Shown: positions 1 through 64,000 of the stretch, piece by piece
Numbering within the stretch: the stretch's first letter is position 1
How the letters are laid out: each line of letters begins with the position of its first letter
DNA from: Myxococcota bacterium
GTDB taxonomy: Bacteria; Myxococcota_A; UBA9160; JAFDDA01
NCBI GenBank assembly: GCA_965228475.1
Contig: OZ245817.1
Coordinates: forward strand, 1,472,001-1,536,000
Reading direction: 5' to 3'
DNA: 64,000 nucleotides
The notes under the pieces: generated by a model
What the model was told of the DNA's origin: nothing
The model's database searches: none
The model's input: the letters and a program-made list of their open reading frames with translations, nothing else
Program-made: the position numbers and the translations under genes

Positions 1-1
1 C

Positions 2-1702
2 CGGATCTTCCTCGGGACGGCCACGGGCGTCGGCAACCCCGTGATCTACGCCGGCAGCAAGACCGGGCGCGACGGCATCCACGGGGCGAGCCTGCTCGCG
101 AGCGCGGAGTTCGGCGACGAGAGCGAGCAGATGCGCCCGACCGTGCAGGTCGGCGACCCGTTCACGGAGAACTGCCTGATCGAGGCCTGCCTCGAGCTCA
201 TGCAGACCGATCACATCGTCGGCATCCAGGACATGGGCGCCGCGGGCCTCACGTGCTCGTCCTTCGAGATGGCGAGCCGCGCGGGCACCGGCATCGAGAT
301 GGACCTCGACCGCGTGCCCCAGCGCGCCGCGGACATGACGCCCTACGAACTCCTGCTCTCGGAGAGCCAGGAGCGCATGCTGATGGTGGCCCGCGACGGC
401 CACGAAGACGCCGTCTGCGAGATCTTCGAGCGCTGGGGCCTCGACGCCGTGGTGGTCGGCCGGGTGACCGGCGACGGCCGCATGAAGATCCGCTGGCACG
501 GCGACGCCGTGGTCGACATTCCGGTCGACCCGGTCGCGGCGGCTTCGCCGGAGCTCGATCGGCCGACCCAGGTGCCGGCGGACCTCTCCGAGCGCCAGAA
601 GCTCGACCTGGCGGCCGTCGCGCCGGAGGCCGATCTCGAAGGGGCGCTGCTCGCCCTGCTCGACTCGCCGAATCTCTGCTCGAAATCCTGGGTGTACCGG
701 CAGTACGATCAGCTCGTGCAAGGCAACACCCTGGTCGGCCCGGGGGGCGACGCCGCCCTCGTCCGCGTCCGCCGCGACGACGGCACCCCGACGGGCAAGG
801 CCGTGGCGATCGCTGCGGACTGCAACCCGCGCTGGTGCTGGCTCGACCCGTACCAGGGCACCGTCGCCGCCGTCGCCGAGAGCGCGCGCAACGTGGCGTG
901 CACCGGGGCGCGGCCGATGGCGCTCAGCAACTGCCTGAACTTCGGCAACCCCGAGAAGCCCGAGATCATGTGGGAGTTCGTGGAGGCGATCCGCGGCCTC
1001 GGCGACGCCGCGAAATCGCTCGGGACGCCCGTCGTCTCCGGGAACGTCTCGCTCTACAACGAGACCAAGGGCCGCGCGATCTTCCCGACGCCGACCATCG
1101 TGATGGTCGGCCTGCTCGACGACGAAGCCCGACACGCGGTGGCGCACTTCACCGCCGCGGACCGGACCGTGGTGCTGCTCGGGGAGACCCGCGAAGAGCT
1201 CGGCGGAAGCGCCTGGCTCTCGCTGCGCGCGGGGCAGGAAGCCGGCACGCCGCCGGCGGTGGATCTCGAGCACGAGAAGCGGCTCCACGCACTGCTCGCC
1301 GAGAAGGTCGCGGATGGGACGATCGAGACGGCCCACGACGTCTCCGACGGCGGCCTCGCCGTGGCGCTCGCCGAGTGCTGCTTCACCGGGGCGCCGGAGG
1401 GCGGCGCCGCCGACGGCGCGGGGGAGCCGATCGGCGCGAGCATCGAGCTCGAAGGCGGGATCCGCCCGGACGCGCTGCTCTTCGGCGAATCGACGGGGCG
1501 CGTGGTCACCGCCACCGCGAACCCCGAAGCCCTGCTCGAAGCGGCCCGGGCCGTCGGCGTCCCCGCGGCCGTCATCGGCCGCACCGGCGGCGACCGGCTC
1601 CGCATCGGCGCACCGGGCGAAGAGGCCTGGATCGATCAGTCCGTCGCAGCCCTGCGCGAAACCTGGCAACGAGCGCTTCCGCGGCGCATGGAGAGCGCAT
1701 GA
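2..1702 (+). CDS. purL: Phosphoribosylformylglycinamidine synthase subunit PurL (5' end outside the window)
   Basis: Motifs GRDGIHGAS, VQVGDPF, IQDMGAAG, LLSESQERM, NCLNFGNP and GNVSLYNET. The frame is open back to the window start. Confidence 0.97.
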   Translation, partial: RIFLGTATGVGNPVIYAGSKTGRDGIHGASLLASAEFGDESEQMRPTVQVGDPFTENCLIEACLELMQTDHIVGIQDMGAAGLTCSSFEMASRAGTGIEMDLDRVPQRAADMTPYELLLSESQERMLMVARDGHEDAVCEIFERWGLDAVVVGRVTGDGRMKIRWHGDAVVDIPVDPVAAASPELDRPTQVPADLSERQKLDLAAVAPEADLEGALLALLDSPNLCSKSWVYRQYDQLVQGNTLVGPGGDAALVRVRRDDGTPTGKAVAIAADCNPRWCWLDPYQGTVAAVAESARNVACTGARPMALSNCLNFGNPEKPEIMWEFVEAIRGLGDAAKSLGTPVVSGNVSLYNETKGRAIFPTPTIVMVGLLDDEARHAVAHFTAADRTVVLLGETREELGGSAWLSLRAGQEAGTPPAVDLEHEKRLHALLAEKVADGTIETAHDVSDGGLAVALAECCFTGAPEGGAADGAGEPIGASIELEGGIRPDALLFGESTGRVVTATANPEALLEAARAVGVPAAVIGRTGGDRLRIGAPGEEAWIDQSVAALRETWQRALPRRMESA

Positions 1703-3204
1703 AACCGTGCGATCGAGGCCCGTGCCCGGCCACCCCGCTCGACGGGCCGGAGCTCGCCGAGCTCCTGGCCGAGCGGGAGCGCGACCACTTCCACGACGAG
1801 TGCGGCGTGTTCGGCGTCCAGGGGCACCCGGAAGCCGCGAACATTACCTACCTCGGCCTCTACGCCCTCCAGCACCGCGGCCAGGAGAGCTGCGGCATCA
1901 CGAGCAGCAACGGCGGCGAGCACTATGCGCACCGGGCCATGGGCCTGGTCGCCGACGTCTTCAGCGAGCCCACCCTGCGCCGGCTCCCGGGCCGCGCCGC
2001 GATCGGCCACGTGCGCTACTCGACGGCAGGCGGCAGCATGCTGCGCAACGCGCAGCCCTTCTGCGCCACGACGGACGGCGGCCCGGTCGCGATCGCCCAC
2101 AACGGGAACCTCGTCAACGCGAACGCGATCCGCGCCGAGCTCGAGGGCCGCGGAACGATCTTCAGCACCACCGCCGACAGCGAGGTGATCGTCCACCTGC
2201 TCGCGCGTTCCCGGGAGGAGACGCTCGAAGAGCGGCTGATCGACGCGCTCTCGCGGGTGAAGGGCGCCTTCAGCCTCGTGCTGCTGACCAAGGACGCGGT
2301 CATCGCCGCCCGCGACCCCTACGGATTCCGCCCGCTCTCCCTCGCGCGCCTCGACGGCGGCTGGGTCGTGGCGAGCGAGACCTGTGCCCTCGACCTGATC
2401 GGCGCCACCTACGAGCGCGACGTCGAGCCCGGCGAGGTCGTGGTCATCCGCCGCGGGCGCCTGCGCACCCTGCGGCCCTTCGCCCCGGCGCCGATGCAGT
2501 CCTTCTGCATCTTCGAGCACATCTACTTCGCGCGTCCGGACTCGAACCTCTCGCGCCAGAACGTCTACGCCTTCCGCAAGGAACTCGGACGCGCCCTGGC
2601 ACGCGAGCACCCGGTCGAGGCGGACATGGTCGTGCCGGTGCTCGACTCCGGGAACGCGGCGGCACTCGGCTATGCCGAGGAGTCCGGCATCCCCTACGAG
2701 ATGGCGATGATCCGCAACCACTACGTGCGGCGGACCTTCATCGAGCCGGCCCAGGCGATCCGCCACTTCGGCGTCAAGGTGAAGCACAACGCGGTCTCCG
2801 AGTTCGTGCGCAACAAGCGCGTCGTGCTCGTGGAAGACTCGATCGTGCGCGGGACGACGCTCCTCAAGCTCGTCTCGATGCTGCGCAACGCCGGCGCTCG
2901 CGAGGTGCACGTGCGGGTGTCCTCGCCGCCGACGATCGGCCCGTGCCACTACGGGATCGACACGCCGACGCGGGAGGAGCTGATCGCCCATCAGCACTCC
3001 GAGGAGGAGATCCGCAAGCTGATCGGCGCGGACGGCCTCGGGTTCCTCTCCATCGACGCCCTGCGCAAGTCGAGCGCCGTCTTGAAGCACGGCATCTGCG
3101 ACGCCTGCTTCTCGGACGAGTACCCCGTGGCCATCCAGGACGACGCCACGCGGCCCCAGCTCTCGCTCTTCCGCACCGTCGGAGAGGAAGGCGACCCGAA
3201 GTGA
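1699..3204 (+). CDS. purF: Amidophosphoribosyltransferase
   Basis: ATGA overlap with the purL stop. Propeptide followed by the catalytic Cys (DECGVFG), LQHRGQE, GHVRYST and the PRPP loop VEDSIVRGTT; Fe-S Cys ligands present. The long 5' extension in the ORF track is not real. Confidence 0.97.
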   Translation: MKPCDRGPCPATPLDGPELAELLAERERDHFHDECGVFGVQGHPEAANITYLGLYALQHRGQESCGITSSNGGEHYAHRAMGLVADVFSEPTLRRLPGRAAIGHVRYSTAGGSMLRNAQPFCATTDGGPVAIAHNGNLVNANAIRAELEGRGTIFSTTADSEVIVHLLARSREETLEERLIDALSRVKGAFSLVLLTKDAVIAARDPYGFRPLSLARLDGGWVVASETCALDLIGATYERDVEPGEVVVIRRGRLRTLRPFAPAPMQSFCIFEHIYFARPDSNLSRQNVYAFRKELGRALAREHPVEADMVVPVLDSGNAAALGYAEESGIPYEMAMIRNHYVRRTFIEPAQAIRHFGVKVKHNAVSEFVRNKRVVLVEDSIVRGTTLLKLVSMLRNAGAREVHVRVSSPPTIGPCHYGIDTPTREELIAHQHSEEEIRKLIGADGLGFLSIDALRKSSAVLKHGICDACFSDEYPVAIQDDATRPQLSLFRTVGEEGDPK

Positions 3205-4580
3205 AGGGGCGTCTCGAGCCCCAGGCCCTCGAACAGGCGGTCCGCGACGGCAGCGTCGAGACGGTGGTCACTGCCTTCCCGGACCTCTACGGGCGCCTCG
3301 TCGGGAAGCGCATCCACGCCCCGTTCTACCTGGAGGAGATCGCCGGTTCGGGCATGCACGCCTGCGACTACCTCCTGGCCTGCGACATGGAGATGGACCC
3401 GACGCCGGGCTACGCCTTCACGAGCTGGGAGACCGGCTACGGCGACTTCCACGCCGTCCCCGACGCGGGGACCCTGCGGGAGGCCGCCTGGCTCGAGAAG
3501 TCGGCGATCGTCCTGTGCGATCTGCTCGACGAAGACACGGGCGCGCCCGTCGAGGTGGCGCCGCGGCGCATCCTCGCCCGCCAGCTCGAGCGGCTCGCCG
3601 AGCACGGCTTCAAGGCGATGATGGGCAGCGAGCTCGAGTTCTACCTCTTCCGCGAGAGCTACGCCGAGGCGCGTCGCAAGGGCTTCGCCGAGCTCGCCAC
3701 CGCCGTCGACTACATCGAGGACTACCACGTTCTCTCGGGCAACTACGTCGAGGACGTGATCGGCGACATCCGGCGCGAGGTGCACGCCTCGGCGATCGGC
3801 GTCGAGTTCAGCAAGGGCGAGTGGGGCCCGGGGCAGCACGAGATCAACCTGCGCTACGCCGAAGCGAAGGAGATGGCCGACCGCCACGTGCTCTACAAGC
3901 TCGCGGCCAAGGACATCGCCACCCGCCACGGCTGCTCGCTGACCTTCATGGCGAAGCTCGACGCCGCGCTCGCCGGCAACAGCCTCCACGTCCACACGAG
4001 CCTCGTCGATGCCGACGGCCAGTCGGTCTTCGCCGGCGAGGAAGCCCTGCCGGGAACGCCGGTGAAGAGTTCGCCGCGCTTCCGCCACTGGCTCGGCGGC
4101 CTGCTGACCCACGCGAGGGAGCTCGGCTGGTTCTTCGCGCCGAACGTGAACTCCTACAAGCGCTACCAGGCGGGGACCTTCGCTCCGACGGGGATCGCCT
4201 GGAGCTTCGACAACCGCACGGCGGGCTTCCGCGTGGTCGGCCACGGGCCGTCGCTCCGGGTCGAATGCCGCATCCCGGGCGGCGACGCGAACCCGTACCT
4301 GGCCTACGCGGCGCTGCTCGCCGCCGGGCTCGACGGCCTCGAGCGCGAGCTCGACCCGGGCGAGGCCTTCGAGGGCGACGTCTACGGCGCGGAAGGCCTT
4401 CCCCAGGTGCCGCGCACCCTCGGCGCCGCGGTAGCGGCCCTCGAAGAGAGCGCGTTCGCGCGCAGCGCCTTCGGCGACGAGGTCGTCGACCACCTGCTGC
4501 ACTTCGCGCGCACCGAGCTCGCCTCCTTCGAGGGCACCGTCACCGACTGGGAGCGCAACCGCTTCTTCGAGCGTGGCTAG
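3201..4580 (+). CDS. Glutamine synthetase-family protein (gamma-glutamyl-amine ligase, PuuA/GlnA4-like)
   Basis: GTG overlaps the purF stop. Motifs DLYGRLVGKR, ELEFYLF, GQHEIN, GNSLHVH, NSYKRY, DNRT and RVECRIPGGDANPYL. Confidence 0.9.
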   Translation: MKGRLEPQALEQAVRDGSVETVVTAFPDLYGRLVGKRIHAPFYLEEIAGSGMHACDYLLACDMEMDPTPGYAFTSWETGYGDFHAVPDAGTLREAAWLEKSAIVLCDLLDEDTGAPVEVAPRRILARQLERLAEHGFKAMMGSELEFYLFRESYAEARRKGFAELATAVDYIEDYHVLSGNYVEDVIGDIRREVHASAIGVEFSKGEWGPGQHEINLRYAEAKEMADRHVLYKLAAKDIATRHGCSLTFMAKLDAALAGNSLHVHTSLVDADGQSVFAGEEALPGTPVKSSPRFRHWLGGLLTHARELGWFFAPNVNSYKRYQAGTFAPTGIAWSFDNRTAGFRVVGHGPSLRVECRIPGGDANPYLAYAALLAAGLDGLERELDPGEAFEGDVYGAEGLPQVPRTLGAAVAALEESAFARSAFGDEVVDHLLHFARTELASFEGTVTDWERNRFFERG

Positions 4581-5316
4581 GAATGCCGCCGCCTCGGCTC
4601 CGGTGATCGTCGGGATCACGGCCTACGGGCGGGAGAGCGGGCCGCGCGGCGAGCACTTCACCCTGCCCACCGCCTACGTCGACGCCGTCCGCGCCGCGGG
4701 CGGTCTGCCCGTGCTGCTGCCGCCGGCGGAGGGCCCCGTCGAGGCGGTCCTCGCGGGCGTCGACGCCCTGGTCTTCGCGGGCGGAGGCGACATCGCGCCG
4801 CAGCACAGCGGCGGCGACCACGAGACCAACTACAGCGTCGACGACGAACGCGATGCCTTCGAGCTCGCGCTGATGGGCGCGGCCGTCGAGGCCGAGGTGC
4901 CGACCCTCGCCATCTGCCGTGGCCTTCAGATCCTGAACGTCGCGCGGGGCGGAACGCTGCACGGCCACCTGCCCGACGTCTTCGGCGACGATGTCGACCA
5001 CCGCGTGCCACCCCTCGACCCGGTCGAGCACCCGGTGACGCTCGAGGGCGGGTCGGTGCTCGAAAAGAGCTTCGCGGCGGGGCTGCTCGACATCGCCTCC
5101 TGGCACCACCAGGCGGTGGACCGCCTCGGCCGGGACCTGCGCGCCGTGGCCTTCGCCTCGGACGGCGTGGTCGAGGCCCTGGAGCTTCCGGGCGCGCCCT
5201 GGCTCACCGCCGTCCAGTGGCATCCGGAGCTCCAGCAGGAGCCCGGCTCGCCCCAGGCGCGCCTCTTCGCGGAGCTCGTCGACTGGGGGAAACGCCGGAG
5301 AGGGCCTTCGCGCTAG
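4573..5316 (+). CDS. Gamma-glutamyl-gamma-aminobutyrate hydrolase family (peptidase C26, PuuD-like)
   Basis: Class I glutamine amidotransferase motifs GGGDI, AICRGLQILNVARGG, HHQAV and VQWHPE; overlaps the upstream ligase gene. Confidence 0.9.
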   Translation: MARNAAASAPVIVGITAYGRESGPRGEHFTLPTAYVDAVRAAGGLPVLLPPAEGPVEAVLAGVDALVFAGGGDIAPQHSGGDHETNYSVDDERDAFELALMGAAVEAEVPTLAICRGLQILNVARGGTLHGHLPDVFGDDVDHRVPPLDPVEHPVTLEGGSVLEKSFAAGLLDIASWHHQAVDRLGRDLRAVAFASDGVVEALELPGAPWLTAVQWHPELQQEPGSPQARLFAELVDWGKRRRGPSR

Positions 5317-5446
5317 CGCGGAGGGGCGGCAGGCGAGGGGCAACCCGCGCGCACCCGGCGGAACATTGTGGGGAATCTCCTTCAGCGGGCCGCGGGCGCC
5401 GGCCGATAGATCTCCTGGGCCACCCCCGAGCCCCCTGAGGTCCGAC

Positions 5447-6631
5447 ATGAACGCTCCCCTCCGCGTTTCGTACGAATCGCCGGAAGCGCTGAAAGAGCAA
5501 TTCGAAGCGGAGATCGCCATGGGCGGTCTCTTCATCCCCACGGTCACGAACCTCGGGTTCCGTGACAGCGTGCAGGTGGTCTTCGATCTGGAATTCTGCG
5601 ACGAGAAGGTCGAACTCGCGGCCGAGGTCGTCAGCGTGGTCGAACCCGAGCTCGCGGCCGGCGCCGGCGAGGCGGGGGTCGCGATCCAGTTCACCGACCC
5701 GCCGCCCGAGGTGAAGGACCGGCTCGGCCCGTTCTTCGGCGAGCGCAAGAAGCCCGAGCGCCGGCGCTCCCCGCGGCGCGTCGCGCGCGTCGGCATCCTG
5801 ATCCAGCGCGAGGACGGCTCCGAGCTGACGGGCCGCACGCGGAATCTCTCGCACTCGGGCGTCCTGCTCTCGATCGACGGCCCGCCCGTTCCGATCGGCG
5901 AGACCGTGCGCCTGACCCTCGAACACCCGACCTTCGAAGAGCGCCTCGACGTGCCCGCGCGCGTGATCCGCTACCTCGAGGTCGACGGGACCGTCACGGC
6001 CATGGCCTGCATGTTCGAGCCGGAGATGGACACCCACAAGGAAGTCGTCGAGTTCATCGAGGACGTCCAGACCTCCGAGCACGCCCGCCGGCTGCGCGGC
6101 GTGACGGGCGCCATCGGCGAGCTCGGCATCATCAACGTGATCCAGGTCTTCGGCGGCTGCACCCGCTCCGGGACGCTCACCGTGATGCGGGGCTACGAAG
6201 AGGGCCGCGTGATCTTCGAGGACGGCCTGCTGCGCGAGGTCCGGCTCGGTCCGGTCTCCGGCATGAAGGCCCTCACGCGCATCGTCGGCTGGCGGGACGG
6301 GAGCTTCGAGTTCCACACCCGCGTCGAGCCGAGCTTCAGTCAGTCCGACCCGGTGCCCCTCGAGGGGGCGCTGCTCGAGGCGACGCGGCAGCAGGACGAG
6401 ATCGACCGGCTCGGCACGTCCGAGTGGTCCGACAACACGACCTTCCGCGTCGTCGCCGAGCGCCTCGACGCCGAGCGCAGCAACCTCTCGAAGATCGAGG
6501 ACTCCGCCGCGGAGCTCGCTTCGGCGGGCATGACGCTCCGCCAGATGGTCGACGTGATCCCCGAATCCGACGTCGACGTCCACGAGGCGCTGCGAACCCT
6601 CGGCGACCTCGGCGTGATCGAGGCACAGTAG
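5447..6631 (+). CDS. Tandem PilZ-domain protein with C-terminal DUF4388 (PatA-N-like) domain
   Basis: First PilZ-like unit (GGLFIPT...GVAIQF). Second unit with c-di-GMP motifs ERRRSPR and NLSHSG. DUF4388-like segment GAIGELGIINVIQ...RSGTLTV...GRVIFEDG...WRDGSFEF. Confidence 0.8.
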   Translation: MNAPLRVSYESPEALKEQFEAEIAMGGLFIPTVTNLGFRDSVQVVFDLEFCDEKVELAAEVVSVVEPELAAGAGEAGVAIQFTDPPPEVKDRLGPFFGERKKPERRRSPRRVARVGILIQREDGSELTGRTRNLSHSGVLLSIDGPPVPIGETVRLTLEHPTFEERLDVPARVIRYLEVDGTVTAMACMFEPEMDTHKEVVEFIEDVQTSEHARRLRGVTGAIGELGIINVIQVFGGCTRSGTLTVMRGYEEGRVIFEDGLLREVRLGPVSGMKALTRIVGWRDGSFEFHTRVEPSFSQSDPVPLEGALLEATRQQDEIDRLGTSEWSDNTTFRVVAERLDAERSNLSKIEDSAAELASAGMTLRQMVDVIPESDVDVHEALRTLGDLGVIEAQ

Positions 6632-6673
6632 GCGGGCCAATCGCGCTAGGCTCCCGGGCCACCGGGAGGACAC

Positions 6674-7468
6674 GTGGCAGCGAGCCAGGGCGCAGGGCGC
6701 CTCACCGACAAGACCGCTTGGATCAGCGGCGCGGGCAGCGGCATCGGCCGCCAGGCCGCGCTGCTCTTTGCCGCCGAGGGCGCGCGCGTGCTGGTCGCGG
6801 ACCGCGACGGCGCCGCCGCCGAATCCGTCGCCGCGGAGATCGCGGGCGCCGGCGGAACCGCGCACGCCTTCGCCGTCGACGTCGCGAAGGCCGCGGAGGT
6901 CGAGGCTTCCGTCGCGGCGGCAGAGAAGGAACTCGGCGGGCTGCACGTCCTCTTCAACAACGCGGGGATCTTCCCGGGCGACGACGGCAACCCGGTCGAC
7001 ACGCCCGAGGACACCTGGGATCACGTGATGAACGTGAACCTGAAGGGCGTCTTCCTCGGCTGCAAGTTCGGCATCCCGGCGATGCTGCGCTCGGGCGGAG
7101 GCTCGATCATCAACACGGCCTCCTTCGTCGCGGTCATGGGCGCGGCGACTTCGCAGATCGCCTACACGGCGAGCAAGGGCGGCGTGCTCGCGATGACCCG
7201 CGAGATCGCCGTCGAGTACGCCCGCCAGGGGATCCGGGCCAACGCGCTCTGCCCGGGGCCGGTGAACACGCCGCTGCTCGAGGAGCTGCTTGCCGATCCG
7301 GCCGCGCGCGCGCGCCGCATGGTCCACGTGCCGATGGGGCGCCTGGCCGAGGCCCACGAGATCGCGCGGGCCGCGCTCTTCCTCGCGAGCGACGACGCCG
7401 CCTACGTGAACGGCACGACGTTCCTCGTCGACGGCGCGATCACGAGCGCCTACGTCACGCCGGAGTAA
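6674..7468 (+). CDS. Short-chain dehydrogenase/reductase
   Basis: SGAGSGIG, NNAG and YTASK motifs; GGAGG ribosome-binding site before the GTG. Confidence 0.92.
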   Translation: MAASQGAGRLTDKTAWISGAGSGIGRQAALLFAAEGARVLVADRDGAAAESVAAEIAGAGGTAHAFAVDVAKAAEVEASVAAAEKELGGLHVLFNNAGIFPGDDGNPVDTPEDTWDHVMNVNLKGVFLGCKFGIPAMLRSGGGSIINTASFVAVMGAATSQIAYTASKGGVLAMTREIAVEYARQGIRANALCPGPVNTPLLEELLADPAARARRMVHVPMGRLAEAHEIARAALFLASDDAAYVNGTTFLVDGAITSAYVTPE

Positions 7469-7472
7469 TCGC

Positions 7473-9275
7473 CTAGCGCGTCAGTTCGTCCACGAGCTCG
7501 AGGTTCAGGATCTCCCGCCGGGTGAGCGAGCCGCGCTCGAAGAAGCTCCGCACGTCGGGCTCGCCGTCGCCGTCGAGGTCCTCTTCGCGCTCGGTGACGT
7601 AGCCCTCGGCATCGAAGCGCTCGATGCGGTCGAGCCGCCCGTCGTCGTCGGTATCGCGCGCTTCGGAGGCCAGCACGCCGGCCTCGTAGCGGAAGAGCCG
7701 CTCGGGCTGCCCGTCGCCGTTCGGATCCACCTCGATGCGTTCGAGATCGCCGCTCGCCGCGAAGCGCAGGTGGAGGTCCGGGAAGCCGAGCCCGCGGCGG
7801 TCTTCCCAGCGATCCCGGCGCGCCCCGTCCGCGTAGCCTTCCCAGCGGTCCGGAGTGCCGTCGCCGTCGGTGTCCTCTTCGCGCAGGAGCGGCGCGGGGT
7901 TGCCGCGGGAGAACCAGTAGCGGCCGAGGGGCCGTCCGTCGGGGGCGAAGTAGGCGCGGACCTCGTGGGGGCCTTCGGCGAGGCCGGCCGCGAGCTTCGG
8001 TCCCGGGCCGGTGGGCGCCTCGACCGGAATCGCGCGCAGGTGTTCGAGGGCCTCGGGCGCCGGTGCACGCTCCGCGGCGTCGAGCACGACCAGGGCGGCG
8101 AGGAGCTGATCGCGCCGCTCGCGCTGCTCGTCGAGCAGGCGCTCCGTGGCGTTGCGCTGGGCCGCGGTGAGCTGGGGCTCGAGCTCGCCCGACTCCGCGA
8201 AGCCCTCGTCGTCGCCGCCGAGTTCCCGGGCCATCTGGAGCGTGAGCTCGGCCTCGTTCACGTAGGCGCGGACGTTCACGTCGTCGGGGTCGATGGCGGC
8301 CGCCTGACGGAAGGCTTCGAGGGATTCACGCACGCGCCCCGTGGCGAGGCGTGCCCGGCCGCGCTCGAGATGCTCGGCGATCCGGTTCGAGAGACCCGGA
8401 AAGAGTTCGCGCACCGTGCGCGCCGGCCAGACGGCGCCCGGCTCCCCCGGCGCCGCGAGGGCCGCGGCGACGGCTTCCCTGGCGAGCACCGCCTCGAGCG
8501 CCCGCCCGATCGGCAGGCTGATGCAGTGCCGCTTGGGCGGGATCAGCTCGACCTGGCGGAGCGTCTCCGGCGGCGCGAGGGCGTCGCCCGGTGTGGCGAC
8601 GGCGAAGCGCAGCCAGGCGACGGAGAAGGGGCCGTCCTTTTCGGAATCGCCGCAGAAGGCGCGGTCGATCCGCAGGGAGAGCACGGCGCGCGGGGCCAGG
8701 CGCGCGAGGAGCTCCTGCACCTCGGCCATGTCCTCCGGATCCGCGGGGAGGACGGCGGAGTCCGGGAGCCGGGTGCGCAGGCGGCGGATCAGGTTCGTCA
8801 CGGCCTCGCCGCCGGGCCAGCCGCCGGCCACCCGCGGCGGGCGGCCCGGTTCGAAGGCCGGAGCCGGCAGCACCACCAGGATGCCCTGGCCGCCGTCGCC
8901 GAGCGGCTCGTCGGGCGGAAGGGGAGGCGGCGGGTCGAGGGCGTCGGCCCGGGCGCGTGCGCGCTCGGCGGCGTTCAGGCGGCCGAGCTCTTCGAGCACC
9001 ACGGCCTGGATGCGGTGCCCGCGGGCGTGGTCGGGGGCCGTCGCGAGGGCGGCGTCGAGGGCGTGCAGGGCGGACTCGAGCCGGCCCTGGGAGCGGAAGG
9101 AGAGCGCCATCTGGATCTGGTGGCGCGCGAAGCGCTCGCGGTCGGCGTCGTCGGGGCCTCCGCCGGGCCGGCCGGGGGTGAGCACCGGGGCGCAGCCGAG
9201 GGCAAAGGCGGCGAGGCAACCCGCGGCAGCCCGGGCCGTCCATCGCCTCGCCGCAGCACGCCCGGCTTCCGTCAT
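7473..9275 (-). CDS. TPR-containing lipoprotein with C-terminal DxDxDG beta-hairpin repeats
   Basis: Lipobox-like FALGC, two TPR-like helical segments, and repeats EEDTDGDGTPD, VDPNGDGQPE, RDTDDDGRLD and EEDLDGDGEPD. Confidence 0.7.
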   Translation of the reverse strand: MTEAGRAAARRWTARAAAGCLAAFALGCAPVLTPGRPGGGPDDADRERFARHQIQMALSFRSQGRLESALHALDAALATAPDHARGHRIQAVVLEELGRLNAAERARARADALDPPPPLPPDEPLGDGGQGILVVLPAPAFEPGRPPRVAGGWPGGEAVTNLIRRLRTRLPDSAVLPADPEDMAEVQELLARLAPRAVLSLRIDRAFCGDSEKDGPFSVAWLRFAVATPGDALAPPETLRQVELIPPKRHCISLPIGRALEAVLAREAVAAALAAPGEPGAVWPARTVRELFPGLSNRIAEHLERGRARLATGRVRESLEAFRQAAAIDPDDVNVRAYVNEAELTLQMARELGGDDEGFAESGELEPQLTAAQRNATERLLDEQRERRDQLLAALVVLDAAERAPAPEALEHLRAIPVEAPTGPGPKLAAGLAEGPHEVRAYFAPDGRPLGRYWFSRGNPAPLLREEDTDGDGTPDRWEGYADGARRDRWEDRRGLGFPDLHLRFAASGDLERIEVDPNGDGQPERLFRYEAGVLASEARDTDDDGRLDRIERFDAEGYVTEREEDLDGDGEPDVRSFFERGSLTRREILNLELVDELTR

Positions 9276-9291
9276 CGGCGCCCCGCTCCCA

Positions 9292-10896
9292 TCACCGGCG
9301 GATCAGGGTGTCGTCGCCGAACAGCGCGTCGTTGGTTTCGGGGTGGTCGAGGTTGTAGTGGAGGCCCCGGCTCTCCTCGCGGCGGATCGCGGCTTCGATT
9401 ACGAGCTCGGCGACGGTGGCGAGGTTGCGCAGCTCGATCAGGTCCGGCGTCACCTTCACGTTCCAGTAGTACTCGGTGATCTCGTCCTGGAGCATGCGGA
9501 TGCGGTGGCGCGCGCGCTCGAGTCGGCGGTCGCTGCGCACGATGCCGACGTAGTTCCACATGAAGCGGCGGATCTCGTCCCAGTTCTGGGAGATCACGAC
9601 GGCTTCGTCGCTCTCGGTGACGGCGCCCGACTGCCACGGGGCGACGGCGCCGGCTTCGATCGGCGGGATGTCGTCGATCCGCTCGAGGCTCGCCTGGGCG
9701 GCGGCGTCGGCGAAGACGGCGGCTTCGAGCAGCGAGTTCGAGGCGAGGCGGTTCGCTCCGTGCAGGCCGGTGCAGGAGACCTCGCCGGCGGCGAACAGGT
9801 TCTGCACGTCGGTTTCGCCGTGGAGGTCGGTCCGCACGCCGCCGCAGCAGTAGTGCGTCGCGGGGACGACGGGGATCGGGTCCGTCGTGATGTCGATGCC
9901 GTACTCGAGACAGCGCTCGTAGATGGTCGGGAAGCGGTCCTTCACGAACTTTTCGTCGTGGTGCCAGACGTTCACCGTCACGTACTCGTCGCCCGAGCGC
10001 TTGAGCTCGGTGTCGATGGCGCGGGCCACGATGTCGCGCGGCGCGAGCTCCGCCATTTCGTGGTAGCGGCCCATGAAGGCGCGCCCGTCCTTGTCGAAGA
10101 GCCGCGCGCCCTCGCCCCGCATCGCTTCCGTGATGAGGAAGCTCTTCGCCTCCGGGTGGAAGAGGCACGTCGGGTGGAACTGGATGAACTCCATGTTCGC
10201 GATGGTCGCGCCGGCCCGGTACGCCATGGCGACGCCGTCGCCCGAGGCGATGTCCGGGTTCGTCGTGTAGAGGTAGACCTTGCCGACGCCCCCGGTCGCG
10301 AGCAGCGTCACCGGTGCGTGGAAGCGCTCGATCTCCGTCGTCTCGACGTCGATCACGTAGGCGCCGAGGCAGCGGTTCGGGCCGTCGAGCCCGGCCTTGC
10401 CGGAGGTCAGGAGATCCACGGCCAGGTGGTTCTCGAGCAGCGTCACGTTCGGGTGCGCCCGCGCGGCGGTGAGCAGGGCGCTCTCGATCTCGCGGCCCGT
10501 GGCGTCGCGGTGATGCAGGACGCGGCGCTCGGTGTGGCCGCCCTCGCGGCCGAGATCGAACTCGTGGCCGGGCGCGCCCTCCTTGCGATCGAACTCGACG
10601 CCGATCTTCAGGAGCGCCTCGATCATCAGCGGCCCGCGCTCGACGACGAAGCGCACCGTGTCCTCGCGGCAGAGCCCCGCGCCGGCCACGAGGGTGTCGC
10701 GCACGTGGGCCTCGAAGGAGTCGTTCTCGGCCACGACCGCGGCGATGCCGCCCTGGGCCCAGTTGGTCGACGAGTCCATCGCCCGCTTCTTGGTGACGAT
10801 GCAGACGCTGCCGTGGTCCGCCACGCGCAGGGCGTAGAAGAGGCCGGCGATCCCGCTCCCCACCACGAGGAAATCGAACTGGGAGGCGTGGCTCAC
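9292..10896 (-). CDS. nadB: L-aspartate oxidase
   Basis: GSGIAG, WAQGGIAAV, REGGH, QFHPT, HYCCGG, GLHGANRLASNSLLE and REESRGLHY. Confidence 0.96.
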   Translation of the reverse strand: MSHASQFDFLVVGSGIAGLFYALRVADHGSVCIVTKKRAMDSSTNWAQGGIAAVVAENDSFEAHVRDTLVAGAGLCREDTVRFVVERGPLMIEALLKIGVEFDRKEGAPGHEFDLGREGGHTERRVLHHRDATGREIESALLTAARAHPNVTLLENHLAVDLLTSGKAGLDGPNRCLGAYVIDVETTEIERFHAPVTLLATGGVGKVYLYTTNPDIASGDGVAMAYRAGATIANMEFIQFHPTCLFHPEAKSFLITEAMRGEGARLFDKDGRAFMGRYHEMAELAPRDIVARAIDTELKRSGDEYVTVNVWHHDEKFVKDRFPTIYERCLEYGIDITTDPIPVVPATHYCCGGVRTDLHGETDVQNLFAAGEVSCTGLHGANRLASNSLLEAAVFADAAAQASLERIDDIPPIEAGAVAPWQSGAVTESDEAVVISQNWDEIRRFMWNYVGIVRSDRRLERARHRIRMLQDEITEYYWNVKVTPDLIELRNLATVAELVIEAAIRREESRGLHYNLDHPETNDALFGDDTLIRR

Positions 10897-11102
10897 ATCG
10901 CTCCAGCTAGGGGTTTTCCCCTGAGTTGCCGGTTCCTGATGCCCCGACCGGCCCTGGCCGGTGTCTCACAGGGTACGGGACGGCTAAGCCCCGGCGTACC
11001 GCTGCCGATACGAGAAGACGCAGGGGCTCGTCGTTCGGGCTCGGCAGGGCGAGTCTATCTGCGCCGCGACCGCGGCGGCAAGCACTCGCGAGGGGAGGCT
11101 CG

Positions 11103-11735
11103 ATGCGCGCTCGTTGCGCGTCCGATCACAGGGGTCCGGTGGCCGCGCTCTTGGGGGCCCTGCTGGGGGTCTCGCTGCTCGCCGGTCCGGCTCCGGGGGC
11201 TCTCGCCCAGGGCCACGCCGTCCTCTACCGCTGGGTGGACGACCGGGGCGTGATCCACTTCACCAACACGCCCTCGGACGCCCGCTACGCCGCCGTCTCG
11301 CGCCGGAAGCCCATGGGCCCGCCCGTCGAGCGCCGCGGCGCCGACGATTTCGACCCGCTCATCCGCCGCACGGCCAAGCTTCATCAGCTCCCGCCGGCGC
11401 TCGTGAAGGCCGTGATCCGCGCCGAATCGAACTTCGACCCGGCCGCCCGCTCCCACAAGGGCGCGATGGGGCTCATGCAGCTCATGCCCCAGACGGCCCG
11501 CGAGATGGGCGTCGGGGACCCCTGGCGCGCCGAGGAGAACATCCGCGGGGGCACGCGCTACCTGCGCGCGATGGTGAACCGGTTCGGCGACGTCCGCCTC
11601 GCCCTGGCCGCCTACAACGCCGGCCCCCACAACGTCGACCGCTACAAGGGCATTCCTCCCTTCGAAGAGACCCAGGAGTACGTGCGCCGTGTCTTGGCCT
11701 ACTATCGCAAGTACCATGGAGAGTTCCGGCGATGA
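11103..11735 (+). CDS. Lytic transglycosylase (SLT domain) with signal peptide and DUF4124-like N-terminus
   Basis: GGAGG RBS; YRWVDDRGVIHFTN; AESNF, GAMGLMQLMP and ALAAYNAG. Confidence 0.9.
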   Translation: MRARCASDHRGPVAALLGALLGVSLLAGPAPGALAQGHAVLYRWVDDRGVIHFTNTPSDARYAAVSRRKPMGPPVERRGADDFDPLIRRTAKLHQLPPALVKAVIRAESNFDPAARSHKGAMGLMQLMPQTAREMGVGDPWRAEENIRGGTRYLRAMVNRFGDVRLALAAYNAGPHNVDRYKGIPPFEETQEYVRRVLAYYRKYHGEFRR

Positions 11736-12492
11736 GCGCGCCCGGCGCGGCGTTTCGGGTCCCGTTTCCGGTCAGGGCGCCTCGCCGGTCGGCGGTCAGG
11801 GTCCCACGCCCGTAGCCGTTCATCCGGCCGCCGAGGCCGACCCCGCCACGCCCGAGGCTCGCCGCGCGAAGCGCGAGCGCGAGGAATTCTGGAACCTGCC
11901 GAACACCCTGACCGTGCTGCGCATGGCCGTGGTGCCGGTCTTCCTGATCTTCCCGTGGGTCGAAGGCTCGCGCGGCGGAAGCCAGCTCGTGGCCTGGCTC
12001 TTCATCGCGGCCGCCACCACGGACGTGATCGACGGCTGGCTCGCCCGGCGCGGCCAGACCGTGACCTCCATGGGGAAGCTCCTCGACCCCCTTGCCGACA
12101 AGATGCTGGTCTCGACGGCCCTGATCCTGCTCCTCGCCGTGGGCCGGATCCCGCTGGCGGCGGCGGTCATGGTGGTGGTCATCATCGGCCGGGAGCTGGC
12201 CGTGACGGGCCTGCGCTCGATCGCCTCCTCCGAAGGCCACATCGTGGCCGCGGCGCCCCTGGGCAAGCTCAAGGCCGTGACCCAGAACATCGCCATCGGG
12301 GCCCTGCTGTTCCCGGACCCGACCCTGGGCCTCCCGGCCCACGCCCTGGGCCTGGGCATGCTGGCGGTGGCCAGCGCCCTCACCCTGTGGTCGGGCTATG
12401 TATACTTCGCCGACTATTTCGGATGGGGCCGGGAAGCCTCACGTGGGGCCCCGGTGGGAGCCCCGGACCGAGATCAAGGAGCTAGTTCATGA
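11716..12492 (+). CDS. pgsA: CDP-diacylglycerol--glycerol-3-phosphate 3-phosphatidyltransferase (start codon uncertain)
   Basis: NLPNTLTVLR, the CDP-alcohol phosphotransferase motif DVIDGWLARR...GKLLDPLADK, and RELAVTGLR. Confidence 0.9.
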   Translation: MESSGDERARRGVSGPVSGQGASPVGGQGPTPVAVHPAAEADPATPEARRAKREREEFWNLPNTLTVLRMAVVPVFLIFPWVEGSRGGSQLVAWLFIAAATTDVIDGWLARRGQTVTSMGKLLDPLADKMLVSTALILLLAVGRIPLAAAVMVVVIIGRELAVTGLRSIASSEGHIVAAAPLGKLKAVTQNIAIGALLFPDPTLGLPAHALGLGMLAVASALTLWSGYVYFADYFGWGREASRGAPVGAPDRDQGASS

Positions 12493-13802
12493 GCCGCCTG
12501 GCTGACCTGAAGGATCGGATCGACTCGCGAGACGCCAAGATCGGCGTGATCGGGCTCGGCTACGTGGGGCTGCCGCTCGCCGTCGAGTTCGCAAAGGTGG
12601 GCTTCGAGGTCGTCGGTTTCGACGTCGACGGCGAGAAGATCCGCGCGATCGGCGCCGGAAAATCCTACATCGAGGACGTTCCGGAGGCCGACCTCAAGTC
12701 CGCGATCGAAGCGAACCGGCTCTCCGCGACGGCGGACCTCGCCAAGCTCGCCGACGTCGACGTGATCAACATCTGCGTGCCGACGCCGCTGAACCGCACC
12801 AAGGACCCCGACGTCTCCTTCATGGCCAAGGCCATCGAAGACATCGCGAAGACCCTGCGCGAGGGGCAGCTGATCGTGCTCGGCTCGACGACCTACCCGG
12901 GTACGACCTCCGAGCTGCTGATCCCGATCCTCGCCGCTTCGGGCATGACCATCGGCACCGACTTCTCCGTGGCTTTCGCGCCCGAGCGCATCGACCCGGG
13001 CAACCAGAAGTTCACCGTGCGCAACGTGCCGAAGGTGGTGGGCGGCGAGACGCAGCTCTGCACCGAGCTCGCCTGCCAGGTGTACGCCACGATCTTCGAC
13101 GAGGTCGTGCCGGTCTCCTCGACCGCCTGCGCCGAGATGGTGAAGCTCCTCGAGAACACCTTCCGCGCGATCAACATCGGCCTGGCCAACGAGGTCGCGC
13201 TCATGTGCGACCGCCTGGGCCTCGACGTCTGGGAAGTGATCGACGCCGCGGCGACCAAGCCCTACGGCTTCATGAAGTTCGTGCCGGGGCCGGGCCTCGG
13301 CGGGCACTGCATCCCCGTCGACCCGAGCTACCTCTCCTGGAAGATGAAGACGCTGAACTTCAACGCGCGCTTCATCGAGCTCGCCATCGACGTGAACACC
13401 TCGATGCCCGAGCACGTGGCGACCAAGATCGCGGACCTCCTGAACGAAGACCGCATGCCCGTGAACGGATCGCGCGTCCTGATCCTCGGCGTGGCCTACA
13501 AGCCCGACGTCGGCGACGTGCGCGAGAGCCCGGCCCTCGACGTGATCGAGGCCCTCGAGGCCAAGGGGGCCGTCATCAGCTTCCACGATCCCCACGTCTC
13601 CGAGGTGAAGATCGGCGACAAGATCCACAAGAACGTGGATCTCACCGACGACGTGCTCGAGAGCGCGGACATCGCGGTGATCGTGACGGACCACAAGGCC
13701 ATCGATTGGGATCGCGTCGTCGGCAAGGCGCCGCGCATCTACGACACGCGCAACGCGACCAAGGGCGTCTCCGAAGGCCGCGAGCGCATCCGCAAGCTGT
13801 AG
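12489..13802 (+). CDS. Nucleotide-sugar dehydrogenase (UDP-GlcNAc/ManNAc 6-dehydrogenase, WbpA/WecC family)
   Basis: GLGYVGLP, ICVPTP, PERIDPG, KLLENTFR, GGHCIPVDP and AYKPDVGDVRESP. Confidence 0.92.
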   Translation: MSRLADLKDRIDSRDAKIGVIGLGYVGLPLAVEFAKVGFEVVGFDVDGEKIRAIGAGKSYIEDVPEADLKSAIEANRLSATADLAKLADVDVINICVPTPLNRTKDPDVSFMAKAIEDIAKTLREGQLIVLGSTTYPGTTSELLIPILAASGMTIGTDFSVAFAPERIDPGNQKFTVRNVPKVVGGETQLCTELACQVYATIFDEVVPVSSTACAEMVKLLENTFRAINIGLANEVALMCDRLGLDVWEVIDAAATKPYGFMKFVPGPGLGGHCIPVDPSYLSWKMKTLNFNARFIELAIDVNTSMPEHVATKIADLLNEDRMPVNGSRVLILGVAYKPDVGDVRESPALDVIEALEAKGAVISFHDPHVSEVKIGDKIHKNVDLTDDVLESADIAVIVTDHKAIDWDRVVGKAPRIYDTRNATKGVSEGRERIRKL

Positions 13803-13808
13803 CGCTCC

Positions 13809-14669
13809 TTGCGGCTCGCCCTCCTCGATGACCGCGCCGTGCTGCTCACGGGCGCGGGCCACGACCGCGTCGTCGACGTGGCCACGCGCTCGGACGGCCG
13901 CTTCCCCTCGGATCCGATGGCGCTCCTCGCGGACTGGGACGCGGTGCGGGAGTGGGCCGCCGGCCTGCCCGGGGATGCCGCCGATGCACCGCTCGACGAA
14001 GCGGCCCTCGGCCCGTGCGTCCCGGCGCCGCGCAAGGTCTTCGGCATCGGCCTGAACTACCGCGGCCACGCGGAAGAGGCCGGGCTCGACATCCCGAAGC
14101 AGCCCATGGTCTTCACCAAGTTCCCGAACTGCCTGGCGGGCCCGCGCGCGGACGTGCGGCTGAAGGGCGAGCGCGTCGACTACGAGGCCGAGCTCGTCGT
14201 CGTGATCGGCCGCGGAGGGCAGGGCATCGCCGCAGAGCACGCGCGCGAGCACATCGCCGGCTACTGCGTCGGCCAGGACATCTCGGACCGCCGCGCCCAG
14301 TTCGCCGACAAGCCGCCCCAGTTCAACCTCGGCAAGTCCGCCGATACCTACGGCCCGATCGGCCCGGCTGTGGTGACCCTCGACGAACTCGCCGACCCCG
14401 ACGACCTCGCCATCACCTGCGACGTCTCGGGCGAACGCCTGCAGGACGCGCGCACGAGCGACCTCATCTTCGGCGTGAGCGAGCTCGTCGCCTTCCTCTC
14501 CCGCACGATCACTCTCGAGCCCGGGGATCTCGTCTTCACCGGCACGCCCGCGGGCGTCGGCTCCGTCCGGGATCCGCGCCGCTACCTCGCGCCGGGCGAC
14601 GTCCTCGAGACCGAGATCGAGGGCCTCGGCCGCCTGCGCAACGCCTGCACGGACGCCGCGGGCCACTAG
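13809..14669 (+). CDS. Fumarylacetoacetate hydrolase family protein
   Basis: IGLNYRGH, FTKF, DYEAEL, GKSADT and GDLVFTGTPAGVG; TTG start. Confidence 0.9.
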   Translation: MRLALLDDRAVLLTGAGHDRVVDVATRSDGRFPSDPMALLADWDAVREWAAGLPGDAADAPLDEAALGPCVPAPRKVFGIGLNYRGHAEEAGLDIPKQPMVFTKFPNCLAGPRADVRLKGERVDYEAELVVVIGRGGQGIAAEHAREHIAGYCVGQDISDRRAQFADKPPQFNLGKSADTYGPIGPAVVTLDELADPDDLAITCDVSGERLQDARTSDLIFGVSELVAFLSRTITLEPGDLVFTGTPAGVGSVRDPRRYLAPGDVLETEIEGLGRLRNACTDAAGH

Positions 14670-14728
14670 ACGGCGCCACCCCGGCGGGTGCTATCCTGAC
14701 GTTGCCCCGCGGTCCCGGGGAGCCGCCG

Positions 14729-15199
14729 ATGGCCGAGAGCCTCGAAACCCTGCTGGACCGCGTCGCCCGCTTGGAACAACTCCTGGAGGCGCGCGACATG
14801 ACCCGACCGAGCGACGAAGCCGCCACCGCCGCGCACGTCTGGAACCGGATCCCGTTCAGCGCCTGGCTCAAGATCAGCGGCCCGACCTTCGCGGTGATGG
14901 CGGCCGGTTTCGGTTTCCTCTGGAGCGCGCAACAGGAAACGACCGCCCGGATCACCGAGGTCCAGCAGGAGCTGACGGCGCAGATCCTAGAGACCCAGCG
15001 CGAGACGACGGCACAGATCATGGCCGTCCAGCGCGAGAGCACCGCCCAGATCAGGGAGCTCCAGCAGGAGACCACCGCCCAGATCCTGGAGGTCCAGCGC
15101 GAGATCCTCGACCTCCAGCGCAGCACGACCGACCGCATGCTCGACCTCCAGGGGCGGCTTCTCGAGCAGCAGCGAGCCGAGGGCGAGCAGCCCGGCTAG
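14729..15199 (+). CDS. Small membrane-anchored coiled-coil protein with 11-residue repeats
   Basis: GGGAG RBS, one hydrophobic segment (FAVMAAGFGFLW), then tandem Q(Q/R)ExTAQIxxx units. Confidence 0.7.
   Translation: MAESLETLLDRVARLEQLLEARDMTRPSDEAATAAHVWNRIPFSAWLKISGPTFAVMAAGFGFLWSAQQETTARITEVQQELTAQILETQRETTAQIMAVQRESTAQIRELQQETTAQILEVQREILDLQRSTTDRMLDLQGRLLEQQRAEGEQPG
14930..15148 (+). repeat. Imperfect 33-bp coding tandem repeat (five full units, one 21-bp unit, one diverged unit)
   Basis: Units start at 14930, 14963, 14996, 15029, 15062, 15095 (short) and 15116, e.g. cagcaggagaccaccgcccagatcctggaggtc. Confidence 0.85.
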
Positions 15200-15292
15200 C
15201 GGGCGCCCGCCGGGCCGCGGGAGGCCCGGCAACCCGCCGGAAGGGAAAGAGAAAACCGGACGCGGGAGCCGCCGTCCGAGGCCCCTCGGCCC

Positions 15293-15321
15293 TTGACGCC
15301 ACCCCCGATCTCACCCATGTT
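15293..15321 (+). promoter_or_regulatory. Putative sigma70 promoter of the tRNA gene
   Basis: TTGACG-N17-CATGTT followed by a GC-rich discriminator just upstream of the tRNA. Confidence 0.5.
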
Positions 15322-15331
15322 CCGGCTCCAC

Positions 15332-15406
15332 GCACGAGTAGCTCAGTGGTAGAGCGTCACGTTGCCAACGTGAGGGTCGCCGGTTCAAATCCGGTCTCGT
15401 GCTCCA
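15332..15406 (+). tRNA. tRNA-Gly (anticodon GCC)
   Basis: Acceptor stem GCACGAG/CTCGTGC, discriminator T and encoded CCA; D arm GCTC-AGTGGTA-GAGC; anticodon arm TCACG-TTGCCAA-CGTGA; T arm GCCGG-TTCAAAT-CCGGT. Confidence 0.96.
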
Positions 15407-15413
15407 CGAATTT

Positions 15414-15457
15414 CGAAGCCCCGTCAGGCGTTTGCGCCGGCGGGGCTTCGGCGTTTC
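15414..15457 (+). terminator. GC-rich hairpin after the tRNA, probable terminator
   Basis: cgaagccccg...ggcg-tttg-cgcc...cggggcttcg followed by gcgtttc. Confidence 0.65.
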
Positions 15458-15546
15458 GGGGCCTGGCGCGCTGCCGAGTGCTCGCCCGCGTCGGCCGGTG
15501 GCAACGGCTAGTCTAGAGTGGCCCTCAGGAGGAGACCGGACACTCG

Positions 15547-16677
15547 ATGACGCTGCTGGCCACCTACGTGATCCTGGCGATTGCGGTGTCCTTCGTGTGC
15601 TCGGTGCTCGAGGCCGTCCTCCTGAGCGTGACGCCGGCCTACGTCGGCGCGCTCCGGCGCGACCGGCCGGGCGTCGGCGAGTGCCTCTACGAGTTGAAGC
15701 ACGATCTCGATCGGCCGCTCGCCGCGATCCTCACGCTGAACACCGTGGCCCACACCATCGGCGCGGCGGGGGCGGGGGCCCAGGCCGCGGTGGTGTTCGG
15801 GAGCGCGTGGGTCGGTGTCTTTTCTGCGGTGCTCACTCTCGCGGTGCTGATCTTCTCCGAGATCATCCCGAAATCGCTCGGGGCGGCCCACTGGCGCGGC
15901 CTCGCGCCGCTGACGGCCCGGGTGCTCCAGGTGATGATCGTGGTGCTCGGCCCCTTCGTCTGGCTGTGCCGCGTCATCACGCGCCTCGTGACCCCCGGCT
16001 CGAAGAAGGCCCGGATCAGCCGCGACGAGCTGGCCGCCCTGGCCGACATCGGCGCCGAGCAGGGCGTGGTGGAGGGGCAGGAGGCGGAGATTCTGAAGAG
16101 CCTGCTGCGCTTCAACGACCTGCACGCCGAGGACGTGATGACGCCGCGCACGGTGGTCGCCGCCTTCCCCGAGTCCGCGACGGTGAACGACGTGATCGAG
16201 GCCCGGGTCCCGTTCTCGCGGCTGCCGATCTACGAACGGGACCGTGACCACGTGACCGGTTACGTGATGAAGGACGACGTGCTCGAGCGCGGCGCGGCCG
16301 GGGTGCCGGAGACACCGCTGCGCGAGCTGCGGCGCGACATCCTCACGGTGGACTCGCGGCTCCCGCTCCCCCGCCTGTTCGATCGGCTCCTGACGCGCCG
16401 CGAGCACCTCGCCGTCGCGGTCGACGAGTACGGCGGCATGGCCGGTGTCGTGACCATGGAGGACGTGATCGAGACCCTGCTCGGTCTCGAGATCGTCGAC
16501 GAGGCCGACCAGAACACGGACATGCAGCTCCTGGCGCGGCAGCGCTGGGAGGAGCGCGCCGCACGGCTCGGAATCGTCGCGGAACCGGCCGGCCCCGACG
16601 CCGATGCGACCCCGGCCGATGAAGCCTTGCCGCGGGCTGCCGCCGGCGGTGGAGCGGCGCCCGACGAGGGGAACTGA
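15547..16677 (+). CDS. CNNM/CorC-family membrane protein (DUF21 plus CBS pair)
   Basis: SFVCSVLEAVLLS, ILTLNTVAHT, SEIIPK, VMTPR, VDEYGG and EDVIETLLGLEIVDE. Confidence 0.9.
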   Translation: MTLLATYVILAIAVSFVCSVLEAVLLSVTPAYVGALRRDRPGVGECLYELKHDLDRPLAAILTLNTVAHTIGAAGAGAQAAVVFGSAWVGVFSAVLTLAVLIFSEIIPKSLGAAHWRGLAPLTARVLQVMIVVLGPFVWLCRVITRLVTPGSKKARISRDELAALADIGAEQGVVEGQEAEILKSLLRFNDLHAEDVMTPRTVVAAFPESATVNDVIEARVPFSRLPIYERDRDHVTGYVMKDDVLERGAAGVPETPLRELRRDILTVDSRLPLPRLFDRLLTRREHLAVAVDEYGGMAGVVTMEDVIETLLGLEIVDEADQNTDMQLLARQRWEERAARLGIVAEPAGPDADATPADEALPRAAAGGGAAPDEGN

Positions 16678-16755
16678 GCCGCGGGCACCTCGCAGTTTGC
16701 TGCCCCGGAGGCCGGCCGTGCGATAATGGGCCTCCAATCGTCGAGGAGGGTCGCC

Positions 16756-17763
16756 ATGAAACGGTTGCGCCTTGTCCCGATCCTGGCCGTCGCGGTTCTG
16801 AGCATTCACTCGAACTGCGGGCCCAACGATCTCGGTCCCGGTTGTTACTACTACGGTGAAGCCGGGAACATGGCTCGCCAGCTTTGTCTCATGCTTCCTG
16901 CGGGCGGACAGACCAAGGGTCTGATCGTGTACTTCCATGGGGGCGGCTGGCTCAACGTCGGAGGGCCGTTTCCCCCGGTTCCGCCGGCCGGCGTCACCGC
17001 GCAGCTCCAGGAGGGTTGGGCTCTGGCCAACGTGACGTACTCACTCAGCGCGCCGCCACCCGCTCCCTCCGAGAACCCCTTCCCCGTGGCGGTGCAGGAT
17101 GCGAAGCGTGCGGTTCGTTGGCTGAAGGCCAACGGCCCGAGCCTCGGCGTCGACCCCGACGTGATCGTTGCATGGGGTCACTCGGCGGGTGGGAACCTCG
17201 CCGCCATGGTCGGTGCGCCGAGCTACGAGCCGACGGGTCTCCCGCCGGCCCTGGCCGCCGAGACCTCCTGGGTCGATGCGATCATCACCTTCGCCGGGGT
17301 CCTCGACCTCGCGCACGTCCTCGAGATCCCGGATCTAGGCGAGACGGGAGATCCGTGCACGGCGGCGCTTCTCGTTCGGCAATACCTGGACCTCGAGACC
17401 ATCGACGTACCGGACTGCCAGACCGCGGGGCCCGAGGCCTACCGAGCCGAGCCGTCGAGCCCGGACTGGAACGTTGGCGTGCAGGCTTCGCCCTACGCGG
17501 TCTGGAGCGCCTACACGCAAACGCTGTCGGGGCCGCTGCCGATGCTCTTCATGGCCCAGGGCGACGCCGACCCCCTGCTCTCGGTCGACCAGACCGACAT
17601 TCTCTACCTGCTCTTCGACGTGTTCCAATCGCCGCGGGTCGACCTCTTTCCGGTGCAGGGTGCGACGCACGCTTTCGGCGAGCTGTTCGACGCGCTGGGT
17701 CCGGCACCCAACGCCATCGACGCGTTTCTCCTCGACGCGTGGAACACCTACTCCGTGCCCTGA
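16756..17763 (+). CDS. Exported alpha/beta hydrolase (HSL-like esterase), possible lipoprotein
   Basis: GAGGAGG RBS; signal peptide ending ...HSNC; oxyanion motif HGGGW, nucleophile elbow GHSAGG, GDADPL and C-terminal His (GATHAF). Confidence 0.8.
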   Translation: MKRLRLVPILAVAVLSIHSNCGPNDLGPGCYYYGEAGNMARQLCLMLPAGGQTKGLIVYFHGGGWLNVGGPFPPVPPAGVTAQLQEGWALANVTYSLSAPPPAPSENPFPVAVQDAKRAVRWLKANGPSLGVDPDVIVAWGHSAGGNLAAMVGAPSYEPTGLPPALAAETSWVDAIITFAGVLDLAHVLEIPDLGETGDPCTAALLVRQYLDLETIDVPDCQTAGPEAYRAEPSSPDWNVGVQASPYAVWSAYTQTLSGPLPMLFMAQGDADPLLSVDQTDILYLLFDVFQSPRVDLFPVQGATHAFGELFDALGPAPNAIDAFLLDAWNTYSVP

Positions 17764-17851
17764 GTTCCTCGAGGCTGCAGCGGGCAACCCTTCGAGAGGG
17801 CCCTTCGACTGCGAAGCGGCACGAGCAATGGAGGCGGCGGTCCGAACACGC

Positions 17852-18472
17852 CTATAGCGAGCGCCGTGCCCCTCGCCGATGCAGCGACAAGCCGACCAGG
17901 CCGATGCCCAGGAGTGTTGCCGTCCCCGGCTCGGGAACGACGGCGATCTCCCAGGTGTAGTCCACCAACGCGAACGAGTTGTTCGTGTTGCCGCTGAAGC
18001 CGCCGATCGTCACGCCGTAGAAACCGGTCGCATCGATCGGCAGATCCGCGACGAAGAGGCTCACGTCGGCGAAGGGCACGTCCTGGAGTTCGAAGCGGAT
18101 GCTCGAGACCGAGGTGACCGTCGCGTCGTAGCGGAACAGCTCGACTCGGATCCGGTTGAGGATCGCGTCGCCATCGACCTTGGCCGCGGAGAGCGTGATC
18201 GAATCGATCTCGAGCCCGGCTCCCAGCGACAACAACGCCGTGTCGAAGCTGCTCGGGATCGTGCCGCCCCACTGCGCCGTGCCGGTGATCACGTTCGTTC
18301 CGGCCCCGAGCGGCAGTGCGCTGCCGGGTGAGTGGGAGCCCGGCGCGAAGGTGCCGGGCAGGGACCCGTCTACGGCTTCGTCGTAGACGATGGGCGCAGC
18401 GCTCGCGGCGGCCGGCATGAACGTGGCGAGAACCGCAGCCGCCAAGGCGGCCCCTGCGAAGATCCTACGCAT
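17852..18472 (-). CDS. PEP-CTERM surface protein
   Basis: Signal peptide MRRIFAGAALAAAVLATFMPAAASA; C-terminal VPEPGTATLLGIGLVGLSLHRR. It is the 3' part of a long ORF-track frame. Confidence 0.88.
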   Translation of the reverse strand: MRRIFAGAALAAAVLATFMPAAASAAPIVYDEAVDGSLPGTFAPGSHSPGSALPLGAGTNVITGTAQWGGTIPSSFDTALLSLGAGLEIDSITLSAAKVDGDAILNRIRVELFRYDATVTSVSSIRFELQDVPFADVSLFVADLPIDATGFYGVTIGGFSGNTNNSFALVDYTWEIAVVPEPGTATLLGIGLVGLSLHRRGARRSL

Positions 18473-18633
18473 GTGGATTGCTCCCCTCTTCGGGGTAGTG
18501 GCCGCGAACACGGAAAGGTGTCGCGGGCGGCGGCTGGGAATGGGGACGGGCGGGACCCGACGGTCCCTCCAGCCCTCGCTCCCCTGGGGATCCGTCATGA
18601 TGCGAAGCGATCGGGCCGGACCGCGAGCCCGGG

Positions 18634-20409
18634 CTAGTGGTGGTGGTCGCGGCCCTGGAGGCCGAGGCGGCCGAGGAAGCCGCGGGGGCCCTGGCGGAGG
18701 AGCGACGCGGCCAAGAGGCCGGCGAACGCGAAGGCGAGCAGCTGGGATGCCAGGCCCGGGGCGTGTTCCGGGTCCGGGGTCGGGACCGGGACGCTCGCGC
18801 CGGCGGTCCAGTTGATGATCGCGCCGAGCGCGAGCGTCGCGCCGATCAGTACGGCGCCCAGCAGCAGGGTCGTCCGGGCGCCGTGGAAGGCGCGGACGGC
18901 GCCGAAGGTCGTCACGTTCGTGGCGGGACCGGTCAACAGGAAGGCGACGACCGCGCCGGCGCTCACGCCTTTCGCCAGGAAGGCTGCGCCCACGGGCGTC
19001 GCCGCCGAGGCGCACACGTAGAACGGCGCCGCCAGGGATGCGAAGAGCGGGATCTCGAGGGCAGCCGGCACGGCCGCGATCCAGCCCGGATCGAGCAGGG
19101 GTTCGAGCAGCGCGGCCGCCGCGATGCCGGCGAGGACCCAGGGGCCCAGTTCGTCGAGCGAGTCCACGAATCCGTATTCGAGAGCGCCGCGGACTCCCGT
19201 GCGGTCGGTTTCTTCGAGCGGCGCGTCGTCGTCGACGGCCGGTGCGGCCGGCTCCGGCGCGAGCGCGCCGACCGCGAGGCCGACGCACAGGGCCAGGGCC
19301 GTCGCGGCGAGGATCCGGACGAGGGTCATCTCCCAACCGAGGAGCGGCAGGGAGATCGCCACGGCATCGATGCCGAGCTCGGGCGTCGCGATCAGGAACG
19401 CCGCCGCCGCCGCGGGGGGCAGCCCCTTGTGCATGAGCCCGCGATAGAGCGGGACGACGCCGCAGGAGCAGATCGGGATCGGCAGCCCGAAGACGACGCC
19501 GCGCACGGCGCTGCCGAACGCGGTCTTCCCCCGCATCCAGCGGCTCAGCGTCTGCTGCGGGACCAGGCTCAAGAGACCCGCGCCGAGGAAGCCGATCAGG
19601 ATCGCCGGGCTCGCTTCGACGAAGATCCGCAGGCCCGCCTCCCAGGATTGGACGAGCGCCGGATGCGGCGCCAGCGGCAGCAACGCGAAGAGCGCCAGGG
19701 CCGAGAGCGCGCCGGCGCCGGCAAACGCCCCGGGTGACGCCTGGTTCGCCGATGGCGCGTGGCCCAGGACGACGTGGAGCACGCCGCCCGCGAGGAGTGC
19801 TTCGAGCAGGCCGCCCGCGGGCAGGTGCGCGCCGGCGTGGACCGCGAGCTCGGGGAGGAGCAGGAAGCCCGCCGCGGTCGCGGCCATCAGACCCAGGAGC
19901 CCGAGCGAGGCGATGCGCTGCCCGACGGCGGGAGCGAGCACGGACCAGACGAACAGACCCACCGGGAGGCGATGGGAGACGATCGCGAGCGTGACGCCGA
20001 GCGGGCCCGCCCCGCCGGCGTGGTTCCATCCTTCCGGGCCCTCCGGACCGTGCGCTGTGCCGTGGGACGCCGAGGCGATCGCAGCACCATCGACGGCGCA
20101 GTGGACGAGCAGCCCGGCGACGGCCAGGAGGAGGATCGGCCGCGAACGTTCGATGCGCGTGCCATGCAGATGCCGCTCGGCGAACGCGGGAAGGAGAAAG
20201 CCGGCGAGCGCGGCCGGGAACGCCCAGCCTCCCAGATCCGCGTACGCATGGGGAAGCAGGAACAGGAGCGAAAGGCCGGCCGTCATCACCAGCACGAACC
20301 CGTCGAGGGCCGCGCGCAGGGGTTCCCGGCGGTCGAGCGCCCAGGCCAGCAGCGGGCCGAGGGCGAGGCTCGCGAGGGCCAGGCCGAGAGCGAGGTTGGG
20401 ATCGTTCAC
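18634..20409 (-). CDS. Putative metal permease (DUF318/ArsP-like domain fused to a ZIP-like N-terminal domain)
   Basis: GLPIPICSCGVVP, ATPELG, YVCASAATP and GPATN in the C-terminal half; HCAVDG and SHRLPVG in N-terminal TM helices. Confidence 0.75.
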   Translation of the reverse strand: MNDPNLALGLALASLALGPLLAWALDRREPLRAALDGFVLVMTAGLSLLFLLPHAYADLGGWAFPAALAGFLLPAFAERHLHGTRIERSRPILLLAVAGLLVHCAVDGAAIASASHGTAHGPEGPEGWNHAGGAGPLGVTLAIVSHRLPVGLFVWSVLAPAVGQRIASLGLLGLMAATAAGFLLLPELAVHAGAHLPAGGLLEALLAGGVLHVVLGHAPSANQASPGAFAGAGALSALALFALLPLAPHPALVQSWEAGLRIFVEASPAILIGFLGAGLLSLVPQQTLSRWMRGKTAFGSAVRGVVFGLPIPICSCGVVPLYRGLMHKGLPPAAAAAFLIATPELGIDAVAISLPLLGWEMTLVRILAATALALCVGLAVGALAPEPAAPAVDDDAPLEETDRTGVRGALEYGFVDSLDELGPWVLAGIAAAALLEPLLDPGWIAAVPAALEIPLFASLAAPFYVCASAATPVGAAFLAKGVSAGAVVAFLLTGPATNVTTFGAVRAFHGARTTLLLGAVLIGATLALGAIINWTAGASVPVPTPDPEHAPGLASQLLAFAFAGLLAASLLRQGPRGFLGRLGLQGRDHHH

Positions 20410-20448
20410 CGGGGCGAGTCTAGGCCGTCGAGCGCCGGCCGGGGTCGT

Positions 20449-20793
20449 TCAGGCGATGTCGACGGGGCCGTGGTCGTCGCAGTGGCCGTCGTGGGCGTGG
20501 TGGAGATGCCCGTCCACGAGGTAGTCGACGTGGTCGCCGTGCGGCACGGCCTCGTGGCCGCAGCCGTCGGCGTGCCGGTGGTCGGCCGCGTGGCCGCCGC
20601 AGGCGTGGTCGGGCGTGCAGTCCGCCGGGTTCGTGGGACCGACGGCGAGCTGATGTTCGTCCACGTGGCCGGAGTGGGGGTGGTGGAGGTGGCCGTCGTG
20701 GAGGTAGTCGGTGTGCCCATCGTGGCGGACGGCCGGGTGGCCGCAGCCTTCACCGTGGACGTGATCGTGACCCTGATGGCGATGACAGGACAT
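20449..20793 (-). CDS. His/Cys-rich small metal-binding protein with a two-fold internal repeat
   Basis: GAGGAG RBS; GCGHPAVRHDGHTDYLHDGHLHHPH and GCGHEAVPHGDHVDYLVDGHLHHAH. Confidence 0.8.
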   Translation of the reverse strand: MSCHRHQGHDHVHGEGCGHPAVRHDGHTDYLHDGHLHHPHSGHVDEHQLAVGPTNPADCTPDHACGGHAADHRHADGCGHEAVPHGDHVDYLVDGHLHHAHDGHCDDHGPVDIA

Positions 20794-20876
20794 GAGCGCT
20801 CCTCCTCGGTACACCGGAAGAGTAGCGATCCGATCCGGAGCCGTCGCGCGGAGCCCCCCAGGCCTTGGCGTGCCGC

Positions 20877-21614
20877 CTAGCGTGACGCCCGGCGCCAGGC
20901 GACCAGGGCCGGGAGCAGCAGCCAGCCGAGGGCCGGTTCCGGCACGGGCGTGAAGCCGAGGTTGTCGATCGAACCCGAGCCGTTGAGGTCGACGTGGACC
21001 TCGTCGAAGGCGGCCACGCCCAGCATGGCGGCGGTGACCTCGGGCAGGTGGTTCGCGGAGTTGTTGCCGGCGAAGTCGACGGTCGGGTCGCAGAACACGC
21101 CCACGTTGCACTCGAAGGCCGAGAAGAGGACCTGGCCGACCTGCGCGCCGTCGTCGAAGAAGGTCAGGCTCGCGCCCCCGGCCTGGCCGGATTCGAGGTC
21201 GATGGCCGTCAGCGAGAAGGCGGTGAGGTCGAAGTCGAAGGCCAGCTCGAAGCCGAGCAGCGCGCCTCCGGTCCGGCGCTCGTCGTCCGGGTCGTCGCAG
21301 ACGTCGTCGGCGCATCCGGTCTGGTTCTCCGCCACGATCAGCGCGTTGCCGAGGATCTCACCGGCCGCGTTCCCGGCGGTGAAGGGATCTTCGAGGTCGG
21401 GGTCCGAGGTGCCCATCACCGTGGTGTCGAACACGATGGCCAGGTCGAAGGCACGCGTCGGGTTGACGGCGGTGATGGTCAGGCCGGCGAAGTCCGTATC
21501 CACGATCTCGCCGTGCTCGAGGTCCTGGAGGGGCTCGTCGAACGTGATGGTGTCCGCCAGGGCCGCCGGGGCGAAGCAGCCGAGCGCCATCACGAGGGGC
21601 AGGAAGGTTCGCAT
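20877..21614 (-). CDS. PEP-CTERM surface protein
   Basis: GAGGAG RBS; signal peptide MRTFLPLVMALGCFAPAALA; acidic body; C-terminal VPEPALGWLLLPALVAWRR. Confidence 0.85.
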   Translation of the reverse strand: MRTFLPLVMALGCFAPAALADTITFDEPLQDLEHGEIVDTDFAGLTITAVNPTRAFDLAIVFDTTVMGTSDPDLEDPFTAGNAAGEILGNALIVAENQTGCADDVCDDPDDERRTGGALLGFELAFDFDLTAFSLTAIDLESGQAGGASLTFFDDGAQVGQVLFSAFECNVGVFCDPTVDFAGNNSANHLPEVTAAMLGVAAFDEVHVDLNGSGSIDNLGFTPVPEPALGWLLLPALVAWRRASR

Positions 21615-21732
21615 CTTCGATTCTCCTCTTCGCCAGGGGAGTGCGAAGAGGAGGGGTCGAGGTGACGCGAGAAGGCCCGAATTGCCGGAAGGTTGCCGGT
21701 TCGGTGCGCGTGATGGGGCGGCGCTGCCGGTG

Positions 21733-22737
21733 TCAGAGGCGGGTCGCGCGCTCCTGCGCTTCGAGCGCCAGGGCCTGGGCGCGGAAGGCCTGGCTCGGGG
21801 ATTGCGCGGTCTCGCTGCGCTCGCGCACGTCGCGCAGCAAGTTCCCGGCGAAGGGCAGGGGGTCGCGGCTGCAGTCGATGTGACGGGTCTCCTGGCCATC
21901 GACGAGCAGCACGTGCTCGCCGCCCGGCCGGCCGGCCGGGTCGACGTTCTTGCGCACTTCGAGGCTGCCTTCGGTGCCGAGCACGGTGAGCCGCACGTCG
22001 CCCCAGGTGCCGAGGCCGGCCGGGGTGTACCAGTCGACGCGCGCGTAGCCCGTCGCCCGGGGGCTTCGCACGAGTACGCTGCCGTAGTCTTCGAATCCGG
22101 GCCGCTCCGGGTGCGCGCGGTTGGCGACGGTGGCGGCGACGACCTCGGCGTCCTCCGCGCCGGTGAAGGCGAGGAACTGGTCCATCTGGTGCGAGGCCAG
22201 GTCGCCGAGGATGCCGCCCGAGCGCGCGGGCTCGAAGAACCAATCCGGTCGCGCCGTGAGCCCGAGCTGGTGCGGGCCGACGCCGATCGTCTCGACCACC
22301 TCGCCGATGGCGCCGGCTTCGACGAGGGCCTGCGCGCGCAGGGTCGAGCGGCTCGCCAGGCGCTCCGAGTAGAAGATTGCGCACAGGCGCCCGCTCTCGC
22401 GGCGTGCGGCGTCGAGGGCGTCGAGCTCCTCGCGGGTCACGGCCGCCGGCTTGTCGACGAAGACGTCCTTGCCGTGACGCATGGCCTCGATGCCGATGGC
22501 GGCGCGCCGGTCGGGCACGTCGACGCACAGGACGAGGGCGATGGTCGGGTCTTCGAGGATCTCGCGCGCGTTGCCGGCCGCGCGCGCGCCGGGCTGGAGC
22601 TTGCCGAAGCCCTCCATCATCCCGGCGTCGCCGTGGAAGGCGGCGAGCTCCGCGCCCGCGGCCTGGAGCAGTGCGGTCATCCCGAAGACGTGGACGTGGG
22701 CGAGGCCGAGGATGCCGAAGCGGACCGGTTCACTCAT
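21733..22737 (-). CDS. Gfo/Idh/MocA family oxidoreductase
   Basis: Rossmann start FGILGLAHVH, GKDVFVDKP and GGILGDLASHQMD. Confidence 0.88.
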   Translation of the reverse strand: MSEPVRFGILGLAHVHVFGMTALLQAAGAELAAFHGDAGMMEGFGKLQPGARAAGNAREILEDPTIALVLCVDVPDRRAAIGIEAMRHGKDVFVDKPAAVTREELDALDAARRESGRLCAIFYSERLASRSTLRAQALVEAGAIGEVVETIGVGPHQLGLTARPDWFFEPARSGGILGDLASHQMDQFLAFTGAEDAEVVAATVANRAHPERPGFEDYGSVLVRSPRATGYARVDWYTPAGLGTWGDVRLTVLGTEGSLEVRKNVDPAGRPGGEHVLLVDGQETRHIDCSRDPLPFAGNLLRDVRERSETAQSPSQAFRAQALALEAQERATRL

Positions 22738-22846
22738 TGAATTGTTCACGCACGCTCGGCCATGATGCTCGAGCGTATCATGGACTCGACGTTCGCAGCG
22801 TTTCGAGCTGACGGCGCCGTAGAAGCCCTCGCTGCCCGTCCGGCCC

Positions 22847-23281
22847 TCAGGCCGTTTCGTCGGGCGGCTCGCTGGCGCCGTCGCGCAGGTGGAGGGCGAA
22901 GAGCCGGCACGCGTCGGCCGCGGTGAAGATGCCGGCGAGCTTTCCGGCCTTGAGGACCAGCGCCGATCCGATCCGCATCTCCCACATGTGGTGGAGCACG
23001 CCGTCGAGGGGCTCGCTGACGTCGACCATGTAGGCCTGGTCGACGAAGGCGTCGCCGACGGAGAGTTCTTCCTCCCGCTGGCCGCCTTCCTCCGGCGTCT
23101 GGCAGCGCTTGATGTCGCGGTCGGAGACGACGCCCACGAGCTTCCGGTCCTCGGTCACCGGGAGGTGGCGGATGTCGTGTTCGGCCATCATCGCCTTCGC
23201 TTCGGCGATGCCCGCGCGCACGTCGATCCAATAGGGGAAGGGCGTCATCGCGGAGAGCATGTCGGGGATCCTGGTCGGCAT
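22847..23281 (-). CDS. Stand-alone CBS-pair protein
   Basis: MTPFP, IRHLPV, LVGVVSDRDI and LAGIFTAADA. Confidence 0.85.
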   Translation of the reverse strand: MPTRIPDMLSAMTPFPYWIDVRAGIAEAKAMMAEHDIRHLPVTEDRKLVGVVSDRDIKRCQTPEEGGQREEELSVGDAFVDQAYMVDVSEPLDGVLHHMWEMRIGSALVLKAGKLAGIFTAADACRLFALHLRDGASEPPDETA

Positions 23282-23313
23282 TCGCGGTCCTCGGTTTTTC
23301 CGGACGCCAGTTT

Positions 23314-23329
23314 TGCAATTCTCGTACCC
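23314..23329 (-). promoter_or_regulatory. sigma54 -24/-12 promoter of the CBS gene
   Basis: Minus strand GGGTACGAGAATTGCA (GG-N10-GC with TTGC), about 33 nt upstream of the ATG. Confidence 0.65.
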
Positions 23330-23333
23330 TGGA

Positions 23334-23387
23334 GCCAAGAGGGCAGGGCCCGTCACGCCCCGGGGCGTGACTTCCTGCCTCTTTGGC
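23334..23387. repeat. Long imperfect inverted repeat with a perfect 20-bp palindromic core
   Basis: GTCACGCCCC/GGGGCGTGAC at 23352-23371, flanked by GCCAAGAGGGCAGG and CCTGCCTCTTTGGC. Confidence 0.8.
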
Positions 23388-23460
23388 CCGGCGTCGCTGG
23401 AGCGCTCCGCCTCCCGGGGCGCCGGAAGCCCGCTCGCCGGGGCTGCAGGGAGGAACGTCC

Positions 23461-24639
23461 ATGTCGAGTGTCGAGCCGGTTCGAAGCGTTCGGTCCGAGG
23501 TCGCGTTCACGCGGCCCGAGGATCTCCGCCCGGACCCCGAGCGGCCCGGCCTCCTGTGCGGCCCGGACGTGGACCCCTACGCCGGGAGCGAGCGCCGCTT
23601 CCAGCTCCACGAAATCGAGGTGCGCGACTGCGCCGCCCTCGAAGGCTTCACCCCGGACCTCGTCGAGCATGGCTTCGCACGCGCCGATCTCTCCGGCGAC
23701 GCGGAGCTCCAGGCCGTGCTCGAACGCGTGCGCGCTGCGGCCCGGCTCGCGCCGGAAGACGAGCAGGCCATCCGCGACCGCCTCGCCGGCGCGCGGCTTC
23801 CGCTCGGCGGCGGACGCTTCGCCGAGGTGAGCTACATCGCGCCGGAAGGGTTCCTGCTGCGAACGCCGGGCCCGAACGGGCTGCAGGAGCAGCCGGGGAA
23901 GGGCGCGCCCGGGACGGCCGGGCTCGACGGCGCCCGCGGTGTCCACGCCGATCAGGACGTCGGCGGAACCCCGCTCCGCGAGCTCATGGACGGCCAGGCG
24001 CCCCGGCTCTTCCATCACGACTCGCCCGATGGCCGCAACGCCGATTCCACGCTCCACCTCTTGAACGTCTGGATCCCCCTCGAGCAGGCGACCCGCCCGC
24101 TCGCGCTGATGGACGGCCGCACCCTCGACCGCAAGCGCCACCAGGCGCGTTTCGGCCTCAAGGTCGACCGGCTCCTCGGGCGCGAGAGCGAACGCGCCGT
24201 GAACCACGTCTGGGCCTTCGTGCACGACGGCGCGCAGCGCTGGTACTTCGATTCGGAGATGGGTCCGGAGTCGGCGTGGGTGTTCGAGACGCTCTCGGCG
24301 CCGCACGTCTCGCTGATGCTTCCCGGCGAGGACGCCGCCGAGGCGCGCCATGGCCAGCTCGGTGCGGTGCTCGACGCCGTCGAAGCCGGGGACGCGGAAG
24401 CGCTGGCCCGCGCCGCCCGCAAGGAGCGAGCGGACCCGGACCCGAGCACGCCGGCTTCGCTGCGCCGCGCGATCGCCGCGATGGACGCGTTGCTCGAAGA
24501 CGCCGCCACGCGGCCCGACGCCCTGTGCGCCGGCGAAGCGTCCGGCTTCGCCGAGCGCGCCCGCCGCGCCCAGCAAGCCGTCGTCCGCAAATCGATCGAG
24601 ATGCGCGCGGTCTGCACGGTCACCAGCGGGGGAGCCTGA
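23461..24639 (+). CDS. AsaB/CmcJ/NvfI-like Fe(II) oxygenase
   Basis: GVHADQ (HxD), LNVWIPL...PLALMD, WYFDSEM, PH and terminal RKSIEMR, as recalled for this family. Confidence 0.65.
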   Translation: MSSVEPVRSVRSEVAFTRPEDLRPDPERPGLLCGPDVDPYAGSERRFQLHEIEVRDCAALEGFTPDLVEHGFARADLSGDAELQAVLERVRAAARLAPEDEQAIRDRLAGARLPLGGGRFAEVSYIAPEGFLLRTPGPNGLQEQPGKGAPGTAGLDGARGVHADQDVGGTPLRELMDGQAPRLFHHDSPDGRNADSTLHLLNVWIPLEQATRPLALMDGRTLDRKRHQARFGLKVDRLLGRESERAVNHVWAFVHDGAQRWYFDSEMGPESAWVFETLSAPHVSLMLPGEDAAEARHGQLGAVLDAVEAGDAEALARAARKERADPDPSTPASLRRAIAAMDALLEDAATRPDALCAGEASGFAERARRAQQAVVRKSIEMRAVCTVTSGGA

Positions 24640-24699
24640 GCCCCGCCCCTGCGATCCCCGTCGCTCCTCCGGCTCCGCCGGTAGTACACTGATCCGGGT

Positions 24700-26253
24700 A
24701 TGCGGCGAGCGCGGTCCGCGACATCCGATCGATCCGGTCCCTTCGCGTTCCTCCAGAGGACGGCGCGATGGTTCGTCGCTGGCCTGGTCCTCCCCGTCCT
24801 TCTCTCCTGCGCGAGCGATGAGCCCGCCCCTCGCTTTCCGCAGCCGCGGCTCGTCCTCCTCTACGCGACGTGCACGCTGAACAAGGATTACCTGGCCCCC
24901 TACCAGCCCTCGGTCTCCTTCACGCCGTTTCTCGAGGCCTTCAGCGAACGGGCGCTGACGTTTCCGGACCACTACGCCGAATCGGGGCAGTCGGGAGTCT
25001 CCTTCGCCGCGCTCTTCAGCGGCACCCAGGGGATGCACCACGGGGTCTACCGCCACCCGACGCGCCTGGCCGACGAGGTCCACCTGATCGCCGAGTCCTT
25101 CGCTGCGGCCGGCTACGACACGTTCTCCTGGCTGGGCCATCCCATGGCGTCCGCCGCGCTCCAGTACGGCCAGGGCGTCGACCCGGAGCGGCAGTTCGAG
25201 AGGCTGTTGACCGCGAACGATCCGGCCTTCGAGAACATCCTCGCGCGGCTGGAATCGGATCCGGACTACCGCGTTTTCATCGTCACGAACTTCACCGTCA
25301 CGCACGGACCCTACGCGCCCGCGGCGCTCCCGGCCTTTTGCAGGACCTATCCGGCGCTTTGTGAGCGGATCGAAGGGATTTCGAATCGGCAGATCCTGGT
25401 CCGGCAGTACCAGCGGGCGCACCTGCGCTTCTCGTTCGATTTCGCGGAGACGGTGCGCAGCCTGCGCATGGACGAGGCGCGCGTCGCGCAGCTCGAAGAT
25501 CTGATCGAGACGCTCTACCAGGCGAACGTGCACCGGCTCGACCGCCTGTTCGAGAGCCTCGTCTCCCGGATCGAAGCTCGGGGCCTTCTCCAAGAGAGTC
25601 TGATCGCCTTGACCGCCGATCACGGCGAAGTCCTCCTGCGCGAAAACGCCCACTTCCGGTTCACCCACGGCTTCCAGCTCGCGCACGAGGTGCTCGAGGT
25701 CCCCATGATGCTCTTCGGGCCGTCGGTGGGTGTGCAGCCCGGGGTGTTCGGCGGCGTCACGCGGTCGATCGACGTCTTTCCGACGCTCGCGGGGCTCAGC
25801 GCGGTCCCCGTGCCCCCGGTGCCCGGACTCGGCGCCGATCTCACGGAGGCCGTGCGGGGCGAAGCCGCGGCGCCGGCGCTCCTCGCCTTCAGCCATACGG
25901 CGCTGTTCACCGACACCGTGTGGAAGCGGTACCAGCGGTACGGTGCCCTGCGCGCCCTGATCCCCTCCCAGGACGCGAGCTTCATGTGGGTGGCCGTGCG
26001 AGACCGCGATGCCTGGCACAAGCTCCGCTACCTCGACGGCGAGTGGCGGCGCTCGGTGTTCCATCACGAAGACGCGGCGCGCGAGTCGAACGATCTCTTC
26101 GATGCCGAGGACGAGCACCACGCGGCCCTGACCCAGGCGCTCCTCGACTACAAACGGACCCTGCTCGAGGCGCGCGGCGGGCCCGGGGCCGAGCCCGAAG
26201 TCGGGCTCGAGAGCCAGATCGAGCTGCTGCGCAGCCTCGGCTACATCGAGTAG
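24700..26253 (+). CDS. Sulfatase/alkaline-phosphatase-fold exported protein with a degenerate active site
   Basis: Lipobox-like LLSC; TPFLEAF, LFSG, THGPY, TADHGE, IDVFPT and terminal LRSLGYI. Confidence 0.75.
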   Translation: MRRARSATSDRSGPFAFLQRTARWFVAGLVLPVLLSCASDEPAPRFPQPRLVLLYATCTLNKDYLAPYQPSVSFTPFLEAFSERALTFPDHYAESGQSGVSFAALFSGTQGMHHGVYRHPTRLADEVHLIAESFAAAGYDTFSWLGHPMASAALQYGQGVDPERQFERLLTANDPAFENILARLESDPDYRVFIVTNFTVTHGPYAPAALPAFCRTYPALCERIEGISNRQILVRQYQRAHLRFSFDFAETVRSLRMDEARVAQLEDLIETLYQANVHRLDRLFESLVSRIEARGLLQESLIALTADHGEVLLRENAHFRFTHGFQLAHEVLEVPMMLFGPSVGVQPGVFGGVTRSIDVFPTLAGLSAVPVPPVPGLGADLTEAVRGEAAAPALLAFSHTALFTDTVWKRYQRYGALRALIPSQDASFMWVAVRDRDAWHKLRYLDGEWRRSVFHHEDAARESNDLFDAEDEHHAALTQALLDYKRTLLEARGGPGAEPEVGLESQIELLRSLGYIE

Positions 26254-26319
26254 GCGACGTCCTGATGAGCCAGGGAAGCGGCGTCGAAGGAGCGGTCTTC
26301 GAGCGACCGTCGACCGGCT

Positions 26320-27468
26320 CTAGCCAACCCCCCTCGTGCGGGCGAGTGGCTCCCCGCCCTCGGCGACCCCCCAGCCGACCTCGGCCTGGAGCGCGAGGTC
26401 ATCCCGCTGCGTGAGTCCGAGGAAGCCCGCAAAGACCTGATAGCCGCCGAGTTCTTGGTCTTCCGCACCCTCCAACTCGACCGGCACCGTCGAGAAGCCC
26501 ACGGGAAGAACCCCGAGACCTGCGCCGGCGCAGAGCCAGCGGCGGCGGCTCATGGGCACAGGGCGCCGCGTCTCCAGATCCGCGATCCTGAGGTCGCGGT
26601 CTCTCCAGGGAGCCAAAGCAGGGTTCCGTGCGTAGAACATCGAAACCGTCTCTTCCGCGCCGGGACCACCGCGCGCCTGATGGGGAAGATCGACGTAAGG
26701 GAAGAAGCGCATGATCCATCCAGGGACCAGCTCGCCGCCGTAGATCTCGACCGGCATGTAGATGGACTGCCAGAAGTCCAGGTCAGGCTTTCCCTCGGCG
26801 GTGCGTCGGAGTTCGCGGCAGACCGGCCGGAGCCACTCGGTCCACCACTCGAGGTCGAAGGCGTTGAGACGATCGAGGCGCCCTTCGATCTTCCTCCAGT
26901 CGTCGGGGGTCCCGAGCAGGGTCACCTCCGGGATTCCGCAGATCAGCCGGAGCTCGTAGCGGAAATATCGCTTCATCGAATCGAGGAGGACGACGTCGGT
27001 CGCAACCCGGGTAGCGGGCGTCGATGTCGAGAAGTCGTTCTTCAGCAGTTCACCGATGGTGCCGGTCTCGGCGCGGACTCTCTCGCAGAGCCCAGCGATC
27101 GCAAGCTCCCAATCCCCGAGTGTTCGAAGTCGGCTGACGCCGCACGTCACCGTCCGTGTGCCTTCGAAGTCCACGAGTTGATCGCGGCGGGCCTTGGGAT
27201 CGGCGTTGACGTGCTGTGCGAAGCCCTGTGCGATCGTCAGCCAAACTCCATCCGGCGACAGGACGAGGGGGCGATGTTCGGAGAACGCGCGGTGGACCGC
27301 GTCGGCGAAGGGATGGAGGCGAGCGCCGCCGGCGACACGCAGCTGCGGGTCGGACAGCATGAGAATCTCCCGCGGGCCAAAGACCTCCCGGACCGCCTCG
27401 ATCGCCGGCCACTCCTCGATGCGGTCCGTGGCACGGTCTACCGCGTCGATCTCGAACGTGAAGCTCAC
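26320..27468 (-). CDS. DUF4419 family protein
   Basis: AFSEHRPLVLSPDGVWLTIAQGF, FSTST, CGIPEVTLLGTPDDW, PDLDFW and GWIMRFFPY. Confidence 0.8.
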   Translation of the reverse strand: MSFTFEIDAVDRATDRIEEWPAIEAVREVFGPREILMLSDPQLRVAGGARLHPFADAVHRAFSEHRPLVLSPDGVWLTIAQGFAQHVNADPKARRDQLVDFEGTRTVTCGVSRLRTLGDWELAIAGLCERVRAETGTIGELLKNDFSTSTPATRVATDVVLLDSMKRYFRYELRLICGIPEVTLLGTPDDWRKIEGRLDRLNAFDLEWWTEWLRPVCRELRRTAEGKPDLDFWQSIYMPVEIYGGELVPGWIMRFFPYVDLPHQARGGPGAEETVSMFYARNPALAPWRDRDLRIADLETRRPVPMSRRRWLCAGAGLGVLPVGFSTVPVELEGAEDQELGGYQVFAGFLGLTQRDDLALQAEVGWGVAEGGEPLARTRGVG

Positions 27469-27565
27469 ATGCTCTCCCCTTGTGGAATCTGCGGTGCCGT
27501 CAACCTCCGACGATTAGACTCTATCGCAGGAATCGCCCGAACCCGGATCCGCAAGGAGGCCCCCG

Positions 27566-28042
27566 ATGACCGAGCCCACTCACGACGGCGCCGCCGTCCG
27601 GTTTCCGCCGCCCTTCGTTCCGCTGATCGCCCTCGCCGTCGGCATGGGGCTACACGCCTGGGTGTTGCCGTTCGGGCTCCCCATGGCCGGCCTGCTCCGC
27701 TGGACGCTCGCGGCGGTCTTCCTCGGCGTCGGCGTTGCGCTGCTGCTCGCGGCCTTCGGACTCTTCCAGAAGACCGGGCAGGACCCGAAGCCCTGGGAGA
27801 CAACGCCCGAGATCATCTCGACCGGCATTTACGCGCACACCCGCAACCCGATGTACGTCGGGATGGGCTTTCTCCAGGCCGGTCTCGGCGTGGGCCTGGC
27901 GAACGGCTGGGTCGTTCTGCTCGTGCCGGTGACGTGCTGGGTGATCGGGCGGATCGCGATCCGCCACGAAGAGGCCTATCTCACCGAGAAGTTCGGCGCG
28001 GTCTACACGGACTATCAGCGCTCGGTCCGGCGCTGGCTCTAG
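27566..28042 (+). CDS. Isoprenylcysteine carboxyl methyltransferase/PEMT-family membrane protein
   Basis: AAGGAGG RBS; TGIYAHTRNPMYVG, EEAYL and YQRSVRRW. Confidence 0.85.
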   Translation: MTEPTHDGAAVRFPPPFVPLIALAVGMGLHAWVLPFGLPMAGLLRWTLAAVFLGVGVALLLAAFGLFQKTGQDPKPWETTPEIISTGIYAHTRNPMYVGMGFLQAGLGVGLANGWVVLLVPVTCWVIGRIAIRHEEAYLTEKFGAVYTDYQRSVRRWL

Positions 28043-28103
28043 CCCGGGGAGCGGCGCGGGTCTATGCTGGCCGCACCTTCCACAAACCATTCGAGGTACT
28101 TCG

Positions 28104-28826
28104 ATGCGTTCCTGGACCCCGGTTCTCACCGTCGCGCTCACCCTCGGCCTCCTCTCGGGCGATGCCCTGGCCGATGCCCCGCAGCCGCTCACGCGGAACT
28201 ACGAGGCCCTGTCGGACTCGGAGCTCGACGCCCGGACCGCCTTCATCATGGAGCGCCTCGACGCGGGCAAGACCCACGCCCAGCGCTGGCAGTGGGGATG
28301 GACCGGCGCCTACGCCTCCGGCATCGTGATTGGCACGGGCCGCGCCATCGCGACGAGCGACTCCGCCAACCGTGTCGACTACATCACCACCGCCGTGAAG
28401 GCGACGATCGGGACGACGCGTCTCCTCGTCCAGAAGCACCCGGGCCGGCACGGCGCCGAAGAGCTCAAGTACATGAAGACGGCCACACGCCGGGACAAGA
28501 TCGCCCGCTTGAAGCGTGCGGAGGAACTCTTCCAGGAGGTCGCGAAGAAGGCCGAGGAGCGGAAGAACTGGAAGGCCCACGCGGGCAACGTCTTCCTGAA
28601 CGCCGCCGGCGCAGGGGTGACCTGGGCGTTCGGTGACTCCGACGACGCCTACAAGAACCTCGCGATCGGGCTGATCGTCGGCGAGGCGCACATCTGGAGC
28701 GCGCCCTGGCGCGGCCCCCAGGACGTCGAGGACTACCAGGTGCGCTTCGGCATGAAGTCGGGCAGCCGCTTCGACTGGAAGCTCGTCCCGACGGTGGGCG
28801 GCGCGGCCGTGCAGGTGACCTGGTAG
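28104..28826 (+). CDS. Exported hypothetical protein
   Basis: GAGG RBS, signal peptide ending ALA, GC3-biased codons and an aromatic C-terminus (VQVTW). Confidence 0.7.
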   Translation: MRSWTPVLTVALTLGLLSGDALADAPQPLTRNYEALSDSELDARTAFIMERLDAGKTHAQRWQWGWTGAYASGIVIGTGRAIATSDSANRVDYITTAVKATIGTTRLLVQKHPGRHGAEELKYMKTATRRDKIARLKRAEELFQEVAKKAEERKNWKAHAGNVFLNAAGAGVTWAFGDSDDAYKNLAIGLIVGEAHIWSAPWRGPQDVEDYQVRFGMKSGSRFDWKLVPTVGGAAVQVTW

Positions 28827-28833
28827 GCCCGAC

Positions 28834-30717
28834 TCACGCGGTCGTGAAACGGCCGTGGACCTCGGTCAGGGCTTCGGGCAGGCGCTCCGGGTGACTCAGC
28901 ACGTGCCACCTCCCGGGTCCGAACATCGGCGGCAGGTAGTCGCGCGCGACGGCGTCGACGGCCAGGGCGTGCGGGTGGACGCCCGCCGTCTCGGCTTCGC
29001 GGAGGGCCTGGCGGACGTCGGCGATGCCGTAGCGTCCTTCATAGCGGTCGTAGTCCGTCGGCTTGCCGTCGCTGACCAGAAGTAGCAGGCGGCGGTCCGC
29101 AGGTTCGGCGGCGAGGCAGGCGGTCGCGTGGCGGATCGCCGGGCCGATCCGCGTGTAGCCGCGGGGCTCGAGGGCGCCGAGCCGGTCCCGTACGGCGGGC
29201 CAGGTCTCGCCGAAACCCTTCACCTCCCAGACGCGGCACTGGTTCCGCGTGTGGCTCGAGAAGCCGAGGATCTGGAGCGCGTCGTCGAGCCGGTGTGCGA
29301 CTTCGCCGAGGACCGTCACGGCGTCGCGGGCGACGTCGAGAACGCGGCGCCCATCCACCCAGGAGTCGGTCGAGAGAGACAGGTCGAGGAGGACGGTGGT
29401 CGCGAAGTCCCGCCGCTGGCGGGCCTGCCGGACGTAGAGCCTCGGGTCCATCCCGCGGCCTGCGCAGCGGGAGCCGTGGGACTCGACGAGGGCGCCGAGG
29501 TCGACGTCCTCGCCGTCGAGCTGGCGGCTGCGCGGTCGGAGCTGCGAACGCTGGAGCGCGAGCCGGTGGAAGAGCTCGTCGACGAGCCGTGCGTGGTCTC
29601 GCAGCCGGCCGGCCGCCCAGCCGGGGCGCGTTTCGCGCGCCGGGCTCGGGAAGACCGTGCACCACTCGGGCCGGTAGCGCTTCTTGCGCGCATCCCACTC
29701 GTCGTAGGGGATGCCGGGCTCCTGGCTCGTCGCGTCCGCGGCGTCCGGGATGTCGAGTCCGAGGGCCAGGTCCGCACGAAGGAGCGAGTGGGCTTCGTCG
29801 TCGCTGCGGAGCAGGTCGCCGAGGTCGACGGAGTCGAGCGCATCGAGGTGGGCATCGAGTTCGTCGGCTCCGTCCACGTCGCGCGCGCCTCCGTCGTACG
29901 CGTCGAGCGTCTCGGCCTTCTCGAAGTTGTGGATCAGGACGGCGTCCTCCTGCTCCTTCTCGTCGAGCTCGACGCGGCGCAGGGCTTCGATGGCCGGCGC
30001 GTCGGCCTCGCTCTCGATCTCCGAGGGCCCGGGCGGTTGCTCCGGCGAGGCGCCGAGGCTCTTCAGGTCTTCCGGAGCCTCGAGCAGCTCCCCCCAGATC
30101 GCGATGCCCGGGCTTGCGGGGCCCTTCAGCGGCGCGGCCTCGATCGCGGCCCGTCTCTCGGGCTCGGTCCAGGGCCGCTCTCCCCGAAGCGCGGCCTGGC
30201 GTGCTTCTTCGACGAGCCGCGCGCGGCCGCGGAGTGAGGAGGGGTCGGGCCGCACCGACAGCGTCAGCGCCGCCGCCTCGGCGTGCATGCGGGGGAAGCC
30301 CGCGAACTGGCGACCCAGCGAGTCGACGGCCTCTCGTGCCAGACGCAGTGCTTCGAGGGGGTCGCCGATGCGCTCCGAAGGGAGGCGCCGCTCGCGAACG
30401 AGCCGGCGCAGCTCCGCGGCGACCGCCGTCCGCACCACGAGCAGGCGCCGGTTGGCCTCGGGATCCTCGGCGAGGTCGAAGCGCGGCGGAATCAGGAGAT
30501 CGCGCCCGCGGACGCCACCGACTCCGCGCGCCGGCAGGAGCCGAACGGGCTCCCGCGCCAGAATCTGGGCGAGGGTCGAAAGCGCGCGTTCCGAATCGGC
30601 CAGGTTCGCTGCCTGTGGGTTCGGAGCCGGTTCGCTGCGGAGGCGCTTCCAGATCGAGAGCAGACCGCGGAAGACCCCTTCTTCCCAGTCGAGCTCGATG
30701 TGGGGCCCGCCGGCCAT
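28834..30717 (-). CDS. norD: Nitric oxide reductase activation protein NorD (VWA domain)
   Basis: YDEWD, DGEDVD, MIDAS motif DLSLS, GYTRIGPAIRHA and SDGKPTDYDRYEGRYG; start overlaps the norQ stop. Confidence 0.92.
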   Translation of the reverse strand: MAGGPHIELDWEEGVFRGLLSIWKRLRSEPAPNPQAANLADSERALSTLAQILAREPVRLLPARGVGGVRGRDLLIPPRFDLAEDPEANRRLLVVRTAVAAELRRLVRERRLPSERIGDPLEALRLAREAVDSLGRQFAGFPRMHAEAAALTLSVRPDPSSLRGRARLVEEARQAALRGERPWTEPERRAAIEAAPLKGPASPGIAIWGELLEAPEDLKSLGASPEQPPGPSEIESEADAPAIEALRRVELDEKEQEDAVLIHNFEKAETLDAYDGGARDVDGADELDAHLDALDSVDLGDLLRSDDEAHSLLRADLALGLDIPDAADATSQEPGIPYDEWDARKKRYRPEWCTVFPSPARETRPGWAAGRLRDHARLVDELFHRLALQRSQLRPRSRQLDGEDVDLGALVESHGSRCAGRGMDPRLYVRQARQRRDFATTVLLDLSLSTDSWVDGRRVLDVARDAVTVLGEVAHRLDDALQILGFSSHTRNQCRVWEVKGFGETWPAVRDRLGALEPRGYTRIGPAIRHATACLAAEPADRRLLLLVSDGKPTDYDRYEGRYGIADVRQALREAETAGVHPHALAVDAVARDYLPPMFGPGRWHVLSHPERLPEALTEVHGRFTTA

Positions 30718-31526
30718 CAGAAGGCCAGGGCGACGAGGTCTCGCAGGCCCTCGGCGATCTCGGCGTCGTCGGTCAACGCCTCGACCAGGGCGGCGTTGCA
30801 GGCGGCGCGCGGCGGCTGGCCCGCGTCGATCAGCCGCGCCGCGTTCACGATCAGCCGCGTCGAGGGCATCTCCGCCAGGCCCAGTGGCTCGAGTTCGCGC
30901 ATGCGGCGGACGAGGGCGCAGAGCCGCTTCCCGTGGTGCGGATCGATTCCGGTTTCGCCCCGCAGGATCTCGAGTTCGACCTCGGGCTCCGGATAGCCGA
31001 GCGACAGGGCGAGGAAGCGCTGCCGCGTCGAGGGCTTCAGCTCTTTCAAGCCGCGCTGGTAGCCTGGGTTGTAGCTCGCGACCAGCATGAAGCCCTCGGC
31101 CGCCGGAATCTCCTCGTCGTGGCGCTCGACGTAGAGCGTGCGGCGATGGTCCGAGAGCGGGTGGACGACCACCACGACGTCGCTGCGCGCCTCGGCGAAC
31201 TCGTCGAGGTAGAGGATCGCGCCCTGGCGGACGGCGCGGGTCACGGGCCCGTCCTGCCAGACCGTGTCGCCGCCCTCGACGAGGTAGCGCCCGGTGAGGT
31301 CGACGGCGCTCGTCTCGTCGTGGCAGGCAACGGTGACGAGCGGTCGCCCCAGCCGTGCGGCCATGTGCTCGACGAGCCGGGACTTCCCGCAACCCGTCGG
31401 CCCCTTCAGGAGCAGGGGGACCTTCTGCGTGAAGGCCGTCTCGAAGACCTGGCACTCGTTCGCGACGGGCCGGTACCACGGTGCTTCGCCCGGCGCGGCG
31501 GACGGCACCGGCGCAGGGCCGCTCAC
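30717..31526 (-). CDS. norQ: NorQ AAA+ ATPase (CbbQ/NirQ/NorQ family)
   Basis: LKGPTGCGKSR, WQDGP, YLDE, SYNPGYQ and LKPSTRQRF; GTGA overlap with the norB stop. Confidence 0.93.
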   Translation of the reverse strand: MSGPAPVPSAAPGEAPWYRPVANECQVFETAFTQKVPLLLKGPTGCGKSRLVEHMAARLGRPLVTVACHDETSAVDLTGRYLVEGGDTVWQDGPVTRAVRQGAILYLDEFAEARSDVVVVVHPLSDHRRTLYVERHDEEIPAAEGFMLVASYNPGYQRGLKELKPSTRQRFLALSLGYPEPEVELEILRGETGIDPHHGKRLCALVRRMRELEPLGLAEMPSTRLIVNAARLIDAGQPPRAACNAALVEALTDDAEIAEGLRDLVALAF

Positions 31527-32866
31527 CCGGCGTTCCCGGTTTCGAGGGCCTCGTCGCTCGGCAAGCCGTGCTGGGCGAAGTTCCAGATGTAGAGACCGAT
31601 GCCGAGAGTCAGCAGGCACGCGGCCAGCACCAGGCCGAGGAAGTGCACCTCGATCGCTTCCTGCACCGCCAGGAAGTCCATGCCGGCCTTGCGCTCGAGA
31701 TAGACCTGCGTGATTCCCGCGACCGCGAAGGCCCCCGTCATGCCGATCATGCCGATGTTCGAGATCCAGAACGCCCACTCCGCTGCCCAGTGGTCGAAGA
31801 GCTTGCGCCCCGTGAGCTGCGGCATGGCGTAGGAGATCATGGCCAGGACGACCATCACGTACGCACCCCAGAAGGCCATGTGTCCGTGCATGGCGGTGAT
31901 CATGGTGCCGTGGGTCCAGAGGTTCACCTGGGGGAGGGTGTGCGCGAAGCCCAGGAAGCCGGCGCCGACGAAGGACATCACGCCGCAGCCGACCGTCCAG
32001 AACAGAGCAATGCGGTTCGGGTGGCGCATGCCGCCCGCCCGGGCCATGGCGACCGCGTAGAGCGCCATGCCGAGGAAGGCCAGGGGCTCGAGGCCGGAGA
32101 AGATGCCGCCGATCCAGAGCCAGTAGTCGGGCGTGCCGATGTAGTAGTAGTGGTGGCCCGTTCCGAGGATGCCCGACAGGAACGTGAATCCGACGATCAC
32201 GTAGAGCCACTTCTCGATCACCTCGCGGTCGACGCCCGTCAGCTTGATCAACAGGAAGGCCATGATGCCACCCATGATCAGCTCCCAGACGCCCTCGACC
32301 CAGAGGTGCACCACCCACCATCGGAAGTAGGAATCGATCACCTGGCTGTCGAAGGTGATCATGCCCGGCAGGTAGAGGAGGGCGGCGGCCGTGAGACCGA
32401 CGAAGAGCACGATGCTCGTCGTCGTGAATCGCTTCCCGAACCAGAGCGTCATGCCGATGTTGAAGATGAACAGCAGCACGTCGACCACCACCAGATAGTC
32501 GAGGGGACGCGGGATCTCGAGGAACTTGCGTCCTTCCCACCAGTTCATCTGGAAACCGATGAGCGCGATCACCCCGACGATGACGAGCGCCGCCCACTGG
32601 ACCACGGCGAGCTTCTCGCTGTAGAGCTCGCGGTCCGCTTCCTCGGGAATCATGTAGTACGCCGCGCCCATGAAGCCCGAGAGCAGCCAGACGACGAGCA
32701 GGTTCAGGTGGCTCGCGCGGGCGGCGTTGAACGGGATGTAGTCGTGGAGGACGTCGAAGCCCATGTGCGCCACGGCCATGATGAAGCCGAAGACGATCTG
32801 GAGGCAGAAGAGTGCGAGCGAAGTCGCGAAGAAGAGGTAGGCCACACGCTGGGATCGAAACTTCAT
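31523..32866 (-). CDS. norB: Nitric oxide reductase catalytic subunit B (cNOR)
   Basis: HLN, WWVVHLWVEGVWE, GTGHHYY, LEP, HTLPQVN and HGHMAFWG. Confidence 0.96.
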   Translation of the reverse strand: MKFRSQRVAYLFFATSLALFCLQIVFGFIMAVAHMGFDVLHDYIPFNAARASHLNLLVVWLLSGFMGAAYYMIPEEADRELYSEKLAVVQWAALVIVGVIALIGFQMNWWEGRKFLEIPRPLDYLVVVDVLLFIFNIGMTLWFGKRFTTTSIVLFVGLTAAALLYLPGMITFDSQVIDSYFRWWVVHLWVEGVWELIMGGIMAFLLIKLTGVDREVIEKWLYVIVGFTFLSGILGTGHHYYYIGTPDYWLWIGGIFSGLEPLAFLGMALYAVAMARAGGMRHPNRIALFWTVGCGVMSFVGAGFLGFAHTLPQVNLWTHGTMITAMHGHMAFWGAYVMVVLAMISYAMPQLTGRKLFDHWAAEWAFWISNIGMIGMTGAFAVAGITQVYLERKAGMDFLAVQEAIEVHFLGLVLAACLLTLGIGLYIWNFAQHGLPSDEALETGNAG

Positions 32867-32876
32867 CGGGGCACCT

Positions 32877-33566
32877 CTAGCGAAGGCTCGCGAGCCACTG
32901 GACGAGCTCGGAGCGGGTGGCGTCGGACATGTCGAGCTTCGGCATGGCGGTGCCGGGTTTCACCGCCGGCGGATCCGCCAGCCAGCGGTCGAGCTCGGCG
33001 ACGGAGAGCCGGGACCCCACGCCGTCGAGGGCGGGGCCGACCACACCGCCGCTTCCGCCCACGGCGTGGCAGGCAATGCAGACGCTGCTGAAGAAGGCCG
33101 GCGTCGGCAGGCCCGCATCCGGCGTGGCGGTTGCGACGACCACGGCTCGGGCGAGGTCCGGCTCCGGCGGGAAGCCGTTCGTGTCGATCTCGCCGATCCA
33201 ACCGAGGAACGCGATCACGTCCTCGATCTCCTGCTCGCTGAAGTCGTACTGGATCATGCGCCGCTGGCCCGGGAACATGGCCTCGGGGTCGCGCAAGAAG
33301 ATCGCGATCCACTCGGCGCCGCGGCGCTCGACCACCCTCGTCAGCTCCGGCGCGTAGTAGGCGCCCTCACCGAGGATCGTGTGGCAGCCCATGCAGTTGT
33401 TCTTGTCCCAGATGTGCTTGCCGCGAACGACCGATTCGGTCATGCGGTCCTGGTTCTGGAGCTTCGGGATCTCGCGGAGCGTATCGATCGTGAGGAAGAT
33501 GAAGATCGCACTGAAGAAGAGGGTTCCTCCGACGAAGAACCCGCGCGCTTGTGATTTCGAGAGCAT
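32877..33566 (-). CDS. norC: Nitric oxide reductase cytochrome c subunit with a second c-haem domain
   Basis: N-terminal TM helix, CMGCHTILGEGAYYAPEL, then a second CIACH...GPAL...KPGTAMP domain. Confidence 0.92.
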   Translation of the reverse strand: MLSKSQARGFFVGGTLFFSAIFIFLTIDTLREIPKLQNQDRMTESVVRGKHIWDKNNCMGCHTILGEGAYYAPELTRVVERRGAEWIAIFLRDPEAMFPGQRRMIQYDFSEQEIEDVIAFLGWIGEIDTNGFPPEPDLARAVVVATATPDAGLPTPAFFSSVCIACHAVGGSGGVVGPALDGVGSRLSVAELDRWLADPPAVKPGTAMPKLDMSDATRSELVQWLASLR

Positions 33567-33604
33567 CGCCGTCCCCTGCACCGACAGGTGCCGAAATCAG
33601 CACA

Positions 33605-33620
33605 TGCAAGTGCGGGACCA
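33605..33620 (-). promoter_or_regulatory. sigma54 promoter of norCBQD
   Basis: Minus strand TGGTCCCGCACTTGCA (GG-N10-GC). Confidence 0.7.
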
Positions 33621-33709
33621 AGCTCCCCTGGATCTCAGCGCTTCTCCCGTGTGCGCCCGTCCGGCCCGCGGGGTGGAATGTCCCAGCCGCCGAGGCGCTG
33701 AGGCGGCCC

Positions 33710-33735
33710 GGCGCAGGAGAGCGACCTCCTGCGCC
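33710..33735 (-). terminator. 10-bp stem hairpin downstream of the USP operon
   Basis: GGCGCAGGAG-N6-CTCCTGCGCC; no U-tract. Confidence 0.45.
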
Positions 33736-33748
33736 AGCGGCCTTCGCG

Positions 33749-34012
33749 CTACACGAGCTTGCGTACGTGCTCGTAGCCCTCGCGGATCTCGTCGAGCAGG
33801 AGACGGGCGGCGTCGCCCACGTCCTGCGCCGAGGCGCGGGTCTCGGAAGCGAGCAGGTTGAGCTTCGCCTCGAGGTGCTCCCAGCTCTTCTCCGCCGCTT
33901 CGTAGCGTTCCTGGGCTTCGAGCTTCGCCAGGTGGATCTGGACGCGCAGCTCGTCGCGAAGACTGCGCAGCTCGTCGGCTTCGGCCTGGATCCGGTCTTT
34001 CAGGTCGGACAT
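33749..34012 (-). CDS. Small helical hypothetical protein (87 aa)
   Basis: ATG overlaps the USP stop; helical sequence LRDELRVQIHLAKLEAQ...EIREGYE. Confidence 0.75.
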   Translation of the reverse strand: MSDLKDRIQAEADELRSLRDELRVQIHLAKLEAQERYEAAEKSWEHLEAKLNLLASETRASAQDVGDAARLLLDEIREGYEHVRKLV

Positions 34013-34935
34013 CAGTTCTCCCCTTCGTCTCGGTTTCTGCGGACCGTCAGCACGGGGCAGGGCGCGCGGCCCACCGCCCGCTCCGCGGTGCTGCCGAGCA
34101 GCAGGTGCGGCAGGAACGATCGTCCGTGCGTGCCCATGGCGATCAGGTCGACGTCGCGGCGGCGCGCCTCGCTCTCGATGCCCTCGGCGGCGTCGCCCTC
34201 CATGCAGGCGGTCGTGATCCGGTAGCCCTTCTCGCCGAGGGGCTTCGCGGCCTTCTCGAGCTCCGCGCGCGCCTGCTCGAGGGCGCCCCGCGTCATGTCG
34301 GAGAGGACGAAGCCGCCGGCCAGGTGGATGTACTCCGGCGGGATGTGGAACGCGTGGAAGAGCACGAACTCGGTCTCCTCCCCGGCGCCGAACAGATCGA
34401 GGGCCGTCTGCAGCGCGAGGGCGGCGTCTTCGGAGAAGTCCGTCGGCACGAGCACGCGCTTCAGCTGCTCGGGGGGCAGCATGTCCGTCTGGACCGTCAG
34501 CACCGGTACCGCGGAATGCTGGACCAGGCGCTTGGCCGTGCTGCCGAGCACGAGGTGGCGCAGGCCGCGCAGGCCGCGGGTCCCGCTGATGATCAGGTCG
34601 GCCTCGTGCTCCTCGGCGGCGGCGAGGATCGTCGGGGAGGCGGGGCCGACCCGCAGGTCGCTCACCGCGTCGATGCCCTCGGCCCGGAGCCGCTGGACCT
34701 CTTCGTCGAGCCGGTCGCTCACCGCCTTGCGGTACTGGACGTGGAGCTCGGCCGGGTAGGCCGCGAACTCGGGGAACCCCGGCGCGCCCTGGGGCGGTGC
34801 CAGCGCATGCTGCAGCACGAGGCGCGCGCCCCGCTGCTTGCCGAGGAGCCTCCCCCAGGCCAGCGCCACGTTCGCGCACTCGGAGAAGTCCGTGGCGACG
34901 AGGACGGTCGAAAGGGGAGCCGGGTTCGGGGGCAT
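34012..34935 (-). CDS. Tandem-domain universal stress protein
   Basis: Two repeats: VLVATDFS...GTRG...LGSTA and VLVPTDFS...MGTHG...LGSTAE...PCPVLTV; AGGAGG RBS. Confidence 0.93.
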   Translation of the reverse strand: MPPNPAPLSTVLVATDFSECANVALAWGRLLGKQRGARLVLQHALAPPQGAPGFPEFAAYPAELHVQYRKAVSDRLDEEVQRLRAEGIDAVSDLRVGPASPTILAAAEEHEADLIISGTRGLRGLRHLVLGSTAKRLVQHSAVPVLTVQTDMLPPEQLKRVLVPTDFSEDAALALQTALDLFGAGEETEFVLFHAFHIPPEYIHLAGGFVLSDMTRGALEQARAELEKAAKPLGEKGYRITTACMEGDAAEGIESEARRRDVDLIAMGTHGRSFLPHLLLGSTAERAVGRAPCPVLTVRRNRDEGEN

Positions 34936-34989
34936 TGCGTTTCCTCCTGTTCCGTAGATCTAAGACGCTTCGCGGCGCATGCAAGCGAT

Positions 34990-35005
34990 TTCAAGTCGCA
35001 TGCCA
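34990..35005 (-). promoter_or_regulatory. sigma54-like promoter of the USP operon (TTGA variant at -12)
   Basis: Minus strand TGGCATGCGACTTGAA. Confidence 0.55.
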
Positions 35006-35099
35006 GCAGGGCAGAGCGCTGCGGTGCGCCTTTCGGGCCCGCCTGCGCCAGAACGCCCCACTGCCCGAGCCGTCCCCGGCGGCAGAGGCGTCCGGAGTG

Positions 35100-35115
35100 C
35101 GGCACGATCGATGCA
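35100..35115 (+). promoter_or_regulatory. sigma54 promoter of the CBS gene
   Basis: CGGCACGATCGATGCA (GG-N10-GC). Confidence 0.7.
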
Positions 35116-35169
35116 ACGCTGCAGGGAACGAGGCGGCGAGCGTCAAGCAGCGCTCGCCGAGGAGGAGCC

Positions 35170-35604
35170 ATGGATCCGCGCGAGGTACCGGTTTCGGAGA
35201 TCATGCAGGCCGACTTCGTCCACATGTCGCCGGACGACGATCTCGACTACGTCTCGGAGCTCGTCCAGCTCGGGCGAGTCCGGCACTTCGCCGTGCTCGA
35301 CGAGGGACGGCTCGTCGGCATCGTCTCGCAGCGCGATCTGTTGAAGGCCTCTCTCACGAAGGCGCTGCCGGTCGCCGAGGAACGGCGCCGGGAGTTCCTG
35401 CGCACGGTGCGCGTCGGCGAGGTGATGGCGACCGACGTCCACACCGTGGCGCCGGACACGCCGCTCTCGGACGTCGCCCGGCTCCTCGATCGCTACAAGA
35501 TCGGCTGCGTGGTCGTCGTCGAGGGCGACAAGGCGGTCGGGATCGCGACGGAGACCGATCTCCTGCGACGCGCCTACATCGGAGATCGCCCCGCCGGCAG
35601 CTAG
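35170..35604 (+). CDS. Stand-alone CBS-pair protein
   Basis: GGAGGAG RBS; VRHFAV, LVGIVSQRDLL, VGEVM and VGIATETDLL. Confidence 0.9.
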   Translation: MDPREVPVSEIMQADFVHMSPDDDLDYVSELVQLGRVRHFAVLDEGRLVGIVSQRDLLKASLTKALPVAEERRREFLRTVRVGEVMATDVHTVAPDTPLSDVARLLDRYKIGCVVVVEGDKAVGIATETDLLRRAYIGDRPAGS

Positions 35605-36980
35605 CCGGCCTTGCTCTCCTCGGCCGAGGCGCGGCGGCGCTCGCCGCGCCGGTAGAGGGTTCGCCGATTGATTCCGAGGATCTCGGCCGCGCGGACCTTG
35701 TTGCCGCCCGTTTCCGAGAGCACGAGGTCGATGTAGCGGTCGCCGAGGTCGTGGAGCGTGACGCGATGCTTCGCGAAGGCCCGCAGGTCGCCGTCGGTCC
35801 CGCTGGCGGCGGCGCCCTCGTCGCCGAGCGGCAGGTCCTCCTCCTCGATCCGCTCGCCGTCGCAGAGCGCGAGCGCGCGCTCGATCACGTTCTCGAGCTC
35901 CCGAGCGTTCCCCTCCCAGTTGCAGCGCATGAGCCGCGCGAGGGCGCCCGGCGAGAGCGTGCGCGTCTCGCCGTCGGCGTGCTTCTCGAGCAGGGCCTCC
36001 GCCAGGGGGCGGACGTCGTCCGGCCGCTCGCGCAGGGGCGGGATGTGGATCGGGATCACGTTCAGCCGGTAGAAGAGGTCGCGCCGGAAGCGGCCCTCGT
36101 CCATCTCGGCCTCGAGCTCCTTGTTGGTGGCGGTCACGATGCGGACGTCCACCTTGACGGTGTGGTTCCCGCCGACCGGCCGGATCTCCCGATCCTGGAG
36201 GACGCGGAGGAGCTTGCTCTGCAGGCCGAGGCCCATGTCCCCGATTTCGTCGAGGAAGAGCGTTCCGCCGTTCGCTTCCTCGAAGAGCCCTCGCTTCGAA
36301 GCGTGCGCGCCCGTGAAGGCACCGCGCACGTGGCCGAAGAGTTCACTCTCGAGCAGGCCTTCGGGGATGGCCGTGCAGTTGATCGGGATGAACGGGCGGT
36401 CCTTGCGCGAGCTGGAGAAGTGGAGCGTCCTCGCGACGACCTCCTTGCCCGTGCCGCTCTCGCCCGTGATGAGGACGCTGCTCCGGTTGTCCGCGACCTT
36501 GCGGATCAGCGCGAAGATCTCGCGCATCGCGTCGCTCTCGCCGATCAGGTCGCCGAAGGCGCTCGTCCGGTCGACGGCGCGGCGCAGGCGCCGGTTCTCC
36601 TCTTCGAGGGCGCGGGTCTCGAAGGCGCGCTCCAGGGCGAGCAGCAGCTCTTCGCGCTTGAAGGGCTTGGTGATGTAGTCGAAGGCGCCGGCGCGCATGG
36701 ACTCGACGGCCGAGTCGATCGAGCCGAAGGCGGTCATCAGGATCACCGGGGTTCCCGGCCGCACGGCGCGGATCTCCGCCACCAGCTCGAGCCCGCTCCG
36801 GCCGGGCATGCGGATGTCCGAGACCACCGCGTCGGCATCGAGGTCGCGCAGCCGTTCGAGGGCCTTGTCGGCTCCCGACTCGCCGTGGGCCTCGAAGCCC
36901 TGATCGCAAAGCACCGAGACGACCATTTCGCGCATCGCGTCGTCGTCGTCGACCACCAAGACGTGTCGCCGTTCACTCAT
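35601..36980 (-). CDS. NtrC-family sigma54-dependent response regulator
   Basis: Receiver domain (VVDDD, SDIRMPG, KPF), Walker A GESGTGKE, GAFTGA loop, FLDEIG, FRRDLFYRL and a Fis-type HTH. Confidence 0.96.
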   Translation of the reverse strand: MSERRHVLVVDDDDAMREMVVSVLCDQGFEAHGESGADKALERLRDLDADAVVSDIRMPGRSGLELVAEIRAVRPGTPVILMTAFGSIDSAVESMRAGAFDYITKPFKREELLLALERAFETRALEEENRRLRRAVDRTSAFGDLIGESDAMREIFALIRKVADNRSSVLITGESGTGKEVVARTLHFSSSRKDRPFIPINCTAIPEGLLESELFGHVRGAFTGAHASKRGLFEEANGGTLFLDEIGDMGLGLQSKLLRVLQDREIRPVGGNHTVKVDVRIVTATNKELEAEMDEGRFRRDLFYRLNVIPIHIPPLRERPDDVRPLAEALLEKHADGETRTLSPGALARLMRCNWEGNARELENVIERALALCDGERIEEEDLPLGDEGAAASGTDGDLRAFAKHRVTLHDLGDRYIDLVLSETGGNKVRAAEILGINRRTLYRRGERRRASAEESKAG

Positions 36981-36996
36981 AGCTACCCTTCGCCAA

Positions 36997-37012
36997 AGCA
37001 CGGCCCGTGCCA
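36997..37012 (-). promoter_or_regulatory. sigma54 promoter of the activator gene
   Basis: Minus strand TGGCACGGGCCGTGCT. Confidence 0.65.
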
Positions 37013-37144
37013 GCGGGAGGGGCGCTGAGGCGGCTCTCCGGGCTCCCCGCCGGTCGAGTCGAGCCAAGAAGGCACACTCTCGGACTGAGTGTAGCAATAA
37101 GTCTCATGTCGTCCCGCTGCGCCGGGCGGTCTTCGCCCCGCGCT

Positions 37145-37160
37145 TGGCACGCGCTCTGCA
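37145..37160 (+). promoter_or_regulatory. sigma54 promoter of the CBS gene
   Basis: TGGCACGCGCTCTGCA. Confidence 0.72.
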
Positions 37161-37172
37161 CCCAACTCGGGC

Positions 37173-37565
37173 ATGCACGCGGTCCAAGATCTGATGCGGA
37201 GGCAGTTCATCCGGATCGAGCCGGATGCCGACCCGCGGGCCGCCCTCGAGCTCATGGAGATGGCGCGGGTCCGGTCGCTGCCGGTGCTGGCTCGCGGAGC
37301 GCCCCCCGGCTGGATCCTGCACCGGGATCTGGCCCAGGCAGCCCTCGACGGCAGCCTCGATCAGGAGTCGGGCATCGGCCGCTGGGTGCGGCCCGGGCTG
37401 CCGGTCCCCGTCCACATGCCGCTCTCGGACGCCGTCGAGAAGATGCTCGAGGCGGATGCGCCGTGTCTCATGGCGGCGGACTTCGAGGCCGACCCGCCGC
37501 ACATCGTCGGCCTGGTCACCGAGTCGGATCTGCTGCGCGCCGCGTACCTGAGCGCCAACGCCTAG
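37173..37565 (+). CDS. Diverged stand-alone CBS-pair protein
   Basis: VQDLM, VRSLPV and IVGLVTESDLLRAAY; resembles the gene at 35170. Confidence 0.8.
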   Translation: MHAVQDLMRRQFIRIEPDADPRAALELMEMARVRSLPVLARGAPPGWILHRDLAQAALDGSLDQESGIGRWVRPGLPVPVHMPLSDAVEKMLEADAPCLMAADFEADPPHIVGLVTESDLLRAAYLSANA

Positions 37566-37573
37566 CGGTTGGC

Positions 37574-38875
37574 CTAGGCCGTCTCCGGAGCGTCGGCCTT
37601 CGCCTGCGCCAGCGGGAGCCGGATCTCGAAGCACGTTCCCTTGCCGACTTCGCTCGTCACGTCGAGGACGCCCCCGTGGTCGCCCACGATGCCCTGGGCG
37701 ACGACCAGGCCGAGGCCGTTGCCCTGGCCCGCGGGCTTGGTGGTGAAGAACGGCTCGAAGATGTGCGCGAGCTGGTCCGCATCCATGCCCGCGCCGGTGT
37801 CCGCGAAGGTCAGCTCGAGTGTTTCCTCCGCGCCGGGACGGAGGGAGACGGTCAGGGTGCCGCCGCCTTCGGCCATGGCGTCGGCGGCGTTGAGGGCGAG
37901 GTTCAAGAAGAGCTGTTGGAGCTTCTCCGGGTCCCCGAGGACCGAGGGCGTCGGCTGGTAGTCCGTCTTCACCTCGACGGCGAGCCGCCGGAGCTTCACG
38001 CCGAGGAAGGAGAGGGTCGTCTCGAGCAGGGGCTCGAGCGCGACGGGCTCGCGGATCGACTCGCGCGGCCGCGCCATGTTCAAGAGCGCCTGGATGATGC
38101 GCGAGATCCGGTCGATCTGGTCGCGGATGGTGTTCAGCCGCCAGCGGGCCTTCTCGTCGGAGACGGCGGGTTCGAGCGCTTCGGCGTGGCCCTGGATCAC
38201 GCTCATGGGCGTCCCGATCTCGTGGGCGAGGCCGGCGGCCAGCGTGGCGACGGAGGCGAGGTCCTCGGCGGCGCGCGCGCGCCGGCTCGTCTGGCGCAGC
38301 TCGTGGGTGCGGTCGTCGAGGGTGCGGGTGAGGGAGCGGCTCGCTTCGGCGAGCTCGCGGTTCAGGTGCTCGAGCTGCTCCTCGTGGCGCGCGATGTAGG
38401 TCTCCATCGCGAGCTGCGCATCGAGCATCAGGCGCTTCATCAGTGCGGAGAGGGCGAGCTCGCAGCGGTCGACGGCCTGGCCGAAGGCGTCGCGCACGAT
38501 CGGCATGAGCAGCGTGAAGTAGAGGGTGTAGGCGCCGAGGTACCAGCGCGGTTCGAGCCCGATCCGCGCGTGGACCTCCCCGATCCGCAGCCGCTCGGCG
38601 ACGTAGGTCTCGTCGATGTCCGAGCCGAAGAGCGAGATCAGGTACGCGCGCTGGCTCTTCAGGAGGCGGGCCTTCACGGCCGGGTCCGAGAGCAGCCCGC
38701 GGGTCTCCTCGAAGGAGAGCAGGTGCCGGTAGAAGGCCGAGACGAGCGTGTCCGCCCGCTTCTCGACGTCGGGGCGCAGGCTCGCCAGGAGGCGGAGCTC
38801 GCCCGCGTCGAGGTTCAGGAAGGCCAGCCGGGTCTGGAGATCCGTTTGGAAGTCGCGGGTTTCCACTGCCCCCAT
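37574..38875 (-). CDS. Globin-coupled sensor histidine kinase (protoglobin + HisKA + HATPase; start uncertain)
   Basis: Sensor globin (FYRHL, RLRIGEVHARIGLEPRWYLGAY with the proximal His); H-box AHEIGTPM; N, G1, F and G2 boxes NAADAM, DTGAG, FEPFFTTK and GLGL. Confidence 0.92.
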   Translation of the reverse strand: MGAVETRDFQTDLQTRLAFLNLDAGELRLLASLRPDVEKRADTLVSAFYRHLLSFEETRGLLSDPAVKARLLKSQRAYLISLFGSDIDETYVAERLRIGEVHARIGLEPRWYLGAYTLYFTLLMPIVRDAFGQAVDRCELALSALMKRLMLDAQLAMETYIARHEEQLEHLNRELAEASRSLTRTLDDRTHELRQTSRRARAAEDLASVATLAAGLAHEIGTPMSVIQGHAEALEPAVSDEKARWRLNTIRDQIDRISRIIQALLNMARPRESIREPVALEPLLETTLSFLGVKLRRLAVEVKTDYQPTPSVLGDPEKLQQLFLNLALNAADAMAEGGGTLTVSLRPGAEETLELTFADTGAGMDADQLAHIFEPFFTTKPAGQGNGLGLVVAQGIVGDHGGVLDVTSEVGKGTCFEIRLPLAQAKADAPETA

Positions 38876-39011
38876 TGTGGGGAACTCCCGGTGGGGGTCA
38901 ATCCGAGGAAACCGCACCGGCCGTTCTGTGCCCATCCGTCACGCCTTCCCGGGCCGGGTGGGGCGGGCTGTCGCTCAGCCGACACGAAAGGCGAACTCGA
39001 CGTCGGATTTC

Positions 39012-39027
39012 TGGCACGGCGCTTGCG
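39012..39027 (+). promoter_or_regulatory. Consensus sigma54 promoter of the di-iron operon
   Basis: TGGCACGGCGCTTGCG, an exact TGGCACG-N4-TTGC match. Confidence 0.85.
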
Positions 39028-39071
39028 ATGCATCCCTCCCAGGTCTCGCAGCACCGCAGACGGAGGACGAC

Positions 39072-39962
39072 ATGTCGGATTTTCTCTCGGGTTACTCGAT
39101 CCAGTACTGGTTGGAGTCCTGCCCCCAGGGCTACCTCGAAGACACGGAGTTCGGTCACAAGGCCGACGCCAAGGAGCCCGCGCTCGTTCTCGAGAACGAC
39201 CTCATGCGGCAGCAGGCCATCCAGGTCACGACCCAGATGGTCGTCGGCGAGCGCTGTGCCCTGGCCGCCTCCTCGGGCCTGATCAACGCCGCGCCCGACG
39301 AAGCCGCGAAGCGCTTCCTCGCCACCCAGACCCTCGACGAAGCGCGACACGTGGAAGTGTTCACCCAGCGCCTGTTCGACCTCGGCGTCAAGAAGCAGGA
39401 TCTCGAGTCGACGATCCGCGAGTACGCGAACCCGAACCTCGTGAAGTTCGCCGAGCGGCTGCTCGAGAAGGTCGACAACAAGGACTTCATCCCCGGCGTG
39501 GTCGGCCAGAACATCATCCTCGAAGGGATGGCCTTCAGCGTCTTCGAGATGACGCACGCGGCCAACAAGGAGCTCAACCCGAAGTTCGCTCAAACCCTCG
39601 CCGGTACGATCGCCGACGAGCGGCGTCACGTCGGGTTCGGTGAGAACTACATCGGGGCCCTGATCAAGGCGCAGCCGGAGAAGAAGGCCGAGATCGAGAA
39701 GATGCAGAAGGAGATGTCCTACTACATGCTCGCCACCTTCGCGGACCAGTTCCGCGGCGACGAGAACCGCAAGGAGCTCGACGAGATGCGCCGCCAGGCG
39801 CGCGAGGCCGGCGGCACGGGCGAAGGCACGTGGCAGGGGCAGAACCTCTCGGATCTCGAACCGGACCAGATGGAGGGGCTGCTCTCGGACACGGTCCTGC
39901 ATGAGTTCAAGACGCGGCTCGGGCGGATCGGGATCGACTACCAGACGCCGTCGCAGCCCTAG
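39072..39962 (+). CDS. Ferritin-like di-iron carboxylate protein A
   Basis: GGAGGA RBS; ligand pattern VGE...DEARH...ILE...DERRH. Confidence 0.85.
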   Translation: MSDFLSGYSIQYWLESCPQGYLEDTEFGHKADAKEPALVLENDLMRQQAIQVTTQMVVGERCALAASSGLINAAPDEAAKRFLATQTLDEARHVEVFTQRLFDLGVKKQDLESTIREYANPNLVKFAERLLEKVDNKDFIPGVVGQNIILEGMAFSVFEMTHAANKELNPKFAQTLAGTIADERRHVGFGENYIGALIKAQPEKKAEIEKMQKEMSYYMLATFADQFRGDENRKELDEMRRQAREAGGTGEGTWQGQNLSDLEPDQMEGLLSDTVLHEFKTRLGRIGIDYQTPSQP

Positions 39963-39973
39963 AGGAGACCCCG

Positions 39974-40756
39974 ATGGCAGAGTCGGCCGAGGTCCATGGC
40001 CTCACCCCCGAAGAGTTCGAGGAGCGGGTTCACTCCTTCCAGTTCTGGTTCGATTCGGTCCAGGGCTATCTCTCGGGGAGCGAGTACGGCCATCAGGCCC
40101 ATTCGCCGCCCGCTTCCGAGGACATGGACGCCTCGGAGAAGGACCGGCTCATCACGGTGCTCTGCAACTACTGCGTCGGAGAGACCGCTGCGCTCGATGG
40201 AGCCAGCGGCCTCGTCGCGGGGGCGCCCAACCGGCTGACGAAGATCTTCCTCTCGACCCAGGTCGTGGACGAAGGCCGGCACCTCGAGGTGCTGCGCAAC
40301 CGGCTCGTCGAGCTCGGCGTGGCCGACCCGGAGGAGGAGATCGAGCGCCGTGCGACGCCGCGCCTGCGGGACTTCCGTTCCCGGCTCCAGGCGCTCGTCG
40401 CCGAGCGGGATTGGGAGGCGGCGATCTTCGCCCAGAACGTGATCCTCGAAGCGATGGAGTTCGCCACCTTCCACACCCACGCGCAGCACGCGGACCCGGT
40501 CACGCGGGAAGTGCTGCAGGGGATCATCAAGGACGAGCGCCGGCACATCGGGTTCGGCGAGCGGGAGCTCGGACGGCGCCTGAAGCACCACCCGACCCTG
40601 CGCCATCGCCTGGCGCGCGTGCGCAGCCAGCTCGACCCGCTCGTGCTTGCCTCCTTCGAAGACGCCATGGGGGAGCTGAAGGTCCCGGTCGACGAGCGCG
40701 AGCAGCTCGGCCGGAGCTACCTCGAGGCGGTGGAGCGCCTGGGGGTGGGGCTGTGA
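39974..40756 (+). CDS. Ferritin-like di-iron carboxylate protein B (paralog of A)
   Basis: GAGGAG RBS; VGE...DEGRH...ILE...DERRH; N-terminal SFQFWFDSVQGYL...GH motif shared with A. Confidence 0.85.
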   Translation: MAESAEVHGLTPEEFEERVHSFQFWFDSVQGYLSGSEYGHQAHSPPASEDMDASEKDRLITVLCNYCVGETAALDGASGLVAGAPNRLTKIFLSTQVVDEGRHLEVLRNRLVELGVADPEEEIERRATPRLRDFRSRLQALVAERDWEAAIFAQNVILEAMEFATFHTHAQHADPVTREVLQGIIKDERRHIGFGERELGRRLKHHPTLRHRLARVRSQLDPLVLASFEDAMGELKVPVDEREQLGRSYLEAVERLGVGL

Positions 40757-41046
40757 GCGGGCAGATCGTCGAGATGAACCCGGATGCGCCGCGCAAGCGC
40801 TACGAACTCCTGGACGACACGGGCTTCGACGAGGTCCCGAAGAAGTACCGGAAGTTCTACCGCCGCTGGGAGGGTGCGGGCGATTCGCTCGCCCCGAACG
40901 AAGTCCTCTGCCCCGTGTGCAAGGTCGTGATCCGCTCGAACCGCGAGCTCCGCATCGGGGACCGCGTCTACTGCATGGCGTGCATGGCCCGCATGCGGGT
41001 CGTGCGGGACGAGGGCGGCCAGCTCGTGGCCGAGGTCGAGTACTAG
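40753..41046 (+). CDS. Small Cys4 protein (rubredoxin/zinc-ribbon, LysW-like knuckles)
   Basis: GTGA overlap with the upstream stop; CPVC-x17-CMAC; 97 aa. Confidence 0.78.
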   Translation: MSGQIVEMNPDAPRKRYELLDDTGFDEVPKKYRKFYRRWEGAGDSLAPNEVLCPVCKVVIRSNRELRIGDRVYCMACMARMRVVRDEGGQLVAEVEY

Positions 41047-41064
41047 GCGCGCGAGCCCGGCGGG

Positions 41065-41259
41065 CTAGCGGCTCGGCGGAGGCTCCGCGGCCTCGGCCCG
41101 TTCTTCGCGCTCCGGGCAGGCGTCGTCGTCCTCGAGATGGCGGTGGGCCGGCCCTTCCCAATCGTCGAACTCCCCGCGCCGGACGGAACGCACGACGATC
41201 CACAGCAGCACGCCCGCGAGCAGGAGCGAGGCCGGGATGGTGATGGCGAGGAAGCTCAT
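41065..41259 (-). CDS. ccoS: cbb3 oxidase maturation protein CcoS
   Basis: TM helix followed by VRRGEFDDWEGPAHRHL; last gene of the cco cluster. Confidence 0.88.
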   Translation of the reverse strand: MSFLAITIPASLLLAGVLLWIVVRSVRRGEFDDWEGPAHRHLEDDDACPEREERAEAAEPPPSR

Positions 41260-41269
41260 CCCGCTGCCC

Positions 41270-43483
41270 TCATGAGCCCGGCTCCCAGCGGAGCAGGCGG
41301 ATGCTGTTCGCCGTCACCGCGACCGAAGAGAGGCTCATCGCGACCGCCGCCCAGAGCGGCGTGAGCACGCCCGTCGCGGCCAGAGGGATCGCGACGATGT
41401 TGTAGCCGATGGCCATGGCCAGGTTCTGGCGGATGCGCCGAAGCGTCACCCGCGAGAGCTCGACGGCGTCGGGCAGGGCCTCGAGCCGCGGCGCCCGGAT
41501 CACCACGTCGGCGGCGTGGATCGCCACGTCGGCACCGCGGGCCATGGCGATGCCGACGTCCGCGGCCGCGAGGGCCGCCGCGTCGTTGATGCCGTCCCCG
41601 GCCATGAGCACGCATTCTTCCGCCGCCTGGTGGCGCGCGACGGATTCGACCTTCTCCTCGGGAGACACCTCGGCGGCGAAGGTCTCGATCCCGGCGCGGG
41701 CGGCGGCCCGCGCGACGGCGCTCGCGTGGTCCCCGCTCAGCAGGGAGGTCTCGCTGCCGAGGGCACCGAGCCGTTCGACCGCGCGGGCCGCGTCCTCGCG
41801 CGGTGCGTCCGAGAAGGCGAGCAGGCCCGTGACCGCAGCGTCTTCGGCGACGAAGGCGAGGGAAGCGCCGCGCTCCCGGGCCTCGCGCGCGGCGGCTTCG
41901 AGACGTGCGTCCGGAACGAGGCCGTGCTCGGCGAGCCACTTCTCGGAGCCGACGAGCACGCGGTCGTCGCCTTCGCCGGCGGCGACGCCGAGCCCCGCGC
42001 GGGCGGTGCGGTGCGTCCGCTCGCGCACGTCGAGGCCCGCCTCCGCGGCGGCGCGGGCGATGGCGGTCGCCACCGGGTGGAGACTCGTCCCTTCGGCGGA
42101 GGCGGCGGCCCGCAGGACGTCCTTCGCATCGCGGCCCTCGGCCGCATCGATCCGTTCGAGCGTGAGCCGCCCTTCGCTGAGCGTTCCGGTCTTGTCGAGG
42201 ATCACGCGGTCGACGCGCGCACAGCGTTCGATGGCTTCGCCCGACTTGAACAGGATGCCCTTGGCGGCCGCGCGGCCGATCGCCGCGGTGATGGCCGCAG
42301 GGGTCGCGAGCCCGAGAGCGCACGGGCAGGCGACGATCAGGACGGCAGCGGTGTAGAGGGCGACGTCGAGGGGCGCCGCGCCGCGCAGGGCCGTCATCAC
42401 CGCGGTCAGGGCGGCGATGGCGAGCACCGCCGGCGCGAAGACGGTGGCGACGCGATCGACGAGCCGTTGGACCCGGGGCTTTTCGGTCTGGGCCCGCTCG
42501 AGCAGGGCGACCATGCGTGCGAGGTTGCCTTCGCGCGGCGCGGCGGTCACCCGCAGCTCGATCTCCGCGAGGAGGTTGCGCGAGCCGCCGACCACGGCGT
42601 CACCGGGGCCCCGGGTCACGGGGAGCGACTCCCCCGAGAGCAGGGCTTCGTCGAACTCGCTCTCGCCGTAGAGGAGGATCGCGTCGGCGGGAACGCCCTC
42701 GCCGGGGGCGACGACGATGACGTCGCCGGCCACGAGCTCGTCCCGGGGCACCGTTTCGAGACCGGCACCGCTCCTTCGCCGTGCCGTCTCCGGGGCGAGC
42801 GCGGCCAGCGATTCCACCGCGGCCGAGGCACGCGCACGGGCCCGCCGTTCGAGCGTTCGACCGAGCAGGACGAGGAAGACGATCATCGCGGCCGAGTCGA
42901 TGTAGACGTGGTGGCTTTCGCCGAGCGTCGCCGCGATCGAGGCGGCGAAGGAGACGCTGATCCCGAGCACGACCGGCACGTCGATCGGGATCGTCCCCGA
43001 GCGGAGCCCGCGGAAGGCCCCCTTCCAGAAGGGCGCGGCGCACCAGGTGACCGCGGGGACCGAGAGGGCGACCGCGATCCAGCGCAGGCCCCGTCGCGTC
43101 GTCTCGTCGATGCCCTCGAAGGCGCCGATGTAGAGCGCGACGGCGAGCCACATCACGTTGCCGGCCAGGAATGCCGCCACGAGCACGCGAACCAGCGCGT
43201 CGCGGGCCTGCTGCTCCGCCGGGCGATCGAGGGCGGCCGGATCGTAGGGCGTGGCTTCGTAGCCGAGCTCCTCGATGCAGCCGACCAGGGCTTCGGTCGG
43301 CGCCTCCTTCGCATCGTGGCTCACCCGCGCGCGGTGGTTCGTGTAGTTGACGACGGCCTCGCGGACGCCGGGCAGCTCGCGCAGCGCCCGCTCCACCCGC
43401 CCGACGCAGCCCGCGCAGCGGAGCCCGTCGAGGAAGAGACCCGTCTCGGACGTTCCGGGGGCCCCGGCCGTCGATTCACTCAC
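41270..43483 (-). CDS. ccoI: Cu-transporting P1B-type ATPase CcoI/FixI
   Basis: HMA domain CAGC, SGES, CPC, DKTGT, HP, GDGIND and YN. Confidence 0.92.
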   Translation of the reverse strand: MSESTAGAPGTSETGLFLDGLRCAGCVGRVERALRELPGVREAVVNYTNHRARVSHDAKEAPTEALVGCIEELGYEATPYDPAALDRPAEQQARDALVRVLVAAFLAGNVMWLAVALYIGAFEGIDETTRRGLRWIAVALSVPAVTWCAAPFWKGAFRGLRSGTIPIDVPVVLGISVSFAASIAATLGESHHVYIDSAAMIVFLVLLGRTLERRARARASAAVESLAALAPETARRRSGAGLETVPRDELVAGDVIVVAPGEGVPADAILLYGESEFDEALLSGESLPVTRGPGDAVVGGSRNLLAEIELRVTAAPREGNLARMVALLERAQTEKPRVQRLVDRVATVFAPAVLAIAALTAVMTALRGAAPLDVALYTAAVLIVACPCALGLATPAAITAAIGRAAAKGILFKSGEAIERCARVDRVILDKTGTLSEGRLTLERIDAAEGRDAKDVLRAAASAEGTSLHPVATAIARAAAEAGLDVRERTHRTARAGLGVAAGEGDDRVLVGSEKWLAEHGLVPDARLEAAAREARERGASLAFVAEDAAVTGLLAFSDAPREDAARAVERLGALGSETSLLSGDHASAVARAAARAGIETFAAEVSPEEKVESVARHQAAEECVLMAGDGINDAAALAAADVGIAMARGADVAIHAADVVIRAPRLEALPDAVELSRVTLRRIRQNLAMAIGYNIVAIPLAATGVLTPLWAAVAMSLSSVAVTANSIRLLRWEPGS

Positions 43484-43664
43484 CGCCGGCGCCCGGCCGT
43501 TCGAGCTCGCGGGCGTACTCGAGCCCTGCCCGGTAGGCGTCGTCGACGACGGTCGGGTCCGGGTTGCGGATCGCCGTCGCCAGGAAGAGGAGCGAGACGC
43601 TGATCATTCCGCCGAGCAGGCTCGCGATGATCCAGGGCCAGGGTTCACGTCGATCATCCGCCAT
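43476..43664 (-). CDS. ccoH: Short CcoH/FixH-like protein (62 aa)
   Basis: AAGGAG RBS; EPWPW + TM helix + VVDDAYRAGL; lies between ccoG and ccoI. Confidence 0.72.
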   Translation of the reverse strand: MADDRREPWPWIIASLLGGMISVSLLFLATAIRNPDPTVVDDAYRAGLEYARELERPGAGGE

Positions 43665-44997
43665 GGAAGGCTCCTTGCTGTGCAGACCCCTGGGCCGAAA
43701 CCGGGGCGACGAAGGTGGACTCGCGGACGAGCTCGCGGATCTCGCCGTCGCTGCGCCGGAGTCGGAAGGAGATGGGCATCGCACCGGCGCCGAGCTCCGG
43801 CGCGCCCGGGTCGACCACCACGAACACGCGCGTCTCGACGTGCCGGATGGGGGCGACCGAGACCGGGTTGCTCCCGGCGACCAGCTCGAAGCCGTCCGGT
43901 GCGTCGAGCAGGATCTCGAAGGCGTGGGCCTCGCGGTCGCGGTTGGTGATGAACACGGTGTAGGCGTTCGTGAGCCGGCCGTCCCCGGTGGAGCCGAACA
44001 TCTGACTCCGGTTGTGCTCGACGTCGAAGTCGACGGGAACCCGCTGGCCGAGCAGGACGAGGAACGAACCCGCGATGACCGCGAGCATCGTCGTGTAGAC
44101 CAGCACCCGGGAGCGGAAGATCCGGGCTTCGCGCAGGCCCTCGAGGCTCACCCAGGCCCGGTAGTCGATCAGGCCGCGTTTCCGCCCGAGGCGGGCCATC
44201 ACGCCGTCGCAGGCGTCGATGCACTGGGTGCAGGTGATGCACTCGAGCTGCATGCCGTCGCGGATGTCGATCTCCGACGGGCAGACGGCCACGCACAGCC
44301 CGCAGTCCACGCAGTCTCCGGCGGTCGAACCGCGCTTGCCGCGGGGCTCGCCGCGCGCGGCGTCGTAGCCGATCACGAGCGTGTCGCGGTCGAAGAGCAC
44401 GCTCTGGAGCCGGGCGTAGGGGCAGAGGAACTTGCAGAAGGTCTGGCGCACGAAGGCGAAGTCCAGATAGGCCAGGGCCGAGAGGACGAGGACGAAGCCG
44501 CCGGCGACGGCCGGGGGTTCTCCCCGGAAGGTCGAAGCGAGCAGTGCGTCGATCGGGTGGAAGTATCCGACCACGTGCACGCCCACGACCAGCGCGATCG
44601 CGAGGAACACGAGATGGGTGAGCGCCTTTCGCCAGGGGGCGATGCGGCGCGGCGGGCCCCCGGCGCTCCAGCCCTGGATGCGGCGCGCGATCCCAGCGAA
44701 CACGTCCGTGAAGACGGTCTGCGGGCAGGCCCAGCCGCACCACACGCGGCCGGCCAGCGCCGTGAAGAGGAAGAGCGCGAGCGCGACGCCGGCGATCAGG
44801 AGCCAGAGGAAGAGGAGCTCCTGGGGGAAGATCACGAGGCCGAACACGTGGAACTTGCGCCCCGGGATGTCGAGCCACACGAGCGGGTCGCCCTGGATGC
44901 GGATCCACGGGATGCCGAGGAGCACGGCGATCAGGACGACGTTGGCCCAGGTTCGAAGCGTCCGGAAACGACCCCGGACGGGGCGCGCGCTCAGCAC
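43654..44997 (-). CDS. ccoG: cbb3 oxidase accessory polyferredoxin CcoG/FixG
   Basis: GRVWCGWACPQTVF, CPYARLQ, CVDCGLCVAVCP and CITCTQCIDAC. Confidence 0.95.
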   Translation of the reverse strand: MLSARPVRGRFRTLRTWANVVLIAVLLGIPWIRIQGDPLVWLDIPGRKFHVFGLVIFPQELLFLWLLIAGVALALFLFTALAGRVWCGWACPQTVFTDVFAGIARRIQGWSAGGPPRRIAPWRKALTHLVFLAIALVVGVHVVGYFHPIDALLASTFRGEPPAVAGGFVLVLSALAYLDFAFVRQTFCKFLCPYARLQSVLFDRDTLVIGYDAARGEPRGKRGSTAGDCVDCGLCVAVCPSEIDIRDGMQLECITCTQCIDACDGVMARLGRKRGLIDYRAWVSLEGLREARIFRSRVLVYTTMLAVIAGSFLVLLGQRVPVDFDVEHNRSQMFGSTGDGRLTNAYTVFITNRDREAHAFEILLDAPDGFELVAGSNPVSVAPIRHVETRVFVVVDPGAPELGAGAMPISFRLRRSDGEIRELVRESTFVAPVSAQGSAQQGAFHGG

Positions 44998-45003
44998 GGC
45001 GCC

Positions 45004-45567
45004 CTAGCTCCCGGGCGGAGCGGCGTCGGGCGCACCCACCCCCGGTTCGTCGGACTTCGGCAGCGTCTCCAGGTACGCCAGGGCCTTCCAGATCTTCTCG
45101 GACCCGAGCTGCACGCCCCAGGGCGGCATCCCGAGCGGGCGCCCTTCGGCCACGCTCACGTACAGCGCCTCGTCGTCGTCCCCGTACTTCCAGTAGGGAT
45201 CGACCAGGCTCGGCCCGACCAGGCCGCGGCCGTCCGCGAGGTGGCAGGCGGCGCAGGTCGTGGCGAACACCTCGCGGCCCTCCTCGATGGCCGCGGCGTC
45301 GCCGCGGAACGGGTTCTCCGAGGGCAGCTCCGGGCGGTTCGCCGCGATCACCGCCTGGGCGGTCTCGACCTCGGCCCGCCACTGACCCTCGGCGGACCAG
45401 CCGGAGAACAGGTAGTAGGGCGTGTAGATGCAGGCGAAGAGGATCGACGCGACGAAGGTCCAGTTGAACCACGGCGGGATCGGGTTGTCTTCCTCTTCGA
45501 TGCCGTCGCGCATCGGCGCGCCTTCGGTCGGGAGCTCGGCGATCTTCTCGTGCAGTTCGTCGTTCAT
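45004..45567 (-). CDS. ccoP: cbb3 oxidase subunit III, mono-haem
   Basis: DGIEEEDNPIPPW, TM helix, one CAACH and GMPPW. Confidence 0.88.
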   Translation of the reverse strand: MNDELHEKIAELPTEGAPMRDGIEEEDNPIPPWFNWTFVASILFACIYTPYYLFSGWSAEGQWRAEVETAQAVIAANRPELPSENPFRGDAAAIEEGREVFATTCAACHLADGRGLVGPSLVDPYWKYGDDDEALYVSVAEGRPLGMPPWGVQLGSEKIWKALAYLETLPKSDEPGVGAPDAAPPGS

Positions 45568-45716
45568 CCCTCGTCCTCTTCGAGCATGCGCCGCGCCGGC
45601 GCTTCCAGGCGTTCCCGGTTGGCGGGGCGGTACAGGTAGGCGGTGATCCCGGCCAGCACGAGAGCCAGCAGCGCAAGGCGGCCGAACTTGTAGATGGCGA
45701 CCCAGTCTTCCGTCAC
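45564..45716 (-). CDS. ccoQ: cbb3 oxidase subunit CcoQ
   Basis: 50-aa single-TM ORF overlapping the ccoO stop and the ccoP start; YLYRPANRERLE...MLEED. Confidence 0.75.
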   Translation of the reverse strand: MTEDWVAIYKFGRLALLALVLAGITAYLYRPANRERLEAPARRMLEEDEG

Positions 45717-46423
45717 GGTGCACTCTCCATTCGCGAGGCCTCGAAGGATTCCCGCGTCACCGCGGTGCCGAGGGCCTGGAGGTAGGCGATCAGGGCCAGC
45801 GCCTCGCTGCGCATGTTCTCCTCGGAGAGCGTGAGCCCGTCCTTCTGCAGGGAGGCGACGACGGTGGCGGCCTCGGCCCAGGCGTCGTCGGCCGCGTTCG
45901 CGATCTCTTCGTCGGAGTAGGGGTGACCGAGACCCCGCAGGACGGAGAGCTTCTTCGAAGAGAGCGACGTATCGAGCTCGTTCGTCAGCAGGAAGCCGAA
46001 GTCCGGCATGTTCGAGCGCGGCTCGATGCTGCGCGGCTCCTTCAGGTGGATCCAGTGCCAGGAGTCCGGGTACTTCTTCCCGATGCGCGCCAGGTCCGGC
46101 CCCGTGCGCCGCGAGCCGAACAGGAATGGGCGGTCGTAGACGTGCTCGCCGGCCATCGTGAAGGGGCCGTAGCGATCGGTTTCGCTGCGCAGCGGACGGA
46201 TCTGCTGGCTGTGGCAGACGTTGCAGCCCTCCCGGATGTAGATGTCCCGGCCCTCGAGCTCGAGCGCGCTGTAGGGCCGCACGCCGGGGATCGCGACGAT
46301 CGTTCCCTGGAGGAAGTAGGGCGGGATCAGGAGGGCGAGGCCGCCCACCGCGATCGCGAGCAGCGTCAGCACGGTGAACGTCACGCCCTTGGCTTCGAGC
46401 TTCCGGTGTCCTTCCCACGCCAT
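45713..46423 (-). CDS. ccoO: cbb3 oxidase subunit II
   Basis: GRDIYIREGCNVCHSQQIRP, GSRRTGPDL and SNMP. Confidence 0.96.
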   Translation of the reverse strand: MAWEGHRKLEAKGVTFTVLTLLAIAVGGLALLIPPYFLQGTIVAIPGVRPYSALELEGRDIYIREGCNVCHSQQIRPLRSETDRYGPFTMAGEHVYDRPFLFGSRRTGPDLARIGKKYPDSWHWIHLKEPRSIEPRSNMPDFGFLLTNELDTSLSSKKLSVLRGLGHPYSDEEIANAADDAWAEAATVVASLQKDGLTLSEENMRSEALALIAYLQALGTAVTRESFEASRMESAP

Positions 46424-46424
46424 C

Positions 46425-47873
46425 TCAGCGTCCCCCCGCCACGGCGCCGATCGGTTCGCTCGACGGTTCTGGGATGCGGCTCGTTCCCTGCTGGATGGTG
46501 CGGATCACGTTGTAGAACATGATCAGCGCGCCCACGAGGAACACCGCGCCGCCGCCGGCGCGCAGCACGTCGTAGATGCGGATGGCCGACACCGTCTCGA
46601 TGAACGAGTAGGTCAGGCTCCCGTCGTCCTCGTACGCGCGCCACATCAGGCCCTGGGTCACGCCGGACACCCACATCGGCGTCACGTAGAGGAGCACGCC
46701 GATCGTCGCCGTCCAGAAGTGCACCTCCGCCAGCCGCACGCTGTAGAGCGTGGTGTGCCAGAGGCGCGGGATCAGGTAGTAGAGCGTCGCGAAGCAGGTG
46801 AGGCCCACCCAGCCGAGGGCGCCCGAGTGCACGTGGCCGATCGTCCAGTTGGTGAAGTGCGAGAGCGAGTTCACCGTCTTGAGCGACATCATCGGCCCCT
46901 CGAAGGTGCTCATGCCGTAGAAGGTCAGGCCGACGACGAACATCTTGAGGAGCGGGTCGGTGCGCAGCTTGTCCCAGGCGCCGCGCAGGGTGAGCAGGCC
47001 GTTCAGCATCCCGCCCCAGGAGGGCAGGATCAGCATGATCGAGAAGGCGGTCCCGAACGTCTGCGCCCAGTCCGGCAGCGGCGAGTAGATCAGGTGGTGG
47101 GGGCCGGCCCAGATGTAGATGAAGATCAGGGACCAGAAGTGCAGGATCGAGAGCCGGTGCGAGTAGATCGGCCGGCCCGCCTGCTTGGGCAGGAAGTAGT
47201 ACATGAGACCGAGGATGGGCGTCGTCAGCAGGAACCCGACGGCGTTGTGCCCGTACCACCACTGGATGTTCGCGTCGTGGATGCCGGCGTAGATCGAGTA
47301 GGACTTCCACATCGAGACCGGCATCTCGAGGCTGTTGAAGATGTGGAGCATCGCGATGGTCAGGACGGTGGCCAGCCAGAACCAGATCGCCGCGTACATG
47401 CTCTTCTCGCGCCGCTTCGCGAGGGTCCCGAAGAAGTTCACCGCGTAGATCACCCAGACGACGGCGATGGCGATGTCGAGGGGCCACTCGAGCTCCGCGT
47501 ACTCCTTCGAGGTGGTCTTGCCGAGGGTCAGGCTCACGGCCGCCGCGACGATGATCGCGTTCCAACCCCAGAGATTGATGCGCGAGAGCGTGTCGGAGAA
47601 CATCCGGACGCGGCACAGGCGCTGGAGGCCGTAGTAGGACCCGGCGAAGACGACGCCGAGCGTGAAGCCGAAGATCACGGCGTTGGTGTGGATGGGCCGG
47701 AGCCGCCCGAAGTGCAGGATTCCCCAGTTGGTCTCGGGCCAGGCCAGCTGGATGGCCGCGATCAGGCCGACCAACATGCCGACGATGCCCCAGACGAGTG
47801 CCGAGATGGCAAACCCCCGCACCACGGCCATGTCGTACTCGACCGGTCCCTCTTGCGTGACAGCCTCGCTCAA
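46425..47873 (-). CDS. ccoN: cbb3 oxidase subunit I
   Basis: [35 protein letters not shown] and [12 protein letters not shown] start after GGAGGGG. Confidence 0.96.
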
Positions 47874-47926
47874 GATGATCCCCTCCACGGCGCGCGGGCA
47901 GGCCCGCACGGCGTGCCCTGCCGGAT

Positions 47927-47942
47927 TGCAAAGGCAGTACCA
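47927..47942 (-). promoter_or_regulatory. sigma54 promoter of ccoNOQPGHIS
   Basis: Minus strand TGGTACTGCCTTTGCA. Confidence 0.75.
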
Positions 47943-47979
47943 AGGGCGGGGCGAAGGGATGGCTCGCTCCGCACTGCGG

Positions 47980-48027
47980 TGTGCCTTTCTGGCGCAATCG
48001 AGGGGTTTCGAGGGACGAAACGGCACG
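47980..48027. promoter_or_regulatory. Pair of candidate activator (UAS) sites shared by two divergent sigma54 promoters
   Basis: TGTGCC-tttct-GGCGCA (47980-47996) and AGGGAC-gaaac-GGCACG (48011-48027), 31 bp apart. Confidence 0.55.
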
Positions 48028-48065
48028 AACCCGAGGTCGTCGGCCGGAGCTTCGGGCCGTCCCGC

Positions 48066-48081
48066 TGGTACAAAACCTGCT
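48066..48081 (+). promoter_or_regulatory. sigma54 promoter of the hemerythrin gene
   Basis: TGGTACAAAACCTGCT. Confidence 0.7.
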
Positions 48082-48093
48082 CTAAGATGCGGA

Positions 48094-48534
48094 ATGTCCA
48101 GCCGCGAAGATCAGACCGGCCTGCGCCTGCGCATCGACCGCGAGGCGCGCCGCATCTCCTCCCAGCACCGCCAGCTCGATGTCTTCTACGAGCGCGTGAT
48201 CCACTTCCTCACCGGTGGCGACGCCGCCCGCGCCCGCGCCGAGTTCCTCCGGCTCTGCGACGCGCTCGAGGCACACTTCACCGTCGAGGAGCGCATGCAC
48301 TTCCCCGCATTGCACGGCCTGCGTCCCGAGCTCGACGCCGAGCTCGCCGGGCTCGTGGAAGAACACAAGGCGTTTCGCTCGGCGCTCGAAGCGATCACCG
48401 GACATCTCCAAGGCTCGGAGCTCGGCCGGGCTTCCGCGGCCCTCGACCGGCTCGTGGTCGACCTGGCCGCCCACGAAGGGCGCGAGGAGAAGATGGCCGA
48501 GCAGCTCGATCGGTCGCCCGGCGAGACCCGCTGA
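48094..48534 (+). CDS. Hemerythrin-like (HHE cation-binding) protein
   Basis: QH...[11 protein letters not shown]...EH...HEGREE ligand pattern. Confidence 0.85.
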
Positions 48535-48605
48535 CACGCTCCGGGGCCGTTTCGTGACCCTTTGCCCCGTTCGTTCCCGCCGCGAGCGATGAGTTCGCGC
48601 AGGAG

Positions 48606-48621
48606 CGGCACGCTCCTTGCT
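48606..48621 (+). promoter_or_regulatory. sigma54 promoter of the outer-membrane protein gene
   Basis: CGGCACGCTCCTTGCT. Confidence 0.75.
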
Positions 48622-48652
48622 CATGGACATGGCAATCCCAGAGGAGGGTGTC

Positions 48653-49624
48653 ATGTCTCTCAGGCGCATCACTCGCGCAATCGCCGTCATCGTCTTGTTC
48701 GCCGCCAACCCGGTATCGGCCGCGGCCCCCGAAGACTGTCCCAAGTGGTTCCCCGACTTCCGGTGTGACCGGGCCCCGCGCTACGAGGGATTCGTCATGC
48801 CCATGACGGCGCCCTACCTCTTCGAGGAGCCCTTCGTGAACTCGGGCTTCGCGCTGCAGTACGTGCACCACGACTTCCCGGACGACTCGGTCCTCGACGG
48901 CGGGTACGCCTCGGTGCTGGCGCTCCAGGCGCGGGTCGCGATCACCGACCGCCTGGCCTTCATCGCCACCAAGGACGGCTACACCTGGCTTCGGCCGGGC
49001 CACCGCCTCCTGCGCGACCAGCAGGGATTCTTCGACATCACGGCGGGCTTCAAGTACGTCCTGATCGATCGGCCCGAGGACAACTTCATCCTCACGCCGA
49101 GCCTCCGCTTCGAGGTGCCGACGGGCAGCTCGGACGTCTTCTCCGGAAACGGCAACGGCGTGGCGATCCCGGGCGTGTCCTGGGGCTGGGGCCTCGGGAA
49201 CTTCCACATCCTCGGGAACCTCGGCGGGCAGATCCCCTTCGACCGCGGGGACGAGAGCACGTCGCTCTTCTACAACTTCCACTTCGACTACGGCGTCCAC
49301 AAACACTTCGTGCCCTTCATGGAGCTGAACGGCCAGCACTGGACCGACAGCGGCACCGGCGGCTTCCGCGTGCGCACCCGGGTCGGGACGCTGCCGCTTC
49401 GCACCATCCAGAACCTGCTCGGGAACGGCCGCGGCGACGGCAACGACGTGGTGAACCTGGGCTCCCAGGGCGTGGACGGGAACAACATCGTGACGCTGGC
49501 CTTCGGCGCCCGGATCCCGCTGACGAAGCACGTGCACGCGGGCTTCGCCTACGAGTTCCCGGTGACGTCGCGGGAAGATCTCTTCCAGCAACGCGGGCAG
49601 GTCTCCCTGAACTACGAGTTCTAG
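48653..49624 (+). CDS. Putative outer-membrane beta-barrel protein
   Basis: GAGGAGG RBS, signal peptide, amphipathic beta strands and a C-terminal VSLNYEF BAM-type signal. Confidence 0.75.
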   Translation: MSLRRITRAIAVIVLFAANPVSAAAPEDCPKWFPDFRCDRAPRYEGFVMPMTAPYLFEEPFVNSGFALQYVHHDFPDDSVLDGGYASVLALQARVAITDRLAFIATKDGYTWLRPGHRLLRDQQGFFDITAGFKYVLIDRPEDNFILTPSLRFEVPTGSSDVFSGNGNGVAIPGVSWGWGLGNFHILGNLGGQIPFDRGDESTSLFYNFHFDYGVHKHFVPFMELNGQHWTDSGTGGFRVRTRVGTLPLRTIQNLLGNGRGDGNDVVNLGSQGVDGNNIVTLAFGARIPLTKHVHAGFAYEFPVTSREDLFQQRGQVSLNYEF

Positions 49625-49673
49625 GTCCGCGGCGGCCGGGGCCGCCGGATTCGAGCTTCGTTATCGTCGGCCG

Positions 49674-50183
49674 GTGTCGGAGATCCGCCTTCCGAAACAG
49701 ATCGAACCCGCGTGCGCGGACCGGCTCGTCGCCGCCTTTCGGGCGAGCGAGCGGCAGCTCTGGGACCGCGGGAGCCTGTCCGTTCCGGATGCGCGCCTGA
49801 CCGCGCGGGTCCGCGAGGCCCTCGCTTCGGCCCGGGCGGCCAGCCGACTCCTGCGCGGATTCGAGGCCGCGGAGCGGGCCCTCGACGCGGAGGCACGCGG
49901 GCAGCGCCGCGTCGATCGCAAGACCGGCGTCGCGCGTGGCGGCCGCGTCTCCCGGCTGCTCCTGCTCGCGGACGATGGCTCCGAGCGGTTCTACCGCAAC
50001 GCGGAGTCGCTTCTCCTGCGTCACGAACCGCGCGTCCTCGCGATGCGCTTCGCGGCCGACCAGAACGAGCTCGGCGAGCTGTGTTTCGGACCCGGGCACG
50101 TGGCCCGGGCGTTGCTGGTCGAGCACAAGGACGCGGTGGCGGACGTCCTGGTGGCCATGGACGAAGACCGGGATGTTGCCTGA
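49674..50183 (+). CDS. Hypothetical protein, possibly L7Ae/L30e-like fold
   Basis: RLLRGFEAAERAL...RLLLLADDGS...NELGEL pattern. Confidence 0.55.
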   Translation: MSEIRLPKQIEPACADRLVAAFRASERQLWDRGSLSVPDARLTARVREALASARAASRLLRGFEAAERALDAEARGQRRVDRKTGVARGGRVSRLLLLADDGSERFYRNAESLLLRHEPRVLAMRFAADQNELGELCFGPGHVARALLVEHKDAVADVLVAMDEDRDVA

Positions 50184-50544
50184 TCTCGCGCCCGAGCTGA
50201 CCGGGGCCGAGCGCCGGGTCCTCGAGGAACGTCTCCGGGCGCTTCGGGAGGAGCTCGCGGAAGCGCTCGAGGGCGCCGGCGAAGCCTCGAAGCCGGTGGA
50301 TCTCGACGAGCCGATCGGCCGCGTCTCCCGGATCGATGCGATCCAGCAGCAGCAGATGGCGCGCGCCGGGCGGGAGGGCCTCGTGCTGCGCGCGAAGCAG
50401 GTCCAGGCGGCGCTACTCCGCATCGAGGCGGGGACCTACGGGGAGTGCCTGGCCTGCGAGGAGCCCGTCGGCTTCGCACGGCTCTCGGCGCGGCCGGAGA
50501 CGCCCTTCTGCATCGCCTGCCAGGCGCGGCGCGAGCGGCGCTGA
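50173..50544 (+). CDS. TraR/DksA family C4 zinc-finger protein
   Basis: Coiled coil with tip DEPIGRVSRIDAIQQQQM; GTYGECLACEEPVGFARLSARPETPFCIACQ. Confidence 0.88.
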   Translation: MLPDLAPELTGAERRVLEERLRALREELAEALEGAGEASKPVDLDEPIGRVSRIDAIQQQQMARAGREGLVLRAKQVQAALLRIEAGTYGECLACEEPVGFARLSARPETPFCIACQARRERR

Positions 50545-50557
50545 GTCTCCGTCGTTT

Positions 50558-51169
50558 CTAGGGTCGGGGCGTTGCCGGCGCGATCACACCATGGAGCAGG
50601 GTCTCGATCACGGTGTCGACCCGCCGCACGCTCACCTCGGCATCGGCGCGCTCGAGCACGAGCAGGGTGTAGGAGACGAACACTTCGGAGATCACGTGGG
50701 CCATGTCCTCGACGGGCAGGTCGGCGCGCACGTCTCCGCGGCGCACGCCCGCCTCGAGGATCTGGGCGATCAGCCGGGGGAGGAGGGCGCGGCCTTCGTC
50801 GAGCACGTCCCCGATGAGGAACCGCACGAGCCCGGCGTCGCGGAGCAGGATGCCGCGCAGCACCGTGCGCGTGCGGGCGAACTCGAGGCAGGCCGCGAGT
50901 ACGAGGCGGATCGTGTGTGCCGTGCCCGGGGTCGTTCGCGCGGCCTCCGCGGCGAGCACCTCGTTCCACTCCTGGAAGACGCGCGCGGCGACCCGGGCGA
51001 ACAGGCCCGGCTTGTCTTCGAAGTAGCGGTAAACCAGCGGCCGCGAGACCTCGGCTGCGGCGGCGACGTCCTCGAGGGTGGTCTTGCGGTAGCCACGCTC
51101 GCCGAAGATCGCCTCGGCGGCGTCGAGAATGGCCCCGTAGCTCGGCGGGCGGCGCGCTTCCTCAGACAT
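50558..51169 (-). CDS. TetR family regulator
   Basis: ILDAAEAIFGERGYRKTTLEDVAAAAEVSRPLVYRYFEDK. Confidence 0.92.
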   Translation of the reverse strand: MSEEARRPPSYGAILDAAEAIFGERGYRKTTLEDVAAAAEVSRPLVYRYFEDKPGLFARVAARVFQEWNEVLAAEAARTTPGTAHTIRLVLAACLEFARTRTVLRGILLRDAGLVRFLIGDVLDEGRALLPRLIAQILEAGVRRGDVRADLPVEDMAHVISEVFVSYTLLVLERADAEVSVRRVDTVIETLLHGVIAPATPRP

Positions 51170-51236
51170 ACCGGGGGTTTCTTCTGACAGACTTTTCGTC
51201 AACAAACTCGCCCTCAAGGCGCTCAGGAGGTGTATT

Positions 51237-51257
51237 TTGGTGACGAATCATCATCAA
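51237..51257. promoter_or_regulatory. Imperfect palindrome, candidate TetR operator
   Basis: TTGGTGACGAATCATCATCAA (16/21 symmetric) between the divergent tetR and oxidoreductase genes; a related TGAC-N9-GTCA lies at 51185-51201. Confidence 0.55.
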
Positions 51258-51282
51258 CTTGTATACACGAGTGGAGACCCGA

Positions 51283-52674
51283 ATGGCGAGCGATTCCTAC
51301 GACGTGATCATCGTGGGCGGTGGGATGGGCGGCCTGAACCTGGCGGCGCTCCTGGCCAAGGAGGGCCGGCGGGTGCTCGTCCTCGAGAAGGGCCCCCGCT
51401 CCCAGCTCGGCGGCCGGGCCGCGAGCGGCCGCGTCGGCAGCGCCGCCGTCGACAACGGCATCAAGGGTCTGATCATGGTCGGGAGCCAGGACGAGATCTT
51501 CCGCCGCATCGGCAAGACGATGCCGGAGAACGTCTGCCGCTGGACGAGCTCGGGCCAGGTCCACATGAACGGCGAGTGGCGCGACCTCGACAAGCTGATC
51601 CGGGGTTCGCTCGGCGAGTTCGTGAAGCTCTACGTGGAGACCGCGAAGGACTGGAGCTACGAGGAGCTCGAAGCGATCGAGGACGTCTCGATCGAGCAGT
51701 TCGTCCAGGAGCGCACGGACGACCCGGGCGTGATCGACTTCTTCCGCTACCTCGGCTGGCTGTTCGGCGGCACGCGTGCGATCCCGAACGACTTCTCCGC
51801 CGGGGCGCTCTTCTACAGCGTGAAGAAGCAGTACGAGGTGCACGGACACTTCCCGTCGCAGTCCTACTGGGTGAAGGGCGGGAGCGGCGCCATCGCGGGG
51901 CCGCTCATCGAGGCGATCGAGGAGAATGGCGGCGAGATCCGCACGGAGGCGTCGGTCTCACGCATCCTCATCGAACGCGGCCGCGCGCGCGGCGTGGCCC
52001 TCGACGCGAGCCCTCGGCGCGTGCCGACGGAGCTGCCTGAAGCCGAGATCCTCGAGGCGCCCGTCGTGGTGAGCGCCGTCGCCATCTGGGACATCTTCAA
52101 CGTTCTCGACGAAGACGACCTCTCGCCCTGGTACGCGGATCGCCTGCGTCACACCCACCGCAAGGTCGAGAACGATCTCACGCTCACCTTCGGCCACGAC
52201 GACCCGGATCTCTGGGACCACACCGGGATTCGCTGGGTCCAGGAGGGGCCGGTCTCGGGCCGCCCCTGGAGTGCCAGCTCCCTCGAATACTCGGACGATC
52301 CGAACGAGTACCAGGTGACGTTCTGGATGCAGCTCGGCTGGTGGGAGAAGCCGAACTACTTCCAGATCCGCGAGGCGAGCCATCGCAAGGCGCTCGAGGA
52401 GCTGTTCGAGGCCTGGGAGGGCGACGTTCGTGCGCTCTTCCCCGGCGTCGTGGAGAAGGCCCATTGGCGCCTGCGCTCCTTCGGTCCGGCGACCCTGATC
52501 GAGACGCCCGGCAACGTCGGGCGCAACCTCGTGGACGTGAAGGCCGAAGGCGTCGAGGGCCTCTACCTCGTCGGCGAGCGGACGAGTGCCGCCAAGGTGA
52601 TGGGCGTCTACGGGGCGGCGCAGACGGCGCTCGAAGCGGCGCGGCTGATCCTCGAAGACGCGCCGCGCCGCTAG
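51283..52674 (+). CDS. FAD-dependent oxidoreductase (phytoene desaturase-like)
   Basis: VGGGMGG...VLEK...GGRA, KGGSGAI and EGLYLVGE. Confidence 0.85.
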   Translation: MASDSYDVIIVGGGMGGLNLAALLAKEGRRVLVLEKGPRSQLGGRAASGRVGSAAVDNGIKGLIMVGSQDEIFRRIGKTMPENVCRWTSSGQVHMNGEWRDLDKLIRGSLGEFVKLYVETAKDWSYEELEAIEDVSIEQFVQERTDDPGVIDFFRYLGWLFGGTRAIPNDFSAGALFYSVKKQYEVHGHFPSQSYWVKGGSGAIAGPLIEAIEENGGEIRTEASVSRILIERGRARGVALDASPRRVPTELPEAEILEAPVVVSAVAIWDIFNVLDEDDLSPWYADRLRHTHRKVENDLTLTFGHDDPDLWDHTGIRWVQEGPVSGRPWSASSLEYSDDPNEYQVTFWMQLGWWEKPNYFQIREASHRKALEELFEAWEGDVRALFPGVVEKAHWRLRSFGPATLIETPGNVGRNLVDVKAEGVEGLYLVGERTSAAKVMGVYGAAQTALEAARLILEDAPRR

Positions 52675-52751
52675 TGGCTCCGCCTGGGACGATCCGGAGC
52701 CGCCCGGCGCGCTAGGATCCGGCGCCGCTGCGGGGCGGTTCGGGAGAGAGC

Positions 52752-53852
52752 GTGGTCGCGAGCGTGCAGCCGGAAAAGTCCGCCGCCGGAGGGCGAATCG
52801 AAGCCTTCGACGGTCTGCGCGGCTACGCGGCGCTGACGGTCGCCATCTCCCACTGCCTGACGGCGGTGGCGCTCTCCGCCGAGGAGCGCTGGCTCGTCGC
52901 GGACACGCCGTTGGCGGTCTTCCTGCGGCCGGCCGGGGCGGTGCAGCTCTTCTTCGTGCTCTCGGGCTACGTGCTGGCCTTCTCGCTCTCCCGCGGCGGA
53001 GGACTCGCGGACGTCGGCGTCTACTACGCGCGGCGCGTGTTCCGCATCTACCTTCCCTATGCGGCGGCCCTCGGGGTCGCCTGGCTCGCGGCGTTCCAGT
53101 ACCCCGTCACGCCGCCGGGCCAGGGCCTCACGCGTTGGATCCGGAACTACGCGGGGATCCACGTCGACGCCGCCGCACTCCCGGGCTTTCTCTGGCTCCC
53201 GAGCATGGCCGGCGGACAGCTGCCCGTCGGCTGGTCCCTGCGGGTCGAGGTGATCTTCTCGCTGCTCCTCCCGCTCATGTTGCTGTTGGCGCGCCGCCTC
53301 CACTGGGCGCTGCTCGTGCCGCTCGCGCTGGCCGCGGTCTCCTGGGGGAACAGCCTGCAGACGCCGCGCTTCGCCCTCGACTTCACCCTGGGGATCATCG
53401 TCTTCCTCGAACGGGAACGGCTGGCGGCGCTGGTCGCGCGGATCCCGAAGCCGGTCGTACCGCTCTGCGTCGCCGCGGCGGCGATGCTCTTCGCCTTTCC
53501 GGGCGGGCTCGGCCCGGTCTCCGGAAGCGACCTCGAGGTCGTGGCGATGGGTCTCGGGAACGCCGCGCTGCTCCTGTTCGTGGCGGAGGTGCCCTGGCTC
53601 GGCGCGCTGTTCGCGAGCCGCCCGATGGTCTTTCTCGGGCGGGTCTCGTACAGCCTCTATCTGCTGCACTTCACGGTGCTGATCCTGCTGGCGCCGCACC
53701 TCGTGGGCCGCCAGCCGACGCTCCTCGACGGAGCGATCCTGACCGTCGCGGTTCTCGCGGTCTCTTTGGTGGCCTCGGAGATCTTCTACCGCGTCGTCGA
53801 GCGTCCCTCGATCGACATCGGTCACGCGCTCTCGCGGCGGCTGCGGGGCTAG
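52752..53852 (+). CDS. Acyltransferase family 3 (OafA-like membrane O-acyltransferase)
   Basis: FDGLRGYAAL, FFVLSGY, RRVFRIY, WSLRVE, GRVSYSLYLLH and VERP. Confidence 0.9.
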   Translation: MVASVQPEKSAAGGRIEAFDGLRGYAALTVAISHCLTAVALSAEERWLVADTPLAVFLRPAGAVQLFFVLSGYVLAFSLSRGGGLADVGVYYARRVFRIYLPYAAALGVAWLAAFQYPVTPPGQGLTRWIRNYAGIHVDAAALPGFLWLPSMAGGQLPVGWSLRVEVIFSLLLPLMLLLARRLHWALLVPLALAAVSWGNSLQTPRFALDFTLGIIVFLERERLAALVARIPKPVVPLCVAAAAMLFAFPGGLGPVSGSDLEVVAMGLGNAALLLFVAEVPWLGALFASRPMVFLGRVSYSLYLLHFTVLILLAPHLVGRQPTLLDGAILTVAVLAVSLVASEIFYRVVERPSIDIGHALSRRLRG

Positions 53853-53865
53853 ACCGGGCGGCGGC

Positions 53866-54609
53866 CTACTTCTTGCCGCCGTAGCTCGAGCCCGGCCCGT
53901 AGCTCTTGCCCTTGCTCCCGCCGAGGGGCGGCGTCGGGTGGCTCGGGATCTCCGGAATGCTCGGGATGTCGGGCAGGAGCCCGCGCTGGCCGGGGTTGCT
54001 CGTCGGGAGGCCCTGGTCCTGGGCGTTGAGCGGCGCCTTCTTCTTGGCGGCCCCCGCGGCCTTCTTCCGGGCCGCCTTCTTGCCGCTGCCCCTGGGCGGT
54101 GCGCTCCCCGCGCCGCCCTTGCCCTCGGCGTTCTTCGGATTGACCGTGCCCTTGCCCTTGCGGATGTCGCGCTTGCCCCACTGGACGTCGTCGAGGTCGA
54201 TCTTGCCGTCCTCGTTCTTGACCTTGAGCTTGCCCTTCACCTTCGTCTTCTTCACGGTGATGTTGTTCTTCCCGAGCTCGTCCTTGACTTCGACGTCCTT
54301 CGGGCCGGAGAGACCCCGCACCTCGACGTTGTCGTCGCCGCCGCGCAGGTTGACCTTGAGCTTCCCCGTCACCTTCTTGCCGGTGGTGTGGCTCTTGCCG
54401 CCGTTCACCTTCGTCGTGCCGTTGCCCTTCACGGTGATCGTGCCGTTCTTGTTCTGGGTGATGGTGACGTCGTCCTTGCCGGCGCCGCCGTTGACGCGCA
54501 GGCCGCCCTTGCCGTCGACCTGGCCGACCTGGACGTCCGCCAGGGCGGGCGCCCCCAGGAGCAGTGCGAGGCTCATCCAAAAAGCGAAGTGTGCATGGGC
54601 TCGGCTCAT
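53866..54609 (-). CDS. Exported Lys-rich protein with beta-solenoid-like repeats
   Basis: Signal peptide ending PALA; strand-like repeats (GKDDVTIT, GKLKVNLRGGDDNVEV, GKLKVKN); KKAA-rich linker and Pro-rich tail. Confidence 0.75.
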   Translation of the reverse strand: MSRAHAHFAFWMSLALLLGAPALADVQVGQVDGKGGLRVNGGAGKDDVTITQNKNGTITVKGNGTTKVNGGKSHTTGKKVTGKLKVNLRGGDDNVEVRGLSGPKDVEVKDELGKNNITVKKTKVKGKLKVKNEDGKIDLDDVQWGKRDIRKGKGTVNPKNAEGKGGAGSAPPRGSGKKAARKKAAGAAKKKAPLNAQDQGLPTSNPGQRGLLPDIPSIPEIPSHPTPPLGGSKGKSYGPGSSYGGKK

Positions 54610-54702
54610 GGGATCCCCCGCGGTGGTCGAGAACATCGCGCGCCGGCGCTCGCGAACAGGGAGAGCATCGCGTCTCCATGGCCGCTCGTCTACCGTTCGG
54701 CC

Positions 54703-55740
54703 ATGCGCCGCTTCGCCGCCATCGTTCTCGCCCTCGTCGCGACGCTGGCGCTCCTCGAGCTGGGGGCGATCGCCCTGGCTCGCTCGGACGTCCTGGTCGT
54801 GCCGCGTCCGCATCACGGGAACACCGGTTTCTGGTGGCACGATCACCCCACCTTCGGTGCCTGGCACCATCCGGACAGTGAGGGCGATCACAACGGCGCC
54901 TGCTACAAGGCCCGCTACGAGACGAACGACGTCGGCGCCCGGGACGTCGATCGCCCCGAGCGCGCGGCGTCGCGCCGGGTGGTGGTGCTGGGCGACTCCT
55001 TCCTCGAGGGCTACGGCGTCAACGCCGAGAACCGCTTCTCGAACCTGCTCGAGCGCGAGACCGGCGTCCCGCACCTGAACTTCGCCATGGCGGGCTTCGG
55101 GCCGTACCAGCAGCTCCTCGTCTACGAGGCGCTCGCGAAGCGCTACGACCACGAGGCCGTGATCGTCTCGATCTTTCCCGGGAACGACTTCGCGGATCTC
55201 GACCCCCGCGAGTGCGCGGCCCTCGGAGACCCGGACTACTGCTATCGGCCGTTCCTGGTGGACTCGGGGGATGGGTTCGAGCATCACGTGCGGCGGGAGT
55301 CGGGGCTTCGCAGGCAGCTGCGTCTGCACAGCCAGGCGTGGAACGCCCTCGCGGCGGTCGCGCGCGGTCGCGCTGCGCAGGAGGCCGGCGGGACGGGCTC
55401 GCGCTTCTACGACTTCGCGGCGGAGAACCAGGCGGTGCTCGAGGCGGTGCTCGATCGCTTCGTGACGGCGGCCGCGGGCAAGGAGCTCGTCCTGCTGCTC
55501 ATCCCGAAGGCGTCCGATCTCGCGGCCTTCCTCGAGCGCGGGCCCGCACCGCTCTCGGGCTGGCTCGCCGGCTGGGCCGAGCGCAACGGCGCCGCGCTCG
55601 TGGACCTCCTCCCCGCGATGGCGCAGCACTCCCGCCGCTGGGACCCGTACTACCTGGCCTGCGACTTTCACTGGAGTCCGTACGGGAACCGCGTCGCGAG
55701 CGAACTCTTCTTGAAGCAGCTCGCGGGCTGGGGCGGCTAG
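54703..55740 (+). CDS. SGNH/GDSL hydrolase-like exported protein
   Basis: N-terminal TM helix; VLGDSF, GND and DFHW blocks. Confidence 0.82.
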   Translation: MRRFAAIVLALVATLALLELGAIALARSDVLVVPRPHHGNTGFWWHDHPTFGAWHHPDSEGDHNGACYKARYETNDVGARDVDRPERAASRRVVVLGDSFLEGYGVNAENRFSNLLERETGVPHLNFAMAGFGPYQQLLVYEALAKRYDHEAVIVSIFPGNDFADLDPRECAALGDPDYCYRPFLVDSGDGFEHHVRRESGLRRQLRLHSQAWNALAAVARGRAAQEAGGTGSRFYDFAAENQAVLEAVLDRFVTAAAGKELVLLLIPKASDLAAFLERGPAPLSGWLAGWAERNGAALVDLLPAMAQHSRRWDPYYLACDFHWSPYGNRVASELFLKQLAGWGG

Positions 55741-55745
55741 CCCGC

Positions 55746-56519
55746 TCAGCGCTTGCGGGCCTTCGCCTTCTTTCCCGGCGGGGCCGGGCGCGCGGCCTCG
55801 CTGTGGGGCGCCGGCTTCCTGCGCTCGGGATGGACGCAGATCTGGTCGACCAGGAGCGCGAACGCCCGCGCCTCGTAGTCGAGCTCTTCCAGCACGTCGA
55901 GTCCGAGCAGGTAGGCGTGGATGCGGAACGTGTTCAGACCGATGAAGCGCCAGGCGATGAGGTCGCAGTCGAGATCGGGGAGGAACTCTCCGTTCTCGAC
56001 GCCTTCCTCGAGGATCTGGCGCACCATGTCCGCGTTGCGCTCGACCGAGGCCTTCACGAAGCCCGCGAGCTCCCGGTCCGATTGCAGCTCCGTCACGACG
56101 AGGGCGTTGAAGATCGCGCGATCGCCGAGCCCGCGGGAGCGGACGGCCTCGCCGAGCGCCCAGAGGCGGTCCCGGGTGGTGGAGGTGGCGTCCCGCGAGC
56201 GCGCCAGGTCGATCGTGTTGGGGCCGACGGTCCAGGCCACCGCCGCGCGGATCAGCTCCACGCGGCTTCCGAAGATCCGGTAGATCTGCGCCAGGGTGCA
56301 GTCCGCGCGCTCGGCGACGGCCCGCATGCTGACCTTGTGGATCGAGCCGCGCTTCACCGATTCCTCGACGAAGGCCACGAGGATCGAGGCGCTCCGGACC
56401 GCCGAGGGGACCCGCGAGCGGCGCTCCTTCCCGCTCGCCGTCTTCTTCCTGCTCGCCGTCGTCTTCCGCTTGCGCGCCGCCACGGAGGCATCTTCGGGGA
56501 TTTGTCGCACCGCTGCCAT
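55746..56519 (-). CDS. TetR family regulator with a basic N-terminal extension (start uncertain)
   Basis: VSMRAVAERADCTLAQIYRIFGSR HTH; ILEEGVENGEF. Confidence 0.8.
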   Translation of the reverse strand: MAAVRQIPEDASVAARKRKTTASRKKTASGKERRSRVPSAVRSASILVAFVEESVKRGSIHKVSMRAVAERADCTLAQIYRIFGSRVELIRAAVAWTVGPNTIDLARSRDATSTTRDRLWALGEAVRSRGLGDRAIFNALVVTELQSDRELAGFVKASVERNADMVRQILEEGVENGEFLPDLDCDLIAWRFIGLNTFRIHAYLLGLDVLEELDYEARAFALLVDQICVHPERRKPAPHSEAARPAPPGKKAKARKR

Positions 56520-56554
56520 TCCCGGCGAGGGGCCCGGCGGCGGGCCCCCGCGCC

Positions 56555-58621
56555 TCAGTTCGTTCCGTTGTCCTCTTCCGCCGGCACGAGTTCGAGGAAG
56601 AGGCCCGTGAAGCCCTGATCCCGGACCGACTCCACCGGGCCGAGGCCGAAGCCGAGCAGCGTCGGGAGATCGAAGGCGGCGATGGCGTTGGTGAGCTTCG
56701 GGAGGATCTCCTGCTCGAGGAAGCTGCCGTTGGCGATGAAGAGATCCACCAGGGCCGTCGGCGGAATCCACTGGGCGAGCGGCGTGGTCAGGTAGGCCTC
56801 GATGGTGGTGAAGCTCGCATCGGGGGCGCACGTCGGCGTCCCGCTGCACGTCTCGATGTCGAACTCGAGCTTCGTGTCGGGGACGAAGCCCGGCGGATAG
56901 ATCACGCCGCCGGCGTACGGGTCGTCGATCACGGCCGAGATCCCGCCGTTCAGGCGGAGGATGCCGCGCACCAGAAGCGCCGGGCCGCGCCGGAGCTCCA
57001 TCACCATTCCGGCCAGCTGCAGCGCGGATTGAGAGGTCAGCGGCCCGGCGCTGCCGGTCAGGATCGGCGCGGCGGTCGGGGAGTAGCGAATGGACATCGC
57101 GTCCGTGGGGGCGATGTCGTTCTGGAGCTCCGGCGGGATCGTCCCGAAGAGGCAGGCGCCCGTCAGGGTGGGGGAGCCCGTCGGCGTCCCATCGTCGCAG
57201 CTCGGGTCTTCCGTGATCTCCCCGGAGAGGCCGCCGGTCTCCACGAAGCCTGCGAAGAGCTGGTTCATGAAGCTGTCCGAGAGGCCGATTCCGAGGTCGA
57301 AGGGCAGGGCGCCCGGCGAGAGTGCTCCCCAGACCGGCGGGCTCACCGGAACGCGGAAGCGCTCGGGGGGCAGCGCCGGGCACGCACCGTCGAAGAGCTG
57401 CCCCTGGGCGCAGAGCGTGTCGTTCGCCACCGCAGCGGTGTCCACCATGTAGCGGATGCCGTCGACGTCCTCGTCGATCGCGACGATCGAGGAGTTCAGG
57501 TCCATCATGAGCGTGGGTTCGATGGCCTGGGCGATGCCGAGCGCGTTGATCTCGGCTTCGACCGCGTCCGCGATCACCGAGCCGCCGCCCGGCGGGTTCA
57601 GGCTGTCGGCGACGAGGGTGAGCGCGCTCGCCTCGAAGTCCGCGCCGAGCGTGCCGACCAGATAGGCCTCGAAGGTGCTGTAGGCGCAGGGTCCCAGCGT
57701 GAAGTCGACGGTGAAGGTGCCGAAGGCGACGGCGAGGTTCGTCTGGGTGACGTCGATCTGGGGGCTCGCCGGGGTCTGATCGAGCTGCGCATCGACCATG
57801 AGCGGGTCGATGGTGACGGTGCCTTCGCAGTAGATGAGCGGCGCGCCCGGCGGCGTGAACGGGTCGTGCAGCTTGAAGTCGACCTCGAGGGCCGGCAGCG
57901 CGACGCCGAGATGGGTCACGCCGGCGCTCGGCGTGATGTCCACGCTCGGTTCTCCGTGGGTGACGGTCTCCACGAACACGTCGATCGGAAGGCCGCCTTC
58001 CGTGACGCAATCCTGGGTCGGGTCGATCTCGGGGAAGCAAAGACCGCCGAAGCTCGTGCCCTCGAGGGCCGTGAGATCGAGGCTCCCCGTCACGGTGGGC
58101 GCGACGAAGTCGGCGATGGCGTCGAGACCCGGCTGGGCCAGGCGGAGCGCGATCCCGTTCTCCGTCGATGCGTTCCACTGTTCGCCCGGATCCTCGCCGA
58201 CGACGAGGGTGACGTGGGCGCGGCGCTGGAAGGCGTTGTTGGTCGAGTCCGTCAGTACCGCGATCACCGTGTTCAGGTGGGGCTCCGCGTCGGCGCCCGG
58301 GACCCGGTAGTCGATCGGGACGGCCGCGCTGAAGGTGACCGGGTTGGTGTCGTGGACGGTCGCCTGGATCGGGCTGCCGAGAATTCCGTTCACGTAGAGC
58401 TCGACGACCGCGTCGGCGGCGGCGAGGCCCTCGTAGCGGAACTTCCCGGTCACCAGGACGTCGTCGCTCGGGCTTCCGGGGGTCGGCGAGGAAAGCTCGT
58501 GGAAGCTGCCCATGGCCGGCGAGTCGAACTTCAGCGGCACGTTCGTGCTGCACGCTCCCATTCCGGAGTAGAGGCCTGCCAGGACGGTCAGGGCGGCGAA
58601 CGCCCAGCGCTGCACGCTCAT
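56555..58621 (-). CDS. Large lipoprotein: Ig-like domain plus putative BPI/LBP (TULIP) fold
   Basis: AAGGAG RBS; lipobox-like MGAC; GIALRLAQPGLDAI and LGIGLSDSFMNQLF segments. Confidence 0.7.
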   Translation of the reverse strand: MSVQRWAFAALTVLAGLYSGMGACSTNVPLKFDSPAMGSFHELSSPTPGSPSDDVLVTGKFRYEGLAAADAVVELYVNGILGSPIQATVHDTNPVTFSAAVPIDYRVPGADAEPHLNTVIAVLTDSTNNAFQRRAHVTLVVGEDPGEQWNASTENGIALRLAQPGLDAIADFVAPTVTGSLDLTALEGTSFGGLCFPEIDPTQDCVTEGGLPIDVFVETVTHGEPSVDITPSAGVTHLGVALPALEVDFKLHDPFTPPGAPLIYCEGTVTIDPLMVDAQLDQTPASPQIDVTQTNLAVAFGTFTVDFTLGPCAYSTFEAYLVGTLGADFEASALTLVADSLNPPGGGSVIADAVEAEINALGIAQAIEPTLMMDLNSSIVAIDEDVDGIRYMVDTAAVANDTLCAQGQLFDGACPALPPERFRVPVSPPVWGALSPGALPFDLGIGLSDSFMNQLFAGFVETGGLSGEITEDPSCDDGTPTGSPTLTGACLFGTIPPELQNDIAPTDAMSIRYSPTAAPILTGSAGPLTSQSALQLAGMVMELRRGPALLVRGILRLNGGISAVIDDPYAGGVIYPPGFVPDTKLEFDIETCSGTPTCAPDASFTTIEAYLTTPLAQWIPPTALVDLFIANGSFLEQEILPKLTNAIAAFDLPTLLGFGLGPVESVRDQGFTGLFLELVPAEEDNGTN

Positions 58622-58634
58622 GTCGGACTCCTTC

Positions 58635-58762
58635 GATATCATTAGATATCTTTTATTGATCTCTTGAGTGATATAAAACTTATATAAATCAATTATTTAA
58701 AGATCGAAAAGAACCACTGGAAACAATCTATCACAGATTTTGATTGCAAACGTTATCAATTG
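58635..58762. promoter_or_regulatory. AT-rich divergent control region with an IHF-consensus site
   Basis: 30 G+C in 120 nt (58641-58760); AATCAAttatTTA at 58687-58699 matches WATCAA-N4-TTR; several short palindromes. Confidence 0.7.
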
Positions 58763-58809
58763 AGCGTAGATCGGTTTTCGACGGGCTTCGCCCCGGGGAG
58801 GAGGATTCG

Positions 58810-60822
58810 ATGCCGACTGGGCTTCGTTCACTGCCGATTGGGCTTCGTTCGCTGCGGACTGGGCTTCGTTCGCGGATCTTGTTGTTGGCGCTGGCGTTCG
58901 GCGCGACCGGTTACAACTGTGGCGCGCCGCCGTCCATCTACATCTCTTCGCCGACCAGCGGCGCGTTCCACATCCTCTCGGCCTACGGCCCGAACATCAC
59001 CGTCGACGGCCAGCTGAACTGCCTGCCGACGACGGGCGTCGAGGTGCGCCTGTGGTGGGACGAGGTCGGCCCCGACTCCCAGGCCGTCCTGGCGAGCGTC
59101 GCGCCCTCGACGCTCTTCACGGCCACGATGCCGGTGCCCACCGACGGGAAGGTGCTCCACACGATCATCGCCGAGGTCCGCTACGGGCCGGCGCTCTCGC
59201 TCTCGCGGCGTCACAGCGTGGTCGTGCACGTCGTCGACTACACGTCGAACGTCGGGACCGGCGACGACTTCACCACCCTGATCCGCCTGACGGACCTCGG
59301 CCTCGACGAGATGGAGCCCGCGCTCTCCGCCCAGGCCTCGGCGGCCTTCGACCTGAACGCGACCCTCCAGTGGCAGGACCTGCTGAACGGGACGGAGCCC
59401 TGCTTCGTCAACGGCCCGTTCGGCAGCTGCTTCGGACGCCTCCACCAGGCGTTGGTCACCAACGCTTCGATCGGCAGCGTCGGCGTCGAGCTCGACGCCG
59501 TTTCGGGCGCCGTCGCGACGGACATCGCGCTTTCGGACATCGACCTGAACGCCCAGCTCCAAGGGAAGCTGGCCGGCTTCGGCTTCACGTGCGACGCCGC
59601 CCTCAACACGGACGAGGCGGACCTCGACGTGGAGATGGACCTCGAGAAGGACCCGGCGGATCCGAGCCGGCTGATCGTGGTGCAGAACGGGAACGTGGGG
59701 GTCGGCCCGCTGAACTTCCTCGCCCTGGACCTGAACTGCTCCGGCGTGATCGGCGGCGTCCTCGGCAACCTGTTCGACACCGTCACGGACTCTCCCGAGA
59801 CGCTCGAGCGGGTCCAGACCGGCCTCGCAGACATGATCAACTCGAACCTCGTGCTCGCGGACGGCTTTCAGGATGCCCTCGACGAGATCGCGCTCGCAGA
59901 CGCGATCGGAACGTCGCTCGGCATGGACCTGGGCGTCACGCTCGGCGGCGATCCGCTGATCAACGGCACGGGGATCTCGGTTGTGGCCGGAATCGACCCC
60001 CAGCCGACCACCACCGAGTGCAGCCCCGGCAACCCGCTCGCCGGCAACGGCTGGGCCTGCCAGGCGCTCCCCGACACGGTCTTCCTCGCGAACAGCGGCG
60101 GCAACTTCTGGGGATGGGACGACACGGCGCCGAGCGGTCCGAGCTACGACGTCGGCGTCGGGATCGAAGATACGGCGCTGAACCTGCTGCTCCGGGCGGT
60201 CGCCGAGCAGGGCAAGCTCTCGCGGCGGGTCACGTCCCTCCCGGGAATCCCCGGGAACCTCACCTGGGACGCCCTGATCAGTCCGGCGGGCTGCGCCGCC
60301 ATCGGGATGCCCTGTTCGGACCGGGTCGACATCAAGATCTCGCCCGTCGTGGCGCCCTTGGTCCGGGGCAACGCCGGAATCGGCGGTTCGATCACCGACC
60401 TCGTGTTCCAGCTGAACCTCGAGTTCGCGACGCCCGGGTTCAACGCGTCCTACGACGTCCCGCGGCTGACGATGCTCCTGACCGTCGAAGCGGGGCTCGA
60501 CCTCGTCGTTGCCAACGACGAGCTGGGCTTCGAGTTCAAGCTCTGCGACCCCGAGCCGTGCACGCCGAACTTCGACCTGAACGCGATCTACACGTTCTTT
60601 CCGAACGTCTCGATCGGTCCGCGTCTGATCGACGGCGTCTTCATCGGCCAGCCCGACATCCAGGACGCCGTGACGGATCTGCTCACCACGAGCCTCGCGA
60701 GCGCCATCCAGGGCTTCCCGTTGCCGGAGTTCCAGGGGCAGACGCTCACGCCCATCACGATCGAGCGCGAGGGAACGCTCTCGACCACGACGGGATACAT
60801 GACGGTGTTCGGGGACCTCTAG
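58810..60822 (+). CDS. Large lipoprotein paralog: Ig-like domain plus putative BPI/LBP (TULIP) fold
   Basis: GGAGGAGG RBS; signal peptide ending GYNC; TLIRLTDLGLDEM and VGVGIEDTALNLLL segments are collinear with the divergent gene. Confidence 0.7.
   Translation: MPTGLRSLPIGLRSLRTGLRSRILLLALAFGATGYNCGAPPSIYISSPTSGAFHILSAYGPNITVDGQLNCLPTTGVEVRLWWDEVGPDSQAVLASVAPSTLFTATMPVPTDGKVLHTIIAEVRYGPALSLSRRHSVVVHVVDYTSNVGTGDDFTTLIRLTDLGLDEMEPALSAQASAAFDLNATLQWQDLLNGTEPCFVNGPFGSCFGRLHQALVTNASIGSVGVELDAVSGAVATDIALSDIDLNAQLQGKLAGFGFTCDAALNTDEADLDVEMDLEKDPADPSRLIVVQNGNVGVGPLNFLALDLNCSGVIGGVLGNLFDTVTDSPETLERVQTGLADMINSNLVLADGFQDALDEIALADAIGTSLGMDLGVTLGGDPLINGTGISVVAGIDPQPTTTECSPGNPLAGNGWACQALPDTVFLANSGGNFWGWDDTAPSGPSYDVGVGIEDTALNLLLRAVAEQGKLSRRVTSLPGIPGNLTWDALISPAGCAAIGMPCSDRVDIKISPVVAPLVRGNAGIGGSITDLVFQLNLEFATPGFNASYDVPRLTMLLTVEAGLDLVVANDELGFEFKLCDPEPCTPNFDLNAIYTFFPNVSIGPRLIDGVFIGQPDIQDAVTDLLTTSLASAIQGFPLPEFQGQTLTPITIEREGTLSTTTGYMTVFGDL
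58813..58875 (+). repeat. Three 21-bp tandem repeats in the signal-peptide n-region
   Basis: ccgactgggcttcgttcactg / ccgattgggcttcgttcgctg / cggactgggcttcgttcgcgg. Confidence 0.9.
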
Positions 60823-60849
60823 GTCTCGCTAGAGGGAAGGGGAAGAGAG

Positions 60850-61959
60850 ATGGATGTTGTCGTTCGAAGAAGGGTCGTCGCGCAATGGGGGTTCCTCGCG
60901 CTGCTCCTGGCGTCGTTCCTGCTGCCGGGCTCGGCCCGCGCCTACACGATCGGAGCGGCCGAGGGCACGAACACCGCGACGCAGCTCGAGCTCCGGCTCA
61001 CGCTCTGGGACGACGGGAACCCGCTGCAGGCCGTCTTCCACGAGACGGGCTGTGAGCCGGACGAAGATTGCCCGTTCTCCCTGACGCTCGGGGTCGCGCC
61101 GGTCTTCGTGTTCGGGCCGGGCGGAAGCTTCGGGACCTTCGACTTCTCCGCGACCCTGCGGCACGAAGGCTCGGCGGAGTCCGTGCAGTTCTCGGGCTAC
61201 GGGCACGAACTCGGCACGCACCCGCTCGACGTAGCGGGTCCCTTCTGGCAGCAGGTGAGCTTTCACCTCGCCGAAGGGCCGGGCGAGTCCTACCTGACGG
61301 TCTCGGCCACGGTCCCCGAGCCGCGCTCCCTCGCGCTGCTCGGTCTCGCGGGGATCGTCTTCGTGCTTCTGCGCCATGCGTTCCCCCCGCGTCGCCGGAG
61401 GGGGTTCCGGGGGGCTCTCCAGCCGGCGAGGCCGGGTGCCACCGTCGCCGCGTGCTTCCTCGCGGCGGCGGTCGGCCTCCCCGGCACCGCCCGGGCCTTC
61501 ACGGTCGACGTCGTTTCGCTGACGAACGAGCCGGGTCTGTTCGCAGCCGTCGTCCGGGTGCTCCACGACGGAAACGCGGACCCGCTCGAGGCGCGCATCT
61601 CCGGCTGCGTCCCGGACGTCCCGAGTGATGCGTGCCCCTTCACCCTGAACCTCCAGGTCTGGCCCGTGCCGATCCTGCCCGGCGTCTTCGACTTCCAGGT
61701 GATCGGCAACCTCGCGCACGTCGACTCGGCCTTCGCGCCCGCCTTCGAGCTGCACAACCACGATCCCCAGATCGGCACCGAGATCGTGCTCGGCCAGGAC
61801 GAGGTGTGGCAGACCTGGAGCCTCGGCTGGGACGGCGCCACGCGATTCGAGCTCGTCGCGACGGCGGCCGTCCCCGAGCCGCAGCTCGCGGTCCTGACCG
61901 CGGCCCTCGCTGCGACCTTCGGGTTGCGCCGCAGGCGCAGGGAGCCGCGTCCGGTATGA
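60850..61959 (+). CDS. Double PEP-CTERM protein (two signal-domain-VPEP units in one ORF)
   Basis: Signal ...PGSARA, domain 1, VPEP-TM-RRRR, second signal ...PGTARA, domain 2, VPEP-TM-RRRRR. Confidence 0.8.
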   Translation: MDVVVRRRVVAQWGFLALLLASFLLPGSARAYTIGAAEGTNTATQLELRLTLWDDGNPLQAVFHETGCEPDEDCPFSLTLGVAPVFVFGPGGSFGTFDFSATLRHEGSAESVQFSGYGHELGTHPLDVAGPFWQQVSFHLAEGPGESYLTVSATVPEPRSLALLGLAGIVFVLLRHAFPPRRRRGFRGALQPARPGATVAACFLAAAVGLPGTARAFTVDVVSLTNEPGLFAAVVRVLHDGNADPLEARISGCVPDVPSDACPFTLNLQVWPVPILPGVFDFQVIGNLAHVDSAFAPAFELHNHDPQIGTEIVLGQDEVWQTWSLGWDGATRFELVATAAVPEPQLAVLTAALAATFGLRRRRREPRPV

Positions 61960-62008
61960 TCGAGTCGCTCGCCCGGAGGCGGGTCGCCGCCCACCTGCCG
62001 GAGCGAGC

Positions 62009-62851
62009 ATGCACTACGGGGTCTCGATCTTTCCCACCGACTACGCGATGGCGCTCCCGGAGCTGGCCGTCGCCGCCGAGGCCCGGGGCCTCGAATCGCT
62101 CTGGGTCGCCGAGCACTCCCACATCCCGTCCTCCCGCAAGAGCGCGTTTCCCGGCGGCGGCGAGCTGCCGAAGATGTACTACGACACGCTCGACCCGTTC
62201 GTCGCCCTCGCGGCGGCGGCCTCGGTGACGACCCGGATCAAGCTCGCCACCGGCATCTGCCTCGTCGTCCAGCGCGACCCGATCCACACCGCGAAGGAGG
62301 TCGCCTCCCTCGACCAGCTCTCCCGCGGCCGCTTCCTGTTCGGCGTCGGCGCCGGCTGGAACGAAGAGGAGATGGCCGCCCACGGCACGCGCGATTTCAA
62401 GCGCCGCTTCAAGCTGATGCGGGAGCGCATCGAGGCGATGAAGGCGCTGTGGTCGGAGAAGGAGGCGCGCTACCGCGGCGAGTTCGTCGAGCTCGAGCCC
62501 TCGTTCCAGTGGCCGAAGCCCGTCCAAGAGCCCCACCCGCCGATCCACGTGGGCGGCGTCTTCCCGGGCGGCGCGAAGCGCGCGGTGCGCTACGGCCAGG
62601 GCTGGATCCCGATCGGCGGGAAGGGAGACGGTCTCGAGGAAGCGATCCCCGCCTTCCACGCCATGGCCGAGGAAGCCGGTCGGGAGCGTCTCGAAGTCAC
62701 GGCCTACGGCATCGTGCCGACCGAGAAGGTCGTGGATCGCTATGCGCGGGCCGGAGTCGATCGGATCGTCTTCGCGCTGCCGCCCGCGCCGCGGGAGGAG
62801 CTCCTGCCGCACCTCGACCGCTGCGCGGCATTCGTGAAGGAGTCGAAGTAG
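62009..62851 (+). CDS. LLM-class (F420-dependent-type) oxidoreductase
   Basis: SLWVAEHSHIP, DPFVAL, AKEVASLDQLSRGRF and PKPVQEPHPPI. Confidence 0.9.
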   Translation: MHYGVSIFPTDYAMALPELAVAAEARGLESLWVAEHSHIPSSRKSAFPGGGELPKMYYDTLDPFVALAAAASVTTRIKLATGICLVVQRDPIHTAKEVASLDQLSRGRFLFGVGAGWNEEEMAAHGTRDFKRRFKLMRERIEAMKALWSEKEARYRGEFVELEPSFQWPKPVQEPHPPIHVGGVFPGGAKRAVRYGQGWIPIGGKGDGLEEAIPAFHAMAEEAGRERLEVTAYGIVPTEKVVDRYARAGVDRIVFALPPAPREELLPHLDRCAAFVKESK

Positions 62852-63969
62852 TGGCGAAGCGTCAGGAACAGGAGACGGCGCGCACCGAGGTCACCGAGGT
62901 GGCGCCCGACGTGCTGCGCATGGAGCTGCCGATCCGGATGCCCGGGCTCGGCCACGTGAACTGCTACGCGATCGTCGACAAGGACGGTGCGGCGGTGGTC
63001 GACCCGGGAATGCCCGGCCCCGCCACCTGGAAGGCGATCCAGGACCGCCTGAAGCAGGCCGGGCTTTCGCCGAAGCACGTCCACACCGTGGTCATCACGC
63101 ACTCGCACCCCGACCACTTCGGCTGCGCGATGCGCTTCGCCAAGGAGTCGGGCGCGAAGATCGTGGCCCACCGGAAGTTCACGTTCGGCCCGCCCCAGGC
63201 GGCGGAGCCCGAGGTCTCCGCCGACGACCTCGCGGCCCATGCTTCCCACGACGGCCATGCCCACGGCCCGAAGCTCGAAGAGCGCGACGAGAACGATTCC
63301 GGGGAGGGCGACGAGGCGCTCCAGCGCATCCTGAAGAGCGGCCCCGGCCGCACGCCCTGGGGCGGCGAGCGCCCGCGCCCCCCTTGGCGGGTCAAACTGA
63401 AGTGGCGCGTGATGGGCATGCTCGGGCACCGCATCGTCCCGGTCGTGACCGACCCGGTGGAGCACGGCGATGTGCTCCGCCTCGCGGGGCGCGAGTGGTT
63501 CGTCTTCCACACCCCCGGCCACACCCAGGATCACTTCTGCCTGCACGACCCGGCCTCGGGCATCTTTCTCGCCGGCGACCACGTGCTCCCGACGATCACG
63601 CCCCACATCTCGGGCATCAGCTCCTCCCCCGATCCGCTCTCGACGTTCTTCTACTCGCTCGACCGGGTCGCCGAGATCCACGACGTCGAGCAGGTGCTTC
63701 CCGCCCACGGTCACCCGTTCCACGACCTCGCCGCGCGTTGCGAAGCGATCAAGCTCCACCACGACGAACGGCTCGAGAAGGTGAAGGCGATCGGCCGCGA
63801 GCTCGGGCCGGCGCCGGTCTCGGCCTTCTCGGAGCGCCTGTTCAAGCCGCGCAGCTGGGGCGCGATGGCCGAGAGCGAGACCTACGCCCATCTCGAGCAC
63901 CTGCGCATCGCCGGCGACGCGGGCCTGCGGCGGGACGAGGATGGCAAGCTGATCTACGAGACCGGCTGA
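62851..63969 (+). CDS. MBL-fold metallo-hydrolase
   Basis: GTG overlaps the upstream stop; THSHPDH, TPGH, GDHVLP and PAHG. Confidence 0.9.
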   Translation: MAKRQEQETARTEVTEVAPDVLRMELPIRMPGLGHVNCYAIVDKDGAAVVDPGMPGPATWKAIQDRLKQAGLSPKHVHTVVITHSHPDHFGCAMRFAKESGAKIVAHRKFTFGPPQAAEPEVSADDLAAHASHDGHAHGPKLEERDENDSGEGDEALQRILKSGPGRTPWGGERPRPPWRVKLKWRVMGMLGHRIVPVVTDPVEHGDVLRLAGREWFVFHTPGHTQDHFCLHDPASGIFLAGDHVLPTITPHISGISSSPDPLSTFFYSLDRVAEIHDVEQVLPAHGHPFHDLAARCEAIKLHHDERLEKVKAIGRELGPAPVSAFSERLFKPRSWGAMAESETYAHLEHLRIAGDAGLRRDEDGKLIYETG

Positions 63970-64000
63970 GCGCGGCGCGCACCCACGCCGCGTCGTGCGC

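Follow-up and report, generated by a model that had tools for sequence, protein, structure and literature searches.

The window analyzed here is a stretch of 64,000 nucleotides from a Myxococcota bacterium (contig OZ245817.1), and the island of interest spans positions 28834 to 49624. In the list below, "promoter" denotes a -24/-12 element and "dyad" the inverted repeat TGTGNC-N5-GNCACA, with its score and the distance from its center to the GG of the -24 box in brackets.

22847-23281 (-): CBS1, an outlying member; promoter 23314-23329 (-), dyad 23366-23382 (7.2 bits, 46 nt)
28834-33620 (-): norCBQD operon with promoter 33605-33620 (deviant -24 box, TGGTCC)
28834-30717 (-): norD
30717-31508 (-): norQ
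31523-32866 (-): norB
32877-33566 (-): norC, NorC with an additional C-terminal cytochrome c domain
33669-33685: candidate nor enhancer dyad, a weak member (8.6 bits, ~59 nt)
33749-34012 (-): 87-aa coiled-coil gene, overlapping the usp gene
34012-34935 (-): tandem universal stress protein gene (usp)
34990-35115: divergent promoter pair, usp 34990-35005 (-; -12 element TTGA) and CBS2 35100-35115 (+), with one common dyad 35044-35060 (10.1 bits; 48 nt to one GG, 49 nt to the other)
35170-35604 (+): CBS2, CBS-pair gene
35601-36980 (-): NtrC-type sigma-54 activator, 459 aa; receiver (D55), AAA+ domain with GAFTGA at residue 220, Fis-type HTH
36998-37012 (-): promoter of the activator gene, the ATG lying only ~31 nt past GG
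37060-37076 and 37090-37106: twin dyads (10.6 and 18.7 bits; centers 30 nt apart) common to the divergent activator and CBS3 promoters (87 and 57 nt for the activator, 48 and 78 nt for CBS3)
37145-37160 (+): promoter of CBS3
37173-37565 (+): CBS3, CBS-pair gene
37574-38935 (-): globin-coupled histidine kinase, Protoglobin-HisKA-HATPase_c
38927-40756 (+): di-iron unit; promoter 39012-39027, dyad 38927-38943 (9.3 bits, 78 nt) overlapping the 5' end of the kinase gene
39072-39962 (+) and 39974-40756 (+): ferritin-like di-iron genes R2a and R2b
41065-47942 (-): cbb3 oxidase unit ccoNOPG-fixH-ccoI-ccoS; promoter 47928-47942, ccoN from 46425 to about 47909, then ccoO, ccoP, ccoG, a short FixH-like gene, ccoI (Cu P-type ATPase), and ccoS
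47980-47996 and 48011-48027: twin dyads (12.0 and 8.2 bits) common to the divergent ccoN and hemerythrin promoters (47 and 78 nt for ccoN, 79 and 48 nt for hemerythrin)
48066-48081 (+): promoter of the hemerythrin gene
48094-48534 (+): hemerythrin-domain gene
48553-48569: dyad of the outer-membrane protein gene (8.1 bits, 46 nt)
48606-48621 (+): promoter of the outer-membrane protein gene
~48653-49624 (+): outer-membrane beta-barrel-like gene

The kinase contains Protoglobin (2.4e-38), HisKA (2.1e-13), and HATPase_c (3.7e-26) domains according to Pfam, and its sensor part matches the globins of HemAT (1.3e-15) and AfGcHK (2e-9) in the PDB. Its start is more likely at 38875 than at 38935, because orthologue alignments begin only at about residue 22-31. 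Numbered from 38875, Y49, H102, and H218 are shared by all 10 orthologues compared and include the haem-ligand and phospho-acceptor residues; the conserved Tyr and His fall in the globin domain. The kinase is the single protoglobin protein of the whole genome. The activator shows Sigma54_activat (1.1e-72), Response_reg (3e-28), and HTH_8 (5.4e-11) domains and matches the NtrC-family structure 4l4u (4e-97). Both the protoglobin kinase and the GAFTGA activator that the initial annotation placed in the middle of the island are confirmed.

Among the remaining genes, NorB matches 3o0r_B (6e-115), residues 3-135 of NorC match 3o0r_C (7e-36), NorQ has AAA_5 (3.4e-37) and CbbQ_C (2e-24) domains, and NorD has a VWA match (4.5e-4) only. 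In the cco unit, ccoN, ccoO, and CcoG score above the NCBIfam cut-offs (669.6, 246.1, and 407.1 bits) and CcoP below (78.5 bits); of the small genes, FixS gave 7.8e-14 and FixH 1.9e-10. The gene map of the initial annotation was corrected at three places: an 881-aa ORF became norQ plus norD, the unit behind the promoter at 48066 became hemerythrin (Pfam Hemerythrin, 1.3e-12), and the cco unit became ccoNOPG-fixH-ccoI-ccoS. R2a matches 6d9f, a VlmB homologue (4.6e-16), with just weak R2-like or aldehyde-decarbonylase matches in Pfam and NCBIfam. The usp product matches Pfam Usp in two stretches (1.9e-57), CBS1 matches Pfam CBS (2.8e-15), the NCBIfam matches of CBS2 are CBS-containing families only, and the outer-membrane protein matches Phenol_MetA_deg (2.6e-6). 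The genome also encodes an A-type oxidase, outside the island.

The initial annotation had assigned a -24/-12 promoter to each transcription unit of the island except the kinase. All ten proposed elements were located at most 1 base from where they had been placed, each 5' of a gene and in the right orientation, and the kinase gene carries no such motif in the window, nor in 14 of 15 related loci. With up to one mismatch, TGGCAC-N5-TTGC occurs 7 times in the window, compared with 2.24 ± 1.48 times in shuffled sequences, and 0 of 100 shuffles reached 7; five of these matches are proposed sites (21791 and 50101 are not), and the di-iron promoter at 39012 is an exact match. The looser TGGC-N7-TTGC is not enriched (3 in the window versus 1.4 expected). 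The pattern GGYAC-N6-TGC has 246 matches in the genome (5.006 Mb), 8 of which lie between 22.8 and 49.7 kb of the window, where about 1.3 would be expected; all 8 are upstream of a gene and on the correct strand. The genome encodes one rpoN and 22 sigma-54 activators. The -12 element of usp has GA instead of GC, which counts against the regulon reading; this TTGA variant is retained at the aligned position in a same-genus relative (L013), though the flanks diverge.

The exact FNR box TTGAT-N4-ATCAA is absent from the whole genome. Ten near-matches occur in the window, 7 of them within 28834-49624, and all 7 lie in coding sequence, which agrees with the earlier statement that the island has no FNR/DNR box.

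The enhancer dyad TGTGNC-N5-GNCACA is new here and was not part of the initial annotation. The position weight matrix was trained solely on activator promoters of 15 related genomes, with the window left out. At all ten window promoters, the best dyad scores at least 7.2 bits and lies 46-49, 57-59, 78-79, or 87 nt from GG, that is, with helically phased spacings of about 47, 58, 79, and 87 nt; only 19 of 633 other intergenic stretches (3%) reach 7.2 bits. Several of the dyads in the window are weak ones of 7-10 bits. The dyad at 37090-37106 is one of just 2 sites in the 5 Mb genome with at least 16 bits, and of 14 sigma-54-like motifs genome-wide that have a dyad of at least 8 bits at 40-125 nt, 7 lie in the island. 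A dyad learned from the activator promoters of other genomes hence marks every window promoter in phase, which suggests that one activator plausibly serves them all.

This signature of motifs and phasing is conserved among uncultured Myxococcota of an order-level clade. When training regions were excluded from the 15 related loci, 20 of 36 dyad matches had a sigma-54 motif 40-125 nt downstream, compared with 3 in the mirror control and a mean of 0.8 (maximum 5) in permutations, and the distances cluster near 48, 59, 70, 80, and 90 nt. The pairing recurs in other genomes at CBS, R2, OMP, and cco promoters. All 5 orthologous loci in which the region is visible have a sigma-54 motif ahead of ccoN (with a dyad of at least 8.7 bits in 4), and 5 related loci have one ahead of R2a; an orthologue of the outer-membrane protein gene with a sigma-54 motif adjoins cco in one locus (L014). 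Orthologues of the 87-aa coiled-coil gene are present in 6/15 loci. An equivalent of the activator promoter was found in 15/15 loci, 33-58 nt ahead of the aligned activator start, and a CBS gene with a sigma-54 motif is divergent from the activator in 9/15. Since both the top-scoring dyad and a -24/-12 element lie ahead of the activator gene, in the window as in all 15 relatives, the positive autoregulation claimed earlier gains in silico support. The claim of a fully self-contained regulon had to be given up: elsewhere in the genome, a fourth CBS gene (G000:C1:4736869) has this signature in front of it, and an ECF sigma factor gene may have it too.

We consider it likely that one two-component pair controls these genes as a sigma-54 regulon. 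We infer activator-dyad binding, kinase-activator phosphotransfer, the ligand, and the sign of the response. The cytoplasmic haem-globin kinase, made from its own non-sigma-54 promoter, would sense a diatomic gas, with O2 as the most likely ligand, and would set the phosphorylation state of the adjoining activator at D55. The phosphorylated activator would bind tandem dyads whose centers precede the GG of the -24 box by 46-87 nt, on one helix face, and its GAFTGA loop would open the sigma-54 promoters. Predicted targets are the activator gene, three to four CBS-pair genes, the tandem Usp, hemerythrin, the two di-iron proteins, the outer-membrane protein, and ccoNOPGHIS, with norCBQD as a less sure target; cross-regulation by the 21 other activators of the genome may occur.

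Control of NO reduction by the same pair, as proposed earlier, is the weakest part of the regulon: there is an element at 33605 with an 8.6-bit dyad, but its -24 box is deviant, and of the 8 norB-bearing relatives (out of 30), 3 have the motif at the equivalent place, and only 1 has it together with a dyad of at least 8 bits. The presence of cNOR in the island bears on the ligand. NO and CO are ligands of haem globins as well, and the sensor could read these gases or the haem redox state, making the regulon a nitrosative-stress response; because the genome has no nirS and no nirK above cut-off, the reductase would act on outside NO. We regard this alternative as unlikely, given that nor genes are absent from the kinase neighborhood in 15/15 related loci and norB is so patchily distributed, while the conserved core of cbb3, hemerythrin, Usp, and CBS fits the hypoxia regulon described for M. 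xanthus (PMC11841059).

Our best guess, by analogy, is that the regulon would be ON at low O2, based on the additional A-type oxidase of the genome and on the hypoxia induction of the homologous M. xanthus regulon (PMC11841059). Without an inverter kinase, the deoxy form would then have to be the active phosphodonor. AfGcHK is described as activated by O2 (PMC8697598), and NmpU is modeled as O2-activated too (PMC11841059; PMC6211767); a kinase behaving like these, directly wired to the activator, would give an O2-ON regulon, contrary to our guess. The two could be reconciled if the kinase reached the activator via an unlinked intermediate, as NmpU does via NmpS in M. xanthus, where NmpU is reported to have failed to phosphorylate NmpR in vitro (PMC6211767), and the genome does encode a REC-HisKA-REC protein that lacks an ATPase domain (G000:C1:1956590-1957642). 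Such a relay seems to us slightly less probable still than a different ligand: among 37 HisKA and 63 receiver matches, obtained at Pfam thresholds that divergent proteins can escape, no ORF has a receiver N-terminal to HisKA plus room for an ATPase domain, a relay gene occurs in 0/15 related loci (tblastn gene map), and at least 8 other activators of the genome have a HisKA match just upstream on the same strand. The direct two-component wiring originally proposed is further supported in silico by the single genomic protoglobin and by kinase and activator being neighbors in 14/15 related loci. Least probable is that several activators serve the cluster, the local one acting on itself and the adjacent CBS gene and others of the 22, many of them uncharacterized (none NorR-type above cut-off), on cco, nor, usp, and the rest; the sole strong dyad is indeed that of activator/CBS3, the remainder scoring 7-12 bits, but the shared phasing at all ten promoters against a 3% background, and the recurrence of the pairing elsewhere outside the training regions, argue against it.

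The proposed regulon of one kinase-activator pair resembles several known systems. As in NorR systems (family name from NCBIfam NF003451), an NO reductase gene lies behind a -24/-12 promoter, but the candidate enhancer in front of nor is of the dyad type shared by the other promoters of the island, and no activator of the genome reaches the NorR cut-off or matches the N-terminal sensor part of the model. In the DosS/DosT-DosR system, haem kinases activate hypoxia genes among which Usp proteins are prominent, and the DosR dormancy set includes a CBS-only protein. DosS and DosT are GAF-haem sensors acting through a LuxR-type regulator on sigma-70 promoters, so these parts are not homologous to those found here. 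Induction of Usp by the M. tuberculosis dormancy regulon is cited in PMC11841059.

In rhizobial FixL-FixJ(-FixK), as proposed here, a haem sensor kinase governs cbb3 (fixNOQP/ccoNOQP) and the fixGHIS maturation genes. FixL is a haem-PAS sensor that works with a FixJ-type regulator and reaches sigma-70 promoters through FixK boxes, whereas here a globin sensor is combined with an AAA+ activator and with sigma-54 promoters, none of which has an FNR/FixK box. Control of cbb3 by FixLJ and Fnr is mentioned in PMC11841059, and the earlier remark that cco is normally under FNR/FixK control needs qualifying, since the same paper describes NtrC-like control of cbb3 in M. xanthus. AfGcHK of Anaeromyxobacter sp. 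Fw109-5 likewise has a globin sensor fused to a HisKA/HATPase kinase, with conserved Tyr and His in the globin; however, our kinase matches its globin less well than that of HemAT, and the partner of AfGcHK is described as a double-receiver protein rather than an activator (PMC6211767).

The closest parallels are with NmpRSTU of M. xanthus, a comparison drawn from published descriptions. In both, a protoglobin histidine kinase stands at the top and a self-regulated NtrC-like sigma-54 activator is the output, and the NmpR regulon as described comprises CBS, Usp, P-type ATPase and cbb3 oxidase, hemerythrin, and NmpR itself (PMC11841059), overlapping with the content found here. Both have tandem inverted repeats with 5-nt spacers as enhancers; the reported Nmp S1-S2 gaps of 14-15 nt (PMC11841059; PMC6211767) correspond to ~30 nt center to center, compared with 30-31 nt in the window and 19-21 or 31-32 nt in relatives. 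The repeats differ (GCGCA-N5-TGCGC in Nmp; PMC11841059, PMC6211767), and norCBQD, the di-iron pair, and the outer-membrane protein are additions here. A REC-kinase inverter of the NmpS type was not found in the genome, nor an NmpT-type double-receiver gene in the 15 related loci, nor a pilR link of the Nmp kind here; instead, the kinase adjoins the activator. In a quick tree with unresolved deep forks, the activators group in a clade of their own (25 rows, SH-aLRT 100), separate from the clade with L060, the sole locus of Nmp-like architecture. The system would represent a simpler, two-protein relative of the known Myxococcus oxygen-response pathway.

The genome (G000) is a single contig of 5.006 Mb with 70.5% G+C, in which the window occupies G000:C1:1472001-1536000; the host's order, as sampled, comprises 12 families with genome sizes of 2–6.4 Mb. 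Genes were mapped by GC3-guided picking of ORFs, followed by Pfam, NCBIfam, and PDB searches, which gave the features below (coordinates without a prefix are window positions).

22847-23281, minus strand: CBS-pair gene (CBS1)
33566-28834, minus strand: norCBQD
34935-33749, minus strand: 87-aa coiled-coil gene and tandem Usp
35170-35604, plus strand: CBS2
36980-35601, minus strand: sigma-54 activator
37173-37565, plus strand: CBS3
38935/38875-37574, minus strand: protoglobin kinase, with two alternative starts
39072-40756, plus strand: two ferritin-like di-iron genes (R2a and R2b)
about 47909-41065, minus strand: ccoN-O-P-G-fixH-ccoI-ccoS
48094-48534, plus strand: hemerythrin
about 48653-49624, plus strand: outer-membrane barrel-like gene

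The kinase combines a protoglobin-type sensor (Pfam, 2.4e-38) with HisKA (2.1e-13) and HATPase_c (3.7e-26) domains and is the one protoglobin protein of G000. Its residues Y49, H102, and H218 do not vary among 10 orthologues; by analogy with HemAT and AfGcHK (the globin-coupled kinase of Anaeromyxobacter), we take these to be the B10 Tyr, the F8 His, and the H-box His, respectively. The activator has D55 in its receiver and a GAFTGA loop at residue 220. G000 encodes 22 sigma-54 activators and one rpoN (one Sigma54_DBD match, 1.8e-63).

The initial annotation had assigned −24/−12 elements to nine promoters in the island and one outside it, and all ten were located within a base of the positions claimed: 23314(-), 33605(-), 34990(-), 35100(+), 36998(-), 37145(+), 39012(+), 47928(-), 48066(+), and 48606(+). 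GG-N10-GC is kept in nine of them, the usp site alone reading GA at −12; this TTGA variant occupies the same aligned position in a same-genus relative, where the flanks have diverged. A shuffle control bore the claim out, in that TGGCAC-N5-TTGC with at most one mismatch occurs seven times in the window versus 2.24 ± 1.48 times in shuffled sequence, and none of 100 shuffles reached seven. Two of the seven matches, at 21791 and 50101, lie outside the claimed sites. The pattern TGGC-N7-TTGC alone was not enriched in the window (3 versus 1.4 in shuffles), and a more specific promoter pattern is therefore needed. Of the 246 genomic matches to GGYAC-N6-TGC, eight fall between 22.8 and 49.7 kb of the window, where about 1.3 would be expected; each of the eight lies 5′ of a correctly oriented gene. 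The activator ATG lies about 31 nt past the −24 GG (36980-37012), so that the predicted mRNA leader is only a few bases long, and a similarly short spacing is kept in the related loci described below. As for the kinase, a sigma-70 match at 38901-38874(-), the sole match in a scan of 33400-39200, was rejected as its promoter because it overlaps the probable start codon.

A candidate enhancer was sought by Gibbs sampling of the −180 to −25 region of activator promoters. The motif was first found in a run that included the window and was then re-derived from 15 related promoters with the window excluded; the output was a dyad, TGTGNC-N5-GNCACA, with an A/T-rich center (6 of 12 seeds, at 16.6–17.0 bits). 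The symmetrized PWM from these 15 promoters scores 18.7 bits at 37090, one of two sites in the genome reaching at least 16 bits. At all ten window promoters the best dyad scores at least 7.2 bits and lies 46–49, 57–59, 78–79, or 87 nt from the −24 GG, and at the three divergent promoter pairs the dyads are common to both partners. By comparison, 3.3% of random 235-nt segments score at least 7 bits, and 19 of 633 intergenic stretches elsewhere in the genome score at least 7.2 bits; these stretches were sampled with crude GC3 gene calls, which extend starts too far and engulf promoters and were used for that purpose only.

The genome contains 414 sigma-54-like motifs, 14 of which have a dyad of at least 8 bits at 40–125 nt, and seven of the 14 lie in the island. 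Such upstream pairs number 14, 11, and 6 at thresholds of 8, 9, and 12 bits, versus 7, 2, and 0 in the mirror control. Of the 36 dyad matches that the related loci contain beyond the training regions, 20 are followed by a sigma-54 motif 40–125 nt downstream (mirror control, 3; permutations, mean 0.8 and maximum 5). Dyad distances in these loci cluster at 47–50, 56–61, 70–71, 79–81, and 89–94 nt, with a period of approximately one helical turn. The motif and its phased spacing offer defined starting material for EMSA and reporter assays.

Two further features of the dyads were observed. The activator/CBS3 region (37012-37145) resembles the reverse complement of the ccoN/hemerythrin region (47942-48066), each having two dyads about 30 nt apart and like G+C-rich boxes directly 5′ of the −24 elements. 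The dyad of the di-iron promoter (38927-38943) extends over the start of the oppositely oriented kinase gene or over its promoter region, and activator bound at this predicted site might influence kinase expression too.

The regulon had been described as self-contained, which does not hold, as the same signature also occurs 5′ of two ORFs outside the window. One of these (G000:C1:4736869-4737360, plus strand) reads like a fourth CBS-pair protein, and its dyad scores 8.4 bits at 47 nt; together with its sigma-54-like motif it spans G000:C1:4736829-4737360, and it is a probable regulon member far from the island. The other region (G000:C1:1083290-1083902, plus strand) contains a sigma-54-like motif, a dyad (12.8 bits, at 48 nt), and, from 1083342, an ORF resembling an ECF sigma factor gene.

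Full-length kinase orthologues with 53–70% identity were found in 19 of 30 relatives, and one more relative has a truncated match. Titled records with the closest kinase relatives are all MAGs of uncultured Myxococcota or "Deltaproteobacteria." We compared 15 of the kinase-orthologue loci. The activator adjoins the kinase, or is separated from it by a CBS gene only, in 14, and a sigma-54 motif lies 33–58 nt 5′ of the aligned activator start in all 15. Sigma-54-like motifs occur at 3.2 per 10 kb in these loci versus 0.83 genome-wide in G000, and the genes recurring near the kinase are those for CBS, R2-like, Usp, 87-aa, outer-membrane barrel-like, and cco products. The ccoN motif is present in all five loci where the region is visible, with a dyad of at least 8.7 bits in four. 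In another set of titled loci, which shares some members with the first, the activator adjoins the kinase in 9 of 15, while 5 of 15 end at a contig edge; in one locus of this set (L029), the activator is absent within 6 kb.

Among the targets, cbb3 oxidase is encoded by a unit in which ccoN, ccoO, and ccoG score above the NCBIfam cut-offs and FixS and FixH were detected. CcoP (45004-45723, minus strand) is short, at 239 aa, and combines FixP_N with a single cytochrome c domain; its score of 78.5 bits falls below the NCBIfam ccoP cut-off of 179.95 bits, and it looks like a mono-haem form. The products of the di-iron genes (39072-40756, plus strand) are paralogues, with 36–40% identity to each other's orthologues (tblastn), and the best solved relative of R2a is the VlmB homologue 6d9f (4.6e-16).

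The nor unit qualifies as cNOR: NorB and NorC are homologous to the solved enzyme (NorB versus 3o0r_B, 6e-115; NorC residues 3–135 versus 3o0r_C, 7e-36), and genes for an AAA+ NorQ (AAA_5 and CbbQ_C matches) and a VWA NorD (weak VWA match only, 4.5e-4) are present. An 881-aa ORF annotated here initially is a high-G+C artefact, as its first 254 codons read through norQ in the wrong frame. The true genes here are norQ (30717-31508, minus strand) and norD (28834-30717, minus strand), which overlap by one base. NorC (32877-33566, minus strand) has an extra C-terminal class-I cytochrome c domain (residues about 136–229) and looks like a fusion with a possible electron-donor cytochrome. A search of G000 found no nirS and no nirK above cut-off, so the cNOR would act on external NO. 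Its membership is the weak point of the regulon: the nor −24 box reads TGGTCC, norB is present in 8 of 30 relatives and never adjoins the kinase, and among these eight the motif is at the equivalent place in three and a dyad of at least 8 bits in one.

Control by other regulators was also considered. The initial annotation had seen no FNR/DNR box, and this agrees with the wider search, which found zero exact FNR boxes in the whole genome and no FNR/FixK box in the promoters, every near-match within the island being intragenic. Five Crp/Fnr-type HTH proteins are encoded elsewhere in G000, and with these present a non-canonical FNR-type box may exist at the promoters. NorR was rejected as the nor regulator, as none of the G000 activators scores up to the NorR cut-off and none aligns with the N-terminal part of the model.

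The sign of the response was considered next. G000 encodes three haem-copper oxidase subunits (an A-type at 768637, CcoN, and NorB), and no cytochrome bd was found in it; cbb3 is thus the only dedicated high-affinity oxidase found, which favors induction at low O2, as in Myxococcus xanthus. AfGcHK is described as activated by O2 (PMC8697598), and NmpU, a protoglobin kinase of M. xanthus, is modeled likewise (PMC11841059, PMC6211767). A direct kinase–activator pair would therefore be O2-ON, unless the kinase belongs to a subfamily of opposite polarity or O2 promotes phosphatase action.

The closest known system is the NmpRSTU oxygen pathway of M. xanthus, whose NmpR regulon was defined by McAllister et al. 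2025 (PMC11841059). In excerpts of that work, the targets are the CBS gene heading the nmpR operon, Usp, P-type ATPase and cbb3 genes, hemN-hemerythrin, nmpUTS, and pilR, with sigma-54 promoters and tandem GCGCA-N5-TGCGC sites mostly 14–15 nt apart. According to excerpts of Bretl et al. 2018 (PMC6211767), the proteins phosphorylated by NmpU are NmpS, a hybrid kinase, and NmpT, which has two receivers; NmpR is not among them and is served by NmpS. As far as these excerpts describe the NmpR regulon (PMC11841059), the window matches it in CBS, Usp, cbb3 with P-type ATPase, hemerythrin, and self-regulation, and both systems have tandem dyads with a 5-nt spacer. The half-sites differ (TGTGNC-N5-GNCACA versus GCGCA-N5-TGCGC), as does the signaling chain: G000 has a single protoglobin protein and no detected NmpS-type receiver-HisKA-ATPase ORF. 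No relay ORF with an N-terminal receiver followed by HisKA and enough space for an ATPase was found among the 37 HisKA and 63 receiver matches in G000, a search that a divergent protein may escape, and the gene maps of the 15 related loci contain no NmpS-type hybrid kinase. Outside the window, a 563-aa open frame (G000:C1:1956590-1957642, plus strand) has receiver, HisKA, and receiver matches with no space for an ATPase, and its product may be a phosphotransfer protein.

Protoglobin kinases in other Myxococcota records (loci L059, L060, L080, and L094) show, counting the window's, at least three layouts: a plain protoglobin kinase adjoining the activator, as in the window; a Protoglobin-PAS-kinase, which in L059 precedes an activator whose neighbors include CBS and Usp genes; and the Nmp-like arrangement of L060, in which a REC-PAS-kinase comes after the protoglobin kinase and the activator is divergent. 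A quick activator tree of 76 rows omitted six rows lacking a GAFTGA match and the weakest of the 22 G000 activators; M. xanthus NmpR was not among the rows, and L060, from an uncultured member of Myxococcales, stood in for it by architecture only. Window-type activators (25 rows) are placed apart from the L060 clade (seven rows); both groups have an SH-aLRT of 100, and this tree does not resolve the deeper branching order. The seven-row clade includes partners of Protoglobin-PAS kinases (L059 and L090) and Nannocystis rows (L071 and L093); besides the L060 layout, kinase domains in it were checked for L059 only.

Given its own clade and its own dyad, it is conceivable, if rather doubtful, that the direct pair evolved separately from Nmp and recruited the same low-oxygen effectors independently, with a kinase that is deoxy-active like FixL; this polarity, opposite to that of AfGcHK and NmpU, would follow from the pair lacking an inverter. 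If true, this would be a second signaling mode for globin-coupled kinases, and a high-affinity oxidase and an NO reductase would be wholly sigma-54-dependent.

In our reading, the window system is a two-protein form of an already known type, not a wholly new type. In a full-text literature search, no title or abstract opening named a protoglobin kinase together with an NtrC-like regulator beyond the Nmp work. The promoter observation of the initial annotation stands, with conservation and an independent enhancer motif as added support, and its interpretation as a two-component regulon that also controls NO reduction is supported in part. For an uncultured clade of Myxococcota at order level, the result is a complete and testable wiring diagram of respiration that responds to oxygen, spanning sensor, activator, phased enhancer motif, promoters, and target genes. 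By their predicted promoters, the cbb3 oxidase, and probably the cNOR, would join the few respiratory enzymes assigned to sigma-54. The four-protein Nmp pathway has here a counterpart of two proteins that shares most of its targets, and the comparison sharpens the question of the relay kinase's purpose: its sole role may be to reverse the signal of a globin kinase that O2 activates.

Follow-up and report, generated by a model that had tools for sequence, protein, structure and literature searches.

Ferritin-like diiron enzymes catalyse difficult reactions with O2, and each newly characterised branch, namely ADO, AurF, R2lox, VlmB and BioE, has brought new reactions. ADO acts as a single subunit that uses ferredoxin. 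In rubrerythrin and in the flavorubredoxin NorV, a diiron site is combined with a Cys4 module, and norVW has a sigma-54 promoter under the control of NorR. LysW, an amino-group carrier protein, holds its substrate on an acidic C-terminal tail that ends in Glu. In the parts of two papers available to us, VlmB is described as the diiron azoxy synthase of valanimycin biosynthesis, acting after a membrane hydrazine synthase (PMC11705231, PMC13755311). For Myxococcus xanthus, the available part of another paper describes the protoglobin kinase NmpU and the NtrC-like protein NmpR, which control sigma-54 promoters; the genes under NmpR control include CBS, USP, P-type ATPase/cbb3 and hemN/hemerythrin genes, and one of the targets is induced by hypoxia (PMC11841059).

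Here we analysed a stretch of 64,000 nucleotides from a Myxococcota bacterium (contig OZ245817.1), hereafter called the window, and in particular three of its genes, A, B and C. We propose with moderate confidence that they form a sigma-54-dependent operon, controlled by an O2 sensor, for a heteromeric diiron oxidase or oxygenase of the VlmB/ADO/R2lox branch with a zinc-ribbon protein as accessory subunit. A preliminary description of the locus had recognised no named system with this layout, and we agree, as no curated family or published system matches it. Literature searches on VlmB and ferritin-like proteins, on zinc ribbons with diiron proteins and on LysW with diiron proteins found no paper on the trio within their coverage, which left out subscription journals.

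Organisation of the locus and its promoter

Gene A (39072-39962, + strand) encodes a VlmB-family ferritin-like diiron protein of 296 aa and has a GGAGG 8 nt 5' of its ATG. It is followed by its paralog, gene B (39974-40756, +; 260 aa), and then by gene C (40753-41046, +), which encodes a Cys4 protein of 97 aa when read from a GTG that overlaps the TGA of B by 4 nt; translation from the alternative in-frame ATG at 40774 would shorten it to 90 aa. The open reading frames confirm the two adjacent paralogs and the coupled Cys4 protein of the preliminary description, and the operon does lie, as stated there, between a globin kinase and the cco genes. Upstream of A and divergent from it is the gene for a protoglobin (globin-coupled) histidine kinase (37574-38935, -; Pfam Protoglobin 132 bits, with HisKA and HATPase_c), the globin part of which matches HemAT with an E-value of 1.3e-15. 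Downstream and convergent is ccoS (41065-41259), beyond which come ccoI, fixH and fixG, and then ccoP, ccoO and ccoN. On the far side of the kinase gene, a CBS-pair protein is encoded at 37173-37565 (+), followed by an NtrC-type sigma-54 activator with receiver, AAA+ and HTH_8 domains (35601-37097, -), whose true start is probably at 36980.

The sigma-54 (-24/-12) promoter TGGCACGGCGCTTGC (39012-39026, +) begins 60 nt 5' of the start codon of A. It has zero mismatches to TGGCACG-N4-TTGC and is the sole perfect site in the window, in keeping with its earlier ranking as the best promoter of this type. With at most one mismatch allowed, the window holds six sites against 0.92 expected from shuffles; one-mismatch sites lie by the CBS-pair gene (37145-37159) and by the activator gene (36998-37012, -). 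A comparable element, agreeing with the consensus at 9 or more of its 11 positions (GG included) and lying no more than 200 nt upstream of A, was found in 56 of 78 related loci; in 4000 random 200-nt stretches its frequency was 3%. The stricter requirement of at least 10 of 11 positions gave 33/78 loci against 0.55%.

Upstream of the promoter, an inverted repeat of the TGT-N10-ACA type, TGTCG-N6-CGACA (38969-38984, +), lies 43 nt from the -24 element, and the sigma-54 activator might bind there. TGT-N10/11-ACA repeats upstream of the -24 element were present in only 3 of the 57 sigma-54-positive loci (the window and the loci L007 and L013), where random 160-nt stretches have them in 0.8% of cases. 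The M. xanthus NmpR box, GCGCA-N5-TGCGC, was not found between 38600 and 39020 with up to one mismatch; over the whole window, one-mismatch sites for this box number 17 against 11 expected. The strict FNR box TTGA-N6-TCAA occurred in none of 78 upstream regions and the looser TGA-N6-TCA in 11 of them (background 3.9%), with this FNR/CRP-like palindrome present in nine loci that have no sigma-54-like site. In some of these nine, genes of the Crp/FNR family are adjacent.

Conservation and neighbourhood of the trio

The preliminary description presupposed that the trio is conserved, and its gene order is indeed conserved far beyond chance: A-B-C was found in 66 of 80 related loci. Two of the remaining loci are broken by contig ends, three have A-C without B, and nine have A alone. 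B was always accompanied by C wherever the contig left room. Median gaps over 64 loci are 11 nt between A and B and -4 nt between B and C. The carriers fall into two groups of mostly uncultured bacteria, Myxococcota-like and Binatia-like, and the branch is present in 310 species genomes among those scanned. At 90% identity there are about 2,000 clusters for protein A and about 1,750 for C; a search of a plasmid collection with C gave no match.

Neighbouring genes were surveyed by de novo clustering of the open reading frames within 10 kb on either side of the trio in the 80 loci and the window. The only frequent neighbour was the NtrC-type activator, homologs of which occur in 20 of the 81 loci. 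In 8 of 80 loci the protoglobin kinase (homologs of more than 50% identity), the CBS protein and the activator all stand directly upstream of A. Less frequent but recurrent were USP (10/81), hemerythrin (9/81), SDR (9/81), WS/DGAT (7/81) and an outer-membrane Phenol_MetA_deg-like protein (7/81); the USP, hemerythrin, SDR, WS/DGAT, Crp/FNR and M48 clusters were checked with Pfam. The suggested linkage of the trio to cco, nor or oxidase-maturation genes found little support: ccoI/ccoS were no further than 10 kb away in just 5 of the 80 related loci, and the recurrent partners were regulators instead of oxidase genes. No substrate-supplying or reductase gene was conserved and no ligase was recurrent within 10 kb of the trio in the 81 loci, and the de novo clusters included no recurrent azoxy-pathway gene. 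The M48 peptidase found downstream of A-only copies has a lipoprotein-type signal sequence, so a direct cytoplasmic partnership with A seems unlikely.

Two non-equivalent paralogs related to VlmB

A and B share 39% identity over 218 residues (E 4e-47). The complete E/ExxH/E/ExxH set that had been read in both of them proved invariant: E60, E90/H93, E151 and E183/H186 are each conserved in 38/38 aligned A sequences, and E70, E100/H103, E159 and E188/H191 in 46/46 aligned B sequences. Each protein is predicted to bind a dimetal centre. The paralogs are non-equivalent and differ in conserved Cys, Tyr and Glu positions. A has Cys62, two residues past the first ligand Glu (38/38 sequences), and also the tail motif [ED]YQTPxxP. 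B has C64 (43/46), Y66 (46/46), C67 (41/46) and E162 (46/46); C64-N-Y66-C67 forms a CxxC beside the first ligand Glu, and Glu162 is an extra acidic residue near the metal site.

The closest characterised relative of A and B is VlmB. A sequence search of the PDB matched residues 10-270 of A to VlmB (6d9f/8wvr) with an E-value of 4.9e-16, and the four ligand motifs of A, together with its N-terminal motif, align with counterparts in this solved diiron enzyme. Foldseek placed 8wvr first for the structure model of A (pLDDT 86.6; E 4.6e-9, TM 0.81, 25% identity), and after 8wvr/6d9f (TM 0.8) came R2c, R2lox and ADO. For B, the PDB sequence matches were ADO (E 5.9e-10) and VlmB (E 2.1e-8). The N-terminal motif that the preliminary description had singled out as common to A and B is real but not specific to the trio: VlmB has YWL..QG.L..E.GH too, and the motif therefore marks the family.

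In profile searches, B scored 36.9 bits against Pfam Ald_deCOase (PF11266; cut-off 28), a partial match over model positions 79-188 of 218, and A scored 20.2 bits, below the cut-off; B also had a partial match to Pfam MiaE_2 (29.4 bits, cut-off 25.2). The NCBIfam ADO equivalog TIGR04059 gave 36.9 bits for B and 18.8 bits for A against a cut-off of 222.65, and neither protein reached any curated equivalog. In the Atlas, the closest clusters that bear a name are called 'VlmB' and 'VlmB family protein'. A place among the bacterial multicomponent monooxygenases or PaaABC-type oxygenases is not supported, as Phenol_Hydrox matched B only and below its cut-off (21.9 versus 24.4 bits), no reductase lies nearby, and both paralogs keep all of their ligands, where those enzymes have a structural paralog devoid of ligands.

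A small protein with a zinc-ribbon-like half

Protein C is built of a conserved basic and aromatic N-terminal half of about 40 residues and a zinc-ribbon-like C-terminal half. CxxC-x17-CxxC is present in 187 of 188 homologs, and the chain ends in Tyr in 118 of the 120 homologs taken from databases and in 65 of the 68 encoded at the loci. For the structure model of C (pLDDT 86.7), both Foldseek and VIA-align returned the zinc-ribbon domain of LysW as best match; residues 48-97 of C superpose on LysW 1-48 with a Z of 4.5, an rmsd of 2.0 Å and 25-28% identity, and the next VIA-align match has a Z of 2.7. Rubredoxin was not among the Foldseek matches listed, nor among the 17 chains with Z of at least 2 of the 48,161 compared by VIA-align, a tool that cautions against reading such an absence. 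The modelled C-terminal half of C appears closer by fold to the LysW zinc ribbon than to rubredoxin, which weakens the preliminary description's case for a rubredoxin-like electron carrier.

Sub-threshold Pfam matches among C homologs are split between Rubredoxin (5/46, best E 0.0041) and Zn_ribbon_LysW (6/46). The C protein of the window had no match to Zn_ribbon_LysW at E up to 5; the C profile also reaches a region of the protein P0340 that Pfam labels Zn_ribbon_LysW, a transitive sequence link. The same profile gave only chance-level zinc-finger and RING matches in the PDB (best E 0.022). Clustered at 50% identity, its hits have 99 representatives at E ≤ 0.001 and only 4 at ≤ 1e-30, with many fragments.

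Eight proteins came back when longer or fused versions of C were looked for. In two proteins of this kind, P0241 and P0247, about 180 residues match B and are followed by an Arg/Pro-rich, out-of-frame stretch before the C part; we read them as frameshifted assemblies rather than fusions. Another protein, P0297 (693 aa, from a two-member cluster), combines a C-like module (E 1.2e-13) with an atypical kinase domain of the ABC1/UbiB type (212 bits) and looks genuine, with two members from two sources, and a metagenome scan found no relative of it. ABC1 genes had no match in the 80 related loci or in the window, and the eight strong ABC1 genes in the window's own genome are all distant from the trio.

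Discussion

In our reading, A, B and C are probably transcribed as one sigma-54-dependent operon. Its product would be a soluble, non-heme diiron enzyme, an oxidase or oxygenase from the VlmB/ADO/R2lox branch within the ferritin-like superfamily, in which A and B are most likely joined as a heterodimer. However, the loci with A alone and those with A-C indicate that a strict A-B heterodimer is not obligatory for A. C would probably bind to A (and B), serving as an accessory or adaptor or helping in assembly. The divergent globin-coupled kinase most likely acts on the NtrC-type activator, which would in turn drive expression of the trio; we infer the link from kinase to promoter from adjacency alone. 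Expression by this route would make the trio part of an oxygen-responsive regulon, together with genes for CBS, USP, hemerythrin and the cbb3 oxidase, in a way that recalls the M. xanthus NmpR regulon. The enzyme probably oxidises an endogenous small molecule, presumably with O2 as co-substrate. Judging by the chemistry of the family, the reaction may be an N-oxidation, or else the deformylation or hydroxylation of a lipid-like substrate. As no conserved substrate-supplying gene lies near the trio, the class of substrate is a guess from family chemistry.

It is also conceivable, though unlikely in our view, that A and B form a rubrerythrin-like reductase of O2, H2O2 or NO served by C as a rubredoxin-type iron carrier, so that respiration is protected or tuned when O2 or NO changes. 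The oxygen-sensing and respiratory setting, with its globin kinase, cbb3 genes, hemerythrin and USP, would suit such a role, and no conserved metabolic neighbour hints at an organic substrate. An electron-carrier role would predict just such a small Cys4 neighbour for a diiron protein, the sub-threshold Rubredoxin matches of C homologs agree with it, and B adds to its CxxC an ExxE-like pair, E159/E162. However, the fold of A and B is the larger one of R2, ADO and VlmB, the characterised members of which act on organic substrates, instead of the short bundle of rubrerythrin; neither protein had a Pfam Rubrerythrin match listed at E up to 0.01. This weakens the rubrerythrin analogy drawn in the preliminary description. 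The preference of C for LysW over rubredoxin among the fold matches listed, with the caution on absences given above, the lack of a conserved reductase gene nearby and the rarity of cco linkage point in the same direction.

A second alternative makes the trio a lipid or prenyl-lipid enzyme, that is, an ADO-type deformylase, a desaturase or a hydroxylase acting on a fatty aldehyde, an acyl chain or an isoprenoid quinone, with C as adaptor to lipid-handling proteins. B exceeds the Ald_deCOase cut-off and finds solved ADOs in the PDB, the title of PDB entry 6d9f presents VlmB as a protein with aldehyde-deformylating activity, and WS/DGAT, SDR and Phenol_MetA_deg-like genes lie near some loci. The natural protein P0297 even joins an ABC1/UbiB-type kinase to a C-like module. 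Yet this fusion is a single case and ABC1 genes are absent from the loci; each lipid-related neighbour occurs in fewer than 12% of loci, and the scores stay far below the cut-off of the ADO equivalog. We consider this reading quite unlikely.

We think it very unlikely that C is itself a substrate or carrier. In this reading, A and B would oxidise its C-terminal Tyr, so that a protein-derived cofactor, a cross-link or some peptide product is formed, or else C would bring a tethered molecule to the diiron site, much as LysW does. The near-universal terminal Tyr, the LysW-like globular domain and the very strong conservation of C, with its few clusters at 50% identity, are compatible with such a role, as are the invariant Cys62 of A so close to the first ligand Glu and the three loci where C stays with A in the absence of B. 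Against it, the surroundings of the full trio show no conserved ligase, whether ATP-grasp or other, and likewise no conserved peptidase or exporter, and C lacks the acidic C-terminal tail of LysW. If C were such a catalytic partner, Cys62 of A and the CNYC of B would line the diiron sites, and the trio would be the first ferritin-like oxygenase to depend on a carrier or substrate protein, switched on by an oxygen-sensing kinase.

It is extremely improbable that A and B belong to a natural-product cluster as genuine azoxy or N-N pathway enzymes of the VlmB type. VlmB is their closest characterised relative, but at only about 25% identity; in the neighbourhood clustering, neither a membrane hydrazine synthase nor any other biosynthetic gene came up repeatedly near the trio, which is surrounded by regulatory genes and by genes of respiration or stress.

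Returning to the heteromeric diiron oxidase or oxygenase that we favour, the trio represents a large and very strongly conserved branch with apparent sigma-54 wiring in at least 56 of 78 loci and, at the locus described here, a haem-based gas sensor as the likely input. Knowing the substrate would bring an oxygen-controlled enzyme into the known physiology of the Myxococcota-like and Binatia-like bacteria and would also explain a new architecture of diiron proteins with a zinc ribbon.

Finally, the trio can be set against the known systems. VlmB (8wvr, with 6d9f of the same sequence) shares with A and B the ferritin-like/R2-like fold, the E/ExxH/E/ExxH ligands and the N-terminal motif, but it is a single protein of a biosynthetic cluster, whereas the trio consists of two non-equivalent paralogs and a Cys4 protein, has no biosynthetic neighbours and is apparently under sigma-54 and O2-sensor regulation instead. 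ADO has the diiron ferritin-like fold of B, which exceeds the Pfam cut-off over part of the model; the trio proteins differ in falling far short of the NCBIfam equivalog, and no acyl-ACP reductase partner was seen. Rubrerythrin and NorV follow the same general logic of a diiron site with a Cys4 module, but on another diiron fold, and in the trio the Cys4 module is a protein of its own, C, which has an additional conserved N-terminal half. The likeness of C to LysW is confined to the fold of the zinc-ribbon globular domain: C ends in Tyr, has no acidic tail, carries the additional N-terminal half and is encoded with no ATP-grasp ligase nearby. On the regulatory side, the window resembles the NmpRSTU regulon, as far as the available part of its description goes, in the protoglobin kinase, the NtrC-like activator, the sigma-54 promoters and the CBS, USP, cbb3/P-type ATPase and hemerythrin genes. 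It differs in that the window locus has no NmpS-like hybrid kinase and the trio promoter no NmpR box, and that the regulon, in the part of the publication available to us, comprises no diiron trio.

Results

Genes A (39072–39962, + strand, 296 aa, GGAGG-type ribosome site), B (39974–40756, +, 260 aa, GAGGAG-type ribosome site) and C (40753–41046, +) follow one another closely. C is 97 aa long from a GTG that overlaps the stop of B by 4 nt, or 90 aa if translation starts at the ATG at 40774. The promoter TGGCACGGCGCTTGC (39012–39026, +), 60 nt upstream of A, fits the sigma-54 consensus TGGCACG-N4-TTGC without a mismatch, as no other site in the 64-kb window does; six sites with at most one mismatch were observed there and 0.92 expected. 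Scanning 38800–41300 revealed neither a sigma-70-like promoter on the + strand nor an intrinsic terminator. The ccoS gene is convergent with C, with a stop-to-stop distance of 18 nt.

The three genes, treated as one system in the preliminary description, proved to be conserved together. Scanning a single genome for each species identified 310 stretches encoding a relative of A; among the best 80 of these loci, 66 carry A-B-C in order (B being only a fragment in one, L023), two carry A-B at a contig end that truncates the locus, three A-C without B, and nine A alone. Where all three genes are full-length (64 loci), the median gap is 11 nt for A-B and −4 nt for B-C. Several genomes harbor the full trio together with additional A-only copies. 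Four such copies (L028, L029, L039, and L052), which share 69–72% identity with A, precede a gene for a Peptidase_M48-domain protein of about 520–545 aa, with a lipoprotein-type signal sequence in L039. C was found in 39 of 401 sampled genomes of the window's phylum, almost all belonging to the window's order or to a single other family in the same class. The class containing the 'Binatia'-labelled loci yielded 47/151, and an even sample of the whole phylum of that class only 3/201. Look-alike clusters also occur in the Atlas, their few labelled members being Actinomycetota and Pseudomonadota. Searches of the openly accessible literature found no paper on the A-B-C trio.

The window's own genome also encodes 10 further ferritin-like diiron paralogs of a different type (about 330–370 aa, 31–37% identical to A, motifs NWNYEPE..., FLHGEQGAL, and DEARHVE), a notable expansion for a 5-Mb genome (on C1: 70776–71261, 4168609–4169085, 3874843–3875340, 964685–965092, 2347829–2348269, 1029056–1029517, and four more).

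A and B are paralogs (39% identity across 218 residues, E 4e-47). In Pfam and NCBIfam, A has weak ferritin-superfamily matches, each below its cut-off (RNR small chain, aldehyde-deformylating oxygenase (ADO), AurF, R2lox). B exceeds the Pfam cut-offs of Ald_deCOase (36.9 vs 28 bits) and MiaE_2 (29.4 vs 25.2 bits), covering part of each model, and lies far under the NCBIfam ADO equivalog cut-off of 222.65. In sequence searches of the PDB, the top match of A was the Kitasatospora protein 6d9f/8wvr (E 4.9e-16, residues 10–270), and B matched ADOs at E 5.9e-10 and the 6d9f/8wvr protein at E 2.1e-8. Structural searches with the AlphaFold model of A (pLDDT 86.6) gave 8wvr ('azoxy synthase VlmB with its substrate') and 6d9f as best matches (TM about 0.8, 25% identity, E 4.6e-9), with Chlamydia R2c, R2lox, and ADO ranking well below, and all four ligand motifs of A correspond in a residue alignment with VlmB. 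The N-terminal motif previously described as common to A and B is real, but it is also present in VlmB (YWL..QG.L..E.GH) and is thus a marker of the family.

Ligand alignments drawn from related loci show that E60, E90, H93, E151, E183, and H186 of A (38/38 sequences) and E70, E100, H103, E159, E188, and H191 of B (46/46) are invariant. Cys62 of A, two residues past the first ligand, is likewise invariant, and about 40 extra residues at the C-terminus of A end in [ED]YQTPxxP. Just ahead of its first ligand, B carries C64 (43/46), Y66 (46/46), and C67 (41/46), and it has an additional Glu162 (46/46). Judged from these alignments, the A and B sites are non-equivalent.

No family was assigned to C from Pfam or NCBIfam, and the roughly 1,755 database clusters that match it are all unnamed. 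From the N- to the C-terminus, it comprises a variable region, a conserved basic/aromatic stretch (..RxRYEL.DDTGFDEVPKKYRKFYRRW..), and CPVC-x17-CMxC. The CxxC-x17-CxxC pattern is kept in 187/188 homologs, and the C-terminal residue is Tyr in 118/120 database and 65/68 locus-encoded homologs. A profile of C searched against 1.84 billion representatives returned 99 matches, many of them fragments and four at E <=1e-30, making this a compact family that has no distant relatives within reach. One weak match among them, to the database protein P0340 (E 6e-4), falls in a segment annotated by Pfam as Zn_ribbon_LysW. For the model of C (pLDDT 86.7), the four top PDB matches in Foldseek were all LysW (E 0.026–0.2, target TM 0.65–0.73, 48 columns). 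An independent all-against-representatives alignment also placed two LysW chains on top (Z 4.5, rmsd 2.0–2.2 Å; next-ranked chain Z 2.7), superposing residues 48–97 of the model onto LysW residues 1–48.

In 56 of the 78 loci with enough upstream sequence, the 200 nt ahead of A contain a sigma-54-type element that fits at least 9/11 consensus positions, including the GG; random 200-nt stretches do so in 3% of cases. Requiring at least 10/11 positions retained 33/78 (0.55% random), and a stricter pattern tried first retained only 20/78. The palindrome TGA-N6-TCA was found in 11/78 loci (3.9% background), including nine without a sigma-54-type element, where it lies 68–121 nt upstream; 13 of the 78 have neither. 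Another palindrome, CCGACCGATCGGTCGG (at most three mismatches), is absent from the window and present in 15/78 upstream regions versus 0.6% of random stretches, 44–111 nt upstream of A (L002, L008, L010, L014, L020, L026, L027, L028, L032, L035, L048, L054, L057, L062, and L064); it is a candidate operator for some regulator.

In the window, as in 8 of the best 80 of 310 loci, a protoglobin histidine kinase gene is divergent from A and directly upstream of it, with a CBS protein and the activator next after the kinase wherever the contig reaches (L001, L007, L008, L013, and L049). One-mismatch sigma-54-like sites in the window precede the NtrC-type activator gene (36998–37012, −) and the CBS gene (37145–37159, +), and another lies at the 5' end of an outer-membrane Phenol_MetA_deg-like ORF (48606–48620, +), which suggests a small local sigma-54 regulon.

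Clustering every ORF in the 10 kb on either side of A, for the window and the best 80 of 310 loci (n = 81), gave the NtrC-type sigma-54 activator as the sole often-recurring neighbor (20/81), followed by USP (10/81), hemerythrin-domain proteins (9/81), SDR (9/81), WS/DGAT (7/81), the Phenol_MetA_deg-like protein (7/81), and Crp/FNR-family regulators (6/81). The linkage to cco genes considered in the preliminary description was not borne out, ccoI/ccoS being close by in just 5 of the best 80 of 310 loci.

The window also contains a hemerythrin-domain ORF (about 48154–48531, +; Pfam 46 bits) divergent from ccoN; hemerythrin genes adjoin the trio in eight other loci, immediately preceding A in L003, L044, and L058. 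At 31523–33581 (−), a gene for a 234-aa c-type cytochrome precedes one for a 447-aa COX1-family protein, which misses the ccoN cut-off by a wide margin (43.7 vs 583 bits); the two form a second, unclassified haem-copper-oxidase-like pair that is possibly NO-reductase-like. A tandem-USP protein (34012–34935, −) and a second CBS-pair protein (about 35000–35604, +) are encoded just past the activator gene.

Discussion

The trio encodes two non-equivalent diiron proteins of the VlmB family and a third protein with a predicted zinc-ribbon fold. Its genes are translationally coupled, are conserved as an operon, and in most loci follow a sigma-54 promoter; in the window, the operon adjoins a haem-based gas sensor. 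From these features we infer, with about an even chance of being right, that A and B would together form a heteromeric O2-using oxidase or oxygenase, that C would be its docking or accessory subunit, and that oxygen availability would control expression. By the chemistry of the enzyme family, the reaction might be an N-oxidation, or else a lipid-like molecule might be deformylated or hydroxylated. The novelty would lie in a VlmB/ADO-type diiron enzyme in a three-part, sensor-controlled format, the kind of enzyme itself being known.

It is also conceivable, if unlikely, that the trio is an O2, H2O2, or NO reductase fed by rubredoxin. Sequence by itself cannot tell LysW-type from rubredoxin-type knuckles in C: at lenient Pfam thresholds, 6/46 C homologs touched Zn_ribbon_LysW and 5/46 Rubredoxin. 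A lipid or prenyl-lipid enzyme is improbable; one naturally occurring fusion that joins an ABC1/UbiB-type atypical kinase domain to a C-like module (metagenomic proteins P0297/P0347, 693 aa, Cys4 motif retained, Tyr not terminal) gives a lead, but no ABC1 gene is linked to the trio in the loci. We consider it quite improbable that C is a substrate or carrier like LysW, the carrier protein of the lysine pathway. LysW bears an acidic tail that is absent from C, and no ligase lies near C, so C is, strictly speaking, no LysW-type carrier. It is very improbable that the trio is a true azoxy-pathway enzyme like VlmB, a non-heme diiron enzyme that, according to two reviews (PMC11705231 and PMC13755311), converts to an azoxy group a hydrazine produced by the membrane protein VlmO.

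The proposed oxygen-controlled oxidase or oxygenase has a close regulatory parallel in NmpRSTU, the oxygen-utilisation regulatory system of Myxococcus xanthus, which resembles the protoglobin kinase, CBS, activator, and sigma-54 arrangement of the window. In M. xanthus, sigma-54 promoters under the control of a protoglobin kinase and an NtrC-like regulator serve genes for a CBS protein and a USP, a P-type ATPase/cbb3 operon, and hemN-hemerythrin; hypoxia was shown to induce one of these targets (PMC11841059). The tandem-USP and second CBS-pair proteins of the window are of the same types as members of the published NmpR regulon. However, the NmpR box was not found at the trio promoter and the window's locus has no hybrid 'inverter' kinase, so the sign of the oxygen response could go either way. 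The M. xanthus relay renders its regulon hypoxia-induced, and in Anaeromyxobacter the homologous kinase is active when O2 is bound (PMC11841059); by analogy, if the path from kinase to activator is direct at the trio, such a kinase would mean induction by oxygen.

Follow-up and report, generated by a model that had tools for sequence, protein, structure and literature searches.

A divergent, TetR-linked gene pair encoding BPI-like double-TULIP proteins in a Myxococcota genome

Introduction

BPI, LBP and CETP hold a central place in innate immunity and lipid transport in humans. Bacterial relatives of BPI are only now starting to be characterised, and TipA/TipB is the single system for which this has begun. 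A 64,000-nucleotide stretch of a Myxococcota genome (the window) carries two large genes, here called A and B, transcribed away from each other and accompanied by a gene for a TetR-family regulator, and the locus raises the questions of what kind of proteins these are, whether they are deployed as a pair, and what they might do in the cell envelope.

Results

A divergent pair of paralogs

The features of the locus are collected in Table 1. Residues are numbered in the 695-aa open reading frame for A (56555-58642, (-) strand) and in the 692-aa frame opening at TTG 58744 for B (58744-60822, (+) strand). The likely starts are ATG 58621 for A, which has an AAGGAG box and agrees with the 688-aa database form P0004, and ATG 58810 for B, which has a GGAGGAGG box and agrees with the 670-aa database form P0105. 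A and B share 22% identity over 553 columns (BLASTP, 55.5 bits, E 4e-12), which bears out a preliminary description of the locus as two collinear paralogs of about 680 aa arranged head to head; the features described there were all found in place. Neither protein matched Pfam at E<=1, NCBIfam returned nothing at E<=1 except one spurious 13.9-bit row for B, and a direct sequence search of the PDB gave one row for A (E 1.6) and none for B. A word-indexed homologue search with B recovered B alone among 8000 scored candidates.

Table 1 Features of the A|B locus, in positions of the window; domain limits are as predicted.
Feature	Position	Strand	Remarks
SGNH/GDSL-type acyl-hydrolase domain	54985..55740	(+)	convergent with the TetR gene
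TetR-family regulator	55746..56519	(-)	257 aa; same strand as gene A, 35 nt beyond its end
Gene A (A1)	56555..58621	(-)	688 aa; lipoprotein-type BPI-like double-TULIP protein
A C-terminal TULIP barrel	56579..57295	(-)	residues 450-688; begins with motif 2
A inter-barrel linker	57296..57436	(-)	residues 403-449; conserved, Cys/Pro-rich; invariant C411, C421
A N-terminal TULIP barrel	57437..58165	(-)	residues 160-402; begins with motif 1
A Ig/Fn3-like beta-sandwich	58184..58549	(-)	residues 32-153
A signal peptide	58550..58621	(-)	ends in lipobox-like M-G-A-C, Cys31; read from sequence
Shared divergent control region	58622..58809		core 58640-58745, 25% GC
Imperfect palindrome, candidate TetR operator	58664..58692		TTGAGTGATATAA-AAC-TTATATAAATCAA; 13-nt arms, 85% complementary
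Second palindrome	58743..58760		ATTGCAAACGTTATCAAT; 50 nt upstream of the B ATG
Gene B (B1)	58810..60822	(+)	670 aa; BPI-like double-TULIP protein
B signal peptide	58810..58920	(+)	ends in non-canonical G-Y-N-C, Cys59
B Ig/Fn3-like domain	58927..59238	(+)	residues 62-165
B N-terminal TULIP barrel	59263..59991	(+)	residues 174-416
B C-terminal TULIP barrel	60151..60819	(+)	residues 470-692; predicted model
One ORF, two PEP-CTERM-tagged modules	60850..61959	(+)	27 nt after B; PF07589 24.7 bits (cut-off 20.7)

The host genome (G000) encodes 11 paralogs of the family, and these include three A|B pairs (1016700-1020963, 1528555-1532822 and 4200995-4205345), which are divergent in every case. A quick tree gave SH-aLRT support of 99 for the A clade, 96 for the B clade and 100 for A and B together against the rest; within each clade the three copies are 28-37% identical, and their internal order is not mirrored between the clades, the forks being weakly supported. 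Relatives in other assemblies comprise three of the A type, P0005, P0006 and P0008, and three of the B type, P0009, P0012 and P0013. The family occurs in 57 of the 193 genomes of the order, where no divergent pair stands among the listed family hits outside the host genome, and no A- or B-type gene was found in a genome of the same genus (G001, 89% complete). Metagenome scans with an alignment of B2 and P0012 and with P0009 as queries found no relative. The family has 100 cluster representatives among 1.84 billion, and some members additionally carry lectin, laminin-G, EGF or dockerin domains as fusions.

A BPI-like fold preceded by a fused beta-sandwich

The predicted models of A (pLDDT 88.3, pTM 0.84) and B (pLDDT 86.9, pTM 0.83) contain two tandem TULIP barrels with a central sheet and align to BPI over its full length. 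A Foldseek search with the A model placed BPI best (E 8.6e-21), followed by LBP, CETP, P47/OrfX and SPLUNC1, and the structural alignment runs from residues 161-688 of the model to residues 2-456 of BPI. The linker between the barrels of A (residues 403-449) is modelled with a pLDDT of 92-98 and without regular structure. A second line of evidence comes from an 88-row family profile, which matched LBP (4m4d, E 4.4e-8) and BPI (E 1.8e-4) in the PDB with the C-terminal barrel, over chain residues 256-455, the next row being noise (E 1.1); for the N-terminal barrel, the profile match to the BPI/LBP N-domain was not significant. In Pfam, PF02886 (LBP_BPI_CETP_C) was hit by 4 of the 57 homologues that were scanned, and a single one, at 33.6 bits, exceeded the curated cut-off of 23 bits; PF01273 (LBP_BPI_CETP N-domain) was found neither in A and B at E<=1 nor in the 57 homologues at E<=1e-3. 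One Atlas cluster carries PF01273 on 21% of its members (score 0.87), which we note as a lead only.

Two independent lines, predicted structure and profile comparison, thus support the assignment of A and B to the BPI/LBP/CETP-type double-TULIP proteins. This two-barrel likeness was what the preliminary description had proposed, and the AlphaFold and Foldseek comparison that it had named as a check yielded double-TULIP models with BPI as the top match. It had also named two short motifs as matching BPI. Motif 2, LGIGLSDSFMNQLF..., stood, as HMMER aligns it to BPI from residue 256, and motif 1, GIALRLAQPGLDAI (A 160-173), lies where the structural alignment begins (model residue 161 to BPI residue 2). 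The Ig-like domain recognised in each protein is recovered as a beta-sandwich (A 32-153, B 62-165), which in structure comparisons of A and B matches Fn3/Glucodextran_B and not C2, and which in both models is fused immediately before the first strand and helix A.

Signal peptides and conserved cysteines

Both proteins begin with a hydrophobic stretch ending in a cysteine (...LYSGMGA-C31 in A, ...AFGATGYN-C59 in B), and all 10 rows of the A/B alignment share this residue; six cysteines are invariant in the A/B clade. The n-region of the B signal peptide is encoded by three 21-nt tandem repeats (58813-58875). A lipoprotein-type signal had been read in each protein; this holds for A, whose M-G-A-C is an acceptable lipobox, but not for B, whose G-Y-N-C is not canonical, and lipidation of B is therefore less certain than lipidation of A. 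In the wider family, a cysteine directly follows the N-terminal hydrophobic stretch in 45 of 88 rows, with a canonical-like lipobox in 18 of these 45 (regular expression; canonical taken as [LVI][ASTVI][GAS]C), and the corresponding cysteine is kept but internal in 13 rows. With 18 of 45 looking canonical and 13 internal, the cysteine may be structural, also or instead. Judged from their sequences, A and B are probably exported, disulfide-bearing envelope proteins with a lipid anchor on the cysteine that ends the signal peptide. From that cysteine to the first strand of the Ig/Fn3-like domain, A has only about 3 residues.

The shared control region and the TetR-family regulator

The spacer between A and B is the sole 100-nt window with a GC content of 30% or less in the 5,006,157-nt genome; elsewhere in the genome, 5 of 10 other AT-rich islands abut the starts of TetR genes (one by Pfam, four by eye). 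Within the spacer we infer a TetR operator at 58664-58692. This palindrome is marginal when taken alone (15 of 500 shuffles reach 11/13 matches), and the one between A3 and B3 is stronger, with 16-nt arms equalled by 1 of 500 shuffles; the two have a common AGTGAT-N4-spacer3 register. The pattern AGTGAT-N11-ATCACT occurs at 24 genome sites at <=2 mismatches, both spacers included, a count which is not independent because the motif was derived from the A1|B1 and A3|B3 sites. A scan of the spacer and locus for the sigma-70 consensus gave 0 sites, and the one terminator-like hairpin, inside the repeats of the B signal peptide, is within chance expectation.

The TetR gene next to A, noted in the preliminary description, is real: it gave eight TetR rows in Pfam, six of them TetR_C (TetR_N 23.5 bits against a cut-off of 24; TetR_C_11 E 5.8e-6), and matched TetR, KstR and KstR2 chains in the PDB (E 3.5e-6 to 1.4e-3), and it has the N-terminal helix-turn-helix and helical C-terminal domain of the family. 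That the nearest solved TetRs are KstR and KstR2 is a weak hint of a lipid theme. A3 is likewise followed by a TetR gene (TetR_C_13, 34.6 bits against a cut-off of 27), whose product is 33% identical to the regulator after A1 (E 4e-32); among the 61 TetR candidates of the host genome, each is the other's sole match at E<=1e-5. This co-duplication, with mutually closest TetRs after A1 and A3, supports a linkage of the regulator to the pairs. Pair 2 has no TetR gene at its locus, and in other genomes, scanned with an HMM built from 9 TetRs of the host genome, a TetR gene adjoins 1 of 30 distinct family loci (locus L038, from 32 loci with 1.5-kb flanks).

Neighbouring genes

The hydrolase domain beyond the TetR gene scores above its cut-offs for Lipase_GDSL_2 (43.3 bits against 32.9) and ALGX (32.7 against 26.5); SGNH/GDSL hydrolase genes stand beside two loci, a weak lipid theme. 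Next after A2 comes a gene for a 2270-aa RHS/SpvB/FG-GAP protein, and no secretion-system gene was seen beside any A|B pair. Of 7 family loci, 4 have PEP-CTERM genes within 4 kb, where 1.1 are expected (P about 0.013 under random placement), a test that overstates the association since PEP-CTERM genes are clustered; the PEP-CTERM neighbour proteins at the family loci are not homologous to one another.

Discussion

Full-length BPI-like proteins are already known from bacteria, and what is new here is the paired, regulator-linked arrangement; we found no paper on the A/B protein family. The preliminary description regarded the described bacterial TULIPs (YceB, P47) as distant, a view that is out of date, as DUF4403, the BPI structural cluster and TipA/TipB are closer. 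DUF4403 is a bacterial full-length BPI-like pseudo-dimeric TULIP, mostly predicted as a diderm lipoprotein (Levine 2019, PMC6791001), and the 2023 structure clusters include bacterial members in the BPI cluster (PMC10584675). TipA of Bdellovibrio bacteriovorus is the one characterised bacterial BPI-like double-TULIP; it is described as a secreted homodimer whose partner TipB is a separate C2-like protein from a common operon (bioRxiv 10.1101/2025.09.09.675085). A protein of the TipA type would be recognised by a beta-sandwich docked on helix A and on the sheet of the N-terminal barrel, and by dimer formation through the N-terminal hairpin.

A and B differ from each of these. From human BPI, LBP and CETP (PDB 1bp1/1ewf, 4m4d, 2obd; PF01273 and PF02886) they are separated by an identity of about 12-14%, by the added N-terminal Ig-like domain, the lipoprotein-type cysteine and further cysteines, and by being bacterial, paired and TetR-linked. 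DUF4403 is a different sequence family, which gave no hit to A and B at E<=1 nor to the 57 homologues at E<=1e-3, and is about 460 aa long without an Ig domain. Matches to the solved bacterial TULIPs YceB and P47/OrfX are much weaker, YceB being a single barrel and P47/OrfX having another domain arrangement. Compared with TipA and TipB, the beta-sandwich of A and B is Fn3/Glucodextran_B-like and N-terminally fused instead of separate and C2-like, and A and B, diverged paralogs encoded on opposite strands, are accompanied by a TetR gene, where TipA is a secreted homodimer. TipA was not among the PDB structure matches of A and B.

On this evidence we consider it reasonably likely that A and B are tethered double-TULIP lipid handlers which are co-expressed under their own TetR, and that the three pairs are specialised copies. 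In such a system, each protein would carry its Ig-like domain directly on the anchor, followed by the double-TULIP body with its two barrels, central sheet and Pro/Cys-rich linker. Both would be expressed from the one common, extremely AT-rich control region, which the operon's own TetR would repress via the palindromes until released by a small hydrophobic ligand, and A and B would then take up lipids or other hydrophobic molecules at their own tethering membrane and pass them on. As a linker between anchor and Ig-like domain is nearly absent, and as the Ig-like domain attaches at the boomerang's centre, the proteins probably lie along one membrane and do not bridge two.

A bolder version, which we hold to be distinctly improbable, would make A and B an obligate hetero-oligomer, each protein held flat on the membrane by its linker-less Ig-like domain and the two joined end to end or as an alternating array, forming a long hydrophobic conduit of at least four barrels. 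Its expression would be gated by a lipid-sensing TetR, and the three co-duplicated modules would be specific for different cargo; if true, this would be a bacterial lipid-extraction machine without a described counterpart. A complex prediction for A 160-666 with B 178-670, both shortened by their final two strands, returned a score of 0.00 and a mark of 0.32 and gives no evidence either way.

It appears unlikely that A and B are instead directed at prey, being released or surface-exposed and binding foreign LPS or outer-membrane lipids so as to permeabilise membranes or to extract lipids that a myxobacterium living as predator or scavenger would then take up. Such a weapon or foraging device would fit BPI as the best structural match, a host from the Myxococcota, the expansion of the family to 11 copies and the RHS/SpvB/FG-GAP protein after A2, and TipA is described as predation-associated, secreted into prey and bilayer-destabilising (bioRxiv 10.1101/2025.09.09.675085). 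However, the cysteine anchor and the linker-less Ig-like domain point to the producer's own membrane, a secretion-system gene stands beside no pair, and nothing points to a predatory way of life of the host, while control by a TetR suits the sensing of metabolites equally well. Joint action itself would be called into question if the head-to-head order were left over from a single inverted duplication, the whole neighbourhood being copied afterwards, with A and B acting separately and the TetRs controlling themselves or other genes. Single-copy members are indeed the rule in the family, with no divergent pair among the listed hits outside the host genome, pair 2 stands without a TetR, and the genome is rich in TetR genes (61 first-look candidates); nevertheless, the layout has been retained in three copies despite an identity within clades of 28-37%, the two TetRs are mutually closest and in the same position, and A-type and B-type relatives elsewhere are equal in number, which makes independence of the two proteins quite improbable.

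We give very little credence to a role without lipid cargo, in which the TULIP fold would scaffold PEP-CTERM surface proteins or exopolysaccharide, or act as an adhesin for them. The PEP-CTERM genes near 4 of 7 family loci and the lectin, laminin-G, EGF and dockerin fusions would agree with it, but the placement test is inflated by the clustering of those genes, the neighbours are not mutually homologous, and all BPI-like and Takeout-like TULIPs characterised so far have, to our knowledge, a hydrophobic ligand.

For tethered lipid handlers of the kind favoured here, the fused beta-sandwich may stand in for the separate adaptor TipB. The locus is compact and open to experiment: a diverged, BPI-like divergent pair is retained in three copies, with what appears to be a dedicated repressor and with candidate operators. 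Should A and B not act jointly, they would be further members, still unannotated, of a sizeable family; if they do, the pair would show how bacteria assemble and control double-TULIP proteins, and which lipids uncultured Myxococcota shift across or along the envelope.

Homology and predicted fold of A and B

Genes A and B, also written A1 and B1, lie in the window (~70% GC), which spans 1,472,001-1,536,000 of a source genome that consists of one contig of 5,006,157 nt. The preliminary description had read them as a divergent pair of collinear paralogs, and the alignment of their products bears this out (22% identity, E 4e-12). Neither protein has a direct match in Pfam, NCBIfam or PDB sequences. 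Of 1.84 billion cluster representatives searched exhaustively with phmmer, 100 matched at E<=1e-3, and the closest ESM-Atlas clusters are for the most part from Myxococcota. A Pfam scan covering 57 of the 100 representatives placed an N-terminal Glucodextran_B Ig-like domain in 29 and an LBP_BPI_CETP_C match in 4, of which one exceeds the curated cut-off; the remaining fusions involve DUF4215, EGF, laminin-G, lectin and TSP3/dockerin modules. Searched against the PDB, an 88-row family profile retrieved mouse LBP (E 4.4e-8) and human BPI (E 1.8e-4), both through the C-terminal barrel, and the next row was noise. The second of the motifs previously likened to BPI was set by the profile alignment on BPI 256 'LGLSDYFFN...'. 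AlphaFold2 models made with the same 88-row alignment reached pLDDT 88.3 and pTM 0.84 for A, and 86.9 and 0.83 for B; Foldseek ranked BPI at the top (E 8.6e-21), with LBP, CETP, OrfX/P47 and SPLUNC1 after it. On the strength of these model and profile results, the proposed BPI/LBP/CETP-like fold is upheld for both barrels as predicted structure, and for the C-terminal barrel by sequence homology as well.

Bacterial BPI-like proteins are already known as a kind. DUF4403, mostly lipoprotein, has been predicted to be a pseudo-dimeric TULIP (PMC6791001), a BPI structural cluster includes bacterial members (PMC10584675), and TipA/TipB has been described as holding lipids in its lumen, binding bilayers and using a beta-sandwich adaptor, with Foldseek relatives fused to beta-rich domains (bioRxiv 10.1101/2025.09.09.675085). 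A literature search found no published description of a Pfam-less Ig-plus-double-TULIP family, of conserved divergent A/B pairing, of a co-duplicated TetR with candidate operators, or of an extreme AT-rich A/B spacer.

Paralogs, gene pairs and distribution

The source genome holds ten matches to A and an eleventh, more distant paralog, which was missed by genome searches with one protein as query and which aligns with the family profile at an hhalign probability of 99.96% (E 4e-39). A gene for a secreted GDSL-like lipase (31.3 bits against a cut-off of 32.9) lies divergently upstream of this paralog. The family paralogs divide into clades A (A1-A3) and B (B1-B3) plus single S genes, with SH-aLRT values of 99 for A, 96 for B and 100 for A plus B against S; the branching order inside A and B is unresolved. 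Identities are 37% (A1-A2), 36% (A2-A3) and 30% (A1-A3) within the A clade, 36% (B1-B2), 31% (B2-B3) and 28% (B1-B3) within the B clade, and 22-28% between the two. Each A gene is paired with a B gene in head-to-head orientation (3/3 pairs). One single member, S4, has 996 aa and C-terminal PKD domains.

Family matches were found in 57/193 genomes of the order (E<=1e-30), 58/225 of the class (E<=1e-40) and 23/401 of an even sample of the phylum (E<=1e-20), each count including the source genome. Among the searched genomes, A/B-type genes occur in the source genome only (687-793 bits vs <=286 bits elsewhere), and a genome of the same genus (89% complete) has one S-type gene. Three A-type (P0005, P0006, P0008) and three B-type (P0009, P0012, P0013) representatives belong to other assemblies, where their contigs measure 4.5-13 kb. 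The database cluster of B also contains four 41-aa fragments, all from short contigs.

PEP-CTERM tags (91 by regex) lie <=4 kb from 4/7 family loci, against 1.1 expected, and small PEP-CTERM proteins also flank S4.

Coordinates of the features (genome, source genome G000; L046, L050 and L051, loci within it)
Feature	Sequence	Position	Strand	Remarks
Gene A ORF	window	56555-58642	-	likely start ATG 58621, AAGGAG box 5'; 688-aa form P0004
Gene B ORF	window	58744-60822	+	likely start ATG 58810, box GGAGGAGG 5'; 670-aa form P0105
Three tandem 21-nt repeats	window	58813-58875	+	(P/I/T)GLRS(L/R) x3, n-region of B signal peptide
TetR-family gene	window	55746-56519	-	begins 35 nt past stop of A
Lys/Gly-rich secreted protein	window	53866-54700	-	~270 aa, signal peptide, no Pfam match; overlaps, on opposite strand, long upstream extension of SGNH hydrolase ORF
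PEP-CTERM ORF	window	60850-61959	+	two complete signal-peptide-to-PEP-CTERM modules in frame, no intervening stop
PEP-CTERM ORF	genome	4197019-4198656	-	as preceding
A/B pair	genome	1016700-1020963	divergent	
A/B pair	genome	1528555-1532822	divergent	
A/B pair	genome	4200995-4205345	divergent	
SpvB + FG-GAP + RHS-repeat protein	genome	1021120-1027932 (L046:12120-18932)	+	2270 aa; directly after A2, same strand
Eleventh paralog	genome	3334634-3336769 (L051:2634-4769)	+	711 aa, no Pfam match
TetR gene beside S4	genome (L050)	4417834-4418490	-	TetR_N 46.5 bits
TetR gene beside S4	genome (L050)	4421676-4422341	+	TetR_N 42 bits
AT-rich island, A1/B1	window	58622-58809		
AT-rich island, S4	genome	4418488-4418600		
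AT-rich island, eleventh paralog	genome	3334477-3334614		

Putative TetR regulation

A TetR gene also follows A3, 584 nt on. The TetRs after A1 and A3 share 33% identity (E 4e-32) and, when compared with 61 candidates from the genome at E<=1e-5, each matches the other alone; therefore TetR, A and B were apparently duplicated together as a single unit. Pair 2 has no TetR, A2 being followed by the RHS/SpvB/FG-GAP protein. The A3/B3 spacer contains the palindrome TGACCAAGTGATCATA-CAA-TATGTTCACATGGTCA (14/16 matches, reached by 1/500 shuffles) and the A1/B1 spacer the palindrome TTGAGTGATATAA-AAC-TTATATAAATCAA (11/13 matches, reached by 15/500 shuffles), with an AGTGAT core in the same register in both, and we infer that these are candidate TetR operators. 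Among solved structures, the TetR comes closest to an unnamed TetR (E 3.5e-6) and to KstR and KstR2, repressors of a sterol pathway (E 2e-4 to 1e-3). The similarity falls mostly within the DNA-binding domain, and it does not identify the ligand of the TetR, for which lipid had been suggested. Outside the source genome a TetR adjoins a family gene at 1/30 distinct places, and such adjacency is not a family trait there.

The core of the A1/B1 spacer has 25% GC, and this spacer is the sole 100-nt window with GC <=30% in the genome. Only 11 islands have GC <=40%. Three of these (at A1/B1, at S4 and at the eleventh paralog) lie immediately upstream of family genes, and five adjoin the start of a TetR gene (four by eye, the S4 one by Pfam). 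Because five islands adjoin TetR starts and S4 is flanked by two TetRs, AT-rich islands mark TetR-type control regions in this genome, consistent with the proposed regulation by TetR.

Export signals and probable anchoring

The N-terminus of A and of B is hydrophobic and runs up to a Cys that is invariant in the A/B alignment, and five further Cys are invariant in it, which fits an oxidising compartment. The lipoprotein-type signal earlier assigned to both proteins is acceptable as a lipobox in A (M-G-A-C) and non-canonical in B (G-Y-N-C). The N-terminus is missing from 25 rows of the 88-row family alignment, and 58 rows carry the Cys; it immediately follows an N-terminal hydrophobic stretch in 45 of the 58, and 18 of these 45 show a canonical-like lipobox. 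At the column of A Cys31, the Cys is internal in 13 rows, with other domains ahead of the module, and so cannot be a lipidation site there; this suggests a second, structural role for the 'lipobox' Cys. In the model of A, the first Ig strand begins ~3 residues past the Cys, and 7 residues separate the end of the Ig domain from the first TULIP strand, which in BPI-like proteins is located centrally in the molecule. Given this short spacing and central strand, the proteins, if lipidated, would sit close to one membrane, held by their middle.
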